Source: an uncultured virus (IMG/VR IMGVR_UViG_3300032092_000020) (taxonomy: Duplodnaviria > Heunggongvirae > Uroviricota > Caudoviricetes). Taken from it: a DNA stretch of 64,000 nt. The notes under the pieces were generated by a model. It had not been told where the DNA came from. It searched no databases and saw nothing but the letters and a program-made list of their open reading frames with translations. The stretch lies in IMG/VR virus record IMGVR_UViG_3300032092_000020; one strand, 5' to 3'. Numbering within the stretch: the stretch's first letter is position 1; each line of letters opens with the position of its first letter. Below are positions 1-64,000 of this stretch, one piece after another. Position numbers and translations under genes: made by a program.

Positions 1-232
1 GCCTCTTGCCTCTTGCCTCTTGCCTGCCTGCCTCTTGCCTCTTGCCTCTTGCCTGCCTCTTGCTTGCCTGCCTGCCTCTTGCTTGCTTGCCTGCCTCTTG
101 CTTGCTTGCCTGCCTCTTGCCTCTTGCCTCCTGCCTCTTGCCTCTTGCCTCTTGCCTCCTGCCTCTTGCCTCTTGCCTCTTGCCTGCCTCTTGCCTCTTG
201 CCTCTTGCCTCTTGCCTGCCTGCCTCTTGCCT
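1..232. repeat. Microsatellite of GCCTCTT/GCCT/GCTT units, running off the window start
   Basis: Directly visible tandem units; overlapping ORFs are repeat artefacts. Confidence 0.95.
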
Positions 233-280
233 TTCACGATGTCGGAAGAATCCGTTGGCACACAAAGAGAAAGTGTCTGC

Positions 281-311
281 CATCGCATCGCCGCATCGCC
301 GCATCGCCGCA
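281..311. repeat. Short tandem repeat (GCATCGCC)n
   Basis: catcgcatcgccgcatcgccgcatcgccgca. Confidence 0.8.
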
Positions 312-439
312 CCGCTCAACCGGCCTATGTAACGATTAGGTCACGCGGCGCGTCACGGCTTGACCGCATCCGCATCCGCCTGCCATAGTCATGTCATCAA
401 CCCGCGAGCAACCCGCTCGCCCGCACCCCGGAGGTCCAC

Positions 440-721
440 ATGTCCGACCACTTCGTTGTCTGTCCCGCGTGCGACGGTCACGGTACCGATGCCAGCACCG
501 CCGTCGCGCTCACCTCCGCTGACCTTGACGCGCAGTGCGGGGATGATTGGGATGCTCGCGCCGACTTTGTGCGCGAGGTGGCCGCGCTCACCGCGCCGTG
601 CCCGTTGTGCCACCGCCGCAACGTCGTCACGGCATCGGCTGCGCGTGAATGGGAGGCCGACGCGCAAGAGCGGGCCGACGATGCCGCACTGTTCCGCATG
701 GAATGCGCGCACATGTTCTGA
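440..721 (+). CDS. Small CxxC-containing hypothetical protein
   Basis: GGAGG RBS, upstream TTGACC at 360, CPACDG and CPLC motifs. Confidence 0.75.
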   Translation: MSDHFVVCPACDGHGTDASTAVALTSADLDAQCGDDWDARADFVREVAALTAPCPLCHRRNVVTASAAREWEADAQERADDAALFRMECAHMF

Positions 722-734
722 CCGCGCGCGCCAC

Positions 735-764
735 CTACGCCCTAGCCGAGAGGCTAGGGCGTAG
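735..764 (+). terminator. GC-rich hairpin after ORF 440-721
   Basis: CTACGCCCTAGCC-GAGA-GGCTAGGGCGTAG perfect stem; no long U tract. Confidence 0.65.
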
Positions 765-827
765 TTGTATCTGCCACGACCCACCCCGCTCCGCCCCGCC
801 CCCTCCGGCGGGGCGTAGTTGTGTCCG

Positions 828-1052
828 GCGGCAGCAGCAGGACAGCAGGACAGCAGCAGCAGGACAGCAGCGGCAGCAGGACAGCAGCAGCAGGACAGCA
901 GCGGCAGCAGGACAGCAGCAGCAGGACAGCAGGACAGCAGCAGGACAGCAGGACAGCAGCAGCAGGACAGCAGCGGCAGCAGGACAGCAGCAGCAGGACA
1001 GCAGCGGCAGCAGGACAGCAGCAGCAGGACAGCAGCGGCAGGACAGCAGCGG
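828..1052. repeat. Microsatellite of GCAGCAGGACA/GCAGCG units ending at the first 17-bp box
   Basis: Directly visible. Confidence 0.95.
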
Positions 1053-1188
1053 AACTCACGTTCACGCACTTACCCTCCCGCTGCCATCTCACCCCGCGCC
1101 ACGCCGCTCCCGTCCTAGTTGACACCTCGCCCCGCATGGCATAGATTCATTCCTGTCAGCAAGTCCACCGCTCCGAAAGGCTCCCGCC

Positions 1189-1464
1189 ATGTCGCTCCCC
1201 ACGCCGCTACAGATTCGCAAGCACGACGTGACAACCGATGGCGTCACCTACACCGTGTCCACCCTCCTGGCCGCCGACCTCCGCACCGTCACTGAGGTCA
1301 TCGTGTTCGCTCCCGACGGGTCACAGTATGACTTTGGGACCGATGCCACCGCCGCGATCCTCGCCGCCGACATGGGTGCCGACGCTCTCGCGGAGTACGC
1401 CGAGTACGTGTTCCGCGGCTGGGGAAACCTGCCCACGGTCAACGGCCTGATCGCCCTCTCCTGA
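1189..1464 (+). CDS. Hypothetical protein
   Basis: GAAAGG RBS after promoter 1119. Confidence 0.75.
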   Translation: MSLPTPLQIRKHDVTTDGVTYTVSTLLAADLRTVTEVIVFAPDGSQYDFGTDATAAILAADMGADALAEYAEYVFRGWGNLPTVNGLIALS

Positions 1465-1474
1465 CCCTCTCCCG

Positions 1475-1506
1475 ACTACGCCCCGCCCCCTCCGGCGGGG
1501 CGTAGT
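1475..1506 (+). terminator. Hairpin ACTACGCCCCGCC/GGCGGGGCGTAGT; related copies near 792-820, 2490-2515, 7885-7902
   Basis: 13-bp stem right after a stop codon. Confidence 0.65.
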
Positions 1507-1529
1507 TGTGTCTGCCACGACTCTGCCGA

Positions 1530-1660
1530 CCCTGCACCCTGCACCCTGAGCCCTGCACGGCGCTGCACTCTGCGTTGCACGGCGCTGCACTCTGCGTTGC
1601 ACGGCGCTGCACTCTGCGTTGCACCCTGAGCCCTGCACCCTGCACGGCGCTGCACCCTGC
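1530..1660. repeat. Microsatellite of CCCTGCA and CTGCACTCTGCGTTGCACGGCG units upstream of box 1669
   Basis: Directly visible. Confidence 0.9.
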
Positions 1661-1812
1661 GACCCGCGAACTCACGTTCATGCACTGCCCCACTCGCGGC
1701 GATACCGGCGCTGCCGACGCTCCCGCCCCGCGCTAGTTGACACCTCGCCCCGCACCTGTCATAGTCATGTCATCGGGCCGCACCCGCCGCCCCTGACAGC
1801 CGGAGGATCCCC

Positions 1813-2160
1813 ATGACGCTCACCGCCACCGCCGCTCACCGCGTCACCCGCGACGGTGCCCTGGCATCGGCGCGACGCTTCCACGATTCGTGGGCGTTCG
1901 TGACCACGACGTCCACCGCCCACCGTCCGGTGACGTACCGCGTGATCGGGAGCGACGGTAACGGCGGAGCGTACGCCCTGTCCGGTGAGACGAACCTAGT
2001 TGTGTGGGTGACCCTGACCGGCCACTCGCGCCGCGACGGTCGCGTGTCGGCGCGTGTCCACTACCCCCACGACACTGGCGATGCCGCCGGTACCCTCGCG
2101 TTCGACGCGTCGGATTCCCTGCCCGCCGCCCTTTGGGCCGAGCACTTCCCCACGGCCTGA
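1813..2160 (+). CDS. Hypothetical protein
   Basis: GGAGG RBS after promoter 1737. Confidence 0.7.
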   Translation: MTLTATAAHRVTRDGALASARRFHDSWAFVTTTSTAHRPVTYRVIGSDGNGGAYALSGETNLVVWVTLTGHSRRDGRVSARVHYPHDTGDAAGTLAFDASDSLPAALWAEHFPTA

Positions 2161-2192
2161 CCACCTACCCCCACGACGTTAGGACACCTGCC

Positions 2193-2477
2193 ATGACCGC
2201 CACCGCCCCCACTGTCGCCGCGTGGGAGATCCGCTACTGCCAAGCGTGCGAACGTCCCGCCCTCGCCTACGTCTCTCACCGCGACGGCGCGGACGACTAC
2301 GCCGGAGTGTGCCCCGCGTGTGATCGGGAGTACGCCGAACTATGCCCGTGCTGCCAGGATGGAACGGCCTACCCCGAACTAGACCGCCCCTACTGCCCGC
2401 CGTGTGCCGACTACAATGACGATGTGGCGCGCGAGGCTTACATCGCCTACCGCGCGGAGATCGCCGCGCGCTACTAG
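2193..2477 (+). CDS. Cys-rich hypothetical protein, paralog of 9789-10043
   Basis: Multiple CxxC; shares DGTAYPELDR. Confidence 0.75.
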   Translation: MTATAPTVAAWEIRYCQACERPALAYVSHRDGADDYAGVCPACDREYAELCPCCQDGTAYPELDRPYCPPCADYNDDVAREAYIAYRAEIAARY

Positions 2478-2658
2478 CCGCCCCCTCGCCCGCCCCGCCC
2501 CCTCCGGCGGGGCGCGTGAGCGTCACCGCCCGAACTCACGTTCACGCACCTCTCACCCTCGCGCCACCTGCCGCCCCTGCCGCCCCCGCTTGACACCTGC
2601 CAGGATCGGAGTAATGTCATCCCTGTCAGCACCTCCCGCCTCACCCTTTGGAGTCCAC

Positions 2659-2868
2659 ATGACCCGCACCCCGCTCACCACTACTGCCGCACAGTCGGCA
2701 GGGATGACCCTCACGATTCTCCGGACGGATGCTCACGGTGAGACATTCCGGCTCACGGGCAGGGTTGAGATTGCCGACGGTTACGGCATCCTGAGAGTCG
2801 CCCCCGGCACCCTCTCGGAGTACAGCGTGACCCTCGGAGGTGTCCACACGCCGTTTCCTCACATGTAA
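2659..2868 (+). CDS. Hypothetical protein
   Basis: GGAG RBS after promoter 2590. Confidence 0.65.
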   Translation: MTRTPLTTTAAQSAGMTLTILRTDAHGETFRLTGRVEIADGYGILRVAPGTLSEYSVTLGGVHTPFPHM

Positions 2869-2953
2869 GCCCCACGCGCCGTTTGACACCGCTCCCGATC
2901 GGAGTAATGTCATCCCTGTCAGCAACCCCCGCCCGATGGAAGGATCACCCGCC

Positions 2954-3145
2954 ATGCCTGGTCACCCCGCCCCCACGCCGAACCGCGTGGATCCCCTCGC
3001 GTTCGTCGTTGCCGCCCTTGCGATTGCCGCGTTCATCGTGGGATTCCTGTTCATTACGTTCCTCCCGCTCAACCCGATCGGCGCCGTTCTGATTACCGGC
3101 GGTTGTGTCCTCATTCTCACCGCCGGAGTCCTCGCCGCATCCTGA
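2954..3145 (+). CDS. Small membrane protein (two hydrophobic segments)
   Basis: GAAGGA RBS; LAFVVAALAIAAFIVGFLFITF and AVLITGGCVLILTAGVLAA. Confidence 0.7.
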   Translation: MPGHPAPTPNRVDPLAFVVAALAIAAFIVGFLFITFLPLNPIGAVLITGGCVLILTAGVLAAS

Positions 3146-3184
3146 CCCCTCACCCGCCCGCACAACGTCCCGAAAGGACACGCC

Positions 3185-3367
3185 ATGCTCACCGCTCCCG
3201 CTCCCGCCCGCGTCACCCCGCCGCCCGCCCCTGGCATCCGGTGGACGCCGACGTTCACCGCGTCGCCCCGCACCTACGCCCCTGGCACGTTCGGCCTGAC
3301 CGATGCCGAGCGCGTCGCCTACCTCGCGCACCTCCGGCGCAAGGTCCTGGCAGGGGGTGAGGCATGA
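3185..3367 (+). CDS. Hypothetical protein sharing a segment with 10094-10462
   Basis: PGIRWTP..T..PRTYAPGTF. Confidence 0.7.
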   Translation: MLTAPAPARVTPPPAPGIRWTPTFTASPRTYAPGTFGLTDAERVAYLAHLRRKVLAGGEA

Positions 3368-3550
3368 TGCCCTGACACCTACGCCGTCGGCCCCCCGCGT
3401 CCTTCCCTGGCGCGGGGTTCCGTCGCCCTCACCCCGAACTCACGTTCACGCACCGGCATCCCTGGCGCGCGGCTGCCGCGTTTGACACCCCGCTAGATCG
3501 GAGTAATGTCATCCCTGTCAGCAAGCCACGCCTCACCCCTTGGAGTCATC

Positions 3551-3829
3551 ATGGACTACACCGCGACCCCCGACTACACCGCGATCACGGTGGCCGCCCT
3601 CTACGTTATGCGCGAGCGTGGCGCGGTCAAGGTCGGCGCAAAGACTTGCCTGGATGACGGTGGCAAGTGGCGCCGCGCGTATGACCTGACCCCCGAGCAC
3701 GACGACCTGGCGATGACCTGCCTCGCGCGGTCGCTGTTCCCGTCGGACGGTTCCACTGAGGTTTGGTTTCTCGGTGCCGACGGCGAATACATGAACGAGG
3801 ACGGCGCGTGGCCGGAGGTGGACGAATGA
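3551..3829 (+). CDS. Hypothetical protein
   Basis: RBS after promoter 3482. Confidence 0.7.
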   Translation: MDYTATPDYTAITVAALYVMRERGAVKVGAKTCLDDGGKWRRAYDLTPEHDDLAMTCLARSLFPSDGSTEVWFLGADGEYMNEDGAWPEVDE

Positions 3830-4047
3830 CGCGCCACTCGGACGCGCTCACCGCGTTCCTGGATCCCGTCCACCGCGCGCACTTCGACGGCGTGGCGGGA
3901 GTGGTCACGTTCACCGCCCACGGGTCCGGCCACGATGTCGTGCCCGTCACCGCCCCGGTGGACCGCGCGACGCTCACCCGTATGGTGCGCGCTCACGACT
4001 TCGACTGCTGCGACTGGCCGACGCGCCTGGACTACTTGCGCGGGTGA
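3826..4047 (+). CDS. Hypothetical protein
   Basis: ATGA overlap with the preceding gene. Confidence 0.65.
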   Translation: MTRHSDALTAFLDPVHRAHFDGVAGVVTFTAHGSGHDVVPVTAPVDRATLTRMVRAHDFDCCDWPTRLDYLRG

Positions 4048-4170
4048 TCGCCCCGAACTCACGTTCACGCACCCCCACGCCGCGCCGCGTTCTCGCCCTG
4101 TTTGACACCTGCCAGGATCGGAGTAATGTTGTCCCTGTCAGCAAGTCACCCCGCACCTTGGAGGCACCCG

Positions 4171-4347
4171 ATGGACACAATGACCCGCACGATCGCGGCA
4201 CAGGACCGCGAGGTGCGCCACGACGCTTGTGGCACCTGGATCCCGTGGGCAGGCTTCGCGTTTCACCACGTGGACGGCGGACGCTACGGCCTCGCCGCGT
4301 GCCCCACGTGCTCCGTGGTCACATCGTTTCGGGTGGCCGGACGATGA
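4171..4347 (+). CDS. Small Zn-finger-like protein
   Basis: HDAC...CPTC; GGAGG RBS. Confidence 0.65.
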   Translation: MDTMTRTIAAQDREVRHDACGTWIPWAGFAFHHVDGGRYGLAACPTCSVVTSFRVAGR

Positions 4348-4616
4348 CCGCCCTCGCGTGGTCGCGCACCGGCAAGGGCCGGTATGGCGAGATCGACGAC
4401 CGCGACGTGACTCACCCTCGCCACCTGTCGTTCTGGATCACCGCCGACGCCCGCACGCGACAGTGGACGATCAACGCCGCGATCGGCGGGCGCACCGTCG
4501 GCCCGCTGGATCTTGTCCCCTCGTACTCGGAGGGACGCGCGACCGTGGACCGCGCCGCCGTGATCGTGAGCCGCCAACTCGCCCAGGAGTACCGCGACGC
4601 ACTCGGGCAGGGGTGA
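4344..4616 (+). CDS. Hypothetical protein
   Basis: ATGA overlap. Confidence 0.65.
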   Translation: MTALAWSRTGKGRYGEIDDRDVTHPRHLSFWITADARTRQWTINAAIGGRTVGPLDLVPSYSEGRATVDRAAVIVSRQLAQEYRDALGQG

Positions 4617-4741
4617 GGGGAGAGGACTAACTCACGTTCACGCACCTCTCGCCCTGCCGCCCCGATCGCCCCGTTTGACACGCGACCTAATCGGAGTAAC
4701 GTGGTCCTTGTCAGCAACCGCCCCCACCCTTGGAGGATCCC

Positions 4742-5014
4742 ATGTCCCGCATCGTTGTCGCCACGGTCACCGCGGAGCGTCAGCACGCCTACACGGTCAC
4801 CCTCTCGGACGGCTACACGTTCCTCTCGTCCTACTCGCCCCTCGCCCACGAGACTCTCGCGTTCCCGATCGTTGCGGGTGCCATCGACTACCGTGAGGTC
4901 GCGTCACGCTTCGGCGCGGTCCCCGACCACGCGGGAGTGGTGGACGACATTCTCGCCCGCCGCAACCTTCGACCCGCCCGCGGCGTTGAGGTCCCCGCCC
5001 CTCAGGGCTGGTGA
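4742..5014 (+). CDS. Hypothetical protein
   Basis: GGAGG RBS after promoter 4675. Confidence 0.7.
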   Translation: MSRIVVATVTAERQHAYTVTLSDGYTFLSSYSPLAHETLAFPIVAGAIDYREVASRFGAVPDHAGVVDDILARRNLRPARGVEVPAPQGW

Positions 5015-5016
5015 CG

Positions 5017-6399
5017 TCAGCGGCGGCGCATGGGCTTGGGGATGCTGCCACTCGCGGCACTCTTGGCCCTTGCGCCGCCCGCACTGAATCCCGCGGGCTG
5101 CTTCACGACTAGGGCCGAGAGCGCGTGGACTAGCGCGTCGATCCTGTCGGGAGACTTCTTCGACGCCCCTGGTTCCCACGAGAGCATTTGACTCTCCAAC
5201 TCAGGCATCACGTTGAGGTGGTGGATCCGGCGCTGCTCATACGCGAGGACGACAGGCTCCGCGCGGAGCACCTTCCCGACGTGAGCGCGTACGTCGATCA
5301 CGCGGATGCTCGGGTCGATCCCGTTGATCGCACCGCGCACGAGAGCGCCGCCCTGGTTCACTTCGGCAACCACTGGGGCCTGGTACTTGTTCGCCATAGC
5401 GACCACGCGACGCGCCCACGTCCCCGGCGACCCGTGGACGCTCGCATCTTCGATGACGTATCCCGACCGGCGGTAGAGTTTCCTCTCGCGCGTCGCCCCG
5501 ACCACGACGATGCCGCACTCATCCCGCGGGTTCTCGGACACGCTCGGGTCCACCCCGACCACGACGGTCAGCCCGGACGGTAACTCACGTACACGCATCT
5601 CGTCGATCAGGTCCTCTTGCCAGAGCGCGCCCTCAACCTTGTCCAGCATCTCGCCGTAGAGTTCCTGGCGCGCAAGGCTTGTCCCCTCGTACAGCCCCAT
5701 GATAACGTCGAGGTACGCCGCCGACAGGTTGCCCACGTTGTCCATCGTTGTGCCTCGGATGAACAGCACGCGCTCCGGATGCTGCTCGGCCTCGGCCAAC
5801 AGCGCTTTGATCGCGGGGATACGCTTCGGGGTCGTCATGGCAAAGATTTGCGGGTGCGCGCCTAGTCGCGTGGCGATCCGGACGTTCTCCCACGCCGTAA
5901 GGCCGGAGTCGTCAGGGATCCACTTCCACGCCGCCCACTCGTCACATGACGCCCAGTGGAACTGAGGACCACGCAACTGATTAGGCTCGTCGGAGGAAAA
6001 CGCGATAGCGGTCGAACCGTTCGGCCAGGTGAGCAACCGCTTCGACGGCTCCCACAGCGGTCGCTCACTTGGAGGACTCACCGCCATGATGCCGGACTCG
6101 CCCTGAATCATCACGTCGCGCACGTCGGCGCTTGTTCGTGCGACGAACGCGCCGCGGGATCCTGGCATCCGCTTGGCCTTTTCACGCACCCACTCACTCG
6201 CGGTGCGCGTCTTCCCGACACCACGCCCGCCCAGGTACGCGCACACTGACCACGTATCGTCGTCCAGTGGTTTGCGCTGCTCAGGTCGTCCCCAGAATCC
6301 CCAGTCCCAGAGCAAAGCCTCCTCGTCCAGTCCGGCTAGCGCGGCTTCGCGCTCGTCGGGTGAGAGTTCGGCAACGATCTGCGCGAGACTAAGGGCCAT
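5017..6399 (-). CDS. terL: Terminase large subunit (Terminase_6-like ATPase plus RNase H-fold nuclease)
   Basis: Walker A GGRGVGKTRT, LRGPQFHWASCDE, RQELYGE, VVGVDP, SPDRIDA. Confidence 0.9.
   Translation of the reverse strand: MALSLAQIVAELSPDEREAALAGLDEEALLWDWGFWGRPEQRKPLDDDTWSVCAYLGGRGVGKTRTASEWVREKAKRMPGSRGAFVARTSADVRDVMIQGESGIMAVSPPSERPLWEPSKRLLTWPNGSTAIAFSSDEPNQLRGPQFHWASCDEWAAWKWIPDDSGLTAWENVRIATRLGAHPQIFAMTTPKRIPAIKALLAEAEQHPERVLFIRGTTMDNVGNLSAAYLDVIMGLYEGTSLARQELYGEMLDKVEGALWQEDLIDEMRVRELPSGLTVVVGVDPSVSENPRDECGIVVVGATRERKLYRRSGYVIEDASVHGSPGTWARRVVAMANKYQAPVVAEVNQGGALVRGAINGIDPSIRVIDVRAHVGKVLRAEPVVLAYEQRRIHHLNVMPELESQMLSWEPGASKKSPDRIDALVHALSALVVKQPAGFSAGGARAKSAASGSIPKPMRRR
5582..5598 (+). 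promoter_or_regulatory. Near-copy of the 17-bp box inside terL
   Basis: AACTCACGTACACGCAT, one mismatch to AACTCACGTTCACGCAY. Confidence 0.6.
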
Positions 6400-6540
6400 C
6401 TGATCATCCTATCATCCGATCAACTCACGTTCACGCACCGCCCTCCACGCCTGCCCGCCTCCCCCACTTGACACCTGCCGTGAAAGGTGTAGTGTTGTCC
6501 TTGTCAGCAAGACCCAACAACTCAACAAGGGAGCACGACT

Positions 6541-6744
6541 ATGAACGTCGTCGCATACATCGCTGATGCCGACTGGCATCACCCGGCCTGCCTCGAAGAG
6601 GCATACGCCGACCGCGACATCGACATCCACGCGGAAGGTGAAACCGACCGTGAGGGCAACGAGTTCTACCCGGTCCCGTCCTGGGAATCTCAGCCCTACA
6701 CTTGCGGCACTTGCCGCGGTGAGGGACCCGGATGGAGCCACTGA
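6541..6744 (+). CDS. Small acidic protein with CGTC
   Basis: GGGAG RBS after promoter 6468; hairpin at about 6751-6788 follows. Confidence 0.7.
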   Translation: MNVVAYIADADWHHPACLEEAYADRDIDIHAEGETDREGNEFYPVPSWESQPYTCGTCRGEGPGWSH

Positions 6745-6910
6745 CACCTCGACCCCGGACTCTCCCGAAAGGCGGGAGGGCCGGGGTCGCGGAAGATACA
6801 CCCTGAACTCACGTTCACGCACTCCCCTCATTCTCGCGCTTGACAGTCCCCCCGATCACCGGTAATGTCGTTCCTGTCAGCAAGTCCCCCGCCAGGAAGG
6901 AACCGGCATC

Positions 6911-7072
6911 ATGGCTCTCCAAACCGCAAGGCTCGTCGCCATCGGGCTCGCCCTGATCGAACAGGAAGGCCGCGCCGTTGTTGAGGCGGCCTACGGCACC
7001 ACGGACCCCGAGTGGGTCGGCAAGTACGCGCTCCGCTACGGCGACGCGAACGCCGACGGCACTCTCAACTAG
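6911..7072 (+). CDS. Small hypothetical protein (53 aa, below ORF track cutoff)
   Basis: GGAAGGA RBS after promoter 6840; MALQTARLVAIG...GTLN. Confidence 0.6.
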   Translation: MALQTARLVAIGLALIEQEGRAVVEAAYGTTDPEWVGKYALRYGDANADGTLN

Positions 7073-7087
7073 ACGGAAGGAACGACC

Positions 7088-7306
7088 ATGACCAGCACCG
7101 ACACGCGCTACTGCGAGGCCGAGACTCACCCCGCGGTGTTCTACCTCAGCAACGGCGACCCCGGCTACCCCGCCGAATACTGCGAGGCAGAGGCAGAGCC
7201 AGGGTCGGACTACTGCGCGCTCCACCAGGACGACGGGTTCCCCTACGACGACCGCGACGCCTATGACGAGGCACGCGACCTCGCCCTAGACCGAGAGGAC
7301 TACTAA
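7088..7306 (+). CDS. Small acidic Cys-containing protein
   Basis: GGAAGGA RBS. Confidence 0.7.
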   Translation: MTSTDTRYCEAETHPAVFYLSNGDPGYPAEYCEAEAEPGSDYCALHQDDGFPYDDRDAYDEARDLALDREDY

Positions 7307-7518
7307 TGGCACGCGACCCCCGCGACCTGCGCGACCTTGCCGAGGAACTACTCAACCTCGCGCAAGACACGCTCAACGACGCATCGTTCGCTATCGCTCT
7401 CGGAGACGCGGCCCGATCCATCGAACTCATCAACGAGGCGCGTCAGTTCCGCGAGACGGCCGAACTCACGTTCACGCACTACGAACGACTCACCGCTCCG
7501 CTCTCCGACCTCGCTTGA
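7306..7518 (+). CDS. Hypothetical protein; its 3' end reads through a 17-bp box
   Basis: TAATG coupling; box translated as ELTFTH. Confidence 0.6.
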   Translation: MARDPRDLRDLAEELLNLAQDTLNDASFAIALGDAARSIELINEARQFRETAELTFTHYERLTAPLSDLA

Positions 7519-7580
7519 CACCCTCCCGAATCTGCGAGAGGATCGTCCTGTCAGCAAGTCACCACAACGAAAGGCACACC

Positions 7581-7853
7581 GTGATCACCGTCAGGAGCAC
7601 CGAAGCCGGGAACGCCGAGTACAACGGCACCCCCGCCGAACTACACGCGCTGTTCGCTCGCACCACGACGAACACCTACGGCTCCACCAGCACCAACGTC
7701 GTCGGCCACTCCCGCGAGGTTCAGGTGTTCATCACCGAGGACGGCACGACCGGCATCACCGCCACCGACGCCCGCGGCGATCGTGTGACGCTGTACCGCA
7801 CGATCATGCGCCACGACGACCTCGTGTGGCTAGTGGTCACCCCCGCCGCCTAA
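7581..7853 (+). CDS. Hypothetical protein
   Basis: GAAAGG RBS, GTG start. Confidence 0.7.
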   Translation: MITVRSTEAGNAEYNGTPAELHALFARTTTNTYGSTSTNVVGHSREVQVFITEDGTTGITATDARGDRVTLYRTIMRHDDLVWLVVTPAA

Positions 7854-8030
7854 CACCCCCTAGACCCTGCGCCCCGTCGGTGACCTCCCCGGCGGGGCGT
7901 AGCCAACTCTTCCACCCAACTCACGTTCACGCACCTCTCCCGTCTCGTCCCTGCGCCCGCTTGACACACTCCCCCGACCTGCTATGGTTAGTCCTGTCAG
8001 CAAGAAACGCACCGCCCACCAGGAGGAACC

Positions 8031-8162
8031 ATGAACACCAAGTCCCGCGTCACCGCGGTACAGGAGCGTCGTCGCTCCGGCGCGGCAGGCAAGCACGGCG
8101 ACCGCCGTACCAAGCGCCTGCGCACCCGCGCGGCCCGCAAGGCGCAAGCCTTGCGGGACTGA
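8031..8162 (+). CDS. Small Arg-rich basic protein (43 aa)
   Basis: AGGAGG RBS; MNTKSRVTAVQERRRSGAAGKHGDRRTKRLRTR. Confidence 0.65.
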   Translation: MNTKSRVTAVQERRRSGAAGKHGDRRTKRLRTRAARKAQALRD

Positions 8163-8183
8163 TCACTCAACCAAGGAGAACTC

Positions 8184-8354
8184 ATGTCGAACCTCATGCT
8201 CGCCCCCAAGACCCGCGCGGCTACCGCGTACGGTCAGGGTCACGGTGGCCGCCGTTGTACCTGCTGCGACTTCCCCGGCTCCGAGTCCAAGCGCGTGCGC
8301 CGCACCATCCGCCGCATCGAAAAGGCCGCATGGAAGAAGGAGGTCGGCGCATGA
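8184..8354 (+). CDS. Small basic Cys-containing protein (56 aa)
   Basis: AAGGAG RBS; CCTCC motif. Confidence 0.6.
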   Translation: MSNLMLAPKTRAATAYGQGHGGRRCTCCDFPGSESKRVRRTIRRIEKAAWKKEVGA

Positions 8355-8611
8355 GCACCCTAGACGACATCCGCGACTCCGCGCTGGTCGAGGCGGCGCG
8401 TGACCTGATCGGCGACCCCGACACCAACCTGGAATACGAGCGCGCCCTGGTCGAGGTGATCATGGTGTCGAACGGCCTGGATACCAACGTGTATCGCAAC
8501 GACGTGCGCGACTGGCTAGGGCTCCGCTCCGAGCGATCCTGTCGCGCGTGTGGCGAGCGTTACGACCTGGACGACGGCATCGACTGGGAGGCGTGTCCGT
8601 CGCACGCCTGA
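8351..8611 (+). CDS. Hypothetical protein with C-terminal Zn ribbon
   Basis: ATGA overlap; CRAC...CPSH. Confidence 0.65.
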   Translation: MSTLDDIRDSALVEAARDLIGDPDTNLEYERALVEVIMVSNGLDTNVYRNDVRDWLGLRSERSCRACGERYDLDDGIDWEACPSHA

Positions 8612-8711
8612 CGCCCGAACTCACGTTCACGCACCGATCACCCCGAACCACTTGACAACCCTCGCCCTGTCGCGTAGGTTGTACCCATCAACCAAATCAC
8701 CAGGAGGAACC

Positions 8712-8975
8712 ATGAGCAGCAGCGACACCCGCACCGTCACCCGCACGGCGTTCCACACCATCGGAAGCGATGGAACCCTCACCAAGTGGAGCGGCGAGAC
8801 GATCGGCTACCACGGCGTCGAGGCCGCGATCAACTCCGCGGTCGAGGCTCTCCGCTCGCATGGCGCGCGGCACGAGGTCATCGCGATCAACGGCCACATC
8901 GACCCGCGTGGCGGCACGTTCATCGAACTTACAGGCGGCGGCATGGTAGCCACGATCACCGAGGAGGCGTGGTGA
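8712..8975 (+). CDS. Hypothetical protein
   Basis: AGGAGG RBS. Confidence 0.7.
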   Translation: MSSSDTRTVTRTAFHTIGSDGTLTKWSGETIGYHGVEAAINSAVEALRSHGARHEVIAINGHIDPRGGTFIELTGGGMVATITEEAW

Positions 8976-9187
8976 GCAACGTCCGGCTGCTCTGCCACTG
9001 TGGAGACGTCGCCCGCAACGACGGCTCAGACTATGAGGGCGTCTGCTCTCAGTGGCCGCTCTGCGAGACGCGGGAGGGTCCAACTCACGTTCACGCACCC
9101 TTCCCGAGCGTCACCCCCGACCACGCTTGACACCTACCGCGACTCCGCGTAGGTTGTACCCATCAGCCACACCAACCAGGAGGAATC

Positions 9188-9388
9188 ATGCTCAACTCAT
9201 TCACCGTCGCCCGTATCCACGGCGCATGGACTATCCTTGACCCGAGCGGGTTCCCCGTTCGCACCTACGGCGACCGAGGCGCTGCCCAGCGCGACGCGAC
9301 CCGACGGAATGACGGCCTGCTCCGCGAGGAGCGTGCTCAGGAACGCGCCGAGGCTCAGGCTCTCGCCGCACAACGGAAGGCATGGTGA
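9188..9388 (+). CDS. Hypothetical protein
   Basis: AGGAGG RBS. Confidence 0.7.
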   Translation: MLNSFTVARIHGAWTILDPSGFPVRTYGDRGAAQRDATRRNDGLLREERAQERAEAQALAAQRKAW

Positions 9389-9669
9389 GCACCGTGAGCG
9401 AGTCCCCCGAGGCTGTCGAGACTGTCGAGGCTCCCGAGAGTGAGCACCCTCTCGCGTCCCTCATTCCGCCGCTGGTCCTGGCCGACCGATGCTGTTTCTC
9501 AGGCTGTTCGGCTCAGGCGTTTGCGGCTGTCCTGGTCACCGCCGACAATGAGCACCCGCTACTGTTCTGCGGCCACCACGCTGCGCGCGTGCTCCCGACG
9601 ATCACCGACCCGTTCGCGGTGCGCGACGATCGACACCTGATCAACGAAACGAGCGAGTCCTCCGCGTGA
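9382..9669 (+). CDS. Small Cys/His protein (actinobacterial DRC..C..QA..LLFCGHH type)
   Basis: ADRCC..C..QA...LLFCGHH motif; start uncertain. Confidence 0.65.
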   Translation: MVSTVSESPEAVETVEAPESEHPLASLIPPLVLADRCCFSGCSAQAFAAVLVTADNEHPLLFCGHHAARVLPTITDPFAVRDDRHLINETSESSA

Positions 9670-9788
9670 GCGCGGAGCGCTAACTCACGTTCACGCATTC
9701 CCCCGAGTCTCACCGCGCGGTGCTTGACACCCTGCCGCATCTAGCGTAGATTCATCTCTGTCAGCAAGGAATCAGCCAAGGAGGAGCC

Positions 9789-10043
9789 ATGCTCAGCAAG
9801 AAGTGGACCGTACGCTACTGCGAGGGTCACGGCTCGCCCCAAGTTGTCTTCACGGACGACACCTACTCGGGACTCTGTGCCGAGTGTGAGCGCGAGTACG
9901 GCGAACTATGCCGAGGATGTGAGGATGGAACGGCCTACCCTGAACTAGATCGACGCTACTGCGCGACGTGCGCCGAGGGTGCCGCGTTCTGGGAAGGACT
10001 AGGCCGCGAGGCTTATCTCCGAGAGGAGGGGGCCCGCGCATAA
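9789..10043 (+). CDS. Cys-rich hypothetical protein, paralog of 2193-2477
   Basis: DGTAYPELDRRYC. Confidence 0.75.
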   Translation: MLSKKWTVRYCEGHGSPQVVFTDDTYSGLCAECEREYGELCRGCEDGTAYPELDRRYCATCAEGAAFWEGLGREAYLREEGARA

Positions 10044-10093
10044 TCGCCGCCCGGACAACCGACCCTATCAGATCAACTAAACGAGGAGGAACC

Positions 10094-10462
10094 ATGAACC
10101 CCGACCACCCGCACGCGCCCCCCGGCCCTGGCATCCGATGGACGCCGATCCTCACGGACAGGCCGCGCACCTACGCCCCTGGCACGTTCAGCATGACTCC
10201 GGAGGAGCGCGCGCAGCACGAGAAGAACCAGCGCGCCCGCAGCGGCCACGACGAGACGCGCATCGCTGCCGATGCTGTCGGCGTGCTCCGCTCGGAACTC
10301 TCGGACGGACTCAACGGGCGCTTCCCTGATCTCACCGCGACGGGCGAGGCGGCTGTCACCGTACAGCGCGCCATCGCATCGGACGATCCCGAGGTCGTGC
10401 GCGCCATCGCCGCGATCCTGCTCAACACGCTGGAAGGCGCGATCGAATCCGCCACCTACTGA
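10094..10462 (+). CDS. Hypothetical protein; N-terminus like 3185-3367
   Basis: AGGAGG RBS; PGIRWTP...RTYAPGTF. Confidence 0.7.
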   Translation: MNPDHPHAPPGPGIRWTPILTDRPRTYAPGTFSMTPEERAQHEKNQRARSGHDETRIAADAVGVLRSELSDGLNGRFPDLTATGEAAVTVQRAIASDDPEVVRAIAAILLNTLEGAIESATY

Positions 10463-10631
10463 TCGAGCGTCGGCCCCCTATCGAGAGGTAGGGGGTTCGG
10501 CTCTCTCCCCTCCGAACTCACGTTCACGCACTGCCACTGCCTGCTGGGGCAAATCGGACATTTGACAACCTCCCGAATCGGAGTAATGTTGTCCCTGTCA
10601 GCAAGACCAACCACACCACCAGGGAGACACC

Positions 10632-10976
10632 ATGACCATCAGCCCGAGCATCAGCGCCGAGGTCCTCACCACCGCGATCGAGGGTGGCATCGGATACTGG
10701 GCGCAGGTCCGCAACGTCAAGCGGGACGCATCCCTCAGCGTCCTCTCGTTCGACGTCCGCGACGGGGAGGACGAGGACGCCGAGTTCGTCAGCGTCACCG
10801 AGGCGCAGGTGAACGATGCGGCGCGTGAACTCCTCAGCATCGGCTACGGAGGCGACTACCAGATCAGCGCCTACGAGAGCATCCTCGCGGGTGACTTCGA
10901 GGATGTGGACTTCGACGCCGATACCGCGGACGCGATCGTTCAGCAGATCGCCTTCGGGAAGCAGGTGTTCGGCTAG
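10632..10976 (+). CDS. Acidic hypothetical phage protein
   Basis: A.EGGIGYWA...DADTADAIVQ..FG..VFG. Confidence 0.75.
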   Translation: MTISPSISAEVLTTAIEGGIGYWAQVRNVKRDASLSVLSFDVRDGEDEDAEFVSVTEAQVNDAARELLSIGYGGDYQISAYESILAGDFEDVDFDADTADAIVQQIAFGKQVFG

Positions 10977-10988
10977 GACTTCGACGGG

Positions 10989-11033
10989 CCCCCGATCATT
11001 TGATCGGGGGTTCCGTTATGTCCGTTTTTTTTT
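10989..11033 (+). terminator. Putative intrinsic terminator
   Basis: CCCCCGATCA/TGATCGGGGG stem; T-run at about 11025-11033. Confidence 0.6.
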
Positions 11034-11158
11034 CGGACGCTTCCAACTCACGTTCACGCACTTCGGTCGCCGCGCGCTGTTCGTACGACTTGACACACTC
11101 CACGCTCTCCCGTAGTGTCGTCCCTGTCAGCAAGTCACCCCAAGCACCGGAGGCTCTC

Positions 11159-11650
11159 ATGTCCGTCACCATCAGCATCGACGCTGTTCCCACCGGCATC
11201 TTCGTCGCCGCGTGCTACGACGCCACAGGTGACGCTGTGGAGATCGTGCGCGCAGAAGGCTACGAGGCGGCGGTGGCGCTTGCTTCGGAGCACAAGACTG
11301 TCTGTGAGGACTGTGCCACCTACGGCATCCTCGCCTCGCCTGTCATGGACGTCGAGGGGTTCGAGGTGAACCTCGCCAACACGAACGCGCGCCAACTCGG
11401 TGCCACGATCGACTTCGACTTCGGTGACGACCTGTATGGCGCGTGCGACCCTGCCGACCTGCTTGGCGCGGTCCTCATCGCCCTGGCGCAGGAGCACACC
11501 CCGATCGAGCGTTACGAGAGCCGCACTAGCATCTTCGGCGTCGGCGCGCGCGTGATCGACTGTGGCTTCGACGCCACGAACTACCTCAGCCGCATCGCCG
11601 ACCTGTGCGTTGAGGCACAGCGTCTAGGGCGCGAGGTAACCTGGGGCTAA
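11159..11650 (+). CDS. Acidic hypothetical protein
   Basis: GGAGG RBS after promoter 11090. Confidence 0.75.
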   Translation: MSVTISIDAVPTGIFVAACYDATGDAVEIVRAEGYEAAVALASEHKTVCEDCATYGILASPVMDVEGFEVNLANTNARQLGATIDFDFGDDLYGACDPADLLGAVLIALAQEHTPIERYESRTSIFGVGARVIDCGFDATNYLSRIADLCVEAQRLGREVTWG

Positions 11651-11794
11651 TCCCCAGGTGGCCCGTTCGAGCGATAGGTTGCCAGGAGGAGGACTAACTC
11701 ACGTTCACGCACTTCCCCTTGTTCCCCTGACTTGACGCCCCACACGATCCGCCCTAGTGTTGGACTCATCAGCAAGACAACAGAAAGAAGCACA

Positions 11795-11872
11795 GGGACC
11801 GGGCACAGTGGCCGAGTCGGACCAAAGGCGGAGCCTCTGATCTCCGAGGGATATGATCACTGGCCCGGTCCC
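11795..11872 (+). ncRNA. Candidate structured leader RNA
   Basis: 15-bp outer stem with one bulge enclosing a D-arm-like GCCGAGTCGGACCAAAGGC and a CGGAG/CTCCG stem. Confidence 0.4.
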
Positions 11873-11893
11873 CCCAAACAAAAAGGAGTCACG

Positions 11894-12145
11894 ATGGAGC
11901 ACTGGGCTATGGCAGAGGTCGTGAACGGCGTCTATTACTCGGAGCGTTGCCGACTCATTCAGATCGTCGGCGGCGATTGTTGCGAGGTTCATTGTCCCAC
12001 GGACGAGGACTACACCGAGGCCGACGCTGCGGCTCACGCGGCTTGGCTGGAAGGTGTCGAGGTCCGCGGAGGACTCACCTGGGATCAAGAGGCGGCAGAC
12101 GCCGAGGCCGAGCGTGAGGCGATGGAGCGCGGGGGTTTCCGTTGA
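11894..12145 (+). CDS. Acidic hypothetical protein
   Basis: AAGGAG RBS. Confidence 0.65.
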   Translation: MEHWAMAEVVNGVYYSERCRLIQIVGGDCCEVHCPTDEDYTEADAAAHAAWLEGVEVRGGLTWDQEAADAEAEREAMERGGFR

Positions 12146-12294
12146 GAGGAACGATCTAACTCACGTTCACGCATCCCGACCCCACCCCCCCGAAACTCAC
12201 CCCGCCGCACCACTTGACAGGATCACCGGAAGGGCATAGATTACTCACATCGGAGCGGCGACAGAGCCTCTCCACTCACGAAAGGATCAGCACC

Positions 12295-12606
12295 GTGACC
12301 ACTCGCAACCCCAACACCGAGGTCAAGGCCGATGACCTCGCCGCCCTGCTCATCGAGCACAAGGCGATCACCGAGGCCGAGAAGTCGATGAAGGCGCGCA
12401 AGGACGAGATTGCGTCGATCATCCGCGAGCGCGCCGGTAACGCCGTGTCGCTCACCGTCGGCGGCATCGTTGTCGCTACCGTTCCGTTCCGCACCAACAC
12501 CAACGTACGCGCCGAGGTCGTCAAGACTCTCGCCCCCGAGGTCTACGAGGCCGCACTCACCACCACCCCCTACCGCCCTCTGCTTCACACGAAGCGGAAG
12601 GACTGA
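12295..12606 (+). CDS. Hypothetical protein with coiled-coil N-terminus
   Basis: GAAAGGA RBS, GTG start; hairpin at about 12612-12637 follows. Confidence 0.7.
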   Translation: MTTRNPNTEVKADDLAALLIEHKAITEAEKSMKARKDEIASIIRERAGNAVSLTVGGIVVATVPFRTNTNVRAEVVKTLAPEVYEAALTTTPYRPLLHTKRKD

Positions 12607-12796
12607 GGCCGAGGGGGAGGGGTCACACCCTCCCCCTTGACCTAGCCCTATCATCCGATCGGCTGGCCCGCGTCCCCGCTAACTCACGTTCACGCACCAC
12701 GCTCCCTCCTCTCCGATCTTCCTCACTTGACACGGCGTCGCCCTTGCCGTAGTGTCATCCCTGTCAGCAAGTCCCCCGCTCCGAAAGGACCACATC

Positions 12797-13102
12797 ATGC
12801 CTCGTGTCAACACCCGCCAGGGTGCCGCTCTCGCCGCTCAGCGCGTCCCGTTCACCACTCACGGGAGCCTGTCCGGAGTCGCCGGAACGTCCGGCACGTT
12901 CGGTTACCTGCCCGCCGACGCGCGGAATCTTTACGGGGACCGCGCCAACCACATCACGTTCACCGTCCTGCCATACGCGACGCCGATCGCGTGGCATGAC
13001 GACGCGCTCGGTTGGATCTTCCCCGCCGCGCGCTACTCCGTCACCACATCGAAGCAGCAGGGCGCGGTGCGTGCCGCTCTCGGGCAGTACGTCACCGTCT
13101 GA
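12797..13102 (+). CDS. Hypothetical phage protein
   Basis: PYATPIAW...YSVTTSKQQ. Confidence 0.75.
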   Translation: MPRVNTRQGAALAAQRVPFTTHGSLSGVAGTSGTFGYLPADARNLYGDRANHITFTVLPYATPIAWHDDALGWIFPAARYSVTTSKQQGAVRAALGQYVTV

Positions 13103-13108
13103 CGCTAG

Positions 13109-13141
13109 GCCAGGACCGCTTGACACCTAAGCGGTCCTGGC
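13109..13141. promoter_or_regulatory. 13-bp inverted repeat overlapping the -35 of promoter 13120
   Basis: GCCAGGACCGCTT-GACACCT-AAGCGGTCCTGGC. Confidence 0.7.
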
Positions 13142-13179
13142 GTAGTCTACTCTCATCAACCCCGAACTAGGAGGAACAG

Positions 13180-13380
13180 ATGCCAACCATAACCATAAAC
13201 AGCGCCGACGCGGTGAAGGTCGCCCGCTACCTGCCGAGCAACTACGCGGTGACGGGGGCCGACCGCGACGGGTGCGTGATCATCAGCGGTGAGGACTCCG
13301 CGGGGTGGACGCTCCACGACTACGTTCTACCGCGTCTCGCGTCCGGCCTCATCTTCCCCCGATCAGAGCGGGAGGACTGA
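13180..13380 (+). CDS. Hypothetical protein
   Basis: AGGAGG RBS; YLPSNY...GEDSAGWTL.DYVLPRLASG. Confidence 0.75.
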   Translation: MPTITINSADAVKVARYLPSNYAVTGADRDGCVIISGEDSAGWTLHDYVLPRLASGLIFPRSERED

Positions 13381-13553
13381 TGTTGGAAGGCGAGAACTAC
13401 GAGCAGTGTGCCACGCGCCTCGCGCGGCGTGCCGAGGAACTACTCTCCGCGCGTCGGGCACTCCCCGACCGCGTGGCGCAGGGCGCAGCACTTGCGGCGA
13501 CGGCACAGGTCTACGCGACCCTCGCCACGTTCACCCGCAAGACAGAGGACTAA
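13380..13553 (+). CDS. Small helical protein (AQVYATLA motif)
   Basis: TGATG coupling; stop codon overlaps box 13552. Confidence 0.65.
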   Translation: MLEGENYEQCATRLARRAEELLSARRALPDRVAQGAALAATAQVYATLATFTRKTED

Positions 13554-13654
13554 CTCACGTTCACGCACTCCGGCTGAACGCGACCCGCTTGACACGCCGC
13601 CCAACCTCAGGCAGGATTAGTCCTGTCAGCAACCACCAACCGAAGGGAAGCATC

Positions 13655-13900
13655 ATGGCCGCACGATCCTCAGCACAGGTCGCCGCTACGGGAGCCATGC
13701 TCTACAAGCGTGGCGACCGGCTCACGACTGTCGGCCCGTACGTCTACCGCGCCGCCGGATGGGAAGGCATCGCGGACCTGGGGACCATGCTCCTCGCCCG
13801 TGGCGCAGCCTGGGAGAAGGGCACCTGTGAGACGCACGGGGACGCGATGGGATCCGAGGGATCCTGCCTCGCCTGTAATCGACCACTACGGAAGGGATGA
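13655..13900 (+). CDS. Hypothetical protein with C-terminal Cys/His motif
   Basis: RBS after promoter 13589. Confidence 0.6.
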   Translation: MAARSSAQVAATGAMLYKRGDRLTTVGPYVYRAAGWEGIADLGTMLLARGAAWEKGTCETHGDAMGSEGSCLACNRPLRKG

Positions 13901-14280
13901 AGCACATGGGAGCCGATCAGTTTACGACGGGTGCCTACACCGGCACGCTCCAAGAGGCGTTCAGCACCGCGCACGATGAAGCGTGCTACGACTTCGGACA
14001 CGCAGGCTACACCGGCAGCATCGCGGAGAAGGGTTCAGCGGTGCCGTTCACGCTACCTACGGGTGTGACTGTGGACGACGCGCTTGATGCCCTCAGCAAC
14101 TCATTCGACGTTCACGCACGCGACGCGGAAGGCACCTGGGGGATCATCCCAGCGGTGCGGCCCGAGTGGGCACCCGCCGAGTGGGACCGCATCGTCAAGA
14201 CGTACAACGACAAGTGGGGTCCGGCGGTCGGCATCCACACGCCCGAGGGGTGGATCTTTACGGGGTGGGCATCATGCTAA
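13897..14280 (+). CDS. Hypothetical phage protein
   Basis: AF..A.DEA.Y..GH.GYTG.IAEK...KWGPA. Confidence 0.75.
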   Translation: MKHMGADQFTTGAYTGTLQEAFSTAHDEACYDFGHAGYTGSIAEKGSAVPFTLPTGVTVDDALDALSNSFDVHARDAEGTWGIIPAVRPEWAPAEWDRIVKTYNDKWGPAVGIHTPEGWIFTGWASC

Positions 14281-14398
14281 CCCCCGAGGGGTGAGCCTAA
14301 CTCACGTTCACGCACCGGACGGGTGGCGGCCCGCTTGACAGCCGCCCCCGTTTCGGGCAGACTCCACCACATCAGCAACTAACCGAAGGGAGAGCGGC

Positions 14399-14830
14399 AT
14401 GACCGCGTATCAGGACTGGATCGACGGAGCCACCGCCGCGCTTGCGGACGAGTGGGTATCGCTCGATGGGTACATCGGACACAACACCGGGAGCGAGGCC
14501 GAGCAGATGCTCCGCACGCTCCAAGGGTTCGAGTACGAGTGGACCCCTGAGGGTTCGCGTCCGTACCCTGCCGCCCCTGGGTGGGAGTCGGGAGACTACT
14601 CCCTCGACGCCCTGAGTGATGGTGACGGCCTCACGGTCGGTTACCAGTTCACGCGGATGCGTGTGGAGGACGGCGGCCTCTACTTCGGCATCTTCCTCGA
14701 CTGGAAGGACCTGACCTTCGACGTCGATGCGACAGGGGTGGTCGCCGCGCGTGCGTACATCGCCGCCTTGGAGAACGCCCGCACGAGGCTCGACGGCCTG
14801 ATCGACAACTACGAAGGGAGCAAGGCATGA
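14399..14830 (+). CDS. Acidic hypothetical protein
   Basis: RBS after promoter 14335. Confidence 0.75.
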   Translation: MTAYQDWIDGATAALADEWVSLDGYIGHNTGSEAEQMLRTLQGFEYEWTPEGSRPYPAAPGWESGDYSLDALSDGDGLTVGYQFTRMRVEDGGLYFGIFLDWKDLTFDVDATGVVAARAYIAALENARTRLDGLIDNYEGSKA

Positions 14831-15075
14831 GGATCATCGTGCGAGGGGTGGAGTTGCCTGTGGGGGACGGCATGAGCATCGACGTAATCATGGGCGAGGG
14901 ACTCACCGCCGAAGCCTGGGACTACTCCGAGAACGGGGAGTTCGACCTCGACGGGGACGAGTTCGCGCGCCACCGCATCCCCGTCCGAGTCCTCGACTAC
15001 GCGATCGACGAGGTTGGTCCTGTCGTCCTCTCGACCGCCGACCTCGACCAGCGCGACCGGCACCTCTCGACCTAA
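14827..15075 (+). CDS. Acidic hypothetical protein
   Basis: ATGA overlap; stop overlaps box 15074. Confidence 0.7.
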   Translation: MRIIVRGVELPVGDGMSIDVIMGEGLTAEAWDYSENGEFDLDGDEFARHRIPVRVLDYAIDEVGPVVLSTADLDQRDRHLST

Positions 15076-15187
15076 CTCACGTTCACGCACCTTCCCCCAA
15101 CTCACCTGAACACGCGACTTGACAGGATGAACAACGGCCTGTAAGTTGGTCCTTGTCAGCACAACCAACCAACGGAAGGACACGCAG

Positions 15188-16144
15188 ATGACCACCACGA
15201 TCGAACGGCACGCGGCCTGGGCCTCAGTCGGCTCATGGATCGCCACGCCCGAGAAGGACGGCCTTCGCGCCGCCGACATCATCACGCAGGCGGGACTCGA
15301 CTGGACCGTCAGCAAGGAAGCCCTCACGGCCACAGTGCTCGGCACCGACGGCGTGACCACCCTGGACGTACCGAAGGTCGGCATCGTTCGCACCAGCGCC
15401 GCAGGCACCCCGCTCGATGTGATCGGCGTGACGGGTCCGGACTACGTTCCGGTTCAGAACCACGAGATGATCGCCCTGCTCGACGGCATCGTGGACGGCG
15501 CAGGCGCGTCGTTTGAGGCCGCCGGAGCGTACCGAAACAACGGGACGGTCTTCGTCGCGATGCGCCTCCCCGAGGGGTTCACCGTCGGCGACGATCAGTC
15601 GGACGTCTTCGTCTTCGCGGAGAACTCGCACGACGGGTCCGGCGCGTTCCACGTGTCGGTGACCGGCCTCCGGCTCAGGTGTACGAACCAGATCAAGAGC
15701 ATTCGCCGGAACAACGCCTACACCATTTCGTTCCGCCACACCAAGAACCTCAAGGTGACGGGTGAGCGCGTGCGTACGGCGCTGAACCTCGCGGTGCGCG
15801 CCACGACGGAACTCTCCGCCGAGGCCGCCGAACTCGCGGCGATCCCGATGGACCTCGCGGACTTCAGGGCGTTCACCGAGGTGCTGGTCCCGATCAGCGA
15901 AGAAGCGACCGAGCGGATCACCCTGAGCCGCCTGGACACGCGTGACAACCTGGTGAGCCTGTTCGCTGGTCCGACCAACGCGAACATCGGTGGCACCCGC
16001 TGGGCCGCACTCAACGCGGTGAGCGAGTACGACCAGTGGGTCCGTCCGGTGCGTGGCGCCGACCGTGGCCTCCGCCAGATGGAGTCGCGCCTCAAGGGTG
16101 ACTCCCTCACCGAGAAGGCAGGGCGCCTGTTGCTCCCCGCCTGA
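15188..16144 (+). CDS. DUF932 family (phage/plasmid-like TIGR03299-type) protein
   Basis: AGLDWTV, Y.PVQN, NSHDGS, R..CTNQ, RHT, GTRWAALNAVSEY. Confidence 0.85.
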   Translation: MTTTIERHAAWASVGSWIATPEKDGLRAADIITQAGLDWTVSKEALTATVLGTDGVTTLDVPKVGIVRTSAAGTPLDVIGVTGPDYVPVQNHEMIALLDGIVDGAGASFEAAGAYRNNGTVFVAMRLPEGFTVGDDQSDVFVFAENSHDGSGAFHVSVTGLRLRCTNQIKSIRRNNAYTISFRHTKNLKVTGERVRTALNLAVRATTELSAEAAELAAIPMDLADFRAFTEVLVPISEEATERITLSRLDTRDNLVSLFAGPTNANIGGTRWAALNAVSEYDQWVRPVRGADRGLRQMESRLKGDSLTEKAGRLLLPA

Positions 16145-16287
16145 CCACTCTCCCCGCTCCCCGCCGAAAGGCGGGGAGACGGGTGAGCCTCCGGCCGCTG
16201 ACTCCGGAGAGCACGCCGATAGCCCCCGCCGGTTCCTCCCTCCGGTTGGGGGCTATCGCGCGCTAGGCTCCGTCCGGAACCGGCGCG

Positions 16288-16304
16288 GTGCGTGAACGTG
16301 AGTT
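16288..16304 (-). promoter_or_regulatory. Only inverted copy of the 17-bp box
   Basis: GTGCGTGAACGTGAGTT on +, 19 bp before TTGACA at 16324. Confidence 0.9.
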
Positions 16305-16390
16305 AGCCCGACGGTCCGCCCACTTGACAGACTCTCGATACTCGGCTAGTGTTGCCCTTGTCAGCAACCCCAGACTGAGAGGACATCCCA

Positions 16391-16594
16391 ATGAGCACTG
16401 AACGCATCGTGAACTTCATAGCCACAGTCACAGTCTCGCTCGACGAGATCAACGCCGACCGCGACCTGATCGGCCTGGACCCGCTCGAGTCCCTGGATGA
16501 CTCCGACGCGGAGGACTACGCGGCGCAGGCGTTCGAGGCGCGCTTTGGCCTGTACCCCCACCCCGACGACTTCGCCGCGGAGGTGTGCGCATGA
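16391..16594 (+). CDS. Small acidic protein
   Basis: GAGGA RBS. Confidence 0.7.
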   Translation: MSTERIVNFIATVTVSLDEINADRDLIGLDPLESLDDSDAEDYAAQAFEARFGLYPHPDDFAAEVCA

Positions 16595-16887
16595 GGCGCG
16601 TCCCTGTCCCTGACCAGGGACCCCCTGTCGGCCTGCTGCTGAACTACCGCTACGCCGACGGCGAGTGGGAGACGGAGGTTTGCCGCGACGAACCTGGCGC
16701 CCTCTGGACCTACGACGATGAGACGCGCGAGACGATGAGCCTCACCCTGCCTATTCAGCCAAAGGGAACGCACACGTTCGTCGTGCGCGTACATGGGTGC
16801 GAGGAGCGACAGGCTCGGCAGGTCATTGCGGAGAGGCTCGGCTTCGACGAGGACCTCGGCTTCCCCTACACCCTAGAGGTGGTCTGA
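16591..16887 (+). CDS. Hypothetical protein
   Basis: ATGA overlap; stop overlaps box. Confidence 0.65.
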   Translation: MRRVPVPDQGPPVGLLLNYRYADGEWETEVCRDEPGALWTYDDETRETMSLTLPIQPKGTHTFVVRVHGCEERQARQVIAERLGFDEDLGFPYTLEVV

Positions 16888-16985
16888 ACTCACGTTCACG
16901 CACCTGTCCCACACACCTACTTGACACCCTGCCAGGATAAGGTAGTGTCATCCCTGTCAGCAACTCCCCACGAAAGGACAAAACC

Positions 16986-17465
16986 GTGACCACCATCACT
17001 ATCGAGATCGAGGCCGACGAGTACGCGGACTCCCCGCGCGAGTGGCGCAGCGCTTGCGCCCTGTTCCTGGGAGGCAACCGCGGGATCAACGAAACGGAGG
17101 TCCTGTTCAGCGACCACGACACCACCGACTCATTCGAGGCGGCTGTCCTTGAGACGCTGCCCGCCGGAGCGTACGCCCTGCCCGTGTACCACTACACACA
17201 TGGCAACGTCGCTCTGAGCACCTCCCCGATCCCCAACCCGCACCTCGGCTTCGACTCCGGACGCGCGGGCGTTGCCTTCGCGTTCCCTGGCACCGAGATC
17301 GAGGAGGTCGAGGCCGAACTCTCGGAGTACGCGCAGTACCTGAACGGGGAGGTCTACCAAGTCTCCGTCGAAGGCGCTGGCATCGACGAGGCGTGCGGAG
17401 GCTTCTACTCCGGCGACGCGATCCGCGAGTTTGTCTCCGAGGCTCTGGCTGGGGTGGTGCTCTGA
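16986..17465 (+). CDS. Acidic hypothetical phage protein
   Basis: SPREW...LPVY.Y.HG...FDSG..G...YLNGEVY...CGGFY. Confidence 0.75.
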   Translation: MTTITIEIEADEYADSPREWRSACALFLGGNRGINETEVLFSDHDTTDSFEAAVLETLPAGAYALPVYHYTHGNVALSTSPIPNPHLGFDSGRAGVAFAFPGTEIEEVEAELSEYAQYLNGEVYQVSVEGAGIDEACGGFYSGDAIREFVSEALAGVVL

Positions 17466-17860
17466 TGGGCGCCGACCTGATCGCGATGGGTGTCACTGTT
17501 GACCCGAACAAGGCGAGCGAGCGTGAGCGCGCCAAGTACTGGATCAACCTGTTGTCCGATGATCAGATCAACACGGTCATCGACCACGCGGATGCGGACC
17601 CCTTCGGGGACATGCTCGATGACCTGACGGAGGCTCGAGACTTCATCGTCGCGGGCATCCTCGAGATCAACGGGTGGGCCGACGGAGATCGTTACACCAT
17701 CGACTTCGCGATCGACGGGAGCGAACGGGTGTTCTACGTCGCCGGAGGTACGTCCTGGGGCGACTCCCCGTTCGATGCGTGGGACCAAGTAAACGCGGTC
17801 CTGAACCTTCCCGACGAGATCCTCTACGCGCTCGGTATCTTCCCTGGGGTTCAGCCGTGA
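17465..17860 (+). CDS. Acidic hypothetical protein
   Basis: TGATG coupling; MGADL...AGGTSWGDSP. Confidence 0.7.
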   Translation: MGADLIAMGVTVDPNKASERERAKYWINLLSDDQINTVIDHADADPFGDMLDDLTEARDFIVAGILEINGWADGDRYTIDFAIDGSERVFYVAGGTSWGDSPFDAWDQVNAVLNLPDEILYALGIFPGVQP

Positions 17861-18075
17861 AGACCATTATTCATGTGAACCAGCACAAGATCCGAGCGCG
17901 CGAGGATGCGCCGCTTACGGTCAAGACCTACAAGGACAACCGTGCGGCGACCGAGGCCGACATCCTGGACGAGGCAGGCAACGTCGTTGCCACCATCGTC
18001 TACCGACCCGACAACCCTCTGTCCTGTGGGGCACGGGTGTGGATCGAGACGAAGAACGAGGTGAAGATCCGATGA
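17857..18075 (+). CDS. Hypothetical protein, paralog of 37963-38220
   Basis: IIHVNQH...YRPDNPLSCGARVWIET. Confidence 0.8.
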   Translation: MKTIIHVNQHKIRAREDAPLTVKTYKDNRAATEADILDEAGNVVATIVYRPDNPLSCGARVWIETKNEVKIR

Positions 18076-18242
18076 CTCAGCGGTGCGCCGAGTGCGGCGA
18101 CGAGTTCACGCGAACCGACAAGTGGGTGGACTACTGCCCTGCCCACGAGCGGATGACGGTCATCGAGGCCACACTCTATGTGATCACCGTGCTCGCCTGC
18201 CTGGGAATGGCGTGGCAACTGACGAGCAAGATCTTCCTCTAA
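18072..18242 (+). CDS. Small Zn-finger plus TM protein
   Basis: CAEC...CPAH then a hydrophobic segment. Confidence 0.6.
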   Translation: MTQRCAECGDEFTRTDKWVDYCPAHERMTVIEATLYVITVLACLGMAWQLTSKIFL

Positions 18243-18340
18243 CTCACGTTCACGCACCTGACCTGTTCGACCTCACTTGACATCCTGCGCCAAGAGAGTA
18301 GTGTTACCTCTGTCAGCAACCCCCGACCGAAAGGACGACC

Positions 18341-18766
18341 ATGCCCACGATCCAGCGAGACGAACTGATCGCCGCCGTGCGCGAGTTCGCAGAGGCAGAT
18401 CCCAACCATGTCTACACCAAGACGGACCTCAACCCATCTTCCGAGGACTACATCATGTCCTTCGAGGATGTCGGCGGATGTCTCTACTCCGACCTCGGCG
18501 TCGAGCAGTGTATCGTCGGACGCGCCCTGTCCAAGTGCGGCGTGATGATGAGCGTGCTCCGCTCTGCCGACCTGGATTCCTGGGGAAGCGTCGCGTCGGT
18601 TGTCACCCCCGAGGACACCAACGACGACGAGCCGCGCATCGTGGTCGAGGGCTTGACCGAGGACGATGTCCAGTGGCTGATGATCGTTCAGGATAGCCAG
18701 GACAAGGGGCTGCCTTGGGCCAAGGCCGTGTACCGCGCCGACATCGCCAAGGGGGTGCTCGCATGA
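18341..18766 (+). CDS. Hypothetical protein
   Basis: CLY...CIVG...Q..QD.G.PW. Confidence 0.75.
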   Translation: MPTIQRDELIAAVREFAEADPNHVYTKTDLNPSSEDYIMSFEDVGGCLYSDLGVEQCIVGRALSKCGVMMSVLRSADLDSWGSVASVVTPEDTNDDEPRIVVEGLTEDDVQWLMIVQDSQDKGLPWAKAVYRADIAKGVLA

Positions 18767-19119
18767 GTGCCCAAGAACTCGCCGACGGGTGGGCCGAGGT
18801 CGAGGCCGAACTCACCGAGGCTAAGGGCATCGCCTGGGACACCTGCCACAAGATCTACATCCTCATGGACGAGGAGCAGATGGCGCAGATGCGTGAGTAC
18901 GAGTACGACCCGCTCATCCCCATCTCGCACCTGGACGCAGGCAACCCCGATCGGTCGGACGCCTCCCTCCAACGCGCGGCGCTCGCGCAACTCCACGAGT
19001 GGTACGACGCCTCGTGCGGGCTCCGCTTCATCAACTCCGTTCGTACGAACAAGGAGGACCCCAACGAGGGGTTCACCAGCCTCATCCGGCAGTTCGCCTC
19101 CGACGAGGAGGATGACTGA
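18763..19119 (+). CDS. Acidic hypothetical protein
   Basis: WDTCHKIYILMD...WY..SCGLRFI. Confidence 0.75.
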   Translation: MSAQELADGWAEVEAELTEAKGIAWDTCHKIYILMDEEQMAQMREYEYDPLIPISHLDAGNPDRSDASLQRAALAQLHEWYDASCGLRFINSVRTNKEDPNEGFTSLIRQFASDEEDD

Positions 19120-19349
19120 TGGACGACATTTACGTCCTCACCGCGATCGTCGAGGCAGGGGTGAGAGCCGATGAGTTGACCGAAACCGACATCTGCGGAA
19201 TGCTCGGCACGACGCCGGTTCGCGCGTTCATCGACGACCTCCTCTGCCGCCTCCAAGACTACGGGTTCAGCCACGAACTCCACACGTCGTCTGGTGCCTG
19301 GGCGACGCTGTTGGAGGACGCGCTGGACGACATCGAACTACGCGACTAA
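19119..19349 (+). CDS. Small acidic protein
   Basis: TGATG coupling; stop overlaps box. Confidence 0.65.
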   Translation: MDDIYVLTAIVEAGVRADELTETDICGMLGTTPVRAFIDDLLCRLQDYGFSHELHTSSGAWATLLEDALDDIELRD

Positions 19350-19439
19350 CTCACGTTCACGCACCTGGCTTGACAGCCCCAAGCATCAGGGGTAGCGTTA
19401 CACCTGTCAGCAAGAACCAACCGACCGAAGGAGAAGATC

Positions 19440-19793
19440 ATGGCTCAGACTTTCCGTCACACCGACGACATCATCACCGAACTCGCCGGAACCTACGGCA
19501 TCCAGGACCCCGACAACCCCATGGTCGACCTCGACTCTGTGGAGTTCCTGGACCTCGACGCCGCGCGCGGACTCATCGAGGCGCTGAGTGAGATCGGTAC
19601 CGACGCCGAACTCTGCCCCGAAGATGAGTTCGAGAACTACGCGCGCGAACTCGCGGAGTCGGTCGGAGCGATCAGCGACACGGCCTCGTGGCCCAACAAC
19701 CACATCGACTGGAAGGCCGCAGCAGAGAGCCTGCGCCAAGACTACTCGTGGGTCGTCATCAACGACGTCGAGTACCTGTACCGTGAGTGCTGA
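19440..19793 (+). CDS. Acidic protein resembling the ArdA-like antirestriction C-terminal region
   Basis: F..YA.ELAE..G...WP..HIDW..AA..L..DY; functional call tentative. Confidence 0.55.
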   Translation: MAQTFRHTDDIITELAGTYGIQDPDNPMVDLDSVEFLDLDAARGLIEALSEIGTDAELCPEDEFENYARELAESVGAISDTASWPNNHIDWKAAAESLRQDYSWVVINDVEYLYREC

Positions 19794-19977
19794 CCTCACG
19801 GCGCTGGACCTGAGCGCCCTCGGCCCCACACACGAGTGTGTGTGCGGGTCGGGGGTGTTCAAGGCTCTGGTGTCGTTCGACGACTACGACATCGCGTCGT
19901 GGTCCCTCATCGGCTACTGCGTCGTCTGCGACTCGAAGGTGACTTTACCTTGCCCTGTCGATCGAACGGAAGGCTAG
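19783..19977 (+). CDS. Small Zn-ribbon protein
   Basis: GPTHECVCGS...CVVC. Confidence 0.65.
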   Translation: MSADLTALDLSALGPTHECVCGSGVFKALVSFDDYDIASWSLIGYCVVCDSKVTLPCPVDRTEG

Positions 19978-20078
19978 TCGAACTCACGTTCACGCACCCC
20001 CTCCCCTCCCCGTTTGACAGATTCGCGGAACTCGCATAGTGTCTGTCATGTCAGCAACCACCAAGCGAAGGGATCATC

Positions 20079-20810
20079 ATGTCAGTCAAGGTTCGCAAGG
20101 GAACGCAGTTCCGCAGCGTCATCGCCGACTGTTCGGCCTTGTGGGAAGTCACCTCCGTCAAGGGCGACACCGCCTACGCCGTCGTGGTCGACGAGCCGTT
20201 CGAGATCGGCGGCGTCACCTATCCAGGTGAGTACGCCGGACAGGAAGATGTCTTCCTCGTCGACACCATCAAGAGCCGCCTCGCGCTCTCGGCCGTCCTC
20301 ACGAGCCTAGACAACCGCCGCGAAGACTTCTTCGAGAACCTCACGCCTGGGGATGTGTACCACTACCACAACGGGTTCGGCGAGTACGTCCGATGCGTTG
20401 TGACCGAGAGCCACGAGTTCCAGCCGATCGCGCTGATCGGCGAGTGGAGGCAGTACGACCTCTACCGAGTCGACGCGACCGGCAAGGTCCACCACGGCTA
20501 CCACGCCGCGAAGATCCTCAGCGGTGAGGGCGCATGGCAGCCGTCCGAGACATGCGTGTACGAGTCCGACGAGTTCGTGGCACCGCGCGGAGAGGGACGA
20601 GACTTCGACCCCCGCCTACGCGACCCGCTCGACCTCACGCCGCCGACGCCCACCGCGGAGGAGACGCTGCGCCACGAACTCTGGAAGGCGTGGTACGCCG
20701 CAGGAGAGGCCATCGACAACCACCGCGACGAGCCGATCGAACTCATCCTGCCACGGGTGATCGAGAACCTCGCTACTCGCGTGGACAAGGCGCTGGGGGT
20801 GACGGCATGA
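20079..20810 (+). CDS. Hypothetical protein
   Basis: 243 aa after promoter 20014. Confidence 0.8.
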   Translation: MSVKVRKGTQFRSVIADCSALWEVTSVKGDTAYAVVVDEPFEIGGVTYPGEYAGQEDVFLVDTIKSRLALSAVLTSLDNRREDFFENLTPGDVYHYHNGFGEYVRCVVTESHEFQPIALIGEWRQYDLYRVDATGKVHHGYHAAKILSGEGAWQPSETCVYESDEFVAPRGEGRDFDPRLRDPLDLTPPTPTAEETLRHELWKAWYAAGEAIDNHRDEPIELILPRVIENLATRVDKALGVTA

Positions 20811-21049
20811 GCGCCTTCCGCGCGGTGCGCTTTCACGCCGAGGAGTGGGTCGACGATTATGGTGTCGAGATCGACCCGAAGGGTCCGGCCATCTGGACAC
20901 CCTCCGATCTCGACGCGTTGCTCGAAGGGTACGGCGACCCTGCCGACGCCTTCCGCTACGAGCGGTGGTTCGACTACGACCCCGCCTGTCCGGACTGGAT
21001 CAAAGAGCACGACGGCCCGTTCTGGATCGAGTTCGCCTTCGACAACTAA
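20807..21049 (+). CDS. Small acidic protein
   Basis: ATGA overlap; W..H.GPF; stop overlaps box. Confidence 0.7.
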   Translation: MSAFRAVRFHAEEWVDDYGVEIDPKGPAIWTPSDLDALLEGYGDPADAFRYERWFDYDPACPDWIKEHDGPFWIEFAFDN

Positions 21050-21134
21050 CTCACGTTCACGCACCCCGCTTGACAACGCAGGGGTGAGAGCGTAGACTCA
21101 TCCCGTCAGCCACCATCAACCGAAAGGACACACC

Positions 21135-21818
21135 ATGCCGAACTGGGTAGAGACAAACGTGAGCATCAGCGGCCCCGCGGACTCACTCCGCGCCTGGGCG
21201 AAGAAGAGCCTCGAAGGGTACGTCATCAAGGAAGGCGACCCGCAACTCGCCTCCGCACGCCACCTGGGTTACACGGGTGCGCGCACCGAGGGTGTGGGTC
21301 AGTTCACGTTCGGCGCGCTGACCGGCGTGCCCGACGACTTTGCCCACAACTGGTACGACCGGTCGGTCGAACTCTGGGGCACCAAGTGGGACGTCTCCGA
21401 CGTCAACACCGGCAGCGGGTTCGGCGAGGATGCCGGTCCCTCCGACCTGCTCGAATGTGTCGAGTCGGCGATCAAGGATCCTCGACCCGACGGGTCGGTG
21501 GTCTACTCCCTCTCGTGGAGCACCGCGTGGTCTCCCGCGATCCCGTACTTCGACGCGCTCGTTGCGGCCTACCCCGATCTCGTTGTTCATGCGACTTACA
21601 TCGACGAGGGCGACAATTTCGTCGGGTACGCGATCATCAGCGCCGACGAACGAATCGTGGTCGACCTCGACTCCGAGAGTCTCATCCCGAGGGCCGAGTA
21701 CCCCGAGGCCGATGACGACGGCAACGTGGACGAGGCCGCACTCGAAGCCTACTACGAGGCGCACATGGAGCGCGAGACGCTCGTGCGCGACCGCCTGGAA
21801 GAACTCTCCTGGGCCTGA
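21135..21818 (+). CDS. DUF1281/YubB ferredoxin-like-domain protein
   Basis: MPNW.., WYD....WGTKWD, TAWSP motifs. Confidence 0.7.
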   Translation: MPNWVETNVSISGPADSLRAWAKKSLEGYVIKEGDPQLASARHLGYTGARTEGVGQFTFGALTGVPDDFAHNWYDRSVELWGTKWDVSDVNTGSGFGEDAGPSDLLECVESAIKDPRPDGSVVYSLSWSTAWSPAIPYFDALVAAYPDLVVHATYIDEGDNFVGYAIISADERIVVDLDSESLIPRAEYPEADDDGNVDEAALEAYYEAHMERETLVRDRLEELSWA

Positions 21819-21888
21819 CTTGACGGGCAGGGGTGAGGCGTGTAGCCTCATCCCTGTCAGTCACCACCATCTACCGAAAGGACACATC

Positions 21889-22338
21889 ATGGGAGACAGG
21901 ACTTACCACCAGGGGCGCATCGTCGCTCAGTCGATCGAGACAGCGGTGCTCATCGGTGACCACCTCAGCCAGGAATGGCTGCCGAGTGAACTCTCAGTCC
22001 AGGGACGCATCGTTCAGTACGCGTGCGAGGATGCGTACCTCGGGAGCACCGACCAGATCATCGAGCAGGCTTACACCATCGCCCGCGACCGCGGCGAGGT
22101 GATCGCCTACCACGCGTGGGAAGACCCGCGCTACGAGTTCCCTGGCGCGCTCACCATGTCCGACGGGTCGGACTCCTGGTACGGAGACTGTACCTCGAAC
22201 GGTGATGCTTACCTGATCTATCAGGGATACGTCACGGCGAAGGCGGACGGCGCGACCGACGCTGTCATCTTCGGCGAGAACGTGCGGACCTCGTTCGAGT
22301 CCATCCTCACCGCTGCCGAGATGGAGGTGACGGTATGA
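21889..22338 (+). CDS. Hypothetical protein
   Basis: GAAAGGA RBS after promoter 21820. Confidence 0.7.
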   Translation: MGDRTYHQGRIVAQSIETAVLIGDHLSQEWLPSELSVQGRIVQYACEDAYLGSTDQIIEQAYTIARDRGEVIAYHAWEDPRYEFPGALTMSDGSDSWYGDCTSNGDAYLIYQGYVTAKADGATDAVIFGENVRTSFESILTAAEMEVTV

Positions 22339-22703
22339 GCATCGAAGAGGTCAGCGCCGACGGACGGGTGAAGGTCGAGTGGATCTACATCGGTGAAGGA
22401 CTGTCGGGAGACTACGACCCGGAGGACCCGAACGACATGCCACTCATGCGCTTTGACGCATACGTCAACACCCAACTCGTACCATCAAGCGTGATCGACT
22501 TTGAGTCGTCCGATGTCGAGGACGATCCCTGGGCGATGCCGCAAGATTCGTCGTACTGTACGTACGTACGCGAGGACGCGGAGACGGACGTGCTCCGCGC
22601 GTACGCCATCCTGATCGCCGAGGAGTTGAGCGGCGCACTCGACAGCGGTTCGTGGAAGCGCACCGCCGAGGAGTGCTCATGGGTGGGGAAGGTCAGCGCA
22701 TGA
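22335..22703 (+). CDS. Acidic hypothetical protein
   Basis: IGEG.SGDYDPEDP.D.PL.RFD...SYCT. Confidence 0.75.
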   Translation: MSIEEVSADGRVKVEWIYIGEGLSGDYDPEDPNDMPLMRFDAYVNTQLVPSSVIDFESSDVEDDPWAMPQDSSYCTYVREDAETDVLRAYAILIAEELSGALDSGSWKRTAEECSWVGKVSA

Positions 22704-22766
22704 GTGAGACAGCCAAGCCGATGGGTGGCTCGCACGAACACCACACAACATCAACGAGGAGGACCG

Positions 22767-23177
22767 ATGCAAACCTTTCTTCCGTATGAGTCCTTTCAGG
22801 CCTCTGCTTCATCGCTGGACAGACAGCGTTTAGGAAAACAACGTGTTGAGAACTTACAAATTATGAAGGCTCTGCTCGGCCTCTCGAAGGGTTGGTCCAA
22901 TCACCCTGCGGTACGTATGTGGCGCGGGCATGAGGACTGGCTCTTGGAGTACCAGCGAGCCATTTGCGAGGAGTGGACCTCGCGGGGATACAAGGACACC
23001 TGCCTACAGAAGACCGAAGACATGACTCCGAAGAGCGTATCCGACTACCCAGAGTGGCTGGGTCGTGAAGATCTCCACAGGAGTCATCGGATGAACCTGA
23101 TGCGTAAAGACCCGACGTTCTACGTGTTCCCCGATGCTGGTGATCCTGTTACCGCCGAATACGTTTGGCCCGTCTAA
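22767..23177 (+). CDS. Pyrimidine-dimer DNA glycosylase-like (MSMEG_6728 family) protein
   Basis: MQTFLPY..F..SA..LD..RLGKQRVE, NHPAVRMW, H.SH..NL.RKD. Confidence 0.85.
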   Translation: MQTFLPYESFQASASSLDRQRLGKQRVENLQIMKALLGLSKGWSNHPAVRMWRGHEDWLLEYQRAICEEWTSRGYKDTCLQKTEDMTPKSVSDYPEWLGREDLHRSHRMNLMRKDPTFYVFPDAGDPVTAEYVWPV

Positions 23178-23286
23178 CCGTACTCTCCGAACTCACGTTC
23201 ACGCACCCGGCCAGGGGTGATTTGACAAACGCAACTGGTCGCGGTAGGTTCATTCAGTCAGCACGCAACTTCACGAAAGGAGCATC

Positions 23287-24096
23287 ATGGCTACCACGAC
23301 CGAGATCCTCGTCGCCGATATGATGGGTGTGCCCGTCAGCGAAGCCAAGGAGGCAGACTCTGCCACGCTTGGCTACTGGGGCGGCCCTGTCCTCGACGCG
23401 TTCCACTTCATCGTCAACCGACTCAGCGCGCACGAACAACTCAACGACTACTTCGCCGCTTGGTCGTACGAACACGCGCGCAACGACTACGCGAGCGACG
23501 CGCTCGAAGCGTTCGTGACCACATGCTTCTCGGGGAACGTCAGCGTCCAGGGGGCGAACACCTACAACGGTGAGGACTTCCTGTCGGCCACGCTGCAATA
23601 CCATGTGCTGCGGAATGAGTACTACCACGGTGTCGTCAACTTCGAGGGACCGGCGGTCGAGGGCTACCCGGACGGACTCTACATCGAAGACGTCCTTGGA
23701 CAGGATCTCGTCTTCCTCCAAATCCACCGCGGCGGGGACGTGCGCGGCAACTACTCGGACCCCGCCTTCTTCACACTAGATGATGAGGCCTTCCTGTACG
23801 ACAACGCGTCGGCCTACCTCATCTGCGCAGGGGTGGAAGAACAGATCGTCCCTGGGCAGATCACGTTCGACGGTGAGGTCATCAGCGCGCGGCTGACCAA
23901 CCACCAGATCTTCTACTCGGGCGGCCTGCTCGAAGAAGCACGACAGGTCAGCACTGAGGTGTTCGAGGACAGCACCGGGCGCACGTCGGAGAATGACCTC
24001 GCCGGGTACACCGAGAACGAACTCATTGACACATCCGGAGATGTGTGGAAGTGTAGATGCGGCGCGACGTTCCGCGTGGAGGCACCCTTTGCCTAG
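23287..24096 (+). CDS. Hypothetical protein
   Basis: NTYNGE..LS...QIH.G.DVRG.YS.P. Confidence 0.8.
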   Translation: MATTTEILVADMMGVPVSEAKEADSATLGYWGGPVLDAFHFIVNRLSAHEQLNDYFAAWSYEHARNDYASDALEAFVTTCFSGNVSVQGANTYNGEDFLSATLQYHVLRNEYYHGVVNFEGPAVEGYPDGLYIEDVLGQDLVFLQIHRGGDVRGNYSDPAFFTLDDEAFLYDNASAYLICAGVEEQIVPGQITFDGEVISARLTNHQIFYSGGLLEEARQVSTEVFEDSTGRTSENDLAGYTENELIDTSGDVWKCRCGATFRVEAPFA

Positions 24097-25258
24097 CGCC
24101 TACGCCTTCGCCCCCGGAAGCGGGAAGCACGGGTTGTACTACCGCCTGCCCGACCGCACGTGCTCGCTGCGCTCGCTGGACTTCGCGATCATCAGACACA
24201 CGCCGACCACGCTGGACGACGCTGAGGTCGCGCCGCGCCGATGGGTGATCATCGACCAAGTTCCTGATCGCCTGGTCGACATCCTTGAGAAGGGTGGGAG
24301 CCTCGGGCGAGAGGATCGCTACGCGCTCGAGCAGATCAAGAAGATCGCAGACAAAACCCCGAGCGGTCCGCTTGACGCCGCGCCCCTCACCCCGTACACC
24401 ACCATCTGGAAGGAGAAAGATCCCGTGACTCCAGTCGCAGTTGACCCGGTTCGACCCGTCGAAACGTGGGTCCCCGGAAAGTACATCCGCCCGAACGGTG
24501 AGGTCTATTACTCACGCAAGTTCAACGGCTCGGATGACGTCGAGTCGCTGCGCGAAGCGGTGACCGCTGGTCTGGTTCCGTACCTGTACGGCGACCCGGG
24601 CACCGGCAAGACCGCGCTCATCGAGGCCGCGTTCGGCGAGCGGCTCGAGACGCTGGTCGGCGATGCAGACACCGACTCCGCGGCCTTCGTTGGATCCTGG
24701 GTGCAGGTCGGCGATCACTACGAGTGGGTCGACGGCCCGCTTCTTCGTGCGATGAAGAACGGTCACGTGATGTTCATCGACGAGGTCGGGCTGATCGACG
24801 CACGGGTGATCTCGATCATCAACCCGCTGCTCGACGGGCGAGGGGTGATCGAGGTTCAGCAGAACCCGACTATGCCGCCGGTCTTCGCTGCTGAGGGATT
24901 CGCGCTGGTGTTCGCCGGTAACCCGAACGCACTCGGCGTACGCATGTCCGAGGCTCTCATCTCGCGACTCTCGTTCGCGCTCAAGGTCACGACCGACTAC
25001 GACATGCTCGAGCAGATCGGTGTGCGCGGGTGGCTTGTGGATGTCGCTGACCAGATCGTAGGACTAAGGACGAGGGGTGAGATCGCCTGGGCTCCGCAGA
25101 CACGCGAGTTGCTTGCTTGTACGAAGATCGAAGAGGTCTTCGGCAAGCAGTTCGCTGCCAACGCGCTGATCGGTATGGCTCCCTCGCACTCGGTTGCGCA
25201 GGTGACGCTCGCGCTCCAGGCTGGCGCAGGACTTGACGGCGAGGTGTTGTCTCTGTGA
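24089..25258 (+). CDS. MoxR/CbbQ/CobS-like AAA+ ATPase
   Basis: Walker A GDPGTGKT, DGPLLRAM, Walker B MFIDE, SEALISR; TTG start after GGAGG (start uncertain). Confidence 0.85.
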   Translation: MPSAYAFAPGSGKHGLYYRLPDRTCSLRSLDFAIIRHTPTTLDDAEVAPRRWVIIDQVPDRLVDILEKGGSLGREDRYALEQIKKIADKTPSGPLDAAPLTPYTTIWKEKDPVTPVAVDPVRPVETWVPGKYIRPNGEVYYSRKFNGSDDVESLREAVTAGLVPYLYGDPGTGKTALIEAAFGERLETLVGDADTDSAAFVGSWVQVGDHYEWVDGPLLRAMKNGHVMFIDEVGLIDARVISIINPLLDGRGVIEVQQNPTMPPVFAAEGFALVFAGNPNALGVRMSEALISRLSFALKVTTDYDMLEQIGVRGWLVDVADQIVGLRTRGEIAWAPQTRELLACTKIEEVFGKQFAANALIGMAPSHSVAQVTLALQAGAGLDGEVLSL

Positions 25259-26958
25259 CAATCAACCACTTGGTCCACGAGAAGGTAGCACAGTGGTGGA
25301 AGCCGCAGCGAGGATGGGCGAGCGCTGCTCAGATCCTCACGTACACACTCAGCGCTGGTCCGTGCCCTGGTGGACGGGTGGGATTCGTTGAGAACCCCTC
25401 AGGTGGGCTCGCCTGTTGTGATACGGACCACATGTCGATCTTCATCAACGGGCACGCGCTCGAGGGTAAGGATGCGCTGATCCCCGTGTTCGCGGTCGCC
25501 ACGGACATCAATCCAAAGCAAGGTCTTGTGGACTTCGCGCCATCGGTCATCGCTGCCTTCTGGCACGAGGTCGGACACCTGCTCACCCCGAGCACCGTCC
25601 TCATGGCAACCATTGATCATCCGAAGAGCCAGACAGCCAACACCGTCCTGAACGAGGTCGTCGCGGATTCGGCAGGGGTTGCGGAGATGCAGTCACGCGG
25701 AGTCCACGAAGACCAGGGGGTCGCGTTCCGCGGGACGACGAACGAGACGTCGGAGCGGATGCTGACGCTGCTTGCTCACGTGACTAACCTCGAGACCATC
25801 ACGGAGGAAGGGGTGGACAACGCTGAGTATGTGCTCACGTTCGCGACCCAGCACTTCTACCGTCTCGGGATCGAGACGGAGTCCGCGCTCGCTGCTCGAG
25901 CGATCCTCGGGGATGAGCACACGGAAGAACTTCGGGGCATTATCGCGGAGGCGGACATCCTCCCTGGCAGGCCGTTCGAGCGGCAAGGCGAGATCTTCCA
26001 GCGGTTGATGGAACGCTGGTGCGCGATCCTCGATCAACTCGATCCGGAAGCCGCAGAGATGGAGCGGCTACGGAAAGCCGTCGCGAAGGCGACCATCGAG
26101 CAGATGGGTGCCGAGGAAGCAGCGAAGGCCGAAGCGGTGGAGCAGGCGTTCGAGGAAGTTGCGCTCGAAGCATCGATGGACTACGCGATCTCCCTGAAAC
26201 GAGATCCACCCGCGGAAGAGCGACCTCCGACGGGTGGGGACTGGGCGCTTCGGACGAGGTTGCGCGAGGCGCTTGTCCATCTGAACTATCCGGACATCGC
26301 TCGAACCGAGGGGTGGGAGACTGCCCCACCCGGAAGGCTGTCGGGCGCTCGTGCCATGCAGCGCGACGCGCTCAACGAGATCGACCCGTTCCTCGGAGCA
26401 TCGGTCTCCCCGTTCCGACGGGTGGACCGGCGGGCTGACCCGATGGTCCCGATCTCGGTAGGGGTGATCATCGATCAGTCCGGATCCATGACGGCGCTGT
26501 CGGAGACGACGACTTCGCTGGGGTGGGCCCTGGCCGGAGCGGTACGCGACGTGGACGGTAAGGTCGCGGTCGCCTCCATGTCCTCGACAGGTCGGCTCAT
26601 CGAAGATTCTTACTCACACAAGGATCAGGTGGTCAACCACTACCCGGCCGACGGGTCGTTCGAGAACTTCTACGAGGCGTGGGAAGCGGTCACCACCGCG
26701 ATCGATCTCGAGAACGCGCCGGGGGTCAGACTCCTGATCGTCGCGACGGACTGGGAACTCGTCCGCGAGTCGCAGTCCATCTACACCGAGATGGCGCTGA
26801 CCAGATTCCGCCACAAGGGTGGGATCGTGATGAGCATCCATGAGGCGTACAACAACCACTTCGATGCACACATCGACGTATCTGTCAAGCCTGACGCAGC
26901 AGTGCAAGGCGTGATCGACATCTACCAGTCTATTCGTACGAGAAAGGAACACAGATGA
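25255..26958 (+). CDS. VWA-domain partner protein with N-terminal HEXXH
   Basis: HEVGH; MIDAS DQSGS; coupled to the AAA gene. Confidence 0.8.
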   Translation: MTINHLVHEKVAQWWKPQRGWASAAQILTYTLSAGPCPGGRVGFVENPSGGLACCDTDHMSIFINGHALEGKDALIPVFAVATDINPKQGLVDFAPSVIAAFWHEVGHLLTPSTVLMATIDHPKSQTANTVLNEVVADSAGVAEMQSRGVHEDQGVAFRGTTNETSERMLTLLAHVTNLETITEEGVDNAEYVLTFATQHFYRLGIETESALAARAILGDEHTEELRGIIAEADILPGRPFERQGEIFQRLMERWCAILDQLDPEAAEMERLRKAVAKATIEQMGAEEAAKAEAVEQAFEEVALEASMDYAISLKRDPPAEERPPTGGDWALRTRLREALVHLNYPDIARTEGWETAPPGRLSGARAMQRDALNEIDPFLGASVSPFRRVDRRADPMVPISVGVIIDQSGSMTALSETTTSLGWALAGAVRDVDGKVAVASMSSTGRLIEDSYSHKDQVVNHYPADGSFENFYEAWEAVTTAIDLENAPGVRLLIVATDWELVRESQSIYTEMALTRFRHKGGIVMSIHEAYNNHFDAHIDVSVKPDAAVQGVIDIYQSIRTRKEHR

Positions 26959-27713
26959 ACCAGACCATGAGGAACACGATCGTCACCCTCGCACGCAGCG
27001 GTGAGTCGAACGCGCGGATCCAAAAGCACACCGGAGTCGGGCGGATGACCATCTGCAACATCCTCCTCCAGGAGTACGAGGCCGGGACGCTCCCCGTGCC
27101 GAACCACGCGCTCACTCGAGAAGCGGTCGCCCTACGCAAGCGGGTCCGGGCGTACGCCGATGAGCACAAGCGGTTCTACGTCCAGGACGCCTGCGACGCG
27201 CTCGAGATCTCCGCTCCAACGCTCGACCGGCACCTGCGGTCGCTCGGGATGACGGATCGGACGCTCCCCAAGTTGCCGACGGTGACGTGGCGAAAGTACA
27301 CCGATGACGAGATGCTGGCAGCGGTTCAGGAGGCGTGGGCGATCCTTGAGACCAGGGGTGCGAGGTACCTATCGGTCGATCCCTACACCGCGCTCCGGAA
27401 AAGCAATCCCCAATGGCCCGGGGCAAACGCGCTCGTATCGCGGTTCGGGTCCTGGTCGGATGCCATGGAACTGGCTGGGATCCCGGTCAGGCAGGTAAGC
27501 CGACGGAACCGGTGGAGCCAGGAGGACATCGAGGACACCATGATCGAGTTCGCCGCGACGGGTGAGTCATCGATGGCCGCCTACGACCGGTGGCGGAGGG
27601 AGAAGGGCGGGGACCTTCCGGGTACCGGTGCGATCCTGAGTCTCGCTGGATCTTGGCGAGCGGTGATCAATTGGGCTGAGCACGAGGCAGCGGTGAAGGG
27701 GCTGCTGGTCTAA
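26955..27713 (+). CDS. HTH plus homing-endonuclease-associated-repeat protein, putative DNA-binding
   Basis: HTH-like segments; two repeats like Y..Y....P....L..FGSW..A; stop overlaps the last box. Confidence 0.65.
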   Translation: MNQTMRNTIVTLARSGESNARIQKHTGVGRMTICNILLQEYEAGTLPVPNHALTREAVALRKRVRAYADEHKRFYVQDACDALEISAPTLDRHLRSLGMTDRTLPKLPTVTWRKYTDDEMLAAVQEAWAILETRGARYLSVDPYTALRKSNPQWPGANALVSRFGSWSDAMELAGIPVRQVSRRNRWSQEDIEDTMIEFAATGESSMAAYDRWRREKGGDLPGTGAILSLAGSWRAVINWAEHEAAVKGLLV

Positions 27714-27735
27714 CTCACGTTCACGCACTACCAGG

Positions 27736-28143
27736 CTACTCGGTCTCCTTGAGGCCGAGTAGTTCTGGTTTGTGGGCGTGGTTGATCTCGTCGACCACAT
27801 CGAGGGAGTCGGTGATCGCGTGAAGAAGTTCGCGCTGCTCGGCAACCATCTCGATCAGGGAAGACAGGGCGGCGTGGTCCAGGACGGTCATGTCCTCGTC
27901 GGTGATCAAGTACCTGATCGCAGGAATAAGCGAGGAGATGGCGCCAGCCGATTCCAGCATACCGGTGATCGTGTCCCGTGTCAAACCGATGACCCCGACC
28001 AGGGAGGGGTGATGCTCGAGGTAGACCTCGAGTCCTCTGCCTAAGCGCTCGGCCATCTTGCCCGCCTCTTCACGGGTCACGACAATCTCCTCGAAGTCAG
28101 CCAAGGCTGCGTCGAGCGCGTCCGGTTCCTCCTCGTTGCTCAT
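27736..28143 (-). CDS. Acidic hypothetical protein
   Basis: 135-aa ORF convergent with the array. Confidence 0.65.
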   Translation of the reverse strand: MSNEEEPDALDAALADFEEIVVTREEAGKMAERLGRGLEVYLEHHPSLVGVIGLTRDTITGMLESAGAISSLIPAIRYLITDEDMTVLDHAALSSLIEMVAEQRELLHAITDSLDVVDEINHAHKPELLGLKETE

Positions 28144-28319
28144 GGTGAAATCCTAGCGCACTCGCCAGCCCCAGCGTGGTGAGGTGCGTTGGAGGCGCTG
28201 TGCGGTCCGTGGAGCGATTGGGTGGATGAAGTGGGGTAGTTGAACGTGAATGAGCCGGTCAAGGCGCTCAGAGAGCGCACAGGGGCTCCGGAGGGGGTAA
28301 CGGGAGATCGGGGTGGTCA

Positions 28320-28553
28320 TCAGGGGAGTATCGTGACTCGGCCATCAGGGTCGACGCAGGCAGGTGTGCCGCCGCGTCCTCCGTCGAGGACTTCGGAGTT
28401 CAGAGCAGCGCAGTAGCCATCGTGGTACGAGCCGAGCATCCCGCGGGCCAGAAGCATCCCGAGGAGGAAGGGGACGAGCACCCCGATGACGGTGACGGCG
28501 ATCATCACGGTGTCGTTTTTTGTCCACGGGGATGTCGGTTGAGTGGTGATCAT
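28320..28553 (-). CDS. Small membrane protein
   Basis: Hydrophobic segment; leftward promoter TTGACA(28588-28583)-N17-TAGGTT. Confidence 0.6.
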   Translation of the reverse strand: MITTQPTSPWTKNDTVMIAVTVIGVLVPFLLGMLLARGMLGSYHDGYCAALNSEVLDGGRGGTPACVDPDGRVTILP

Positions 28554-28609
28554 GGCGGGAACCTAGCAGGTCTGGCGACGGCTGTCAAACGGGCAGATCG
28601 AGGGGCTCG

Positions 28610-28778
28610 AAAATGTTTGATTCTAGGATCATGTAGGAAAAGTAGTAGTGTGTTCCGGACTATTCATACGGTCTTGCTTTTCTGTATATTTGGAGTTATA
28701 CTTAGAGAGGGTAGTTTCAGCGAGGCGTAACCGTGTGAGAAGTGCGGAACACACTACTACTGAACAAACATTTTCCTA
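28610..28778. repeat. AT-rich long inverted repeat
   Basis: AGTAGTAGTGTGTTCCG 28641-28657 / CGGAACACACTACTACT 28745-28761; AAAATGTTTG 28610-28619 / CAAACATTTT 28765-28774. Confidence 0.85.
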
Positions 28779-28996
28779 TTTGGCTATTCACAAACTTAGA
28801 TTCGGACATCAGGGACAATACGGGCGACTCCCTCCGATACATCAGTTTCTCGTACGGTAGAATCGGCTCTCTCGGCCTCCTACATGGCTCTAACTGCTCC
28901 TATTCCGGAACCGCGCGCTAGTCAGACTCCTGAGTTTGCTCCTAGATCCAACCTGTGCTACGCTCCTACCAACATTCCCGGACCCAAGGAGAAACC

Positions 28997-29674
28997 ATGA
29001 CTGAGCCCTACGGAACCGATGCCGCGAGCATTGCTATCCAGTCCTACATTGAAAGACGAAACATCACTATTTCCGACTACCACACTCGCCTCACAACGAG
29101 CATCATCTGCCTCTGTGGACACTCCCGCGAGTTCCACTCCGACTCTCCCGAGGAGAACACCTTCACCTGGCTCGCGGCACCCCTCGAAGAGGGCGGCGGC
29201 GGCGAGGAGATGTGCGGCTGCTTCGTCCACGTTCGCAAGGAAGACAAGGCCTCCCCGCTCGGTCGGGCGACCCCCGCCTGCATCTGCCCAGGATTCCGTC
29301 CCGTCCTGGCCGTCAAGCACTACGGCAACAAGTTCCGCCGCTATCACCCGAAGTTCCGCTCAGACGGATCCATCAGCAAGCGGATCACCACGCTCCCCCT
29401 CCCTCCCCTCCAGGCCGCTCTCGTCTCCATCTTCGAGACCAACGCGCTCCGCCAGCGGGAGCACACCGCCGCCAAGCACACCGGAGTTCCGGCCACCGTT
29501 CCCAAGCCGCACGACCTCGATAAGTCCCTGACCTGGCTGGTGCCCTGCGACCACTGCGGGCAGTCCGGCAAGTTCCTTGAGGCCGTCTTCACCGACGACA
29601 CCATGACCAAGACCGTCGTCGCCTGCGCTGACTCCTGCGCCCGCGAGATCGAATCCACCTGGCTCGAGATCTAG
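28997..29674 (+). CDS. Cys/His-rich hypothetical protein
   Basis: AAGGAG RBS; CLCGH..H, CICP, CDHC. Confidence 0.7.
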   Translation: MTEPYGTDAASIAIQSYIERRNITISDYHTRLTTSIICLCGHSREFHSDSPEENTFTWLAAPLEEGGGGEEMCGCFVHVRKEDKASPLGRATPACICPGFRPVLAVKHYGNKFRRYHPKFRSDGSISKRITTLPLPPLQAALVSIFETNALRQREHTAAKHTGVPATVPKPHDLDKSLTWLVPCDHCGQSGKFLEAVFTDDTMTKTVVACADSCAREIESTWLEI

Positions 29675-29738
29675 TTGACAGGCCCACGCCTCCCCGCTAG
29701 TCTGCCGTCAGACTGTCCTCTAAAGAAAGGATCCCCAC

Positions 29739-30128
29739 ATGTCCGAGCCCCGCGACTTCCGCTCTCTGGCCCTGCTCTCCATCTTCTCGATGTCTCTTAT
29801 TGCCAGCGTGCTCTATGGCGTTCTCAGCATCGACCTAATCCGCACCTCGTCCGAGACCCGCCTCACTAATGCCGAGGTCCAGAGCACTCTCGGGACCCTC
29901 TACACCGAGATCCGGGACACTGACGTTGAGATCGAGCGGGTCACTGAGATTCTCCGGTCCGACCCGAATGACGGGCCCGCTCTCAATAGTCTCCAGGACC
30001 TCACTGAGATCTGCCTCTCCGCGCGCATTGAGTACAACGTGCTGTCCGCTGATTACGGGCCCGACTCCCTCCGTGGCTCCACTCTCCCCGACGAGGTCAT
30101 CGACGTTCCCCCAACCGACTGCCGCTAA
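29739..30128 (+). CDS. Membrane-anchored hypothetical protein
   Basis: N-terminal TM; TTGACA promoter at 29675. Confidence 0.7.
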   Translation: MSEPRDFRSLALLSIFSMSLIASVLYGVLSIDLIRTSSETRLTNAEVQSTLGTLYTEIRDTDVEIERVTEILRSDPNDGPALNSLQDLTEICLSARIEYNVLSADYGPDSLRGSTLPDEVIDVPPTDCR

Positions 30129-30148
30129 TCATATGAAAGGACGACCCA

Positions 30149-30913
30149 ATGACCTACTCCATCGCGACCCATCACACCCCTGACCTCCTCGACAAGGTCC
30201 TCACCCTCAAGCAGGTCGACACCGTCACCGCCGCGCTGAACACCTTGTCCGATCTCTCCACTGCTCGCCAAGCGGCCTCGGAGTTCCTCGACCTCTTCTA
30301 CGACTACCTCGTCGAACTGCTCAGCGCCGACTCTCCGTCCTACTCCGACGTTCTCTACGACACCCAGACCGATACCTTCATCGTCTTCGACGACACCACC
30401 ACCCCGCTCCCCAACGACGCCACCACGTCCGACGTCGTGCTCGCGTTCGACCACTACTTCTCCGATTACGACGTCGCATCCCAGTACCTGTTCGTCCTCC
30501 GCAACCGCCGCACCCTCCACGAGATCTCCGGCGTATTCGGCGCGACCCTCGTCAACTCCTACGATCACGGCGACGGCCAGGTCTACCGCACCGCCGACAT
30601 CGCCGACTCCGAGTACTTCGCTCCCGATCTCGGTATCGGCTTCGATCTCCGCCCGATCCCCAAGGCGGTACACAAGCGCTGCCTCAAGAACTACCGCGAC
30701 CTGCGCGACCGCGCCTTCGATTGCGCTCTCGACATCCTAGTCACCGATACCATCCCCTCCCTCAACCGCGAGCATACCGCCTCGCCAATCGAGACCCAGG
30801 TCAACGCCCCCCGCCAGACGCACGTCACGTTCACCGCGAGCCTGCCCAACACTCCCGAGGTCGCCGAACTCATCGCCAGCCTGACCGAACTCCAGCGCCG
30901 GTACGGTGCCTGA
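30149..30913 (+). CDS. Hypothetical protein
   Basis: GAAAGGA RBS. Confidence 0.75.
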   Translation: MTYSIATHHTPDLLDKVLTLKQVDTVTAALNTLSDLSTARQAASEFLDLFYDYLVELLSADSPSYSDVLYDTQTDTFIVFDDTTTPLPNDATTSDVVLAFDHYFSDYDVASQYLFVLRNRRTLHEISGVFGATLVNSYDHGDGQVYRTADIADSEYFAPDLGIGFDLRPIPKAVHKRCLKNYRDLRDRAFDCALDILVTDTIPSLNREHTASPIETQVNAPRQTHVTFTASLPNTPEVAELIASLTELQRRYGA

Positions 30914-31290
30914 TGACCACCATCACCCTCAAGGATAAGGTGCTCGACCTCGCCGTCACCCGCTACGCCGCCTCTGGCCGTCCCCTCCCTCTCTTCACCT
31001 TCACCCACAACCTGAACACCTACACCGCCCAGGGGATCAAGGGCGCCCTTACTCGTCTGGCTAAGGACGACCTCATCCAGATCACCGAGGACTACACCGG
31101 CCCGCTCTACGCCCCGACGCCCTCCGCCCCCCTCACCCAGTACTACGCCCCCGACGCCGTCATGGCTCTGGGACTCATCCCCAATCCCTACTCCGTCCCG
31201 ATGCCCGGATTCCTCTGCCGCACCTGCGGCTCCCTCGTCGTCGACCGCCCCCTCCATACCAACTATCACGCCTCCCAGGACAGCCGATGA
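30913..31290 (+). CDS. Hypothetical protein with C-terminal C2H2-like motif
   Basis: CRTC...H...H. Confidence 0.65.
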   Translation: MTTITLKDKVLDLAVTRYAASGRPLPLFTFTHNLNTYTAQGIKGALTRLAKDDLIQITEDYTGPLYAPTPSAPLTQYYAPDAVMALGLIPNPYSVPMPGFLCRTCGSLVVDRPLHTNYHASQDSR

Positions 31291-31622
31291 CGCCGCCCGC
31301 GACCGCCGATGTCCAACTCGTCGAAGTCCGACCTGGCGAGGACGACACCGTTGCTAGTCCCATTGTGGAAGTCGATGTCATGCAGATCAATACCTACCGC
31401 GGAGGAGCCTCGCTGGACTTCCGCGACGTGCACATCCCCGTCACCCTCCCAGCCGGACGCCGAGTCGCTTGTGTTCACATCGCCGTCGTACTCAATGCCC
31501 CCGGCGGGTACGGAACCTTCTCCGCACTCACCGCGAACACCTACACCGTCGAAGACAGAGGCGAGGTCCGTCTCACCACGTTGACAATCAACGGACCAGA
31601 GATCGAGGCGCTGTTCCTATGA
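31287..31622 (+). CDS. Hypothetical protein
   Basis: ATGA overlaps at both ends. Confidence 0.6.
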   Translation: MTPPATADVQLVEVRPGEDDTVASPIVEVDVMQINTYRGGASLDFRDVHIPVTLPAGRRVACVHIAVVLNAPGGYGTFSALTANTYTVEDRGEVRLTTLTINGPEIEALFL

Positions 31623-32455
31623 CCACGAACGCGACCCCCTACTGCTCCGTCCCGCTCGATGTCTACGAGAAGGCCACCGACTACATCATCTTCACCTGCC
31701 GTGTCGGCTCCGAACTCTACGGACTCAGTGACACCACCACCGACTCCGACATCGACCTGATGTCCGTCACGATCATGCCCCCTTCCGACGTCCTCGGTAT
31801 CGCCCCCTTCGAGGGACTCGAGTACCGCACCGCTGGCAAGGGCAACCGATCGCGCCCCGGCGACATCGATCACAGCATCTACTCCCTCCGCAAGTACCTC
31901 CGTCTCGCATCCGACGGCAACCCTTCGATCCTCGCTCCGCTGTTCGCACCTCGCGACCGATTTCTGTTCTACGGATCAGGCGCCGCTCATCTGTTCTCTA
32001 ACCGCAACATCTTCCTCTCCAAGAAGGCGGGATACCGTCACCTCGGATACGCCCGATCTCAGCGCGAGCGGATGGTCGACTCTCGAGCCGGAGTCCGATC
32101 ACCTCGCGTCAATCGGCCCGAACTCTTCGCCAAGTACGGCTTCGATCCGAAGTTCGCCGCCCACATGCTTCGCCTCACGGTCCAGGGGACCGAACTCATG
32201 CGCCACGGAGTCATCACACTCCCGATGCCTGAGACCGAGCGCGACCAGATCCGTGCCGTCCGGAGGGGCGAGGTTTCTTACGAGGAGATCCTTGAGGCTG
32301 CGGACCACTTCGAGCACGTCCTCGAGGCCGCGATCAGGTCGTCCGATCTTCCTGACACCCCAGACCGATCAGCAGTTGACAAACTCTCCTACTCCCTGCA
32401 CTACACCTCGTGGATGAACCACGCCAACGACAAGGAAGGATCCCCACTCGCATGA
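31619..32455 (+). CDS. Nucleotidyltransferase (Pol beta superfamily)
   Basis: VGSELYG....DSDID, GNPSIL, K.AAH.LRL. Confidence 0.85.
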   Translation: MTTNATPYCSVPLDVYEKATDYIIFTCRVGSELYGLSDTTTDSDIDLMSVTIMPPSDVLGIAPFEGLEYRTAGKGNRSRPGDIDHSIYSLRKYLRLASDGNPSILAPLFAPRDRFLFYGSGAAHLFSNRNIFLSKKAGYRHLGYARSQRERMVDSRAGVRSPRVNRPELFAKYGFDPKFAAHMLRLTVQGTELMRHGVITLPMPETERDQIRAVRRGEVSYEEILEAADHFEHVLEAAIRSSDLPDTPDRSAVDKLSYSLHYTSWMNHANDKEGSPLA

Positions 32456-32715
32456 TCTACGAAGTTGAGCCCCACGTCCCGGTCTTCGAGGACATCCCGC
32501 CTACCGGCTACCCGTCCCACCCCGAGAGGCCCGAGGCCGATCTCATCTGGCGCGTTGAGCAGTTCACGGGAGAGACACCGCGTATCGTCTACGGAGCAGC
32601 CGGGACACACCCCCTCCCCTCCCTCGACATCGCAAACGCTCTGGTCCGCGTCCTGTCGTCGCTCCTTGCCGGGACCCTTCCTGGTGAGATTGCGGAGCAC
32701 GGTCGCCCAGAGTAG
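32452..32715 (+). CDS. Hypothetical protein
   Basis: ATGA overlap. Confidence 0.55.
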   Translation: MIYEVEPHVPVFEDIPPTGYPSHPERPEADLIWRVEQFTGETPRIVYGAAGTHPLPSLDIANALVRVLSSLLAGTLPGEIAEHGRPE

Positions 32716-32793
32716 TCGACACTTGACATCTTCACCTCGCTATGCCATGCTCAACTCAACACATCCCAACCTCAACCATGAAGGAGGAAATAC

Positions 32794-33291
32794 ATGACCA
32801 GGAAGACCATCTCGGGATTGCCTCCCGCAACGCCGAAGATCAGCGTCCCGACCTGGGTTGCTGAGGTCCAGGTCATCCCACCGCGGGCCGACACCACCCA
32901 CCTCCCCGGCATCAAGGTCATCGTGGACGACACGTTCCCTCGACACCTCGCCATCCGCAACGAGGCCACCTACCTCGCTTCCCGTTACCGCATCTACGTC
33001 AACCCCGCCAACGCGCTCTGCTACAGCGACGACCCGCATGACACGGGACGACTGACGTCCTACACTGGCAGGGGCAGTATTCAGCGCCTCGAGGATTTGC
33101 TATGGGGGATCGACCGTCAGGTCAGTAAGGCCGCGATCCTCAACATCGACGGCTTCGAGGTTCACCACCATACGACCCGACCCAGCCGCTTCCCCTCCTA
33201 CTCCGGCTCCTTCTGGTTCTGGTCGACGCTCCTCGCCGTCGGCCTGGTCACCGTGATCGGGACTCAGATTGCTCGTCTGGTTCTCGCATGA
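32794..33291 (+). CDS. Hypothetical protein with C-terminal TM
   Basis: AAGGAGG RBS; TTGACA at 32724. Confidence 0.7.
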   Translation: MTRKTISGLPPATPKISVPTWVAEVQVIPPRADTTHLPGIKVIVDDTFPRHLAIRNEATYLASRYRIYVNPANALCYSDDPHDTGRLTSYTGRGSIQRLEDLLWGIDRQVSKAAILNIDGFEVHHHTTRPSRFPSYSGSFWFWSTLLAVGLVTVIGTQIARLVLA

Positions 33292-33331
33292 ACAGCGCCC
33301 TCGCCAACGTCACCACGACGAAAGGACAATA

Positions 33332-34192
33332 GTGCCTACCCTCTTTATCACCCGCGGCCTCCCCGCCTCCGGCAAGTCCACCTGGGCCCGCGAGCACCTC
33401 GCCTCAGCCCCCAAGGGCTCCACCGTCATCGTCTGCCGTGACGACCTGCGCCTCATGCTGCACGACGGCGTCTGGTCGAAGACGAACGAGAAGGCGACGA
33501 TGAACGCGCGCGACGTGCTCATCCGACTCAACCTGCTCAACGGGCTCGACGTAGTAGTAAGCGATACGAACTTGGACGAAAAAACCTTCAATCACCTCTC
33601 CGACATCGCTGCTCAGGTCGAGGCTGACGTGGAGGTTGTTGACTTTCGGGACGTACCGCTCCACGTCTGTATTGAGCGGGACGCTCTTCGGCCCAACCCT
33701 GTTGGGAAGAAGATCATCAACCAACTCCATCTTCGCCACCTCTCAAAGCCCTACTCCCCGCCTGAGTATGATCCATCTCTGCCTGACGCGATCTTGCTTG
33801 ACCTGGATGGAACCATCGCCAGGATGCACGGTAGGTCCCCGTACGACTACACGAAAGTTGATACGGATAAGGTGGACGTCACTGTCCGCCGAATCGTACA
33901 GAACGAGCACGCCGCCGGTACCAAGGTGATCGTCCTCTCCGGACGGCGTGCGGACTGCATTGATCTCAGCATCAAGTGGCTCAACGACAACGACACTCCC
34001 TTCGACGAAATCCACCAGCGCGAGCCTGGGGACGAGACGCGGACCGACTACCTCGTGAAGCACGAGATGCTCGAGAAGTTTGTCTTCGGCAAGTACAACA
34101 TCCTCTACTCGCTCGACGACCGCGACCAAGTGGTCCGTCTCTACCGATCCCTCGGGATCAAGGTGCTCCAGACAGAGCCTGGGGACTTCTAG
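33332..34192 (+). CDS. pseT: Polynucleotide 5'-kinase/3'-phosphatase (T4 PseT-like)
   Basis: GLPASGKST, RDDLR, HAD DLDGT, SGR, DDRDQV. Confidence 0.9.
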   Translation: MPTLFITRGLPASGKSTWAREHLASAPKGSTVIVCRDDLRLMLHDGVWSKTNEKATMNARDVLIRLNLLNGLDVVVSDTNLDEKTFNHLSDIAAQVEADVEVVDFRDVPLHVCIERDALRPNPVGKKIINQLHLRHLSKPYSPPEYDPSLPDAILLDLDGTIARMHGRSPYDYTKVDTDKVDVTVRRIVQNEHAAGTKVIVLSGRRADCIDLSIKWLNDNDTPFDEIHQREPGDETRTDYLVKHEMLEKFVFGKYNILYSLDDRDQVVRLYRSLGIKVLQTEPGDF

Positions 34193-34201
34193 TCGCATGA
34201 A

Positions 34202-34237
34202 GAAGACCCCCAATCCTGTGATAGGATGGGGGTCTTC
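34202..34237 (+). terminator. Hairpin after PNK
   Basis: GAAGACCCCC...GGGGGTCTTC. Confidence 0.6.
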
Positions 34238-34290
34238 GAGCGAGCGTGTTACGAGCACCTCGCACCGACCAGATCCCTATGGAGGATCCG

Positions 34291-34863
34291 ATGTCCACCA
34301 CCCTACCAGAGTCGCAGGTCTGCACCCGCTGCAACCTCCTCAAGCCCCTCACCGAGTTCTACAAGCAGCCCCTTGGTAAGTACGGTCGCCATTCCAGGTG
34401 CAAGGACTGCGAGAGGGAGCGCGCACGCCGCTACTACGACGCCAACCCCGACAAGTACAGTGAAAACAACCGACGCTGGCGCGAAACCAACTCCGACAAG
34501 AGACGCGCAGACATGGTCGTTTGGCGCGAAGCCAACCCGAATAGGGTTCGTGAAAACAACCGACGTTGGCGCGAGACCAACCCAGATAAGGTCCGCTCGA
34601 AGACTCAGCGTCGTCGCGCCGTCAAACTCAACGCTCAGGTCGACGAAGTCATCACCTTCACCCTCGCCTCAGAGTGCGTAGCCTGCCACGCTACCGACCG
34701 CCTCACCGAGGATCACATCATCCCCCTCTCCCGAGGCGGAGCCCACGCCGACGCCAATCTCCAAACCCTCTGCACTCCCTGCAACTCCTCCAAGAAAGAG
34801 TTGACAATGGAGGAGTGGATCGTCTCCTCACGCCCTCGGGCCCGCCGAATCTTCGGGACTTGA
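34291..34863 (+). CDS. HNH endonuclease with basic internal repeats
   Basis: CTRC/CKDC; ENNRRWRETN x2; DHIIPLSRGG..NLQTLCTPCNSSK. Confidence 0.9.
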   Translation: MSTTLPESQVCTRCNLLKPLTEFYKQPLGKYGRHSRCKDCERERARRYYDANPDKYSENNRRWRETNSDKRRADMVVWREANPNRVRENNRRWRETNPDKVRSKTQRRRAVKLNAQVDEVITFTLASECVACHATDRLTEDHIIPLSRGGAHADANLQTLCTPCNSSKKELTMEEWIVSSRPRARRIFGT

Positions 34864-34918
34864 CAGACTCCATCCGCACCCGTAAGGTGGCTGCACCAAC
34901 CAAACGAAAGGAGTTCTG

Positions 34919-35155
34919 ATGAGCGCGACAGAGGTTCCAGACCCTCGAGCCATCAACGTCGCACTCGACGTGATGGAGTCTGAGGCAATGCTTTGGCTCA
35001 TGTCAGGGTCGGGCCACCCGGAGGCGCACCTGGCTACCTTGCGCAAGGCATGGCTGGCCTACACCGACTGCGGGGGAAAGACCTGGCCCCACTCGACGCG
35101 GGACTACTTGAGCGGAGTAAGGGATCTCTCGGAAGTGTCTGCCGACATGCCTTGA
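34919..35155 (+). CDS. Hypothetical protein
   Basis: AAGGAG RBS; TTGACA at 34860. Confidence 0.6.
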   Translation: MSATEVPDPRAINVALDVMESEAMLWLMSGSGHPEAHLATLRKAWLAYTDCGGKTWPHSTRDYLSGVRDLSEVSADMP

Positions 35156-35212
35156 CAAGGATCCGGAACTCATGTACGGTTCTCTCAACGCAATCAACAG
35201 AGAGGAGTCAAC

Positions 35213-35692
35213 ATGGTCCGCATCGCCGCCAACGCTGTTTACCAAGCCGAGCAGATCTTCGAGAACGCTCTGAACAACCGCGACAAGTTCCCCACCGCGA
35301 TCGTCTTCGGGAGCACCGTCAACGTCCCTGATCAGCGACGCTTCGGCGATTACCAGCACGTCCGCAAGTACGTCAACTACGTGCTCGCGCACCCGCACAT
35401 CCGCCACGTCTACCCCACTCGATCCCTAAAGCCTGTCAAGGTTCGCGTCCGCAAGGGGCCCAACAAGGCCCACTACGAGCGCAGTACCTCGACTATTGCC
35501 TTGCCTGACAACAGATTCGGCATGTCTGAGGTCACCGTCCTCCACGAACTCGCGCACCACCTGTCCGACACGGGCGGCCACGATGCCCTCTTCATCAAGG
35601 CTCTTGATACTCTCATCGAGACCATGATGGCACCTGAGGCGATCCTGCTTTACCGAGAGGCTGTCAGTAACTTGACAACCACTTCGGAATGA
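35213..35692 (+). CDS. HEXXH metallohydrolase (Rv0185/TIGR04338-like)
   Basis: VY.AE, RRFG, VR.RKG..KAHY, VLHELAHH, H...F. Confidence 0.8.
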   Translation: MVRIAANAVYQAEQIFENALNNRDKFPTAIVFGSTVNVPDQRRFGDYQHVRKYVNYVLAHPHIRHVYPTRSLKPVKVRVRKGPNKAHYERSTSTIALPDNRFGMSEVTVLHELAHHLSDTGGHDALFIKALDTLIETMMAPEAILLYREAVSNLTTTSE

Positions 35693-35746
35693 CATACGCT
35701 GGGTTCATCAGCACAAACGACACCACGACGAAAGGGGACTCAAATC

Positions 35747-36538
35747 ATGCTCGACCGTCTAGCCAAGATCCTCAACCAAGCGGAGAACGCTTCCACTGAG
35801 GCCGAGGCCGCCGTCTTCATGCGGAAGGCTCAGGAACTCGCCACGCAGTACGAGATCGATCTCGAGATCGCTCGTCAGCACACCGCCGATCTCCACAAGC
35901 GCGAGACTCCCGTTCGCGAGCGAGTCGTCCTCCACACCGGCAGCAAGGGCCGCAACTCCCGCCCCCAACTCGTCGGTCTCATGTCTGAGATCGCCTGGGC
36001 CAACGGCCTGCGCCTCGACGTTACCTACGACTCGAGCGCCGTGATCCTGTACGGGTTCCCGAGCCAGATCGCCTCGGTCACCGCGCTGTACATGTCGCTC
36101 GCTGTTCAGATGACCACGGGCGCCAACGCTTACCTCCGCACCAAGGCCTACCTCGACGAGAAGGTCTACCGCGAGACCCGCGACCCCTGGGGCTACAAGT
36201 ACGGCCAGTTCACCGCGCCGACTGCTCAGATGGCTCGCAAGTCGTTCTGCCAGTCCTTCGCCTCCCGTGTCGGTGAGCGGATGCGCGAAGCCGCCGCCGC
36301 GACCAAGGCTGTCGAGGTTGAGGTCAGCACGCCCGAGACCCCAGACGCTCGCCCGATGACCGGCGCCTTGGTGCTCCAGTCGCGTGACCTTGCGGTCAAC
36401 GATTTCTACGCTGAGGCCTCCAACGCCCGCGGTTCGTACCGCAAGAACCGAGACGTCTACGTTGCCTCGGCCCGATCGGCAGGGAGCGCCGCAGGCTCGC
36501 GAGCGCGCCTCTCCGCACAGATGGCGGTGTCGGCATGA
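35747..36538 (+). CDS. DUF2786 domain protein (Rv0184-like)
   Basis: L.RLAKIL.QAE.A.T.AEA..F..KAQEL...Y.ID; R.SF..SFA.RV.ER. Confidence 0.85.
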   Translation: MLDRLAKILNQAENASTEAEAAVFMRKAQELATQYEIDLEIARQHTADLHKRETPVRERVVLHTGSKGRNSRPQLVGLMSEIAWANGLRLDVTYDSSAVILYGFPSQIASVTALYMSLAVQMTTGANAYLRTKAYLDEKVYRETRDPWGYKYGQFTAPTAQMARKSFCQSFASRVGERMREAAAATKAVEVEVSTPETPDARPMTGALVLQSRDLAVNDFYAEASNARGSYRKNRDVYVASARSAGSAAGSRARLSAQMAVSA

Positions 36539-36849
36539 CCCGCCCGCTGCGCGTCGGCGACCGCGTGACCGCGACGGGGATCGTTGAGGAGTCATCGCCG
36601 GGGCTGCTGGTTCGCTTCGAGGGCGGCATCTCAACGACGTGGCTGACCGATGGTGAGGCCGAGCGCGTCACCCTCATCGCCCCCGCTGAGCCGCCCGTGG
36701 GCAGCGTCGTCGTCAAGGACGGGGTGGCTTACGTCCACATAAGCGGGCCTGGGTCGTGCTGGCGGTCCACTGACGCCACACCCATTGTCGACAACTGGTG
36801 CAACATCAGCGACGGCGACATCATCTTCGATCCTCGGAGCACCGAATGA
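36535..36849 (+). CDS. Hypothetical protein
   Basis: ATGA overlap; EPPVGSVV. Confidence 0.65.
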   Translation: MTRPLRVGDRVTATGIVEESSPGLLVRFEGGISTTWLTDGEAERVTLIAPAEPPVGSVVVKDGVAYVHISGPGSCWRSTDATPIVDNWCNISDGDIIFDPRSTE

Positions 36850-37012
36850 TCGGGATCCCTGAGAAGAAGTGTCCTAAGGCTAGGAAGAAGTCTGGGAAGA
36901 AGGCCAAAAAGCCGATCCCGCACCTCCCCCATTCGTGGTGGGCTAGCGTGTACTTGCCCGTCGGCGATCTCGGATACCCTGCCCTCTGCCCCGGCTACCC
37001 CAAGGAGACCAA

Positions 37013-37192
37013 ATGACACCCCAAGAGCACTACGAAGAAGCCGAGGAGATGCTCGGGCGAGCGTTCGCTTCCACCAATGACGACGCCTTCCGCGCGTTCT
37101 CCACTCGCGCCCAGGTTCACGCAACCCTGGCGCTGGCCGGGTTCACTCGCGACGCCACTATCGCGCGCCGCGGGGTAGGAGGTCCGGGATGA
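37013..37192 (+). CDS. Small helical protein (AQVHATLA motif)
   Basis: AAGGAG RBS; MTPQEHYEEAEEML. Confidence 0.65.
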   Translation: MTPQEHYEEAEEMLGRAFASTNDDAFRAFSTRAQVHATLALAGFTRDATIARRGVGGPG

Positions 37193-37842
37193 CCACGCTG
37201 GAAGAACGGATCGCTGAGGCGATGCGGCCCACATTCCTTGAATGGCAACTCCACTACGGGCACCCCGCCGAACAGGCGACGCTGATTCTCGGTGACCTCG
37301 CCCGCGCTGTGGTCGCGGTTCTCCCGACTGCCGACGTGAGCGACGAAGCGATCATGGAGGCGCTATCCGTTGACCTGTCGGCGTTCCCCGACTTTGGGGC
37401 TATCAACAGGGCGCTGGTGGCGAACGTCCGCGCCCTTCTCGACGCTCAGGCTGCCGCCCACGCCGCCGAAGTGGGCGACGGTTGCCGATGCCTTCACTGT
37501 GAGAAGCGCCCCGAATGGTTGGAACCGAACAGCCACAGCCGCGAGAAGTGCCTGCGCTGCGGGTGGGTGATGGGTTCGCCTCCGCTCAACTGTCAGAACG
37601 ACGACACCCCGCACCGTTTCGCTTCTACTGAGGCCGAAGTGGAGGCGCTGCGGGCTGAGGTTGAGCGGGCACGCGGCGACGCTAAGGCGTGGCTCGATGA
37701 GCGGGGCAACGCTGAGTGGCAAGCGATGACCGCCGACCGTGACGCCTACCGTGCCCGCATCGACGCGGTACGGGCGCTGTGCGATGAGTCGAACGATGAA
37801 CTGATCGACGCTATCCGCGCCGCCCTGGACGACGACGCGTGA
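37189..37842 (+). CDS. Hypothetical protein with Cys cluster and coiled coil
   Basis: ATGA overlap. Confidence 0.7.
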   Translation: MTTLEERIAEAMRPTFLEWQLHYGHPAEQATLILGDLARAVVAVLPTADVSDEAIMEALSVDLSAFPDFGAINRALVANVRALLDAQAAAHAAEVGDGCRCLHCEKRPEWLEPNSHSREKCLRCGWVMGSPPLNCQNDDTPHRFASTEAEVEALRAEVERARGDAKAWLDERGNAEWQAMTADRDAYRARIDAVRALCDESNDELIDAIRAALDDDA

Positions 37843-37962
37843 GTGAGTTCACTGAGTCGATGTCCTTCGTCCTGGCCCCCGTGCGCTTTTTACTCATCGC
37901 AGCCTTTATCAGCATCCTGGCGTTCCGTGCCGCACAATGGCTACTAGACCGAAGAGGCGACA

Positions 37963-38220
37963 ATGACTAGACGCAAGCGAACCATCATCCACGTTAACCA
38001 GCACGCGATCAAGCGGAACCGAAAGAACCCCGACTCCCCGCCCGAACCCGTGCTCACCGTCAAGACTTACAACTCGAACGATTACGCGCACGCGGTTCGC
38101 ATCCACGGACCAAGCGAACTCGTGTATCGTCCAGAGAACCCACTTTCTTGTGGCGCCCGCGTGTGGGTCGAGACCTACTCAGAGGTCGAGATCATCGATC
38201 AAACTAGCGAGAAGGAGTAA
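37963..38220 (+). CDS. Hypothetical protein, paralog of 17857-18075
   Basis: IIHVNQH...PLSCGARVWVET. Confidence 0.8.
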   Translation: MTRRKRTIIHVNQHAIKRNRKNPDSPPEPVLTVKTYNSNDYAHAVRIHGPSELVYRPENPLSCGARVWVETYSEVEIIDQTSEKE

Positions 38221-38222
38221 TC

Positions 38223-38561
38223 ATGCCGTCAGTTGACCGACCCTTCCAGTACGGTGACCGTGTATCGTTGCTGGGGATCATCTCCAACTCTCCCACCTTG
38301 AGTGTGGCTCCGTCGGTCATCATCCAGGGTCTAAACCGTACGTACGAGGTCGTCGTTACTCCGGGGGATCTGACTCTGGATACCCCCTCCCCCTCCGTGA
38401 TTGCCGCGGGGAAGACCCTGACGGCGCTCTGGGCCGGACGCCCGTTCTCCGGCGAGGTCTGGGAAGAGGATAACCTGCTTTACGTCGGATCGACGATCGT
38501 CCGCTTTGCTGACGGGAGCATCCCTCACCTGCTTACTGACGTCGTCTGCGAGCCGTTATGA
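38223..38561 (+). CDS. Hypothetical protein
   Basis: AAGGAG RBS. Confidence 0.65.
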   Translation: MPSVDRPFQYGDRVSLLGIISNSPTLSVAPSVIIQGLNRTYEVVVTPGDLTLDTPSPSVIAAGKTLTALWAGRPFSGEVWEEDNLLYVGSTIVRFADGSIPHLLTDVVCEPL

Positions 38562-38576
38562 AGACTAAGACAGGAG

Positions 38577-39200
38577 ATGACAGTGACTGACGCGAGCACA
38601 TCGCCCGCATTCGTGCCACCTCCGGACCTCAACGAGACCGCACCTGACACCGCCGATAAACTCACTGCTCTGCTTCCGCTGATTGGCATCATGGCGCGAG
38701 AGCAGACACACAGGGCTGCTGACCTCTATGACGACGCAAGGCAAGAGGCACTTATTGCCGCATGGCGTGTCCTAGTGACACAGCCTACTCGGCCCAACGC
38801 GTACATCACTAAGGCTGCACGTCGTGCAGCCGCGGACGTCGTCCGCCGTCGTCCTATGACCGGAGAACCCCGGCACCAGGGGAAGCAAGACGCCACCGAC
38901 GCGGCAACCCTTCTTGATCCTGAAACTCTTCCTGACTTTAGTGACCCTACTTCGTCACATGCCCCAGACGAAGTCGATGCTCGCGAGACACTCCGTCCCC
39001 TCATCAGGGCTGTTCGAGACTTCACGACGGCTGATCGCGAGTACATTTTTGCGCGATTCTGGCAGGGGAAGACGGCAGCGGAGATCGCGGACGAGCGCGG
39101 AGTTACTGCGCGCGCGATTGAGCATCGTTGGACCCACGTTCTACGCCCAGTGCTCGTGCGCAATCCGGAAATCCTATCGCTGTGGGCATTACGTAACTAG
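38577..39200 (+). CDS. ECF/sigma-70-like factor
   Basis: DDARQEALIAAW region 2; RE..F.RFW.GKT.AEIA..RGVT..AI region-4 HTH. Confidence 0.75.
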   Translation: MTVTDASTSPAFVPPPDLNETAPDTADKLTALLPLIGIMAREQTHRAADLYDDARQEALIAAWRVLVTQPTRPNAYITKAARRAAADVVRRRPMTGEPRHQGKQDATDAATLLDPETLPDFSDPTSSHAPDEVDARETLRPLIRAVRDFTTADREYIFARFWQGKTAAEIADERGVTARAIEHRWTHVLRPVLVRNPEILSLWALRN

Positions 39201-39303
39201 CCACACGACCCAGACAACATAACAAGGTCAACTTCGCGCTTGACTACTCCTTTACGAGTAGGTAGTCTGCCCTAAAGAACCCCATCAATCGAAAGGATCC
39301 AGC

Positions 39304-39738
39304 ATGTCGAAGAAAACCAAAGCACTGCGTCGTAAGCACGAGGAGTACGTCAAGGCCACGAACGTCCTCCTCGACATCGGACAGCGGGCGGAGGACTACT
39401 ACCTCCACGACATTCGCGAGTTATCGCGCACCCAAGATGAGGTTCGCCAGCGATGCGCCGAAGTTCAGGCGCTCAGCGACACCTCCGACCTCTTCCGCCT
39501 TGCTTACGAGATGGGACAGCGCGACCTCGCCAACGAGATTGTCGACATCCTAGTTCCCCCCGCCACCACGACCACGCTCACCCTTCACACCGCGGACTCT
39601 GTCACCACCAGCGCGAACTCTCCGAAGGACGTTTCTTGGGCTATCACGAGTCCGACCTTGCCCCCCACGACGTACGTCTATGTGAACGGGATCTGGCATC
39701 GTGACGTAGACGGAGAACTGGTCCCACTTGACGAGTGA
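39304..39738 (+). CDS. Hypothetical protein
   Basis: GAAAGGA RBS; TTGACT promoter at 39240. Confidence 0.7.
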   Translation: MSKKTKALRRKHEEYVKATNVLLDIGQRAEDYYLHDIRELSRTQDEVRQRCAEVQALSDTSDLFRLAYEMGQRDLANEIVDILVPPATTTTLTLHTADSVTTSANSPKDVSWAITSPTLPPTTYVYVNGIWHRDVDGELVPLDE

Positions 39739-39792
39739 CCGAGGTATACGCTACGCTAAACTCCTCAACCTCAGACGAAAGGACAAACTCCA

Positions 39793-40473
39793 ATGATTCG
39801 CCGACTCATCCCGCTTGCTCTGGCCGCCGCCTTGGTGCCAGCCGTACTGTCCACAGCCGCCGCGGCCCCCTCCGTTGTCTTCGCCGTCCCCACCGGACAC
39901 GCTCCTGGTGGTCCCGCGAACAACCAGACCAGCACCTGGGAGGAGGCGCTTGATCTCCCCGAGGGCGCGTGCCAGAAGGTCAACGACCCTGGAGGGGCCA
40001 CGTACCTCGTCACCGCACCCTACGGGACGGTCATCGTCAAGGCTGGCTCGGACCAGAGCGCTCTTGCCCCCAACACCATCTTCTCGGACGTGACCGCGGG
40101 GCAGACCGTCTTTGCTGATTCCAACAAGACGTTCGTGTTCGACAAGGGCGACAAGGCGATCTCGCATGTCATCCTCTGCGCCCCCGGCCTTGTTCCTACG
40201 ACTACGCCGCCCCCCACCACCGCACCTCCGACCACCGCACCTCCGACCACCTCCACTCCTACGCCCACCGCACCTCCGACTACCGAGGTACCGACCTCTA
40301 CGGCGCCCGCTCCCACGAGCAACGCACCCGAGTCCTCGCCCAGCATCACCACCACTCCCATTTCCTCGCTCCCGGCGACGGGATCTGACACGCAGACCGC
40401 GGTGCTACTCGCGCTCGCGCTGATCGTCGGCGGAGCGATCCTGTACTTCGTAACACGCCGCGGGGGTCACTGA
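39793..40473 (+). CDS. Secreted LPXTG-type cell-wall-anchored protein
   Basis: Signal peptide, P/T-rich linker, LPATG + TM + RR tail. Confidence 0.8.
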   Translation: MIRRLIPLALAAALVPAVLSTAAAAPSVVFAVPTGHAPGGPANNQTSTWEEALDLPEGACQKVNDPGGATYLVTAPYGTVIVKAGSDQSALAPNTIFSDVTAGQTVFADSNKTFVFDKGDKAISHVILCAPGLVPTTTPPPTTAPPTTAPPTTSTPTPTAPPTTEVPTSTAPAPTSNAPESSPSITTTPISSLPATGSDTQTAVLLALALIVGGAILYFVTRRGGH

Positions 40474-40790
40474 TGTCAGAGAGCCTGCGTTCCCGTGTGA
40501 TGGGCGAACTGATGTTTCGTCTCGAGAATCCTCTTGACTTCCTCCGGGGGTTCTACAACTCACCCGCGCGCAAGCAAGACGCCCCCTATGTGATCCCGAC
40601 CTCAGGGGAAGTGGCTGACGCCCTCCTCCCACTGATCCGTGACCTCCAGCGCGAGGTGCTCGACACGGCTCTCGCCTCGCTCGACACTCAGGTCAAGCAA
40701 TGTGACCCCGGCGATCCCTACGACCCGTACTACCGAGGCTTGTCCTTGAGCGTCAACATTCTCAGGGGAGAGTACGCAAAGTACCGCTAG
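40473..40790 (+). CDS. Hypothetical protein
   Basis: TGATG coupling. Confidence 0.6.
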   Translation: MSESLRSRVMGELMFRLENPLDFLRGFYNSPARKQDAPYVIPTSGEVADALLPLIRDLQREVLDTALASLDTQVKQCDPGDPYDPYYRGLSLSVNILRGEYAKYR

Positions 40791-40835
40791 TTGTGCTACG
40801 CTCCCCCCATCTTCCACCAACACGAAGGAGTTCGC

Positions 40836-41060
40836 ATGTCGATCCTACACAGCAGCAAGAAGTCTGAGACCATCTCCGCCGAAGGCACCCAGATTCAGAC
40901 CATCGACGGTCAGCAGTTCGAGGTCAAGATTGTCGCCGAGTTCGAGGTCACCCCTGGCGACGACTCCGACAACGAAGAGTTCACGGAAGACGACCACCCG
41001 ATCGTCCCCGACGATGAGTTCACGGGCGACGACTTCGACGAAGACGACGAAGACGCATGA
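40836..41060 (+). CDS. Very acidic small protein
   Basis: AAGGAG RBS; D/E-rich tail. Confidence 0.65.
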   Translation: MSILHSSKKSETISAEGTQIQTIDGQQFEVKIVAEFEVTPGDDSDNEEFTEDDHPIVPDDEFTGDDFDEDDEDA

Positions 41061-41198
41061 CCCTTGCGGAGGCGCTGAGCCAAGCCACAGCAGAGCACGC
41101 CGAGTTGCTTGCTCTTGGCTACGACGTTCCTTCGCTGCACGACCACCTACGCCTAGCCGCCGACCAGTTCTGGGCGGAGTATCCGGAGGATGCCACCG

Positions 41199-41486
41199 AT
41201 GTCTAACGACAGTGTTCGCACCGTCCGCGTGACTCTTTCGGACTCCAGCGAACGGGATCTCCCGGTGATGGACTACGTTCACTGGCTCGAGGGAGAGGTC
41301 GCCCTCCTCAACCAGGCGATCAAGGCTGTCGAGGATCGCGCCTCAGCGTGGGCCGGACTGGCTCCAGCCAATGACTGGGGCAACGACATTGGTGATACGG
41401 TCTACTCAGACGCGGGTCGCGCCATCCTGTACCTGATCAATCTGCGGCTCGAGGGCCGCACGCCGATCTCGGATGTAGTACGCTGA
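41199..41486 (+). CDS. Hypothetical protein
   Basis: GGAGG RBS. Confidence 0.6.
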   Translation: MSNDSVRTVRVTLSDSSERDLPVMDYVHWLEGEVALLNQAIKAVEDRASAWAGLAPANDWGNDIGDTVYSDAGRAILYLINLRLEGRTPISDVVR

Positions 41487-41513
41487 TACTCACATACCTG
41501 TCAGGAGATTACG

Positions 41514-42179
41514 ATGTCTGAGCCTTATCTCGCCCCTTCACTGTCGAACCTCCGCACTGAGGTCAACACCAGATGGCCGAAGCGCTCAAAGGCTTCCGAC
41601 GGCTGGCTTGGGGATCGTGCTCACCTGAGTCGGACCTCGGATCATAACGCCTCGGAAGAGCCCCCCGTTGGTATCGTGCGAGCGCTTGACGTCACGGCGG
41701 AGGGGATTGACCCCATGTATCTTGTGACCAAGGCAATCGCACATCTCTCCACTGAGTACGTGATCTACAATGACACTATTTGGTCTCGTGGGTACGGGTT
41801 CAGGCCACGCGACTACGCGGGAAGAGATCCCCACACTACCCATGTCCACGTGAGCATTCAGCATACGCGCATTGCCGAAAACTCGGGAGCGGTCTGGTTG
41901 GGAGAGGTTTGGCCGCTTCCGCTAGAGCACACTTTCGGATGCCGTGAATGTGTCTCTCCGATCTACGTATGGAGCCGCCGCCGTATTCACGACGGGACTG
42001 AAAACGCGCTTCACGCTTCCTGGGTACGGCGCATCCAAGGCGCCGTAGGCGTGACTAAGACCGGGATCTACGGTCCCCACACTCGCAACACGGTCTTAGC
42101 GTGGCAAAAGTCCATTCGGAGCACGAACCTCACCGGAAGGATTGGTCCAGCCGACGCCCGTCGCCTGGGGCTCCTGTGA
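41514..42179 (+). CDS. Putative endolysin-like peptidase with peptidoglycan-binding C-terminus
   Basis: SDGWLGD..H..R.SDHN, RALD, H..HVHVS; Q..G...G.YGP.T...V..WQ. Confidence 0.7.
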   Translation: MSEPYLAPSLSNLRTEVNTRWPKRSKASDGWLGDRAHLSRTSDHNASEEPPVGIVRALDVTAEGIDPMYLVTKAIAHLSTEYVIYNDTIWSRGYGFRPRDYAGRDPHTTHVHVSIQHTRIAENSGAVWLGEVWPLPLEHTFGCRECVSPIYVWSRRRIHDGTENALHASWVRRIQGAVGVTKTGIYGPHTRNTVLAWQKSIRSTNLTGRIGPADARRLGLL

Positions 42180-42577
42180 TCACCAGCGACGACCTCCTCC
42201 ACACGCTCGCGGTCCCTACGCGTCCCCTGCTGGACGCTCTGGCCGCCGAACTGGACTCATCCCGAACCACCCCCTCGGAAGTCTTCGGGGCGGTGTACCG
42301 GGCGCTGATGAACTCCGTCATCGCCGAGGAGGTCGACAACCGACCGATCGAGCAGCGAATCGTCGGGCGCAAGGTCCGTGTGGTTACCAACGACTTTGTT
42401 GGTGTGATCACGAGCAGCGCCAAGTATCCGGGCGAGGACAACACTGAGATCGTCGTGGCGGGACCAACAGACACCCCAGGGCGATACCACAACTACGCTA
42501 CGTACATCGAGGGCCCGGACGTCCTGGCTCGCACCGACGCCCCTGGCGAGTCCTACCTCGTGATCTTGGACGAATAA
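42176..42577 (+). CDS. Hypothetical protein
   Basis: GTGA overlap. Confidence 0.6.
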   Translation: MITSDDLLHTLAVPTRPLLDALAAELDSSRTTPSEVFGAVYRALMNSVIAEEVDNRPIEQRIVGRKVRVVTNDFVGVITSSAKYPGEDNTEIVVAGPTDTPGRYHNYATYIEGPDVLARTDAPGESYLVILDE

Positions 42578-42635
42578 GTACCCGTCCTCCTGCTAAACTG
42601 GGCAAGGAGCAGGTCGCCCAGACATGAGGACGTGA

Positions 42636-45600
42636 GTGATGACGTATAGTCTCGTCTCCTCGTCCTACGCCAACTACACCGCTCTCCGAGACGGTAATTC
42701 TACCTACCTAGACCTTATTTCTACGGTTATTGCCACAAGCCTTACTTCGTCGGGAGTCATCTCTCCAGCCACGATCAACTACTCGACCTCAAGCAGCGCT
42801 GAACTTCCGTCCGCTACCGGCACTGCGACCTCAGCCGCTTCCACGTCACCAGCGATCTCAGCCGCGCTAAGCAGCACGGCTAACCTCCCCTCCGACCTTA
42901 CCCGCTCCCAGTTCGACTCCGCGACGCTGTCCTCGACCCCCGCTTCGACCTCCGCCGTCGGCTACACCGCGGGCGCCTCAGCCACGTTGTCCTCCGAAGG
43001 TGTTGCAACATCCCAGATAAACGGTAATTTCTCCGCAGGCGCTGCCCTGACAAGTGCGCCCGCGCTCACCACCAACGGATTCGTCTCCCGCCCCACCACG
43101 GCTGCCCTCGCGTCAACCGCAGGGATCCCGTTCGACACCCTGATCGATCGCCCCACAACCGCAGCCCTCGCCGCGACCCCAGGCCAGTCCGCAACCGCGG
43201 TCCGCACCGTTCTAATCGACTCGGACCTGGTTGCGTCTGCTCCTCTTCTGTCGGACGTCACCACCGTAAGCCTGGTAGCCGCTGCGCTATCAGCAACTCC
43301 TTCGTCCACGTCTACATCCGATATAGATACTTTCGTAGGCGCGTCACTATCTTCGACCGCCGAGACCGTCAGCAGCATTGACGTTTTTTCTGTGGCCGAG
43401 GCCGTGCTGACGAGCACTCCATCCTCTACCTCTGATATCTCGAGCGCGATTGGTATCTCCTCTTCGCTCACCTCGATTCCGTCCAGTGTACCTAGCGCCG
43501 ATTTGGTACTCCCCACCACAGTAGACTTGACGTCCTCAGCGCAGATCACTAGCGAATCCGACCGACTTGCGGTAATTGATTCAGCGCTACTTTCCACGGC
43601 AACAATCTACTTCACCGCGATCAGGCTGTACAGCGACCTCGCAGGGCAACTCCCGTCATACGCTGCGCTAGTTGCAGAGATTCCTTCGTACGACAATCTA
43701 CTGTCCGCTGTAGAGACGATTTCCTCAAGTACAGTACCAACGGAAATTGCGTCGATCATTGTCGTTGACGCCGGGATACTGTCTGACTCACTCGCCGACC
43801 TGACCGCTGCGCCAGTACTGACTGCTGACGCAGGCGTCCAGGAAGACACCGACGCAGCGCTGTCCTCGTCCGCGTCAGTTAACTCGGACGCACTCGTCGA
43901 AAGGACAGTGACCGCTGATCTATCGAGCGACCCATCAATCACGAGCGCTACAGACGTCACTGGATTCACTGCCTCCACACTCGCTGTTTCCCCCACGCTG
44001 GTATGCGATGCCATAGCGACCGCGAGCGCAAGTGCCATCCTATCGTCTACTGCAACGATGCGTGCCGTCTCGGTGCGCTCCTACGACGAAACAGTAACGG
44101 CCTACTCCACGTATGAGACGCTCCTAGCGGAAGTTGCTGATTACGAAAACCTTGCCAAGGGCTTGATATTCGAGATTACGACAGACATCCCCTCCGCGGA
44201 AGGGACCATCTTTGCGGACACTGTCCGTACTCATTTCAGCGGAACAGACGGAACTGTCATTACCGCGGAGATCGTAGCCTCGATCGATGGTGGTGTCGAG
44301 GTCGCGTCTATCCTCTCTGCAACTCCCGGATCCACAGCGGATGTCACGCCGACCCGACTCACAGACGCCGCGCTCTCCGTCAGCGTAGACTTGACTGCTG
44401 CCTCCGCAGCGAGCCAATCGATCTCGGCGGAACTCACGGCAACTGGAACGATCCGATCCACCACGGTAGATGAGTACGTCGATCTCGAGGTCTCTTACGG
44501 CACCTATGCTGTACTGCTGGACGACGTTGTTGACTATCAGGGACTCCTGGTCGGATTGCAGAGTCGCTCGGCTGACGTGGTCCTGGGCTCAACTTCAATC
44601 CTCGATTCCGATCTCTCCGTAATCCGCAGCACAACCGCTGCACTTTCCGCGACTCCTGAACTCACTTCGGATGCGCTTCCGGCGGGATCCGCGGAGTCAG
44701 CACTCACCTCCAGTCCCGAACTTAGCGCCAACGCCGCTCTTCATCTCGCTTCGTCTACAGAATTATCTGCGACCGCCTCGCTGCGTACGGTTCTCGTTAC
44801 CACGTACGATGATGTGCTTAGTGGCTATCCTACCTACTCCGAACTCTCCACCGAGGTCCCGCAGTACGCCACACTGCTGACTGGGTTCCAAACTCGAACA
44901 GGCGATGCCACACTCAGCGCAACGGCTGACTTGCAGGTTGACAGTGTTTACGAGCAACTCACGCACATCGATTTTTACGCGACGACTACACTGACCTCAA
45001 CAGTCGAACGAGGATCGCTTCTCGACACCACCCTCACCTCGTCGTCGACACTGTCAGCAGATATAGACCGAGTGGCTGTTGCTGACGCTACCATTGCCGC
45101 CACGGGCGAACTCCGGCCCGCGATTGTTAACTCGTACATCGACGTCGCTGACTCCTATCCCGACTACGCGGCGCTCAACACTGAGGTCCAGACGTACGCG
45201 GCGCTCACACTCGACTACAAGTCTGTTGCAATTGACTCGACCCTTACTGCATCAAGCAATACCTTTACAGATGCCGTGTTCGAGACTACAGTCTCTGCCG
45301 ACTTCTCCGCAACAGGATCGATCCGAACTGGTCGCCCCGACTCGTACCTCGAAGTCGACGAGATGTACGGCACCTATGACGTCCTGCTCTTCGATGTACA
45401 AGAGTACTTCTGGCTCGAGCGCAATAGCGGGATCACCACCACAATCGAGGCAGATCTCTCCAGCACGGCCGACCTCGTCTCTGTTGCCGACGCGCTGTAT
45501 CTGGCGTCTGCGGACCTCGCTGCAACCGCTTCGGTGCGTACGGGCTACCACCAGTCTTACTCGGATATCGACTCTGGGTACCCAACCTATACGGAACTCG

Positions 45601-45953
45601 TTTTTGATGTTGGCCAATACTCCTGGTTGACGGGAGGCACCGGCTTCGTGTTTGGCGTCGAGTCCATTATGGTCGTCAGCGGCACCCTCCGGATTAACTG
45701 GGAACTTCCCGCGACTTACCAGCGGCTCACCTTCCTTCAGCCGGACTATCAGGGCGTCGAACTCGACTACGCGACCTACCAGGCGCTCGTTTCCGAGACG
45801 GAGATTCCCAGTACGCCCTCAGGAAACCCTCCACTGTCCTACTGGGATGGTAGCACCTGGAGATCTGGTACACTGCGGTATGCGGCAGATTCGTCTGCGT
45901 CTGATGGCACCCTGAACTACTGGGATGGCTCCCAGTGGATCCCGACTGCGTGA
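42636..45953 (+). CDS. Large S/T/A-rich repetitive virion (tail/fibre-like) protein
   Basis: 1105 aa; recurring Y..Y..L...V..Y..L units; YWDGS.W x2 at the C-terminus. Confidence 0.7.
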   Translation: MMTYSLVSSSYANYTALRDGNSTYLDLISTVIATSLTSSGVISPATINYSTSSSAELPSATGTATSAASTSPAISAALSSTANLPSDLTRSQFDSATLSSTPASTSAVGYTAGASATLSSEGVATSQINGNFSAGAALTSAPALTTNGFVSRPTTAALASTAGIPFDTLIDRPTTAALAATPGQSATAVRTVLIDSDLVASAPLLSDVTTVSLVAAALSATPSSTSTSDIDTFVGASLSSTAETVSSIDVFSVAEAVLTSTPSSTSDISSAIGISSSLTSIPSSVPSADLVLPTTVDLTSSAQITSESDRLAVIDSALLSTATIYFTAIRLYSDLAGQLPSYAALVAEIPSYDNLLSAVETISSSTVPTEIASIIVVDAGILSDSLADLTAAPVLTADAGVQEDTDAALSSSASVNSDALVERTVTADLSSDPSITSATDVTGFTASTLAVSPTLVCDAIATASASAILSSTATMRAVSVRSYDETVTAYSTYETLLAEVADYENLAKGLIFEITTDIPSAEGTIFADTVRTHFSGTDGTVITAEIVASIDGGVEVASILSATPGSTADVTPTRLTDAALSVSVDLTAASAASQSISAELTATGTIRSTTVDEYVDLEVSYGTYAVLLDDVVDYQGLLVGLQSRSADVVLGSTSILDSDLSVIRSTTAALSATPELTSDALPAGSAESALTSSPELSANAALHLASSTELSATASLRTVLVTTYDDVLSGYPTYSELSTEVPQYATLLTGFQTRTGDATLSATADLQVDSVYEQLTHIDFYATTTLTSTVERGSLLDTTLTSSSTLSADIDRVAVADATIAATGELRPAIVNSYIDVADSYPDYAALNTEVQTYAALTLDYKSVAIDSTLTASSNTFTDAVFETTVSADFSATGSIRTGRPDSYLEVDEMYGTYDVLLFDVQEYFWLERNSGITTTIEADLSSTADLVSVADALYLASADLAATASVRTGYHQSYSDIDSGYPTYTELVFDVGQYSWLTGGTGFVFGVESIMVVSGTLRINWELPATYQRLTFLQPDYQGVELDYATYQALVSETEIPSTPSGNPPLSYWDGSTWRSGTLRYAADSSASDGTLNYWDGSQWIPTA

Positions 45954-45971
45954 CACCGAGGAGCACGACAC

Positions 45972-46547
45972 ATGCCCACCACATCTGGTGACAACCTCCG
46001 TTATCCCCTGCTTTCGGACACTCCCAACGTCCCGCGCGATCTCCAGTTCCTCGCTGAGGACGTTCAGGCCGCCCTTAACACCGCTCCTCGTAGGGGCTCG
46101 GCCGTGTCCGCCAGTTTTACGACCGACGCTGCGGTTGGCATCGCTGGTCCCACAGGCGGTTGGGTGGTCCCCACTGCCGACGGCTCCGGAGTCGGTCTGA
46201 CTTTCATCGCCCCTCCGAGCGGTCGCGTGTCTGTTACTGTTGAGGGTAACATCCAGACCGGAGGTCAGACTCAGGCGCACTTCCTTAGTTACTTTATGAA
46301 GACTGGCGCAACGATCGGATCAGGGACGACGTTCCTCAGCCCGATCGGTGCTCGCTCGGCAATCAACGGACCGAACGCCGCGCTGGCCGCCGGAGAGCGT
46401 TCCTGGGCTAAGTCCTCACAGACCTCGCTCATTACTGGCTTGACCGCCGGATCAACCTACAACGTATACTTCGTCAGCACCAACGAAGAGAGTGCCACTC
46501 TGAACGTCTCGTTCCGTCGTCTCACCGTCATTCCGATTCTTCTCTAA
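45972..46547 (+). CDS. Minor tail-like protein
   Basis: MPTT...LRYP..SD.PNVP.D.Q.LA.DV N-terminus; beta-rich. Confidence 0.65.
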   Translation: MPTTSGDNLRYPLLSDTPNVPRDLQFLAEDVQAALNTAPRRGSAVSASFTTDAAVGIAGPTGGWVVPTADGSGVGLTFIAPPSGRVSVTVEGNIQTGGQTQAHFLSYFMKTGATIGSGTTFLSPIGARSAINGPNAALAAGERSWAKSSQTSLITGLTAGSTYNVYFVSTNEESATLNVSFRRLTVIPILL

Positions 46548-46671
46548 GGAAGGCCCGCCACATGTCAGATCCCACCCAAGCCATCCCCGCCGTTTCCGCG
46601 GCTGTAGGCGCCTCGGCTGAGGTCACCCGACCTGACGCCATCACTTCCGAAACTCCTGAGGAGAACCTCTA

Positions 46672-47043
46672 ATGCCTGTTGGCCTGACCGCCTTCCAAGC
46701 GAACGCGTTCCTTACGTCCCTTCCTTCCGTCTGGGTCAAGTTGTACACAGGAGACCCAGGAGCGACAGGCGGAGTTAACGCCTCTACCGAAACCGGACGA
46801 AGGGCGCTCACTTTGCTTACCGCCTCTGGCGGCCAGCGCGCTATGACGACCCCGAACCCGTCGTGGACTTCGTGGAGCGCAGGTACTGCGACCATCTCCC
46901 ATATCGGAATCTTCGACAGCGTTGGTCCGACTGGCGGTAACTGTCTCTGGACCGGATCTTTGACTTTGTCGAAGACCGTGTCCAACGGCGATACGCTCAC
47001 TCTGACCTCGCTGACGTTCACCCTCACTCCGCTGGCGTCGTAA
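46672..47043 (+). CDS. Small virion structural protein
   Basis: L.TGDPG, TISHIGIFD...GGN.L, K.V..GD... Confidence 0.7.
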   Translation: MPVGLTAFQANAFLTSLPSVWVKLYTGDPGATGGVNASTETGRRALTLLTASGGQRAMTTPNPSWTSWSAGTATISHIGIFDSVGPTGGNCLWTGSLTLSKTVSNGDTLTLTSLTFTLTPLAS

Positions 47044-47759
47044 TGCCTTGGCCGCACCCCACCAAGCGGACCATCAATGCCGGATGGACGTATCGTAGTG
47101 GTGCTCCCCACAAGGCATGGGACCTCGCTATCGACACGGGCGACCTCCTCCAGGCAGTTACCGACGGTACCGTTCTCGCACTCAACGACGGTGTGCGGAA
47201 CAACCGCGCCGGGTACAACCCTGGACGCAACGCGCCGTCTAACTGGATCGTGCTGGGCATCAAGTACCAGGGTCGCAAGGCCTACGTGCTGTATCAGCAC
47301 CTCTCCCCTGGCCTCAAGGTCAAGGTCGGGCAGAAGGTTCTCGCTGGACAGGTCATCGCCAAGTCGGGCAACACCGGGAACTCCACAGGACCGCACCTGC
47401 ACCTGGCGACCGGTTGGGGATGGCCGACTGCCGCGGATCGTTACCGCTACCTCCGCTCGGGAAACACCATCTTTCCTCCGTCGAAGGTGTTTACCCCCGC
47501 ACGTCCTGCCCCCTCCCCGTTCCCCCTCCCTCGCGGCCACGTCTTCGGTAAAAGCGACGGCTCGTCGAAGGTGCACTCGGGCGCGGACAGTGCCGCAGAC
47601 GCAGCCAACGTCCGCCGCATCCAGGGTCGTCTCGGCATCGCGAAGACTGGTAAGATCGGTGCCTACACCGCTTACCGGATCAAGCGCCTCCAGAAGAAAC
47701 TGGGGATCGCAGAGACCGGTCAAGTGGGTCCGGCTACCTGGAAGGCATTCCGACTCTAA
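47043..47759 (+). CDS. M23 peptidase with peptidoglycan-binding domain (lysin)
   Basis: H...D, YQHL, V.VGQ.V.AGQ.I..SGNTGNSTGPHLH; G.VGPATW. Confidence 0.88.
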   Translation: MPWPHPTKRTINAGWTYRSGAPHKAWDLAIDTGDLLQAVTDGTVLALNDGVRNNRAGYNPGRNAPSNWIVLGIKYQGRKAYVLYQHLSPGLKVKVGQKVLAGQVIAKSGNTGNSTGPHLHLATGWGWPTAADRYRYLRSGNTIFPPSKVFTPARPAPSPFPLPRGHVFGKSDGSSKVHSGADSAADAANVRRIQGRLGIAKTGKIGAYTAYRIKRLQKKLGIAETGQVGPATWKAFRL

Positions 47760-48121
47760 TGACTGACTCCGGAGACGAGCCGTTCGACGCGAGCGAGGAT
47801 CTGGAGACCCCACAGTTCAACGACGACATCCCGTTTGTTGCCTGTGAGACTGAGGGCGGCCCGTTCGAGGACGAGTCGTTCATCGCCGGTACCCAGTACG
47901 GCGCTGTCGAGATGCTGACCATCATGGAGATCCCGATCATCAATGCCTTGGTCGACGAGCGCCTTCTCGCGCAGATCGATCTTCTGGCGATGGGCTCCTC
48001 GTATAGCATCGTCGCGGATCACGCAACTGGCATTGAGGGCGCAGTTCGTGTAACTTTGTGCCACAACAGCGTGACTGAGGGTACCGATGTGCCTGACTTT
48101 GTCCCTGATTTTGACATCTGA
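47759..48121 (+). CDS. Acidic hypothetical protein
   Basis: TAATG coupling; PFV.C...GGPF. Confidence 0.65.
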   Translation: MTDSGDEPFDASEDLETPQFNDDIPFVACETEGGPFEDESFIAGTQYGAVEMLTIMEIPIINALVDERLLAQIDLLAMGSSYSIVADHATGIEGAVRVTLCHNSVTEGTDVPDFVPDFDI

Positions 48122-48256
48122 GATGGGATAAGTCACACCTCTCCTACCTAGCACACTTGCGGTCAGCAAGGCCTATGCGCTACACTGAATGAGCACCCTT
48201 CGGGGTGTTCGTTCGTTTCTAGGGCGAGTCCTTGTTCCCGAGTGTCAGGAGATCTC

Positions 48257-48913
48257 ATGGTCAGCATCCGAGCAGTTAGCATCGCGACCGCCACCACCAT
48301 CGCTATCGCATCAGCCCTCATCATCAGCGCATCAGTAGTCTCAGACGCCGCCACCTGGACATCTCGGGAAGTCGCGGCACCCACCGATCGTTCCACTTCT
48401 TCCCTCGAGCGCGCCGTTCGCGCACAAGATCAGCGCGATCTCGTCCGTCGTCAGCACCAGGCCGCGCGCGCCGACCGCAACTCACGAATCAATGCAGCCA
48501 AGCGTCTCGCCGAACTCCAACGTAAGCGCGCCACTGCGGCAGCCGCTAAGCCGAAGTCCGCGGCAGCCTCTACCTCGGTCGCGGTCAACGTCCCCGAGCG
48601 CACCGCAGGACAGCGTGTGACGGACGTGCGTGGGCTCAGCGCGTGGCAGCAACGGTACTGGAACGAAGGCCAGGTATGGGCAACGTGGCCGAAGACGCGC
48701 GCCGTCATCGCCTGCGAGTCCACGAACAATCCCACCGCTGTATCGAAGACCGGCAAGTATAGGGGGCTCTATCAGATGGACGCTTCCTTCTGGCGGTCGT
48801 ACGGCGGATTGGCCCTAGCGTCGAGCCCAGACCGAGCAACGCGCGCAGAGCAGAACTACGTTGCCTACCGAGGCTACACGAGTCGTGGCTGGTCACCCTG
48901 GACTTGCGCCTGA
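48257..48913 (+). CDS. Secreted Rpf-like lytic transglycosylase
   Basis: Signal/TM; CES..N, Y.GLYQ....W..YGG, A.R.EQ..VA, GW.PW.C. Confidence 0.85.
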   Translation: MVSIRAVSIATATTIAIASALIISASVVSDAATWTSREVAAPTDRSTSSLERAVRAQDQRDLVRRQHQAARADRNSRINAAKRLAELQRKRATAAAAKPKSAAASTSVAVNVPERTAGQRVTDVRGLSAWQQRYWNEGQVWATWPKTRAVIACESTNNPTAVSKTGKYRGLYQMDASFWRSYGGLALASSPDRATRAEQNYVAYRGYTSRGWSPWTCA

Positions 48914-48937
48914 CACAGGAGTGACGCGTGATAAGGT

Positions 48938-49432
48938 ATGCACGTGTCGCTACCTGACGAGGTTCCCGCGTTCGGATTCCCCGCGTACTCCGTGACCCAG
49001 AACGGGGACATCAAGAGGGCGGGAAAGGTCCGGTCAGTCAACGTCAAGCCTAGTGGCTACTGCGAGGTTGCGCTCTCAGTCGACGGGAAGAAGTCTCACC
49101 GCTCTGTTCACCGCCTCATCTGGGAGTCGTTCCACGGAAAGATCCCTGAGGGGATGCACATCAATCACCTCGACGGTGTGAAGACCAACAACGCGCTGTC
49201 GAACCTGGCGTGCGTCTCGGCGGCGGAGAACCACGCGCACGCGAAAGAGCATCTCGTTCACCGAGGCGCGCAGGTCACCACCTCGAAACTCACCGAAACC
49301 AAGGTGCTGTTCATCCGGCAGGCGCATAGCGAGGACCCCTCGCTCGTCCGCACGCTCTCCGAGCAGTTTGACGTGTCTGTTCAGACTATCTACCAGATCG
49401 TGAAGCGGCAGACCTGGACTCACATCCCGTGA
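48938..49432 (+). CDS. HNH homing endonuclease (NUMOD4/HNH_3 type)
   Basis: VHRLIWESF.G.IP..M.INHLDG.K.NN.L.NL; C-terminal HTH. Confidence 0.88.
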   Translation: MHVSLPDEVPAFGFPAYSVTQNGDIKRAGKVRSVNVKPSGYCEVALSVDGKKSHRSVHRLIWESFHGKIPEGMHINHLDGVKTNNALSNLACVSAAENHAHAKEHLVHRGAQVTTSKLTETKVLFIRQAHSEDPSLVRTLSEQFDVSVQTIYQIVKRQTWTHIP

Positions 49433-49613
49433 TCGAGTGCGAGCAGTGTCACCGGGAGTTCGAGCCGGTCTACTCTCGCTGGCTCTGCCCGTACTGCAAA
49501 CACAAAGCACACTGCTGCGAGGGTGCCCCCCTCCCGCCGCTTGACAATCAATAACTCACCTGATACCTTCGGAGAACCAGACGACATCAGCCGATTAATT
49601 GAGGAGACCATCA

Positions 49614-50075
49614 GTGACTGATCCGCGCCCTTCCTGGGACGATTACTTCCTCGGTATCGCAACAGCCGTGAGTACTCGAGCCGACTGTTCCCGCCGCAAG
49701 GTTGGAGCCGTCCTGGTCAAAGATCGCCGCATCGTGAGCACGGGTTACAACGGCTCATGGGCTGGCGGTCCCTCCTGCTTGCTTGGGCAGTGCCCTCGTG
49801 GCACACGCTCGTACGACGAGGTCTCGGCGGGGTCGTCCTACGACACTGACGGGACCAGCGGACTGTGCCACGCGAACCACGCCGAGGCCAACGCTGTGCT
49901 GTACGCAGACCGCGGAGACTGCCGAGATTCGACCATCTACCTGACCTGTGCCCCCTGCCTTGGTTGCCTCCGCATCTTGCGCGGGGCTGGGATCAGGCGT
50001 GCCGTGTTTCCTGGCGGAGAGATTCCCCTCGACACCATTCACACGATCCAGGACATGGTGACGCATACCATTTGA
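49614..50075 (+). CDS. dCMP deaminase
   Basis: RPSWD.YF, R.DC.RRKVGA, TGYNG, HAEANA, PC..C. Confidence 0.92.
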   Translation: MTDPRPSWDDYFLGIATAVSTRADCSRRKVGAVLVKDRRIVSTGYNGSWAGGPSCLLGQCPRGTRSYDEVSAGSSYDTDGTSGLCHANHAEANAVLYADRGDCRDSTIYLTCAPCLGCLRILRGAGIRRAVFPGGEIPLDTIHTIQDMVTHTI

Positions 50076-50275
50076 CACTGGTCGAACGTAGGTGTACAGT
50101 CTGTTCCAGACAACGGCACAACGACTGAAAGGAGCCACATGGCAAAGGTTGAGTACTGTGAGAAGTGCAAACTGATCATCGGGATCGGGTGCGCTTGTGG
50201 CCTCACGTTCACCGAGAAAATCAAGACCACCGCAACCAACCTCGGAACATTCCGAGCCGTGCCGAAGGAGAAGAA

Positions 50276-50515
50276 ATGACTAACGACAGCGTTACCCGAG
50301 CCCTGGACGAAATCACCGGATCTCCGAGCGCGGAGTACGCCTATGCCCTTCTGTACACCTACGTTCTCCGCTGCCATGGGGAGTTTCCCGCCAACGCCTT
50401 CCGCTACCTATGGTTTCACGAGAACGCTCCAGCAGCCAAGGAACTCATCGGTGCTGAGGTTGTTTCCGAAATCGATGCGGCCGTGCTATCCGAGACTCTG
50501 GTGATGTCCACGTGA
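50276..50515 (+). CDS. Hypothetical protein
   Basis: AAGGAG RBS. Confidence 0.55.
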   Translation: MTNDSVTRALDEITGSPSAEYAYALLYTYVLRCHGEFPANAFRYLWFHENAPAAKELIGAEVVSEIDAAVLSETLVMST

Positions 50516-51567
50516 TTCTCCTCAGCCAGGAACCGCGTCGGATTTACGAGTCACCTACTGACCTTCGACTCGACGGCCTAGTACCACCAGACTCGACGAA
50601 GACCCCAGACATGCGCATCTGGGTTCTCCTTATGCGTGCGCGCGAGCATGTAGGGCGTACTAGCAAGGGATCGCTTACTGATCTCCAAGATATCGTCGAT
50701 ACTACTGGAATCAACCTTAGTCTTCGCAGCACACGTCCGGACCAACTGGCTGTCTACTTCGACAAGCATTCAAGTCTTTTCACCGGGGACTCAACTTTTC
50801 TCGTTGCTCCTGGTGACTTGTTTTTCGTAGGGCATGACCAACCATGGCACGCGGAAGATGTCGGCGTGGTAGAGATGGTGGATGGTGCGCATTTCATTGG
50901 GATCATCGGTAACCCCACCACTGGACGCATCACTCGCGCTCGTTACTCGCGCTCTCTTTTAGCATCTGGCCCTGTTGTCGGATACGCCCGCCCAAACTAT
51001 CACGGACGTGCTCCCACCACACTCGAAGCGATCCTTCCGGATCAATTCTGGGTCTATCACTATGGTCTTGCTCTGACAAAGCACGGGCTGATGTCTGGCC
51101 CGCTTTCGCTCACTGACTTCACTAACGACTACGTAGTCGCAACACGCCGAGCCGCATTTCGGTACGGGCTGGGAACTCCACCTGACGGCGAAGTCACGGG
51201 TGCTATCCTTCGTGCGATCGAGATGCCGGTCAACTTCGATCTCACGTATCCTTCCCTTGAACCAACCTTCCTCCAGACACAGCGCATGTGGCTCGAGAAG
51301 GTCCGCCGTACGCCGATCTACGTCAAAGACCTTCGCTACGGTGTCCGCGCTTCCGACTCAGTTCGACATCTACAGATGCGTCTGATAGCCTGCTCCAGCC
51401 CGACCGTAGCCCACGCCGACCTCGAGGTCAGTGGTAACTACTTCCGGACGACAGACACGGTCTTCGCGGAGTTCATGCGCTATCGCGCTGCTGACGACTA
51501 CTCGGTCGCACTCCGCAAACTGTTCCCCCGCTCGCAGTTCCGCCTCATCTACCGAAAGGACGTCTAA
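50512..51567 (+). CDS. Possibly degenerate CHAP-like plus peptidoglycan-binding protein
   Basis: PGDLFF, VG.VE, GN, GYARPNY; catalytic C/H not evident. Confidence 0.5.
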   Translation: MILLSQEPRRIYESPTDLRLDGLVPPDSTKTPDMRIWVLLMRAREHVGRTSKGSLTDLQDIVDTTGINLSLRSTRPDQLAVYFDKHSSLFTGDSTFLVAPGDLFFVGHDQPWHAEDVGVVEMVDGAHFIGIIGNPTTGRITRARYSRSLLASGPVVGYARPNYHGRAPTTLEAILPDQFWVYHYGLALTKHGLMSGPLSLTDFTNDYVVATRRAAFRYGLGTPPDGEVTGAILRAIEMPVNFDLTYPSLEPTFLQTQRMWLEKVRRTPIYVKDLRYGVRASDSVRHLQMRLIACSSPTVAHADLEVSGNYFRTTDTVFAEFMRYRAADDYSVALRKLFPRSQFRLIYRKDV

Positions 51568-52424
51568 TGACACTCTCCATCGAAGACCGCAACAAGGCCC
51601 TGGTCCATGGATTCATGCGTGGCGACACGCTTCGCTCTCTCGCTGACGATCACGACCTCACCTACGAAGGCGTTCGCTTCGCTCTCATCTCGAGCCTCGG
51701 CCCGAAGGGCTACGCACGAGCGAAGGCTGATCGTGCGACCGTCATCGCGACCCGCAAGGCCGAGGCCGCGCGAGAGCGCGTTGCTGTGGTACGCACCGCG
51801 ATCGAGACACAGTACGCAGAGGACCCGACGGCGGGGCTCTCGCTGGCTGGCGTCACGGCGCTGTACGTCGACCCCGAGCGCAAGATCAACGCAGAGGACT
51901 GCCGGACCGCGTACAGCGAGTTCCTGGCTGACCTGAGTCCGGCCGAGGCTGCTCGAATCGCCGCCGCCACGCGACTCAGCCGCGGTGCCGATCACGCCCG
52001 CTGGGGCACCGACGAGGACGTCCTCGAGCACCTCGATCGCGCCTACGCCGCGCTCTCCGCCACCGAGACCTCACTGACCCTCCGGAACTACGAGGAGTGG
52101 CGTCGCCACGACGGGAACGCTCCCAGCGCGCAGACGGTGGTCTACCGGCTCTCCGACGACGGTCGCTGGTCGACTGCTGCCGCTCTGGTCGATCCCACAG
52201 CCTCGGCGCGCTCCGGTGGTGGGTACGCCCGCCTCTGGGACGACGACGACCTCCAGGAGGCCATCCAGCGCTTCCTCGCCTGGGCAGCACGCCGCCGCAA
52301 GGAACCGACGCGCAGCGCATACCTGGAGTACACGAGTGGGCTCAAGTCCCCCATGCCGTCCCTCTCCCTGATCCGGGTCCGGCTCGGTGCCTGGGGCAAC
52401 GTGATTCACGCAAAAACTTCGTAG
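51567..52424 (+). CDS. HTH plus homing-endonuclease-associated-repeat protein, related to 26955-27713
   Basis: G.TL..LA....LT.E.VR HTH; repeats Y..W....PS...V..R....W. Confidence 0.65.
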   Translation: MTLSIEDRNKALVHGFMRGDTLRSLADDHDLTYEGVRFALISSLGPKGYARAKADRATVIATRKAEAARERVAVVRTAIETQYAEDPTAGLSLAGVTALYVDPERKINAEDCRTAYSEFLADLSPAEAARIAAATRLSRGADHARWGTDEDVLEHLDRAYAALSATETSLTLRNYEEWRRHDGNAPSAQTVVYRLSDDGRWSTAAALVDPTASARSGGGYARLWDDDDLQEAIQRFLAWAARRRKEPTRSAYLEYTSGLKSPMPSLSLIRVRLGAWGNVIHAKTS

Positions 52425-52491
52425 ACTTACGAGTTGACAACCGCTCAAATGTGTGAAATGCTGTGCTCACCACCGACCAGAAAGGAATCAT

Positions 52492-54294
52492 GTGACAGTC
52501 CACGCCTCGCTTCACCCGACGCGTACTGACCGAATCTCGGTCGTCGGTGGGTACCGCGACAAGGACCTGATCCGCTCGGTTCCTGGGGCGTCGTGGAGCA
52601 AGAAGGATGACGGATGGAGCGTTCCGCGCTCCTGGTCGTCGTGCCTTGCTCTCCGCGGCATCTTCCAGGATCGACTCGTAGTTGCGCCAGACCTGAGTGA
52701 CTGGGCCGCTTCCTACCAGCGTGAGACCATCGCTCCGGCGTTGGCGCTCCGCGAGGCACTCGACGCCCCCGGGGACGCCGATCTCTATCCCTACCAGCGG
52801 GCCGGAGTCGCGTTCCTGTCTCTCCCGAACCTCACGACGTTCTCACTCGAGGATGATCCTGGTTCCGGGAAGACGGCGCAGATCATCCGAGCCCTCAAGG
52901 TACGGCACGACCGCGGGGAGAGTGTGTTCCCAGCGCTCGTCGTTACCCCGAACAGTGTGAAGCGCTCTTGGGAGCGGGAGTTCTCTACGTGGTGGCCTGA
53001 GGACGGACCGACTGTGTCCGTTGTCGACGGCACCGCTGCGAAGCGCCGCAAGCAGATGGAGCCAGGACTCGCTGACGTCTACATCATCAACTGGGAATCG
53101 CTTCGTTCGCACTCTCGGCTCGCTGCGTACGGATCCATCGCGCTGCGGCGCTGTCTCGAGTGCGGTGGCGATGACGCCACAGTGACGCCCGCCAAGTGTC
53201 ACGCGCACGAGAAGGAACTGAACGCGATCAACTTCCGCACCGTCATCGCGGACGAGTACCACCGTGCGAAGGATCCAGCGGCTGCACAGACCCGAGCCCT
53301 GGCATCCGCGGCGCACGGCGCTGTCTACCGCTACGGAGTCTCTGGCACCATCGTTGCGAACTCGCCTGTTGACATCTGGTCAGGTCTTCATTACCTCGCG
53401 CCTAACGAGTGGCCGACGAAGGTTAAGTGGATCGACCGCTACGTCAACTACTCCGTCAATCCCTGGGGCGGCACCGAGATCTATGGGTTCCGGCCTGACA
53501 CCAAGGACGAGTTCTTCCGCACGACTGACTACATGCGCCGAGGGCTACCCAAGGAGATCACGCTTCCGTTCCTGCCTCCGATTGTGCGCGAGACACGTGA
53601 TTCGCCAATGGTCCCCGCGCAACAGAAGGTGTACAAGCAGATGCTTGACCACCTCATGGCGCGGCTGGACGACGGCTCGCTGTTGACCGCTGGCAATCCG
53701 ATGACGCAATCCCTTCGGCTGCTCCAGTTTGCCGCTGCCTCAGGCGAGATCCTGTTGGATGACAAGGGAAACGAGCGAATCGGTCTCATCGAACCGTCAG
53801 GTAAGTTGGACACCTTCATGGAAGATGTTCTCGCTGGTGACTTCGACGGCCAGTCGGTTGTCGTCTTCACCCAGTCAAAGCAGTTGCTCAACCTCTTGGG
53901 CGAGCGTATGCGCAAGCACGAAATCGGCTACTGCCGGATCACTGGCGACGAAGACACCGACACTCGGCAGAAGGCGATCGACGACTTCCAGGCAGGCAAG
54001 TACAAGTTCGTGCTGTGCACGCTTGGCGCTGGCTCGACGGGTATTACCCTGACCAAGGCATCGACCATGGTGTTCTTGCAGCGATCGTGGTCAGCCGTTG
54101 AGATGACGCAAGCCCAGGGCCGCGCCCACCGCATCGGAAGTGAGCAGCACGAGTCGGTGTTCATCATCGACTACATCACACCCGACACTGTCGAAGAGTC
54201 CGTCGTGACGGTGCTGGCTGAGAAGGCGGGGTACCTCGAGGAGGTTGCTCGCTCTGAGGACCTTATCCGCCGCTTCTTGAAAGGTGAACTGTGA
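52492..54294 (+). CDS. SNF2-family helicase
   Basis: LYPYQ, DDPGSGKT, DEYH, SGT, QAQGRAHRIG. Confidence 0.92.
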   Translation: MTVHASLHPTRTDRISVVGGYRDKDLIRSVPGASWSKKDDGWSVPRSWSSCLALRGIFQDRLVVAPDLSDWAASYQRETIAPALALREALDAPGDADLYPYQRAGVAFLSLPNLTTFSLEDDPGSGKTAQIIRALKVRHDRGESVFPALVVTPNSVKRSWEREFSTWWPEDGPTVSVVDGTAAKRRKQMEPGLADVYIINWESLRSHSRLAAYGSIALRRCLECGGDDATVTPAKCHAHEKELNAINFRTVIADEYHRAKDPAAAQTRALASAAHGAVYRYGVSGTIVANSPVDIWSGLHYLAPNEWPTKVKWIDRYVNYSVNPWGGTEIYGFRPDTKDEFFRTTDYMRRGLPKEITLPFLPPIVRETRDSPMVPAQQKVYKQMLDHLMARLDDGSLLTAGNPMTQSLRLLQFAAASGEILLDDKGNERIGLIEPSGKLDTFMEDVLAGDFDGQSVVVFTQSKQLLNLLGERMRKHEIGYCRITGDEDTDTRQKAIDDFQAGKYKFVLCTLGAGSTGITLTKASTMVFLQRSWSAVEMTQAQGRAHRIGSEQHESVFIIDYITPDTVEESVVTVLAEKAGYLEEVARSEDLIRRFLKGEL

Positions 54295-55283
54295 GCACAC
54301 ACCTCGATCCTCCCGCACTGGTCTCGAGCGTTGACGACTCTGACGGGACGATTGGAATCTCGAACTCCGAGATCCAGACGTTCAAGCAGTGCCGACGCAA
54401 GTGGTACATCGGGTACTACCTCAAGTTCCGCCCCCGTCGATCGGAAGTAGTCTCTCCTCGTGCTCTCGGTACGCGTGTGCACAAGGCACTCGAGGAGTAC
54501 TACGCCAACGACATTCCTCTGCTCGACACGCACGCCGCTTTGATTCGTGAGGATCGGGCGCTGCTCGAGAGCCAAGGCCAGGATGCTTCGGAACTTGACA
54601 ACGACGCAGAACTTGGTAGCATCATGCTCGATGGGTATCGTGTGTGGGTCGAGGAAGAGGGCCTGGACGCAAATCTCGAGATCCTCTCTGTCGAAGAGAT
54701 GATGAAGACGCCCGTCGAGACGTACTACGGCACCGCCAATCTCATCGGGAAGTTGGACCTCCGTGTCCGCAACCTCCTGACGGGAGCCCGCAGTGTCTTG
54801 GATTTCAAGACGGCGATGGCGTTCAGCAACTTCACTGGCACCGCCCACATCGCTGAGCAGTTGCCAACCTACATGATCTTGGATCGTGCGACGCACGAGG
54901 CCAAGGGCGACTCCGACTACGTCGAGGGCGGGATCTATCGGATCCTGCGCAAGGTGAAGCGCGGACCCCGCGCTACGCCTCCCTTCTACGGCGAGTTTGA
55001 GGTTCGCTACAACGAGTTTCAACTGCGCTCCGTGTGGACGCGGCTGACTGGCACCTTCACTGAGATGCTTCGTACTCGGAAGGCGCTGAACGAGGGCGGG
55101 AACCACCTGTTCCTCGCGTATCCCTCCCCGGACAGTTCTTGCTCATGGAAGTGCGACGCATACACCATTTGCCCGCTCTTCGATGACGGCTCGGACTTCC
55201 GTGGAATGCTCGACGATGAGTTCGAGCAAGTTGACCCGTACGCGTACTACGGGCTCACCCCTGAGGGCGGGGCAGACGCATGA
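54291..55283 (+). CDS. PD-(D/E)XK RecB/Cas4-like exonuclease
   Basis: SNSE..TF..C.RKW, GT.VH..LE, GKLD..V, DFKT, Q...Y, C-terminal Cys cluster. Confidence 0.88.
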   Translation: MSTHLDPPALVSSVDDSDGTIGISNSEIQTFKQCRRKWYIGYYLKFRPRRSEVVSPRALGTRVHKALEEYYANDIPLLDTHAALIREDRALLESQGQDASELDNDAELGSIMLDGYRVWVEEEGLDANLEILSVEEMMKTPVETYYGTANLIGKLDLRVRNLLTGARSVLDFKTAMAFSNFTGTAHIAEQLPTYMILDRATHEAKGDSDYVEGGIYRILRKVKRGPRATPPFYGEFEVRYNEFQLRSVWTRLTGTFTEMLRTRKALNEGGNHLFLAYPSPDSSCSWKCDAYTICPLFDDGSDFRGMLDDEFEQVDPYAYYGLTPEGGADA

Positions 55284-55323
55284 TGTACGCTACCCACCCG
55301 CACACACGAAAGGATCACGACGC

Positions 55324-56073
55324 ATGACACTCCATCAGTCGCTGACGATGGTTCTCTACGGTCAGAGCAAGGTCGGCAAGTCGACCCTGGCCGCAACTGC
55401 TCCTGGGCCCCGCGTCCTGCTCGACGTGGAGGGCGGCGCACGCTTCCTTCCGATCAAGCCTGTCGCGTGGGACCCGGTCACACAAGCCCCACCCGAGGAC
55501 ACCGGGACGTGGGATACCGCAGTGGTCTCGCTGACTGAGTTCGCTACGCTCCAGAAGGCGTACGAGTGGCTCAAGTCTGGCAACCACCCCTTCAAGTCCG
55601 TCATCATCGACTCGGTGACGGAGGCGCAGGTCAAGATCGTTGACAGCGTCGCAGGGCGCAATCAGGTCAAGATGCAGGACTGGGGCGAAATCCTTCGCTC
55701 CACCACTGGTCTCATGCGTGACATGCGCGACCTGACCATGCACCCGACCAACCCCCTGACGTCCGTCGTGCTCATCGCGATGGAGACTGAGGGCCAGGAC
55801 GGCAAGAAGCGTCCGTGGCTCCAGGGCAAGTCTGGCGTTACTCTCCCGTACCTGTTCGACATCACGGGCCACCTTCGGGTGGAGGAGTACCCCAACCCCG
55901 ACCCGACTCAGGCGAACATTCGTGTGCGCCGGTTGGTGATCGGTCCCAATGACGAGGCTCTTGCCGGTGAACGTGTCGGTGGTAGGCTCGGCGAGGTCGT
56001 CGAAGAGGGCGACCTGAACATCTCAACCATGATCGACCGTGTGTACGGTTCGGTCCCAGCAGAGACCGCCTGA
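55324..56073 (+). CDS. AAA_24 Sak4/RecA-like recombinase ATPase
   Basis: YGQSKVGKST, LLDVEGG, IIDSVTE, QDWG; lies between exonuclease and SSB. Confidence 0.85.
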   Translation: MTLHQSLTMVLYGQSKVGKSTLAATAPGPRVLLDVEGGARFLPIKPVAWDPVTQAPPEDTGTWDTAVVSLTEFATLQKAYEWLKSGNHPFKSVIIDSVTEAQVKIVDSVAGRNQVKMQDWGEILRSTTGLMRDMRDLTMHPTNPLTSVVLIAMETEGQDGKKRPWLQGKSGVTLPYLFDITGHLRVEEYPNPDPTQANIRVRRLVIGPNDEALAGERVGGRLGEVVEEGDLNISTMIDRVYGSVPAETA

Positions 56074-56107
56074 GGCGGCTCACTTCTAGCGAAAGGAACA
56101 TCCCAGC

Positions 56108-56692
56108 ATGGCTACTCAGTCGTGGAATGCACTGCTCGACAGCGCCGAGGACACTGACTATTCCCCCATCCCTGCTAACGACTACACGGTCATCGTGAAG
56201 TCGTCCGAGCCCAAGACCTCATCGTCCGGCAAGGACATGTACAAGGTCACGTTCGAGGTGACCGACGCTGGTCCCTATAAGGGCCGTCTCGTCTTCACCC
56301 AGTTCGTGATCTCGCCGGAGAACCCGACCGCCCTCGGGATCTTCTTCCGGCAGATGGCCGCGTTCGGTCTGACCTCGGAGTACTTCAAGACCGCGGCTCC
56401 GTCCGGCGAAGAGGTGTGCCGCAAGTTGGTCGGGCGCACCGTCCGGATCAAGGTCACTGAGGGCGAGTACCAGGGCCGACCGAAGAACGACGTGAAGAGC
56501 GTGTCTCCGGTCGCTGGTGGGTCCGTTCCTCCGGCAGTTGCGGCTGCCGCCGCTGCTCCGGCGCCTGCTCCGGCACCGGCACCGGCTCCCGCGCCTGTAC
56601 CTGCCCCGGCACCTGCCCCGGCACCTGCCCCGGCTCCTGAGGCTGTCGCCTCGGCTGCCGAAGAGGCTGCCGCGTCCGAGCCGTCTTTCTGA
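56108..56692 (+). CDS. DUF669-type ssDNA-binding protein
   Basis: PIP..DY, SSGK.M, G.Y.GR, YQG..KN.V; PA-rich linker, acidic/F end. Confidence 0.8.
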   Translation: MATQSWNALLDSAEDTDYSPIPANDYTVIVKSSEPKTSSSGKDMYKVTFEVTDAGPYKGRLVFTQFVISPENPTALGIFFRQMAAFGLTSEYFKTAAPSGEEVCRKLVGRTVRIKVTEGEYQGRPKNDVKSVSPVAGGSVPPAVAAAAAAPAPAPAPAPAPAPVPAPAPAPAPAPAPEAVASAAEEAAASEPSF

Positions 56693-56705
56693 TCGGCTCA
56701 CCTGC

Positions 56706-57704
56706 ATGAAGGTTCTGATCACGGGCACCTCCGCGCGCGCGGCTTCGGCCAATCGCGTGGGGACGCTCGGGACCGCGATGACCTGGGCACTGCTGAATGA
56801 CAGCGACACCGCAGTCACACACGCACCGCCTATGGAGTCGTCCGACGCTGATCTAGTGTTCGTGGGAGTCTCCTCTCCCACCGCACCAGTGTCGAACTAC
56901 ACCTACTCGGGATTCGCACTCCTCGCAGACGCCCACGCCTCCGGGCGTCTGGGAGGAGTGTTCATCGATCAACCTTCGCCTGGAGCGATCAGAAGTGGGG
57001 CACGCACGGCTCTGGGCGACTACAGTCGCCTAGAGGCGAACTTCTACGCCAAGCGACCGGACTACGGCCGGTACGCCGCGGACCGTGGATTTCGCTCAAG
57101 AGTTCTGGAGGGCATCGCCCTCTACTTGGACGGCTGCCTACCACTGATCGCACCGATGTACCCCTGGGGGAACGAGGCCGCTCTCGCGACGCGTATCCCT
57201 CAGGGGCATCGGATCACCTCAGTCGACCCCACCGGGGCGTACTGGAACCTAGCCGAGATGATTACTCTACAGGTCGAAAGTTCTAGTCGCGCCCCGGTGT
57301 GGGTTCTCGAGACGGCGTACGCACGCCCACCGAAGATCCGGGACAGGATGATGTACCCCATCATCACCACCAAAAGCCCCGCTCTCCGGCAAGACTTCGA
57401 GACGTACTCTGCCGGGATTGCTGTGCTCGAAGGAGACACTCCGATCAAGGGCTGGTGGACACCGACAGCCTCAGCCGCACTTCTCAGCGGCGCGGCATTC
57501 GTCGGAGGTTCGGCGACCGCCTCACACTTTGTCTCTCCATGGATGGATCTCGTGGAGGAGATGGACCAAGACTCGCTGGCAGCCCTTGTGCGCCGTCAGA
57601 CCGACAACCTAAGGAGATCAACATGGTCGATGAAACAACTGGCGGACGCCGTACTCGGCGTGAGGACATCCTCGCCACTCTCGCAAACGCCGGGTACCAT
57701 GTAG
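56706..57704 (+). CDS. Hypothetical protein (possible glycosyltransferase-like fold, speculative)
   Basis: MKVLITG start, DLVFVG; family not confidently recognised. Confidence 0.55.
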   Translation: MKVLITGTSARAASANRVGTLGTAMTWALLNDSDTAVTHAPPMESSDADLVFVGVSSPTAPVSNYTYSGFALLADAHASGRLGGVFIDQPSPGAIRSGARTALGDYSRLEANFYAKRPDYGRYAADRGFRSRVLEGIALYLDGCLPLIAPMYPWGNEAALATRIPQGHRITSVDPTGAYWNLAEMITLQVESSSRAPVWVLETAYARPPKIRDRMMYPIITTKSPALRQDFETYSAGIAVLEGDTPIKGWWTPTASAALLSGAAFVGGSATASHFVSPWMDLVEEMDQDSLAALVRRQTDNLRRSTWSMKQLADAVLGVRTSSPLSQTPGTM

Positions 57705-57715
57705 GCTCACCGCGC

Positions 57716-58087
57716 ATGTACTTGGTCGAGGACTACATCAACGAACTTGTCGAGTTCGAGGCGGATGGTGGTCTCGACTACTTCGACGACACCAGCGACC
57801 TGTTCAGGATCCTGGCCGCATTCGCCTACGCAGCAACAGGGTCTCGGAGCGTTCCCCGAGAGTTCTGGGATCAGTCCTTCCTCAGGGAGACTACAGTCTC
57901 TGAGCGCGCGTGGATGCCTTGGCTCTCTGGGGCATTCGGTCTGGGGAGCACGGTCCGCGTCCGCGGCGATCTGGAGCATACCGGAAAGTGTGTCGGAATC
58001 CGCGCTGGTCGCGTCATCATCGAGTTCCCAAACGGGGCGCAAGCAACGCTCGCTCCCTCGAGTGTGGAAGGGCGTGTTGACCCGTGA
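57716..58087 (+). CDS. Hypothetical protein with SH3-like C-terminus
   Basis: G..VRV....G..VGIR.GR; start uncertain. Confidence 0.55.
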   Translation: MYLVEDYINELVEFEADGGLDYFDDTSDLFRILAAFAYAATGSRSVPREFWDQSFLRETTVSERAWMPWLSGAFGLGSTVRVRGDLEHTGKCVGIRAGRVIIEFPNGAQATLAPSSVEGRVDP

Positions 58088-58229
58088 TCAAGAATCTCTC
58101 GCTTCTTGTCCTGCTCTCCGCGATCCTTTTCGTGGTAGGGGTCGTCGTTGTGCATCTGGCTCTCGCCATAGGTGTGACCTTATTTAGTGCCGCACTCCTG
58201 GCGGCAGTGCTCTCTCTCCGTGAGGATAC

Positions 58230-58502
58230 ATGAGTATCCACTGGGATGTGACCGACCAAGGTCGGATCCGCATCGTCCAGCGGGGGTTCGGGAGCCCTGA
58301 CAACGTACGCGGTGTGCTCTCTGGTCACCTTGAGCGTGCGCTGGCTCTCGGGGCCTACGTCGAGGAAGACTCGGTCGACGCCGCAGTAGTCAACGGAACG
58401 AACATGAGCGAGGTGACGTGGACCGGCCACGTCCCTTTGCAGAACGTCGCCGACATCCGGGAGTTCTTGATGACGCTAACAGCCAAAGACTTCCACCGAT
58501 GA
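58230..58502 (+). CDS. Hypothetical protein
   Basis: GAGGA RBS. Confidence 0.6.
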   Translation: MSIHWDVTDQGRIRIVQRGFGSPDNVRGVLSGHLERALALGAYVEEDSVDAAVVNGTNMSEVTWTGHVPLQNVADIREFLMTLTAKDFHR

Positions 58503-58771
58503 TCTGGACGGAGTTGTCTGACGACTACTGCGCGCCCAACGAGTTCGTTCTCGGGAGCCCGGGGATCTGCTCACTGACTCACGACACGTACCATGAGGCA
58601 GTCACCGCGCTGGTGCGCTGTGGGATGTTCACGATGGCTCGAGAGGCACGCGAGTGGCTGGAAGAGGCTCAGGTCCTCCAGATTACCGGACCAGATATGA
58701 CTATCTGGACAATCGTGGTATCTGCCACATACGATTCGGAATCGCTTGACACCGACGAACTTGCCTGGTAG
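58499..58771 (+). CDS. Hypothetical protein
   Basis: ATGA overlap. Confidence 0.55.
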   Translation: MIWTELSDDYCAPNEFVLGSPGICSLTHDTYHEAVTALVRCGMFTMAREAREWLEEAQVLQITGPDMTIWTIVVSATYDSESLDTDELAW

Positions 58772-58813
58772 GTTCACCTACAGAGCACGAATCCAACGAC
58801 GAAAGGACACGTA

Positions 58814-59434
58814 ATGATGACCCGCACAGACGAGCCGTACATCCAGATCGCTGGCTTGGGCACACTGACGCTTGACGAGTGGGAGAGGATGGGCCCTGCT
58901 GAGCCCCTCTCCCGCGTGTACCACGCTGACCCGACACTCCCCGCCCTCTACGTCGGCGAGACGCCCGACACTGAGGACACCTACTTGCTCCAGAAGGCGT
59001 ACGAGGGGACCGGGCACACCTGGGTCAGTAGGACATCCTCGCTATACACCAAGGACGTGTGTGATCTGCGCGTAGACATGTACGGCAACACACTCACGTC
59101 GCCCTCAGACGTCGTACACGTGGTCCAGGCAATTTCGGACGGCAGTCTCACCCAGGAGACTGCTGAGAACGTCCTCGAACTTGCTCGCGTTGCGCATATC
59201 GCCTGGTCCCGTGATGGCTATCGAGTCGCTGTGAACTGTCAGGCGGGTCTAAACCGATCTAGCCTGGTTGTCGCTATGATGCTGATGATGGAGGGAATCA
59301 CGGCGGAGGCTGCCATCGCGCAGATTCGTTACGATCGATCTCCGCTGTGCTTGGTCAATGAACACTTTGTCGGATTCTTGACTCAGAACGAGGCTGCGAT
59401 TTACGCCGCCGGAGCCGAAGGACGCAGCGCATGA
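58814..59434 (+). CDS. Dual-specificity/tyrosine phosphatase family protein
   Basis: CX5R motif VNCQAGLNRS; AI..IR..R, N..F. Confidence 0.85.
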   Translation: MMTRTDEPYIQIAGLGTLTLDEWERMGPAEPLSRVYHADPTLPALYVGETPDTEDTYLLQKAYEGTGHTWVSRTSSLYTKDVCDLRVDMYGNTLTSPSDVVHVVQAISDGSLTQETAENVLELARVAHIAWSRDGYRVAVNCQAGLNRSSLVVAMMLMMEGITAEAAIAQIRYDRSPLCLVNEHFVGFLTQNEAAIYAAGAEGRSA

Positions 59435-59691
59435 ACAACGGGCAGGGCTACTGGGATGACTGCGGCACACGAACCTTCTCCCACCAGACACCAGGTCACG
59501 TCATTGACATCACCGTGATGTCCGGAGGCGGTATTCGTACCGAGTGCACCTGCGGTTTCTACGAGGATGTCGAGGACTGGGAGATGACGATTGCTGTGCA
59601 GCACGCGCAGATTCACAACCGTGACGCCAGAAACTCGATGACGACGTTGAATCGAAACACCCGCTTCACTGTCGCCTTTCCTGTACGATAG
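59431..59691 (+). CDS. Small Cys/His protein
   Basis: ATGA overlap; CTCG...H...H. Confidence 0.55.
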   Translation: MNNGQGYWDDCGTRTFSHQTPGHVIDITVMSGGGIRTECTCGFYEDVEDWEMTIAVQHAQIHNRDARNSMTTLNRNTRFTVAFPVR

Positions 59692-59912
59692 AGGCATGAG
59701 CAACATGGAGCCAGACGCCGACGACGAGTTTGTGATGCCCTTAGTGCTTCCTCCTGTCTCGGAAGAGGAAGTCGACGCTGAGATCATCCCGCTGTTCCCG
59801 GCGGCGAAGGGTCCACGCCCCCCTGTCTTCGACGACGAGGACTAGACAGGACGCTTTCCATCGTGTAGGCTACATCCTAATCATCAATCATCGACACAGA
59901 ATACGAGGCAGA

Positions 59913-61136
59913 ATGACAACTGATGCAGGGCGGTGGATGACCGCCATTTGGGGACCGCTAGGCCCCGATCATCTAGTAGAAGTCACCGTCAAGACGGCGG
60001 GACAGGGAAAGTGGATCTCCGATCACCAGACCTTGACCGACACCCTCGCCGCTGCTAACGACGGCACGTTCGCCGCTCTGGCGGATAAGGGGCACGACGT
60101 GTACGCCGGAATCATCGGACTGCACTCCAAGCCCACCGAGTTCGGACAGCGCGGTAGCCGCCACCTTCGTGACGCTGGCGCGTGTCTCTGGATGGACGTG
60201 GACTGTGTTGCGCCCGGTCGTGGCAAGGCCAATCTCTTCGAGACCGTTGACGAGGCGATCGAGCAAATCGACGCGCTCGGACTCCGCCTCGGGATCGGCG
60301 TCGCTGACGTCGTCGTCCACTCCGGCTGGGGTGTGCATGTCGCATGGCTGCTCAACGAGCCGGTCCCTCCCGCCCACCTGTCTGTCGCCGTGCACACGAT
60401 CGAGAGCGCACTGGCTGAGGCGAGTGGGAAGCACGTGGACCACGTTGGTGATGCGACGCGTGTGTTGCGGATCCCAGACACCATCAACCGACGCGGTGAG
60501 CCTGCCCGGGTGACCCTGGTGCGGTGTGACGAAAGTCGTCGGCGTACCTGGAACGAGATCCGCTTTGCTCTCGTGCTTAGCGACGCTGCCCTGTCGTCCG
60601 CCACCGATGAGCGTCCTGGCACTGCTGGCGTCGGGAGATACACGCAGGAGAATCGGCCGCTCCTCGACGCCTCCACTCTGTTCGAGGCCACGACGTCGTG
60701 GGGCGACGTGCTGCACCCGTTTGGCTGGACGAGGATCTCGTCGTCGTCGAGCGAAGAGGCTTGGCTACGTCCTGGCAAAGAGGACGACCGAAGTTCGGGA
60801 GAACGGTCTGGAGTTGTCTACGCTGACAATCCTGGTCTGCTCGTACTGTTCACGGACGCCCCGACCGGACTCAAGAACCTTCGAGGTTCGGAGAGCCGCG
60901 TGGTGGCTGGGGCTGGTAGCATCGATCGCTGGCGCGCATGGGTCGACCTCATGTGGGACGGCGACACATCGGCTGCGCTGGCTGACGCTTGTGCCCGCGC
61001 TGTGGAGGGTGAGGGGAACCTGGGCACCTGGCCTGGGGACTTCATCGACGCGCTGACCAAGGAGTACGCAATCGGAATAGCCTGGGCGAACAAGTCTCGT
61101 CTTGTCGCTGCTGACCGCTGGGCTCGAGGGCTGTGA
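59913..61136 (+). CDS. RepB-like DNA primase (AEP superfamily)
   Basis: WMDVD, SGWGVH..WLL, D.TRVLRIP.T.N, W.RPGK. Confidence 0.75.
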   Translation: MTTDAGRWMTAIWGPLGPDHLVEVTVKTAGQGKWISDHQTLTDTLAAANDGTFAALADKGHDVYAGIIGLHSKPTEFGQRGSRHLRDAGACLWMDVDCVAPGRGKANLFETVDEAIEQIDALGLRLGIGVADVVVHSGWGVHVAWLLNEPVPPAHLSVAVHTIESALAEASGKHVDHVGDATRVLRIPDTINRRGEPARVTLVRCDESRRRTWNEIRFALVLSDAALSSATDERPGTAGVGRYTQENRPLLDASTLFEATTSWGDVLHPFGWTRISSSSSEEAWLRPGKEDDRSSGERSGVVYADNPGLLVLFTDAPTGLKNLRGSESRVVAGAGSIDRWRAWVDLMWDGDTSAALADACARAVEGEGNLGTWPGDFIDALTKEYAIGIAWANKSRLVAADRWARGL

Positions 61137-63259
61137 GCGCCGTGGAGGCTGCAAGCGGATCCGCTCGTCCATCGCTATCACAGCGTATGGCGGTAGGCTA
61201 CGTCCGAAGCGGCTGGGTCATCATGCCGGTCTGGGGAGTGACTCCCGAGCACCGCTGTGCCTGTGGCTCGTCCGACTGTGTTGGGCCAGGGAAGCACCTC
61301 GTTGGTGAGGGGTCGATCGTCGTCCGCGATGAGGAAACCGCCACCCGAGAGTGGGGGCCGACGCACGGTTACGACCGCGGCATCGCGCTCAAGACTGGAC
61401 GCGAGTCCGGGATCATCGTCATCGACGTTCCCCCGAGTGCTGAGCCCCCCGACGCTGTTGCTTACTCGCGCCGTGCGTACTCTATGACGCCGTCCGGTGG
61501 GCACCACTACTTCTACCGGATCACTGACGACGACGTTCTGATCTCTGCTGAGGACGACGGGCGATCTTCACTCACCGGATCCGGCCTCCGTGTCGTCGGC
61601 GAAGGCGGATACGCCTTCCTCCCTAGCGGGACGGAGGTTGGCCCGTTCGGTCGACGCTGGGTGTCACGCGACGAGTTCGGCATCCTGGACGACGACCTCA
61701 AGGCGATGCTGGTCTCCGCAGGCATCCTCCAGGTGGACAGCGACGACACCTTCGACGCTGACACCCCGTGGCTTGTGGCTCCGGGGGCTGGTGCCCTGGC
61801 ACGACGCTCGGCTACCCCGCTCGGGGTTGCGCGCGTCGTCGTGGATCTCCACGGACACCTGATCCGATCAGTCCTCTCCGTTAGCACGAACAACAGTGAC
61901 GTGCTCGTCTGGAAGGACGGGTGGAACACCGGGGCCGACGCTGAGGCATCGATTCAGAACATGATTCTCGGCACGATGTCGAACCCGATCCGTGGGTGGT
62001 TCGCCGACGCGGCGGCCCAGAACGACACACCCGCCCTCACCCAACTCCGGATGCTCACGAAGAAGATCCGGAACGGTGAAGGCAAGCGCGCCATGACAGA
62101 CTTTGTGCGCTCTGATGAGAGGATCAAGACACGTGAAGAAGAGTGGGACGTACACGATCATCTGCTCGGTCTGCCTGGTGGCCGTGTTCTGGATCTTAGG
62201 ACGCAGGAAGTCCTCTCAGGCAGCGCCGCCCGTGAGTCGCGCATTCGCTACCGGACCGACGTCGACTACATCCCTGGGGCCACCGATCCGATCCTGGACG
62301 AGTTCCTCGAGTCCTCGAACATCTACGGCGGCGCGGAGGGTGGACTCGACTTCCTCCTCGACGTTGCCGCAGCGACACTCGCGGGCAAGAGGATCATTGG
62401 CGACAAGATCGTCATCCTCTACGGGCCGACAGGCTCCGGGAAGAGCACCTTCGTCGATCTCTTGGCGTCAGTGCTCAGTATGCGAGACGAGGGATACGCC
62501 TCAGTAATCTCGCACTCTCTCGTCGTCGGAACCGGCATGAACAACGACTCCTACTCGCTGGCAAAGACGCGCGGCTCGCGCATGTTCACACTGGACGAGT
62601 TGCCTCAGGGCAAGGTCCTCAAGGAAGATATGCTCAAGTCGCTGTCGGGCTCCACCGTGCTCGCCGTCCGACAGATCCACAAGGCTGAGGAGACCATCCG
62701 CAACAACGGCACGCTCTGGATCGCATCAAACGAGCCACCGATCACTGCCGACGATGCGCTGTGGCGGCGGTTCCTCTTCGTGAACTTCCCCGTCAAGCGC
62801 GACGACGGGACGATCGATGACCGGATCAAGCGCACCATGCTCGATCCTCATCGCCCGTTGGCACGACAGGCGCTGCTCGCCAAGTTGGTGGAGCGAACTC
62901 CTCGTCTGTTTGCTGGACTCGAGCGTAGCGCGGGCGGGATGAACAGCGGTTTCGAGATTCACCCAGCCGCACGTCAGTACGCTCGCAACATCCGCGCGCA
63001 GGCTGACCCGTTCCTGGCGTGGCGTGAGTCTGCGCTGGAGATCTCCCCAGGGAACGACTCTGTGACGCTCACCGCGGCGTACATGTCTTACCGCCGCTTC
63101 TACGACCAGGAAGGCTTTGCTGGTCGCGAGGGTCAGATGACCCTCACCTCGTTCCGCGACAAGGTGCGGACCGAGCGGCTGCTCTCCGACGATGGGAAGA
63201 CCCTCGTTGACGTAGCCATGAATGACAACTCATCCAGTCAGGTCTTCGGATCTCTCTAA
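61133..63259 (+). CDS. Prim-pol-like N-terminus plus SF3 (D5/P4-type) helicase
   Basis: C.CG..C..PGKH, TPSGG.H.FYR; GPTGSGKST, LDE, LKSLSG, SNEPP, ALWRR. Confidence 0.88.
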   Translation: MSAVEAASGSARPSLSQRMAVGYVRSGWVIMPVWGVTPEHRCACGSSDCVGPGKHLVGEGSIVVRDEETATREWGPTHGYDRGIALKTGRESGIIVIDVPPSAEPPDAVAYSRRAYSMTPSGGHHYFYRITDDDVLISAEDDGRSSLTGSGLRVVGEGGYAFLPSGTEVGPFGRRWVSRDEFGILDDDLKAMLVSAGILQVDSDDTFDADTPWLVAPGAGALARRSATPLGVARVVVDLHGHLIRSVLSVSTNNSDVLVWKDGWNTGADAEASIQNMILGTMSNPIRGWFADAAAQNDTPALTQLRMLTKKIRNGEGKRAMTDFVRSDERIKTREEEWDVHDHLLGLPGGRVLDLRTQEVLSGSAARESRIRYRTDVDYIPGATDPILDEFLESSNIYGGAEGGLDFLLDVAAATLAGKRIIGDKIVILYGPTGSGKSTFVDLLASVLSMRDEGYASVISHSLVVGTGMNNDSYSLAKTRGSRMFTLDELPQGKVLKEDMLKSLSGSTVLAVRQIHKAEETIRNNGTLWIASNEPPITADDALWRRFLFVNFPVKRDDGTIDDRIKRTMLDPHRPLARQALLAKLVERTPRLFAGLERSAGGMNSGFEIHPAARQYARNIRAQADPFLAWRESALEISPGNDSVTLTAAYMSYRRFYDQEGFAGREGQMTLTSFRDKVRTERLLSDDGKTLVDVAMNDNSSSQVFGSL

Positions 63260-63275
63260 CCCGAAAGGAATCACC

Positions 63276-63527
63276 ATGACCGCCAACGAAGGCCGTACCG
63301 TGAAGGAGCGCCCCGCGCTCAACGTGGACGTTATCAGCATCGCCGAGATCGAGGCTGGTGACCGGCTTGCGCCAGGTACCATCCTCGGCCCGTTCAGCAT
63401 TGTCGACATCATCTCCGTGAAGTCGAAGACCCCCGCCGACAACGGCAAGTTCGCCGTCACGTTCTACAACCAGGGAACCCTGTTCCTGCACGGCGGGCTT
63501 CTCGTCTCCGTGGTAGTGGACAACTAA
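63276..63527 (+). CDS. Hypothetical protein
   Basis: GAAAGGA RBS. Confidence 0.6.
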   Translation: MTANEGRTVKERPALNVDVISIAEIEAGDRLAPGTILGPFSIVDIISVKSKTPADNGKFAVTFYNQGTLFLHGGLLVSVVVDN

Positions 63528-63578
63528 GCCGAGCCCTGCTACACTCGCCGCACCAACGACACAGGAAGGAGTAGACAG

Positions 63579-64000
63579 ATGACCGGACGCGTATTCTTTA
63601 CCGCGGATCAGCACTTTGGACACAAGAACATCATCGAGTTCTGTGCTCGACCGTTCGAGGACGTTGATCACATGAACGCGGCGCTGCAAGACAACTGGAA
63701 CCGCACTGTCCACCCCGACGACACTGTGTTCGTGCTGGGTGACTTCGCCATGGGCAAGATCGACAGGACGCTCCAGATCGTCCGACGCCTCAACGGTACG
63801 AAGTTCCTGGTCGCAGGTAACCACGACCGCTGCTGGTCACCGCTTCGCAAGTCGGAGCAGTGGGCCCAGACCTATCTGGATGCAGGCTTTGACGACGTCA
63901 TCAACCTGCTCCCAGGGACGACACTCAGTGTCGGAGAAGATCTCGTGGCGAACCACTTCCCCTACCAGGGGGATAGCCAGGAAGGCGACCGCTACCAGGA
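63579..64000 (+). CDS. Calcineurin-like metallophosphoesterase (runs off the window end)
   Basis: TADQHFGHKNII, WN..V.PDD.V..LGDF, GNHD, NHFP. Confidence 0.88.
   Translation, partial: MTGRVFFTADQHFGHKNIIEFCARPFEDVDHMNAALQDNWNRTVHPDDTVFVLGDFAMGKIDRTLQIVRRLNGTKFLVAGNHDRCWSPLRKSEQWAQTYLDAGFDDVINLLPGTTLSVGEDLVANHFPYQGDSQEGDRYQ

Follow-up and report, generated by a model that had tools for sequence, protein, structure and literature searches.

A near-invariant, co-oriented element set in helical phase with early promoters of an uncultured actinophage suggests a shared operator

In the early region of an uncultured actinophage, small-gene units are headed by one asymmetric, near-invariant DNA element, here called the box, which stands upstream of sigma-A-type promoters at distances that recur with a period of about 11 bp. 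This box-to-(-35) periodicity is a new finding of the present analysis. We give about even odds (a probability of roughly 0.5) to the reading that the box is the operator of one sequence-specific protein coupled to the promoter-bound polymerase.

Results

The window, i.e., the whole 64,000-nt stretch of DNA that was analysed, is the early region of an actinophage, with 54 small + strand genes, mostly orphans, and the large terminase gene (5017..6399, - strand) embedded among them on the opposite strand. The presence of this terminase gene identifies the window as belonging to a tailed phage, whose genome comprises about 110 kb and whose host is probably found among the high-GC Gram-positive bacteria. 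In the array itself (1053..27728, + strand), 30 boxes and about 31 sigma-A-type promoters accompany the 54 called genes, which according to our own GC3-based calls have a median length of 93 aa and number one to four per box interval. There is almost no paralogy between cassettes; their genes are all unrelated orphans that have only the box and the promoter in common. In a Pfam scan of 53 array proteins, seven scored above the cut-off set by the database (terminase, DUF7455, DUF932, DUF1281_C, pyrimidine-dimer glycosylase, AAA_5 and HTH_23). With regard to the anti-host or anti-defence role that the initial annotation proposed for these genes, the sole defence-related hint was a weak PHROG "anti-restriction" match (E 5e-6). 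The phage was found in none of the RNA runs searched.

The core of the box, AACTCACGTTCACGCAY, is present in 28 exact copies in the window, 27 on the + strand and one on the - strand (16288-16304), against 0.00 expected from 100 shuffles. Two further copies carry one mismatch each (C>T at position 13 in the copy at 1669, T>A at position 10 in that at 5582), and a search allowing up to three mismatches gave 30 matches, all within 1053-27728, where 0.36 were expected. Of these, 29 lie on the + strand (binomial p 5.8e-8). Together with its conserved flanks the motif measures 20 bp, C-K-box-Y (C in 25/30, T/G in 26/30, Y in 30/30), with an information content of about 35 bits and sharply defined edges; in 28/30 copies all 17 positions of the core are invariant. 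The box is asymmetric, and within it TCACG(T/C) is directly repeated, twice at a spacing of 6 bp. As no relation exists among the adjoining spacers, the genes or the spacer sequences within the promoters, the word itself must be under selection. With up to three mismatches no copy was found in 27729-64000, nor was there one in the 10.5 kb that adjoin the window on its right, read from the identical record G001, and searches for relatives found none that carries the box.

Downstream of 27 + strand boxes, 5-51 bp are followed by TTGACA (26/27) or TTGACG, a gap of 16-17 bp and a -10-like hexamer, which reads TAnnnT in 23 cases and is weaker in four. The distance d from box end to -35 falls into clusters of about 5, 16-20, 25-30, 39-40 and 49-51 bp, and all boxes named in the following are exact + strand copies unless stated otherwise. 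At d=5 are 19348..19364 (-35 at 19370-19375) and 21048..21064 (21070-21075), both on the upstream stop codon. Around the second cluster, d is 15 for 23190..23206 (23222-23227), 16 for 19981..19997 (20014-20019) and 17 for 6806..6822 (6840-6845; hairpin of dG -30 ending 18 nt upstream), 8618..8634 (8652-8657) and 16887..16903 (16921-16926; on a TGA stop codon). It is 19 for 11696..11712 (TTGACG at 11732-11737), 14299..14315 (14335-14340) and 18241..18257 (18277-18282; on the upstream stop codon), and 20 for 13552..13568 (13589-13594; likewise on the stop codon). In the third cluster, d is 25 for 9682..9698 (9724-9729; last base T), 26 for 7918..7934 (7961-7966; hairpin of dG -29 ending 15 nt upstream), 28 for 3437..3453 (3482-3487), 9082..9098 (9127-9132), 11045..11061 (11090-11095; hairpin and T-run upstream) and 15074..15090 (15119-15124; on the upstream stop codon), 29 for 4056..4072 (4102-4107), 4629..4645 (4675-4680), 6422..6438 (6468-6473) and 12681..12697 (12727-12732; hairpin of dG -29 upstream), and 30 for 10515..10531 (10562-10567; hairpin of dG -18 ending 18 nt upstream). 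Further away are 7463..7479 (d=35; 7515-7520), an off-phase outlier within the 3' end of the ORF 7306-7518, 12158..12174 (d=39; 12214-12219; last base T), 2533..2549 (d=40; 2590-2595; hairpin of dG -28 ending 12 nt upstream), 1053..1069 (d=49; -35 at 1119-1124, -10 at 1142-1147) and the one-mismatch copy 1669..1685 (d=51; 1737-1742; weak -10 CATAGT).

The inverted box (16288..16304, - strand), which follows two hairpins, stands 19 bp upstream of a + strand promoter (-35 at 16324-16329) and thus also falls inside a cluster; it brings the boxes with a promoter to 28. Two + strand boxes have none: 5582..5598 lies antisense within the terminase gene, and 27712..27728 overlaps the stop codon of the last array gene, with a hairpin (dG -23) and then convergent - strand genes downstream. 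Promoters themselves are never overlapped by a box. The element is present at 28 of about 31 array promoters and at 0 of the 10 in the right region, where 0.5 + strand promoter-pattern matches were expected. Of the 21 array promoters with TGTCAGC after the -10, 20 carry a box.

The initial annotation had counted 29 copies, 28 of them co-oriented; the existence of the element and its bias were borne out, and the counts were corrected to 30 and 29. Most of its other descriptive statements stood as well, namely that 28 boxes precede a TTGACA-type promoter, that a conserved element lies near +1, that cassettes hold one to four small ORFs and often end in a hairpin (dG <= -18 kcal/mol within 75 nt upstream of 9/29 + strand boxes), that at least seven boxes overlap an upstream stop codon (with the GC3-based calls exactly those at 13552, 15074, 16887, 18241, 19348, 21048 and 27712), and that TTGACA promoters continue, free of boxes, to the right.

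The distances of the 27 + strand pairs give a Rayleigh R of 0.675 with a period of 11.2 bp, a value reached in 0/20000 jittered resamples for periods of 9.5-12 and in a fraction of 0.0002 for periods of 6-16; anchored on the -10, R is 0.694 at 11.1 bp. The box centre accordingly comes to lie near -49, -61, -72, -84 or -94, and despite this phasing the spacers between box and promoter are unrelated in sequence. The phasing is loose, with members at 19-20, 25-26 and 35 and a best period of 11.2 rather than 10.5 bp. In a variant strain, two spacers differ by +5 and +2 bp.

Discussion

The phased box centres fit the pattern of face-of-helix regulators that touch RNA polymerase. At class I sites, CRP is located at -61.5, -72.5, -82.5 or -92.5 and is active only one helical turn apart, positions close to the box centres found here (about -61, -72, -84 and -94), and p4 of phi29, bound upstream of an early promoter, represses it by retaining the polymerase there. 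Neither system has a sequence or protein relation to the box, and here one type of site serves about 28 near-consensus promoters. In the reading favoured here, a single DNA-binding protein on the box would tie about 28 sigma-A-like early promoters into one regulon and switch the whole early gene set together. Located upstream of the -35 at distances differing by whole helical turns, it could act on RNA polymerase at the adjacent promoter in the class I manner, with transcription starting at the TGTCAGCAA site and not just downstream of the box. The regulon-scale set of promoter and small-gene units described in the initial annotation is indeed defined by the boxes, and the coordination by one DNA-binding factor that it suggested fits the ~11-bp periodicity.

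Promoters so close to consensus (TTGACA in 26/27) should not need an activator. We lean towards a phage-encoded, multi-module and probably monomeric protein that would shut the array off after the early phase; the main variant, with the same mechanism, would be the hijacking of a host activator by the phage. The asymmetry of the box would suit a monomeric protein made up of several DNA-binding modules, like the cluster A repressor, which has been solved (PMC9283540).

A candidate for the box binder could be P0001 (26955..27713, + strand), an orphan protein of 252 aa whose link to the box is only one of position: it is encoded by the last gene of the array and of its longest box-headed operon, the four-gene unit behind box 23190, and its stop codon lies within the terminal box. 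Two N-terminal helix-turn-helix units are predicted (Pfam HTH_23 with 27.2 bits, above cut-off; HTH_5 as a weak match), accompanied by segments like homing-endonuclease-associated repeats, and no nuclease domain was detected in the protein. In the AF2 model, helices reach a pLDDT of 60-86 over residues 1-100, and the C-terminal half folds poorly (mean pLDDT 54). Look-alikes from the Atlas (scores of 0.90-0.91) combine HTH or sigma-r4 domains with HNH_repeat and are taken as a lead only; searches of 5.8 billion proteins and of the phage collection gave no homologue.

Besides the loose phasing and the near-consensus promoters, it counts against a promoter-coupled operator that 17 invariant positions exceed what typical operators constrain, and that the boxes at 5582 and 27712 lack a promoter. 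The latter would be accounted for if the box-bound protein were instead a directional roadblock or insulator, which halts RNA polymerase arriving from the upstream cassette and makes no contact with the downstream promoter, an explanation that we regard as rather unlikely. Cassettes would thereby become separate units, and rightward early transcription would be kept from running antisense into convergent genes; in fact, both promoter-less boxes lie where + strand transcription would collide with opposite-strand genes. Likewise consistent with a roadblock are the asymmetric site with 29/30 copies co-oriented with transcription, its place in short intergenic gaps directly after stop codons or, in seven places, overlapping them, and always between an upstream hairpin and the next promoter, as well as the fact that the sole inverted copy comes after two strong hairpins, which would make a barrier there superfluous. 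These features correspond to hallmarks published for stoperators, namely an orientation tied to transcription and a function lost on reversal (PMC9283540). However, helical phasing with the -35, as observed here, would not be expected of a pure roadblock, and no box sits on a promoter, unlike the L5 operator. Furthermore, the 74.5 kb examined of the ~110-kb genome yielded neither an immunity-repressor family nor an integrase or partition gene, and the closest TerL relatives with a literature classification (GMA2) are described as lacking temperate features (PMC5559632).

Very improbable, in our view, is a single-block private promoter, read by a sigma-like protein or a phage RNA polymerase, which would give every cassette a second, later promoter upstream of the host-type one. 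Phage-polymerase promoters of the T7 type are near-invariant and strictly co-oriented with genes, as is the box over 17-20 bp, and the phage encodes, as a possible reader of the box, a weakly sigma-70-like protein, P0002 (38577..39200, + strand; 207 aa; Pfam Sigma70_r2 E 1.2e-3, below cut-off; PHROG sigma factor E 2.3e-5). But a gene for an RNA polymerase did not turn up in the 74.5 kb examined, and the box cannot be divided into -35 and -10 blocks at sigma spacing, nothing being conserved 16-17 bp downstream of its AAC. The copies at 16288, 5582 and 27712 would fire antisense or into a terminator, no gene outside the early array is preceded by a box, and an independent promoter gives no reason for phasing with the next one.

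Just as doubtful appears an RNA-level action, in which the transcribed box, located 3' in each unit, would together with the C-rich, G-poor stretch after it direct Rho-type termination, processing or protein binding. Such a composition is expected of Rho loading sites, and boxes plus following spacers contain 360 C vs 145 G in 692 nt (whole-array C/G ratio 1.14); the strict strand bias and the start of the box at or just after stop codons would also fit. Yet Rho loading needs no fixed 17-mer, no fold or partner sequence associated with the box was found, and a strong hairpin precedes it in at least 7-9 units, so that much of the RNA would end before the box. In addition, the inverted copy still adjoins a promoter, and phasing to the -35 is a matter of DNA geometry.

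Least probable of all is that the box serves as a recombination or nick site, or as a shared homology patch, through which cassettes could be exchanged much as with PeSLs or integron attC sites, and evidence for the reshuffling at box or promoter proposed in the initial annotation is weak and ambiguous. In variant-strain contigs, which stem from two runs belonging to different studies, a stretch of 55 nt takes the place of 8345-8617 (one 86-aa gene), and homology sets in again precisely with the first base of box 8618; the left edge does not lie at a box, however, so that this was not a box-to-box event. Other gene-sized replacements occur in the array (8014-8336), and in one contig box 13552 is linked to promoter 6468 through 23 unrelated letters, but this 13570-to-6465 joint could equally be cassette 6422 with a diverged spacer and its box aligned to another copy, and such joints carry a tool warning below 95% likeness. 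The unrelated cassette genes and the homing-endonuclease-type DNA-binding repeats of P0001 would suit exchange, which would not predict phasing to the promoter; 20 bp is short for homologous exchange, no recombinase was detected in the window, and its HNH genes at 34291 and 48944 both lie outside the array.

In kind, the box system resembles stoperators, Cluster O repeats and PeSLs. The stoperator and PeSL analogues named in the initial annotation are fair in the sense of "works like", and neither extends to membership. Like the box, cluster A stoperators (L5, TipsytheTRex) are represented by 20-30 copies of one asymmetric word, which occupy short gaps between genes, point in the direction of transcription and are strongly conserved in a given genome (PMC9283540; PMC5559632). 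The reader of stoperators is a monomer that has two DNA-binding domains (PMC9283540). In contrast, the stoperator is a 13-bp word of different sequence and the box measures 20 bp, cluster A phages are temperate with a known immunity repressor whereas no lysogeny genes were detected here in 74.5 kb, and one cluster A site overlaps the early promoter, which the box never does (PMC9283540; PMC5559632). Unlike stoperators as described there, the box is confined to the early array and phased upstream of about 28 separate promoters.

The Cluster O repeat (Corndog) is likewise a 17-bp word with more than 30 copies, invariant positions and a mostly intergenic location, in phages described without lysogeny functions (PMC4351075), of which none were detected in the 74.5 kb examined here either. 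That repeat is, however, a palindrome with 7-bp arms and no orientation relative to transcription, spread genome-wide and not tied to promoters (PMC4351075), while the box is asymmetric, co-oriented and confined to the early array. PeSLs of T4-type phages, whose lineage and host differ from those of the phage described here, are repeated modules of terminator and early promoter between small orphan genes of a plastic early region, as in our array, and the source proposes them as seams for gene exchange (PMC4122927). There, the PeSL is the promoter and hairpin itself, whereas here a separate invariant box is added at a variable but phased distance (PMC4122927). Finally, and in favour of the operator reading, each of the about 25 early promoters of DSL-LC01, a TerL relative, is embedded in a private palindrome of its own, which indicates that private words on repeated early promoters recur in this lineage.

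Results

Copies and sequence of the box

The exact 17-mer AACTCACGTTCACGCAY occurs 28 times in the window (27 + strand copies and a single − strand copy; 0.00 expected), and 30 box copies are obtained when up to three mismatches are allowed (0.36 expected), the extras being single-mismatch copies at 1669 and 5582. All boxes lie between 1053 and 27728 and 29 of the 30 are co-oriented, while no copy was found in the right-hand 36 kb of the window, nor in the 10.5 kb past its right end, taken from the virus record G001 (100% identity to window 11026–64000). Alignment of the 30 copies yielded the box sequence CKAACTCACGTTCACGCACY and a conserved word of 20 bp, consisting of C (25/30), T or G (26/30, never A), the 17-mer and a pyrimidine (30/30), with conservation stopping abruptly at both edges. 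This word, with an information content of about 35 bits, is asymmetric and without dyad, and contains a direct repeat of TCACG with 6-bp spacing.

At seven sites, the upstream stop codon extends into the box, whose first bases form its end. The inverted box 16288 follows two hairpins and stands 19 bp upstream of a normal + strand promoter. Two boxes are without a promoter: box 5582 is located inside the terminase gene and antisense to it, and box 27712 overlaps the last array gene's stop codon, beyond which come a hairpin and convergent − strand genes.

Promoters and unit anatomy

Downstream of 27 + strand boxes, at 5–51 bp, lies a −35 hexamer reading TTGACA (26) or TTGACG (1), and 16–17 bp separate it from a −10-like hexamer. 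In 21 promoters TGTCAGC is found about 6 nt past the −10, followed by a purine-rich ribosome site and the start codon; TGTCAGCAA is the site where host-type promoters are expected to start. This promoter pattern is present 27 times on the + strand of the array (0.2 expected) and 10 times in the right-hand region (0.5 expected), and host-type promoters thus do continue there without the box, as stated in the initial annotation. Three array promoters (2883, 13120, and 21820) have no box, but as they are located only 15, 18, and 2 nt past the preceding stop codon, there is no space for one. None of the box-promoter pairs in the array has a box overlapping the −35 or −10. Nine of the 29 + strand boxes are preceded, at 12–38 nt, by a strong hairpin (ΔG ≤ −18 kcal/mol), and in these units the order is always hairpin, box, promoter.

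On the + strand, the 27 spacers between box and −35 are rich in C and poor in G (360 C vs. 145 G in 692 nt; C/G ratio over the array as a whole, 1.14), which might represent a Rho-loading composition or the avoidance of structure. The start context TGTCAGCA, about 6 nt past TTGACA-N17-TAnnnT promoters, was rejected as a part of the box system, since it recurs in the unrelated phage records G002, G003, and G004; we consequently treat it as a generic start context separate from the box, and it may be a widespread optimised start region of early promoters. G004, a 322-kb virus record, features 12 near-identical promoters with TGTCAGCA.

Phased spacing between box and promoter

Measured between box end and −35, the 27 distances amount to 5, 5, 15, 16, 17 (three times), 19 (three times), 20, 25, 26, 28 (four times), 29 (four times), 30, 35, 39, 40, 49, and 51 bp, and fall into groups about 11 bp apart. 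For these distances the Rayleigh vector length was 0.675 at a period of 11.2 bp, a value reached by 0 of 20000 jittered resamples (±5.5 bp) for periods of 9.5–12, and for periods of 6–16 the observed phasing was reached by a fraction of 0.0002. Using the −10 as anchor gave R = 0.694 and a period of 11.1 bp. Spacers within one length class are not copies of each other and, therefore, the spacing was not inherited. The phasing is loose, e.g., unit 7463 (35 bp) is out of phase, and in a variant strain two spacers are longer, by 5 and 2 bp.

With the −35 hexamer at −35 to −30, box centres come to lie at about −49, −59 to −64, −69 to −74, −79, −83/−84, and −93 to −95. Class I regulators such as CRP act from positions close to these, and like the site of a class I-type regulator, the box has centres upstream of the −35 that are spaced by helical turns (period 11.1–11.2 bp).

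The phage and its gene content

The window is part of a tailed phage with a GC content of 58–68% and encodes a T4-type large terminase (Pfam; 5017–6399, − strand), whose nearest relatives are found in the Actinomycetia phage DSL-LC01 (62% identity) and in large Microbacterium and Gordonia phages. The Pfam scan of the right half revealed a primase/helicase, an SNF2 helicase, a PD-(D/E)XK nuclease, PNKP, a dCMP deaminase and lysis enzymes, together with a weak sigma-like protein. A metagenome contig of 110,111 bp with identical box spacing is the same phage, and this length, together with the completeness estimate of 58% for G001, indicates a genome of about 110 kb, of which the 74.5 kb examined here make up about two thirds.

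The array contains 54 + strand genes with a median length of 93 aa, 1–4 per box interval, according to our own GC3-based gene calls, which are crude, yet in line with ribosome-binding sites. Pfam matches above the cut-off were obtained for 7 of the 53 proteins scanned, and matches to PHROGs, mostly of unknown function, for about a dozen. A single paralogue pair involves an array gene (17857–18075, with 37963–38220 in the right-hand region; 52% identity, PHROG 8676, function unknown). The terminase gene at 5017–6399 stands alone on the opposite strand amid the small genes, and the fragment L254, which carries a terminase of 63% identity, likewise has opposite-strand small genes and repeated promoter-like words beside its terminase gene.

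Several further features were observed. Tandem repeats are located at 1–232 (GCCTCTT, ~33 times), at 832–1052 (CAGCAGGACAGCAG, 14/31-bp unit, ~14 copies, ending exactly at the first box) and at 1554–1624 (22-bp unit, three times, just upstream of the second box). Two independent assemblies of this phage have ends within 60 bp of each other: the 110,111-bp contig begins at window position 10966, and 11026 marks the end of G001. Next to both ends are a hairpin and a run of nine T, and either a physical end of the genome or a break in assembly may account for the site. The divergent intergenic region of about 430 bp (28560–28990) that separates the − strand pair 27736–28553 from the + genes from 28997 onwards is AT-rich. 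It harbours a 49-nt imperfect inverted repeat (28624–28672/28730–28778, 78% complementary), and may serve as an origin, encode a small RNA or have a control function. A search of the right-hand 36 kb for dispersed motifs gave none. About 2 kb beyond the right end of the window (G001 1–12000) gene direction switches; ThyX is encoded on the window's + strand and a WhiB-domain protein of 206 aa, DNA polymerase I and a DUF5047 protein on the other.

Searches for the box in other genomes

A megablast search with 8 kb and 20 kb of the window gave no match among 50,697 phage records. In IMG/VR the box was matched six times, each time singly, and in metagenomes in at least 126 stretches, again singly except for the 110,111-bp contig of the same phage. 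The box 16-mer was found in at least 120 stretches of bacterial and archaeal genomes; 29 of 80 loci were inspected: three are singletons, and the other 26 form two groups in which the flanking sequence is shared between genera. From these conserved flanks, we read the 26 as probable coding-sequence coincidences, and no intergenic perfect copy was found among the 29 loci inspected. Read as coding, the matches would give no sign of a host regulon with perfect sites, whereas degenerate sites would still be possible. Protein searches for relatives retrieved one 14-kb fragment for TerL (L254, 63% identity), in which the box is absent, and only a 28% match for the DUF932 protein. Judged by eye, none of the known host sites CRP/GlxR, LexA, PhoP/PHO box, GlnR, MtrA, DnaA box and ECF-sigma −35/−10 fits the box. 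In the literature searched CTCACGTTCACGCA was not found.

Discussion

We consider the box to be a binding site for one sequence-specific protein acting on the polymerase at the adjoining promoter, with a probability of about one half, because a word of ~35 bits is kept letter-perfect beside unrelated sequence, is restricted to a single class of promoter and occupies a preferred face of the helix relative to the −35. The bound protein is predicted to contact RNA polymerase from upstream of the −35. Since promoters this close to the consensus should be active on entry without help, we lean towards a phage-made factor that would switch the early array off; the main variant would be an activator of the host that the phage exploits. 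Class I positions, phi29 p4, T7-type promoters, the composition of Rho sites and consensus sequences of host factors form the general background to the readings weighed here.

A candidate for the binder, based on position and architecture, is P0001, a protein with two N-terminal helix-turn-helix units (26955–27713). Its gene closes the 4.5-kb operon that has box 23190 at its head, and the terminal box overlaps the stop codon of this gene. Segments of the protein resemble a homing-endonuclease-associated repeat (Pfam E-value 6e-4, below cut-off), no nuclease domain was detected in it, and Atlas look-alikes at 0.90–0.91 provide a lead only. No homologue was found by tblastn in phages, a protein search returned only P0001 itself, the best E-value against PDB was ≥0.48 and the AF2 single-sequence model was poor (mean pLDDT 54). 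By analogy, a long asymmetric site would be a good match for a monomer that combines several DNA-binding modules, and the structure reported for the cluster A repressor is that of such a multi-module monomer (PMC9283540).

Alternatively, a protein at the box could act as a roadblock stopping polymerase arriving from upstream. This would account for the strong orientation bias and for the two boxes without promoter, which both stand where rightward early transcription would run antisense to opposite-strand genes; however, a roadblock predicts no phasing, yet phasing was observed, and we regard this option as unlikely on its own. The L5 repressor works both at operators and at stoperators, and by analogy the roadblock and the promoter-coupled binding site would be compatible if one protein does both.

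It appears rather improbable that the box is a private promoter read by a phage polymerase or sigma factor. Invariance and orientation would fit, and the weak sigma-like P0002 (38577–39200) could be the sigma candidate, but the box is without two-block structure, no polymerase gene was detected in the 74.5 kb examined and 3 of the 30 copies would fire antisense or into a terminator. The same low likelihood holds for a signal acting at the RNA level, which would fit the position after stop codons and the C-rich, G-poor spacers (360 C vs. 145 G), but not the hairpins upstream of many boxes, the inverted copy or the phasing.

Slightly more doubtful still is a site of recombination or nicking, although contigs from two studies carry other sequence in place of a gene-sized stretch (8345–8617), with homology returning from the very first base of box 8618 onwards. 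The other edge of this replacement is off any box, and an apparent reordering (13570–6465) could be a diverged spacer of nearly equal length; in either reading the spacer at this joint is about 28 bp and in phase. Uncovered parts of the variant contigs and joints with a short side (6624–12448, 24614–7678, and 9331–19552) were left out. The faintest prospect is that the box serves a phage DNA-transaction system (strand-specific nick or site-specific exchange) with homing-endonuclease DNA-binding modules and the array is an integron-like platform in a lytic phage, in which case each promoter-gene unit would be an exchangeable cassette and the phased placement would ensure expression of the inserted gene.

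To our knowledge, very little is known about temporal transcription control in lytic phages of Actinobacteria. If one protein reads the word, a single factor would govern about 28 promoters and some 50 orphan early genes, and the array constitutes a well-delimited catalogue of candidate host-takeover genes. The 20-bp word together with consensus promoters, as observed in this one genome, would be a compact and orthogonal switch for high-GC hosts.

The motif, which the initial annotation had not recognised as a PeSL or a stoperator, is neither of these nor a cluster O member by sequence or defining features. Conserved inverted repeats of phiC31 may represent a further analogue. Stoperators of cluster A phages are described as dispersed, asymmetric 13-bp words, near-invariant within genomes (PMC5559632; PMC9283540). 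Like the box, they occur in many copies, in short intergenic gaps and oriented with transcription (box: 29/30, seven overlapping stop codons), but their consensus is of the type GGTGGMTGTCAAG, which differs from CKAACTCACGTTCACGCACY. In the cluster A system one copy, the operator, overlaps the early lytic promoter, and the phages carry an immunity repressor and lysogeny genes. In the 74.5 kb of the ~110-kb genome scanned here, no box overlaps a −35 or −10, and searches for repressor, integrase and ParAB families gave no match. In T4-type phages, cassettes of promoter and stem-loop (PeSL) are reported to part early orphan genes and to act as exchange points (PMC4122927). The array resembles these in the repetition of terminator stem-loop and early promoter between small genes, with a hairpin (ΔG ≤ −18) ahead of box and promoter in 9 of 29 units. 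PeSL indels between close relatives have their edges at the module; in the variant contigs, one replacement ends exactly at box 8618 with its other edge off the module, and another joint is ambiguous. PeSL belongs to T4-type myoviruses, whereas the TerL relatives are the actinophages DSL-LC01 and Microbacterium and Gordonia phages.

The 17-bp repeat of cluster O is a dyad with 7-bp inverted arms, unlike the box with its direct TCACG repeat, and start-associated sequences of cluster K are another dispersed word in actinophages (PMC4351075). Private words on repeated early promoters do occur in this lineage: DSL-LC01 (1–20000) carries about 25 promoters before small genes upstream of its terminase gene, in which the 7-bp inverted repeat GATTCTA…TAGAATC brackets TGTTATAAT, an extended −10, followed by TCAaCAA, and which resemble promoters that incorporate a palindromic operator. 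In an unrelated high-GC phage record, a conserved stretch peculiar to that record adjoins the −35. Compared to all of these, the system described here stands apart by a separate, asymmetric 20-bp box, which is never placed on the promoter and keeps helical-turn distances from it.

What the first reader, a model, noticed from the sequence alone, without database searches (positions are those of the whole stretch)
1053..23227. Box-to-promoter distance is quantised in helical turns
Seen (hand-counted gaps between box end and -35 start): 5,5 | 15,16,17,17,17,19,19,19,19,20 | 25,26,28,28,28,28,29,29,29,29,30 | 35,39,40 | 49,51. None fall in 6-14, 21-24, 31-34 or 41-48, although the intervening sequences differ. 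Established: face-of-helix dependence is typical of class I activators such as CRP contacting alpha-CTD. Inference: a protein bound at the box contacts RNA polymerase from the same DNA face, which favours an activator/recruitment site over a pure recombination site or RNA element.
Basis: partly seen in the sequence, partly recalled or inferred. Interest (0 to 1): 0.85.

Follow-up and report, generated by a model that had tools for sequence, protein, structure and literature searches.

The report
Phased operator box upstream of phage promoters
An uncultured high-GC phage carries about 28 identical copies of a 16-base box upstream of its early promoters, and the box-to-promoter distances cluster about one DNA helical turn apart, which suggests that an unidentified phage protein bound at the box acts on RNA polymerase from one face of the DNA.

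Summary
Observation confirmed. The box AACTCACGTTCACGCA has 30 copies within 3 mismatches, against 0.68 expected. Of the 29 + strand copies, 27 lie 6-52 nt upstream of TTGAC[AG]-N16/17-(T/C/G)ANNNT promoters, which mostly start in a conserved CCTGTCAGCAA motif. One inverted copy lies 19 nt upstream of a promoter.

Phase clustering is strong: Rayleigh R 0.675 at a period of 11.2 bp (bootstrap 10.6-11.65), exceeded by 0 of 20000 simulations under each of three nulls with a period scan. After collapsing related promoters (n=19), the worst case is p 0.001, or 0.0026 scan-corrected. Linker sequences are no more alike than shuffles.

Caveat: two modes carry most of the signal, 18.7 (n=9) and 29.1 (n=11). 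The other 7 gaps fit the ladder only at p 0.014-0.07. "Phase-biased" (circular SD 1.6 bp) fits better than "quantised".

Best reading: the box is the operator of an unidentified, probably phage-encoded DNA-binding protein that acts on RNA polymerase from one helical face. The sign is open. Near-consensus core promoters, box-less twins and two promoter-less boxes argue against obligatory class-I activation. I found no independent lineage carrying the box.

The parts
1053..1162 (+). box 1053-1068; gap 50; TTGACA 1119; TAGATT 1142-1147; leader CCTGTCAGCAA
1669..1773 (+). box with 1 mismatch, 1669-1684; gap 52; TTGACA 1737; CATAGT; no TCAGC leader
2533..2632 (+). box; gap 41; TTGACA 2590; TAATGT; leader
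3437..3524 (+). box; gap 29; TTGACA 3482; TAATGT; leader
4056..4144 (+). box; gap 30; TTGACA 4102; TAATGT; leader
4629..4717 (+). box; gap 30; TTGACA 4675; TAACGT; leader
5582..5597 (+). promoter-less near-box (15 of 16), antisense inside the terminase gene (5017-6399, minus), in a segment not conserved in the DSL-LC01 terminase
6422..6510 (+). box; gap 30; TTGACA 6468; TAGTGT; leader
6806..6883 (+). box; gap 18; TTGACA 6840; TAATGT; leader
7463..7557 (+). box; gap 36 (off phase); TTGACA 7515; GAGGAT; leader
7918..8003 (+). box; gap 27; TTGACA 7961; TATGGT; leader
8618..8694 (+). box; gap 18; TTGACA 8652; TAGGTT; leader variant CATCAACC
9082..9169 (+). box; gap 29; TTGACA 9127; TAGGTT; leader variant CATCAGCC (paralogue of 8652, gap differs by 11)
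9682..9767 (+). box; gap 26; TTGACA 9724; TAGATT; leader
10515..10604 (+). box; gap 31; TTGACA 10562; TAATGT; leader
11045..11133 (+). box; gap 29; TTGACA 11090; TAGTGT; leader
11696..11775 (+). box; gap 20; TTGACG 11732; TAGTGT; leader CATCAGCAA
12158..12250 (+). box; gap 40; half-box AACTCACC at 12194; TTGACA 12214; TAGATT; no TCAGC leader
12681..12770 (+). box; gap 30; TTGACA 12727; TAGTGT; leader
13552..13632 (+). box overlapping the upstream TAA stop; gap 21; TTGACA 13589; CAGGAT; leader
14299..14378 (+). box; gap 20; TTGACA 14335; CAGACT; leader CATCAGCAA
15074..15162 (+). box overlapping the upstream TAA stop; gap 29; half-box AACTCACC at 15099; TTGACA 15119; TAAGTT; leader
16289..16366 (+). 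inverted box (16289-16304, reads on the minus strand), 19 nt before TTGACA 16324; N17; TAGTGT; leader CTTGTCAGCAA
16887..16963 (+). box overlapping the upstream TGA stop; gap 18; TTGACA 16921; TAGTGT; leader
18241..18319 (+). box overlapping the upstream TAA stop; gap 20; TTGACA 18277; TAGTGT; leader
19348..19413 (+). box overlapping the upstream TAA stop; gap 6; TTGACA 19370; TAGCGT; leader
19981..20057 (+). box; gap 17; TTGACA 20014; TAGTGT; leader
21048..21112 (+). box; gap 6; TTGACA 21070; TAGACT; leader CCGTCAGCC
23190..23260 (+). box; gap 16; TTGACA 23222; TAGGTT; leader CAGTCAGCA
27712..27780 (+). exact promoter-less box overlapping the TAA stop of gene 26955-27713, followed by a strong hairpin and the convergent minus gene 27736-28080
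2883..2925 (+). box-less promoter with the same core and leader as 2590 and 3482
13120..13165 (+). box-less promoter TTGACA-N17-TAGTCT
21820..21865 (+). box-less promoter TTGACG-N17-TAGCCT with leader CCCTGTCAGTCA
26955..27713 (+). speculative candidate box-binding protein (252 aa): HTH_23 plus a homing-endonuclease-associated repeat, no nuclease domain; its stop codon overlaps the last box

Best explanation
The window is the early region of a phage genome of about 110 kb with high GC content. About 28 transcription units of small genes of unknown function are each driven by a host sigma-A/sigma-70-type promoter: TTGACA, 16-17 nt, TANNNT, with a start in CCTGTCAGCAA.

The 16-bp asymmetric box is most likely the operator of one sequence-specific DNA-binding protein. 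That protein is probably phage-encoded and is not identified. Because the box sits at about 6, 18.7, 29, 39-41 or 51 nt from the -35 hexamer, the bound protein lies on roughly the same helical face at every promoter. If the start is the G of CTGTCAGCAA, the box centres fall near -50, -63, -74, -85 and -95. From there the protein would touch RNA polymerase (alpha-CTD or upstream-wrapped DNA) or a partner at the start-site motif, and so co-regulate this whole promoter class.

Shown: the copies, their association with promoters, their orientation, the phase bias, and the unrelated linkers. Inferred: protein binding, contact with polymerase, and the start site. The sign is open. I put a temporal switch (shut-off or modulation of already strong promoters) slightly ahead of obligatory activation.
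For: - Abundance and conservation: 30 copies against 0.68 expected, 28 of them exact.
- Promoter link: 27 of 29 + copies have TTGAC[AG] 6-52 nt downstream, whereas only 5.7% of positions in 1-28000 do. TTGACA occurs 48 times on + and 5 times on -.
- Phase bias: R 0.675 at 11.2 bp, 0 of 20000 under three nulls. It survives collapsing related promoters (p 0.001-0.003). Ladder slope 10.83 +- 0.32, bootstrap period 10.6-11.65.
- Linkers are no more alike than shuffles, so the length classes are not inherited sequence.
- The closest paralogous promoters keep phase while changing turn: 2533/4056 (90% identical) have gaps 41 and 30, 8618/9082 have 18 and 29, and 12158/15074 have 40 and 29.
- The inverted box keeps the class-2 distance of 19.
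- No RNA structure at 4 of 5 folded box contexts (z 0.30, 0.38, 1.20, -0.44); no Rfam family.
- About 8 boxes lie downstream of a strong hairpin, so they sit outside the upstream transcript if that hairpin terminates.
- The box is confined to the first 27.7 kb. Later promoters at 29-59 kb lack both box and leader.
- No bacterial genome among the 120 listed rows carried more than one copy (truncated), which points to a phage-encoded rather than a host factor.
Against: - 26 of 27 promoters have a perfect TTGACA and 23 of 27 have TANNNT, so they should not need an activator.
- Box-less promoters with a similar core exist at 2883, 13120 and 21820.
- Two boxes (5582, 27712) have no promoter.
- Two modes carry most of the phase signal. 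The other 7 gaps fit at p 0.014-0.07, and the gap of 36 is about 4 bp off.
- The phase spread is wide (circular SD 1.6 bp).
- No binding protein is identified. The only candidate (26955-27713) rests on domain content and position.
- No independent lineage with the box was found, so there is no evolutionary replication.
- The tool's strict E. coli-type scan calls only 5 promoters in 1000-20999, against 1.8 +- 1.5 in shuffles. My promoter calls use the looser TANNNT rule.
- The transcription start is inferred, not mapped.
Confidence: 0.55

Rival explanations
1. Stoperator-like roadblock or insulator. A protein bound at the asymmetric box stops polymerase arriving from the upstream unit. The box sits before each promoter only because that is where units end. 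The spacing classes would then reflect steric compatibility with polymerase rather than a productive contact.
For: - 29 of 30 copies point in the direction of transcription.
- The box is the first element after the upstream gene. In 13-14 units it is 0-18 nt from the stop, and in 6 of those it overlaps the stop codon.
- The two promoter-less boxes lie exactly where + transcription would run into minus-strand genes: the terminase and 27736-28080.
- The cluster A stoperator precedent: an asymmetric site bound by a monomeric repressor (PMC9283540, abstract seen in the listing).
Against: - Steric exclusion should fade beyond about one turn, yet gaps of 40, 41, 50 and 52 are in phase.
- About 8 boxes already have a strong hairpin upstream, which would make a roadblock redundant there.
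- No repressor or integrase was recognised among about 100 window proteins.
- Stoperators are not reported to be tied to promoters at phased distances (recalled).
Confidence: 0.15
2. Recombination junction of mobile regulatory cassettes (PeSL-like). The identical 16-mer is kept uniform by, and serves, homologous or site-specific exchange that shuffles promoter-gene cassettes. The spacing classes would be by-products of a few founder cassettes.
For: - 28 of 30 copies are letter-perfect while the flanks are unrelated, as expected under concerted evolution.
- The region consists of small genes of unknown function, each with its own promoter and often a hairpin, like T4-type hyperplastic regions (PMC2839356 and PMC4122927, listing and abstract starts).
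- In diverged strains, a contig in each of two runs replaces 8345-8617 by 55 other letters, and the right joint falls exactly at box start 8618.
Against: - Founder inheritance predicts related linkers within a length class, but they are no more alike than shuffles.
- It does not explain why paralogous promoters differ by 11 bp, or why gaps avoid 22-25 (0 of 20 values; P 0.003).
- The joints rest on single low-depth contigs laid at 80% likeness.
- This reading is compatible with the best explanation rather than exclusive of it.
Confidence: 0.12
3. The box is itself a promoter for a phage-encoded polymerase or sigma factor, or an RNA-level signal (processing or binding site) in read-through transcripts. 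Its spacing to the host-type promoter would be incidental.
For: - A long, invariant, co-oriented motif upstream of genes is what phage-polymerase promoters look like (established knowledge of T7-type phages, recalled).
- A weak sigma-like protein is encoded at 38577-39200: Sigma70_r2 E 0.0012, r4_2 E 0.0078, and six of the eight listed PDB hits, including the best four, are sigma factors at E 0.05-0.4.
- In the units without a hairpin before the box, the box would be transcribed.
Against: - No RNA polymerase family hit among about 100 window proteins. The 1105-aa ORF has no Pfam, PHROG or PDB match.
- The box has no -35/-10 architecture at an ECF-type spacing (read directly from the sequence).
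- No structure and no Rfam hit.
- One functional-looking copy is inverted.
- This reading gives no reason for the phase bias.
Confidence: 0.06
4. There is no helical meaning. Two preferred intergenic lengths happen to lie about 10-11 bp apart, and a few stragglers fit by chance.
For: 20 of 27 gaps belong to just two modes. The other 7 reach only p 0.07 when the period is fixed from the modes. There is only one genome and no replication.
Against: - The modes are narrow (SD 1.4-1.7) despite unrelated linker sequences, which itself demands selection on length.
- The mode spacing of 10.4 and the ladder slope of 10.83 match a helical turn.
- 24 of 27 gaps lie within 2.2 bp of a rung (worked out by hand from the fit).
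Confidence: 0.1

Closest known systems
Class I activator-dependent promoters (CRP at lac-type promoters; site positions near -61.5, -72.5, -82.5, -92.5, recalled from Busby and Ebright reviews)
   Same: The upstream site acts from one face of the helix at successive turns. The inferred box centres (about -63, -74, -85, -95, plus -50) nearly coincide with those positions.
   Different: The core promoters here are near-consensus (TTGACA in 26 of 27). The site is asymmetric rather than a dyad. The binder and any alpha-CTD contact are unknown, and the sign is unknown.
Phage phi29 protein p4 switch (PMC3100819, passages read)
   Same: A phage-encoded protein bound upstream of host-type promoters both activates a promoter with a poor -35 (A3) and represses early promoters (A2b, A2c). 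It shows that upstream-bound phage factors can shut off strong early promoters.
   Different: p4 has four sites in one control region, some of them overlapping the -35 of the early promoters A2c and A2b. Here there are about 28 dispersed sites with five spacing classes. No homology was shown.
Cluster A mycobacteriophage stoperators (PMC9283540, abstract start in the listing)
   Same: Many copies of an asymmetric site across a phage genome, oriented with transcription and bound by one protein.
   Different: Stoperators terminate elongation and are not tied to a promoter at phased distances. They belong to temperate phages with an immunity repressor, and no such gene was recognised here.
PeSL promoter/stem-loop cassettes of T4-type phages (PMC2839356, PMC4122927; listing and abstract starts)
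   Same: Repeated early-promoter modules flank small genes of unknown function. One strain-variant breakpoint falls at a box.
   Different: PeSLs have no separate invariant box at a variable, phased distance.
Cluster O mycobacteriophage 17-bp repeat (PMC4351075, passages read)
   Same: An invariant short repeat, with 34 copies in Corndog, mostly in or near intergenic regions of an actinophage. Function unknown.
   Different: That repeat is a dyad (7-bp arms). The paper reports little evidence for a meaningful site orientation relative to transcription and does not link the repeat to its eight or nine predicted SigA-like promoters.
Repeated early promoters of Actinomycetia phage DSL-LC01 (terminase 61% identical)
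   Same: The nearest named relative also drives about 25 small early genes from near-identical promoters that carry an extra conserved element.
   Different: There the extra element is an inverted repeat (GATTCTA...TAGAATC) wrapped around a TGTTATAAT -10 at a fixed position. It has no distal box and no TTGACA.

Membership tests
Class I (CRP-type) activated promoter | Activator site upstream of -35 at helically phased positions | tested here: met
   Period 11.2 bp (10.6-11.65), R 0.675, 0 of 20000 nulls. The centre positions are inferred from an unmapped start.
Class I (CRP-type) activated promoter | Core promoter weak and dependent on the activator (poor -35) | tested here: not met
   TTGACA in 26 of 27 and TANNNT in 23 of 27. 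Box-less twins exist at 2883, 13120 and 21820.
Class I (CRP-type) activated promoter | Bound protein contacts the alpha-CTD of RNA polymerase | not testable with these tools
   No binder is identified; this needs footprinting or genetics.
Stoperator system (cluster A mycobacteriophages) | Many copies of an asymmetric site oriented with transcription | tested here: met
   30 copies, 29 on the + strand.
Stoperator system (cluster A mycobacteriophages) | Sites placed independently of promoters, within or between genes along operons | tested here: not met
   27 of 29 + copies are 6-52 nt upstream of a promoter.
Stoperator system (cluster A mycobacteriophages) | Immunity repressor of a temperate phage binds the sites | tested here: inconclusive
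   No repressor or integrase family among about 100 window proteins. About 35 kb of the genome was not examined.
PeSL mobile regulatory cassettes | Early promoter plus stem-loop composite flanking small variable genes | tested here: inconclusive
   A strong hairpin precedes the box in about 8 of 27 units. The other units have none.
PeSL mobile regulatory cassettes | Insertion, deletion and replacement breakpoints between related phages fall at the motif | tested here: inconclusive
   One replacement joint ends at box start 8618 in contigs of two runs. Those are low-depth contigs, and only part of the table was shown.
Phage-polymerase (T7-type) promoter | The phage encodes its own single-subunit RNA polymerase | tested here: inconclusive
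   No RNA polymerase family among the window proteins. The 1105-aa ORF is unassigned, and the rest of the genome was not seen.

The most novel reading that the evidence does not exclude
A nuclease-free derivative of a homing-endonuclease DNA-binding module fused to a sigma-region-4-like helix-turn-helix (gene 26955-27713, whose stop codon overlaps the last box) recognises the invariant 16-bp box. It acts as a single master switch for about 28 early promoters. It would reach RNA polymerase from five discrete helical-turn positions out to about -95, giving a natural spacing series that no characterised phage regulator shows. The same invariant box would double as the junction for cassette exchange.
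Probability: 0.15. Interest if true: 0.8.

Novelty: new variant of a known kind. Interest (0 to 1): 0.62.

Why it matters
Face-of-helix dependence is normally shown by engineering spacing series at one promoter. Here one genome offers 27 natural spacing variants, with unrelated linkers, of a single site-promoter pair spread over five turns. If the binder is found, this gives a ready-made system for asking how an upstream-bound factor acts on actinobacterial RNA polymerase at strong promoters, and how a large lytic actinophage times its early genes. It also shows that relatives (DSL-LC01) solve the same task with a different promoter design, so early-promoter architecture evolves quickly in this group.

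Tried and rejected
- Relatives carrying the box. The viral-contig scan gave 24 single, chance-level hits, none with a promoter after the box. L284 (63% identical) and DSL-LC01 carry a different promoter design without a box. Gordonia phage Sixama has tightly packed operons with no such array.\n- megablast of 8 kb against the phage collection gave no match.\n- Distances from the box to the -10 or to the start motif give the same periodicity (R 0.694 and 0.625, against 0.675 to the -35). The partner element therefore cannot be told apart.\n- CTCAC and TCACC are enriched in the linkers (8 against 1.5 expected), but at no constant phase.\n- No RNA holder was listed for the stretch.\n- tblastn of the candidate binder against the phage collection gave no match. 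Its PDB sequence search gave nothing below E 0.48.\n- search of earlier findings returned nothing.\n- The own assembly and the metagenome record are not held for whole-genome searches.

Full report
**What the window is.** GC content is 58-68%. Nearly all genes lie on the + strand. The exceptions are a large terminase at 5017-6399 (Terminase_6N/6C) and a small gene at 27736-28080, both on the minus strand.

The first 27.7 kb holds small genes, almost all without a family match; the last few there are larger, up to 567 aa. Among the 57 + strand proteins I submitted from this region, 11 had a PHROG hit, and for most of those the function is unknown.

From 28 kb onward come DNA-metabolism genes: polynucleotide kinase, SNF2 helicase, exonuclease, Sak4-like annealing protein, SSB and primase.

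The nearest named relative is Actinomycetia phage DSL-LC01, whose terminase is 61% identical. G001 is the same phage (99.998% identity over window 11026-64000). A 110,111-bp metagenome contig, Ga0315904_10000161, carries the same loci in a circular permutation. The genome is therefore about 110 kb.

**The observation.** AACTCACGTTCACGCA has 30 copies within 3 mismatches, against 0.68 expected:
- 27 exact copies on the + strand;
- 1 exact copy on the minus strand (16289-16304);
- 2 copies on + with one mismatch (1669, 5582).

All lie between 1053 and 27727. G001 shows none in the 46.8 kb that follow.

Of the 29 + copies, 27 are followed 6-52 nt later by TTGACA (26) or TTGACG (1). A hexamer follows after a 16- or 17-nt spacer: TANNNT in 23, CANNNT in 3 and GANNNT in 1. 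In 25 of 27, a TCAGC-type motif lies 30-31 nt after the -35 hexamer, with consensus CCTGTCAGCAA.

TTGACA occurs 48 times on + and 5 times on -. Only 5.7% of positions in 1-28000 have a TTGACA 6-52 nt downstream.

The tool's strict E. coli-type scan calls only 5 of these promoters in 1000-20999, against 1.8 +- 1.5 in shuffles, because it demands 4 of 6 matches to TATAAT. My calls rest on the looser TANNNT rule that is usual for actinobacteria (established knowledge).

**Is it more than chance?**

| Test | Result |
|---|---|
| Rayleigh R at 10.5, 11 and 11.2 bp | 0.613, 0.670, 0.675 (nominal p about 5e-6) |
| Period scan 7-16 bp; uniform, jittered-bootstrap and gamma nulls | 0 of 20000 reached the observed maximum in each |
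| Bootstrap best period | 11.2 (95% 10.6-11.65) |
| Class means | 6.0, 18.7, 29.1, 39.0, 51.0; slope 10.83 +- 0.32 |
| Related promoters collapsed to n=19, all 28 choices of representative | R 0.60-0.70; worst case p 0.0011, or 0.0026 with a period scan |
| 16 singletons only | p 0.0014-0.004 |
| Linker similarity against shuffles | mean 0.543 against 0.504; maximum 0.944 against 0.938 |

For the de-duplication test I collapsed promoters with related spacers into three groups: one of seven, plus 1053/1669 and 8618/9082.

Two reservations apply:
- Twenty of the 27 gaps form two modes, 18.7 +- 1.7 and 29.1 +- 1.4. None of these 20 falls in 22-25 (P 0.003 if uniform on 16-31). The remaining seven (6, 6, 36, 40, 41, 50, 52) agree with the extrapolated ladder only at p 0.07 (period 10.42, taken from the modes) to 0.014 (period 11).
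- The classes are 5-6 bp wide (circular SD 1.6 bp), so the spacing is phase-biased rather than sharply quantised.

**Anatomy around the box.** There are two kinds of context:
- In about 8 units (2533, 3437, 6806, 7918, 10515, 11045, 11696, 12681), a strong hairpin lies between the upstream stop codon and the box.
- In 13-14 units, the box follows the stop within 0-18 nt. In six of these (13552, 15074, 16887, 18241, 19348, 27712), the stop codon TAA or TGA overlaps the first bases of the box.

Both contexts occur in several spacing classes.

Folding four box contexts as RNA gives no structure (z 0.30, 0.38, 1.20, -0.44). Only 27712 sits in a strong hairpin (z -6.0). Rfam finds nothing in 1-30000.

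The two promoter-less boxes lie where + transcription meets minus-strand genes:
- 27712 overlaps the stop of gene 26955-27713 and precedes the convergent gene.
- 5582 (15 of 16 bases) lies antisense inside the terminase gene, in a stretch (DEMRVRELPSG) that is not conserved in the DSL-LC01 protein. Coding constraint therefore does not explain it.

Box-less promoters with a similar core stand at 2883, 13120 and 21820. All promoters after 29 kb lack both box and leader.

**Paralogue comparison.** The most similar promoter pair, 2533/4056, is 90% identical over the 40 nt after the -35 hexamer and has gaps of 41 and 30. The pair 8618/9082 has gaps of 18 and 29. The pair 12158/15074 shares a half-box AACTCACC 4 nt before TTGACAGGAT and has gaps of 40 and 29. 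Each pair differs by 11 bp. This is not independent of the overall distribution. It does show that related promoters have moved by whole turns.

**Diverged strains (contigs laid at 80% likeness, mostly one contig per difference at depth 5-7, so weak).**
- The linker after box 7918 has +5 nt, with -1 in the spacer. The gap goes from 27 to about 32.
- The linker after box 16887 has +2 nt. The gap goes from 18 to 20.
- One contig runs from a box through 3 + 23 + 3 letters into the TTGACA at 6468. That is a gap of 29 with a linker unrelated to the window's 30-nt one.
- A replacement of 8345-8617 by 55 letters ends exactly at box start 8618, in contigs of two runs.

Most rows of these tables were not shown.

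**Interpretation.** These features are what a protein operator in helical register with a promoter looks like:
- a 16-bp invariant, asymmetric site;
- confined to one promoter class;
- lying outside the upstream transcript in about 8 units, if the hairpins there terminate;
- kept at distances one turn apart through unrelated linkers.

The box centres would fall near -50, -63, -74, -85 and -95 if the start is the G of CTGTCAGCAA (an inference). This is close to the positions recalled for CRP class I sites.

The fitted period of 10.6-11.65 spans both 10.5 and the roughly 11.1 bp measured in vivo in looping experiments (recalled). A loop to a factor at the conserved start motif is therefore as possible as a contact with alpha-CTD. 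The periodicity is equally strong measured to the -35, the -10 or the start motif.

The sign is not determined. Near-consensus core promoters and box-less twins argue against obligatory activation. The phi29 p4 case shows that an upstream-bound phage protein can repress early promoters while activating one with a poor -35 (PMC3100819, passages). I also recall from Monsalve et al. 1997, not seen here, that the strength of the -35 decides the sign.

The promoter-less boxes at convergent junctions suggest that the bound protein may also block read-through.

No bacterial genome in the truncated list of 120 rows had more than one copy, and none had box plus TTGACA. The binder is therefore more likely phage-encoded.

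The only candidate I can name is gene 26955-27713:
- It has HTH_23 (E 3e-6) plus a homing-endonuclease-associated repeat.
- Atlas neighbours combine Sigma70_r4 with HNH_repeat (scores 0.90-0.91).
- It has no nuclease domain and no relative in the phage collection.

Such modules read long asymmetric sites, which would suit a 16-bp invariant box. This remains speculation.

**Comparison and novelty.** I searched the papers library for actinophage repeats and stoperators, DSL-LC01, helical phasing at phage early promoters and PeSL. None of the listed papers describes a phage repeat at helically phased, variable distances from promoters. These were four keyword searches of open-access text, not proof of absence.

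The closest systems are class I promoters, phi29 p4, stoperators, PeSLs, the Cluster O 17-bp repeat (PMC4351075, passages) and the repeated promoters of DSL-LC01. Each shares some features but not the combination. I rate the finding a new variant of a known kind, namely an operator array with face-of-helix dependence.

The main weaknesses are that the evidence comes from a single genome, the binder is unknown, the starts are unmapped, and two modes dominate the statistic.

Noticed in passing
window 1-232, 832-1052, 1553-1624: Intergenic tandem arrays: period 7 (GCCTCTT, 33.6 copies), period 14/31/103 (CAGCAGGACAGCAG type) ending exactly at box start 1053, and period 22 (3.2 copies). DSL-LC01 has ACGCAC-type arrays near its terminase (L033:22072-22674).
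   Followed up: partly
window 5582-5597: A 15-of-16 copy of the box lies antisense inside the terminase gene, in a protein segment not conserved in the closest relative. Chance expectation for such a match is very small.
   Followed up: partly
window 5017-6399: The large terminase gene sits alone on the minus strand in the middle of + strand early cassettes. In DSL-LC01 it is co-oriented with its neighbours.
   Followed up: no
window 38577-39200: A 207-aa protein with weak Sigma70_r2 and r4_2 matches. Six of its eight listed PDB sequence hits, including the best four, are sigma factors (E 0.05-0.4). It is a possible phage sigma factor for later genes.
   Followed up: partly
window 12194-12209 and 15099-15114: Half-boxes beginning AACTCACC lie 4 nt upstream of the paralogous promoters TTGACAGGAT, inside the linkers of full boxes. 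AACTCAC outside boxes occurs 11 times on + and 2 times on -.
   Followed up: partly
linkers of the 27 units (719 nt): The linkers are 54% C. CTCAC and TCACC occur 8 times each against 1.5 expected, and CTGCC 10 times against 2.9. They show no constant position.
   Followed up: partly
window 27712-27780: The last box pairs with GT-rich sequence beyond a perfect terminator-like hairpin to form a long stem (-43.5 kcal/mol, z -6.0). None of the other four contexts folded does this.
   Followed up: no
L033 (DSL-LC01) 200-19300: About 25 copies of GATTCTAAAGATGTTATAATAGAATCA: an extended -10 promoter embraced by an inverted repeat, in front of small early genes. A 63%-terminase relative (L284) shows the same -10 style on the opposite strand.
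   Followed up: partly
window 42636-45953: A 1105-aa ORF with no Pfam, PHROG or PDB sequence match.
   Followed up: partly
window 22704-23177; 47043-47759; 48242-48913: A pyrimidine-dimer DNA glycosylase (PF03013, E 7e-27), an endolysin/peptidase-like protein and a transglycosylase-domain protein are encoded among the early and replication genes.
   Followed up: no
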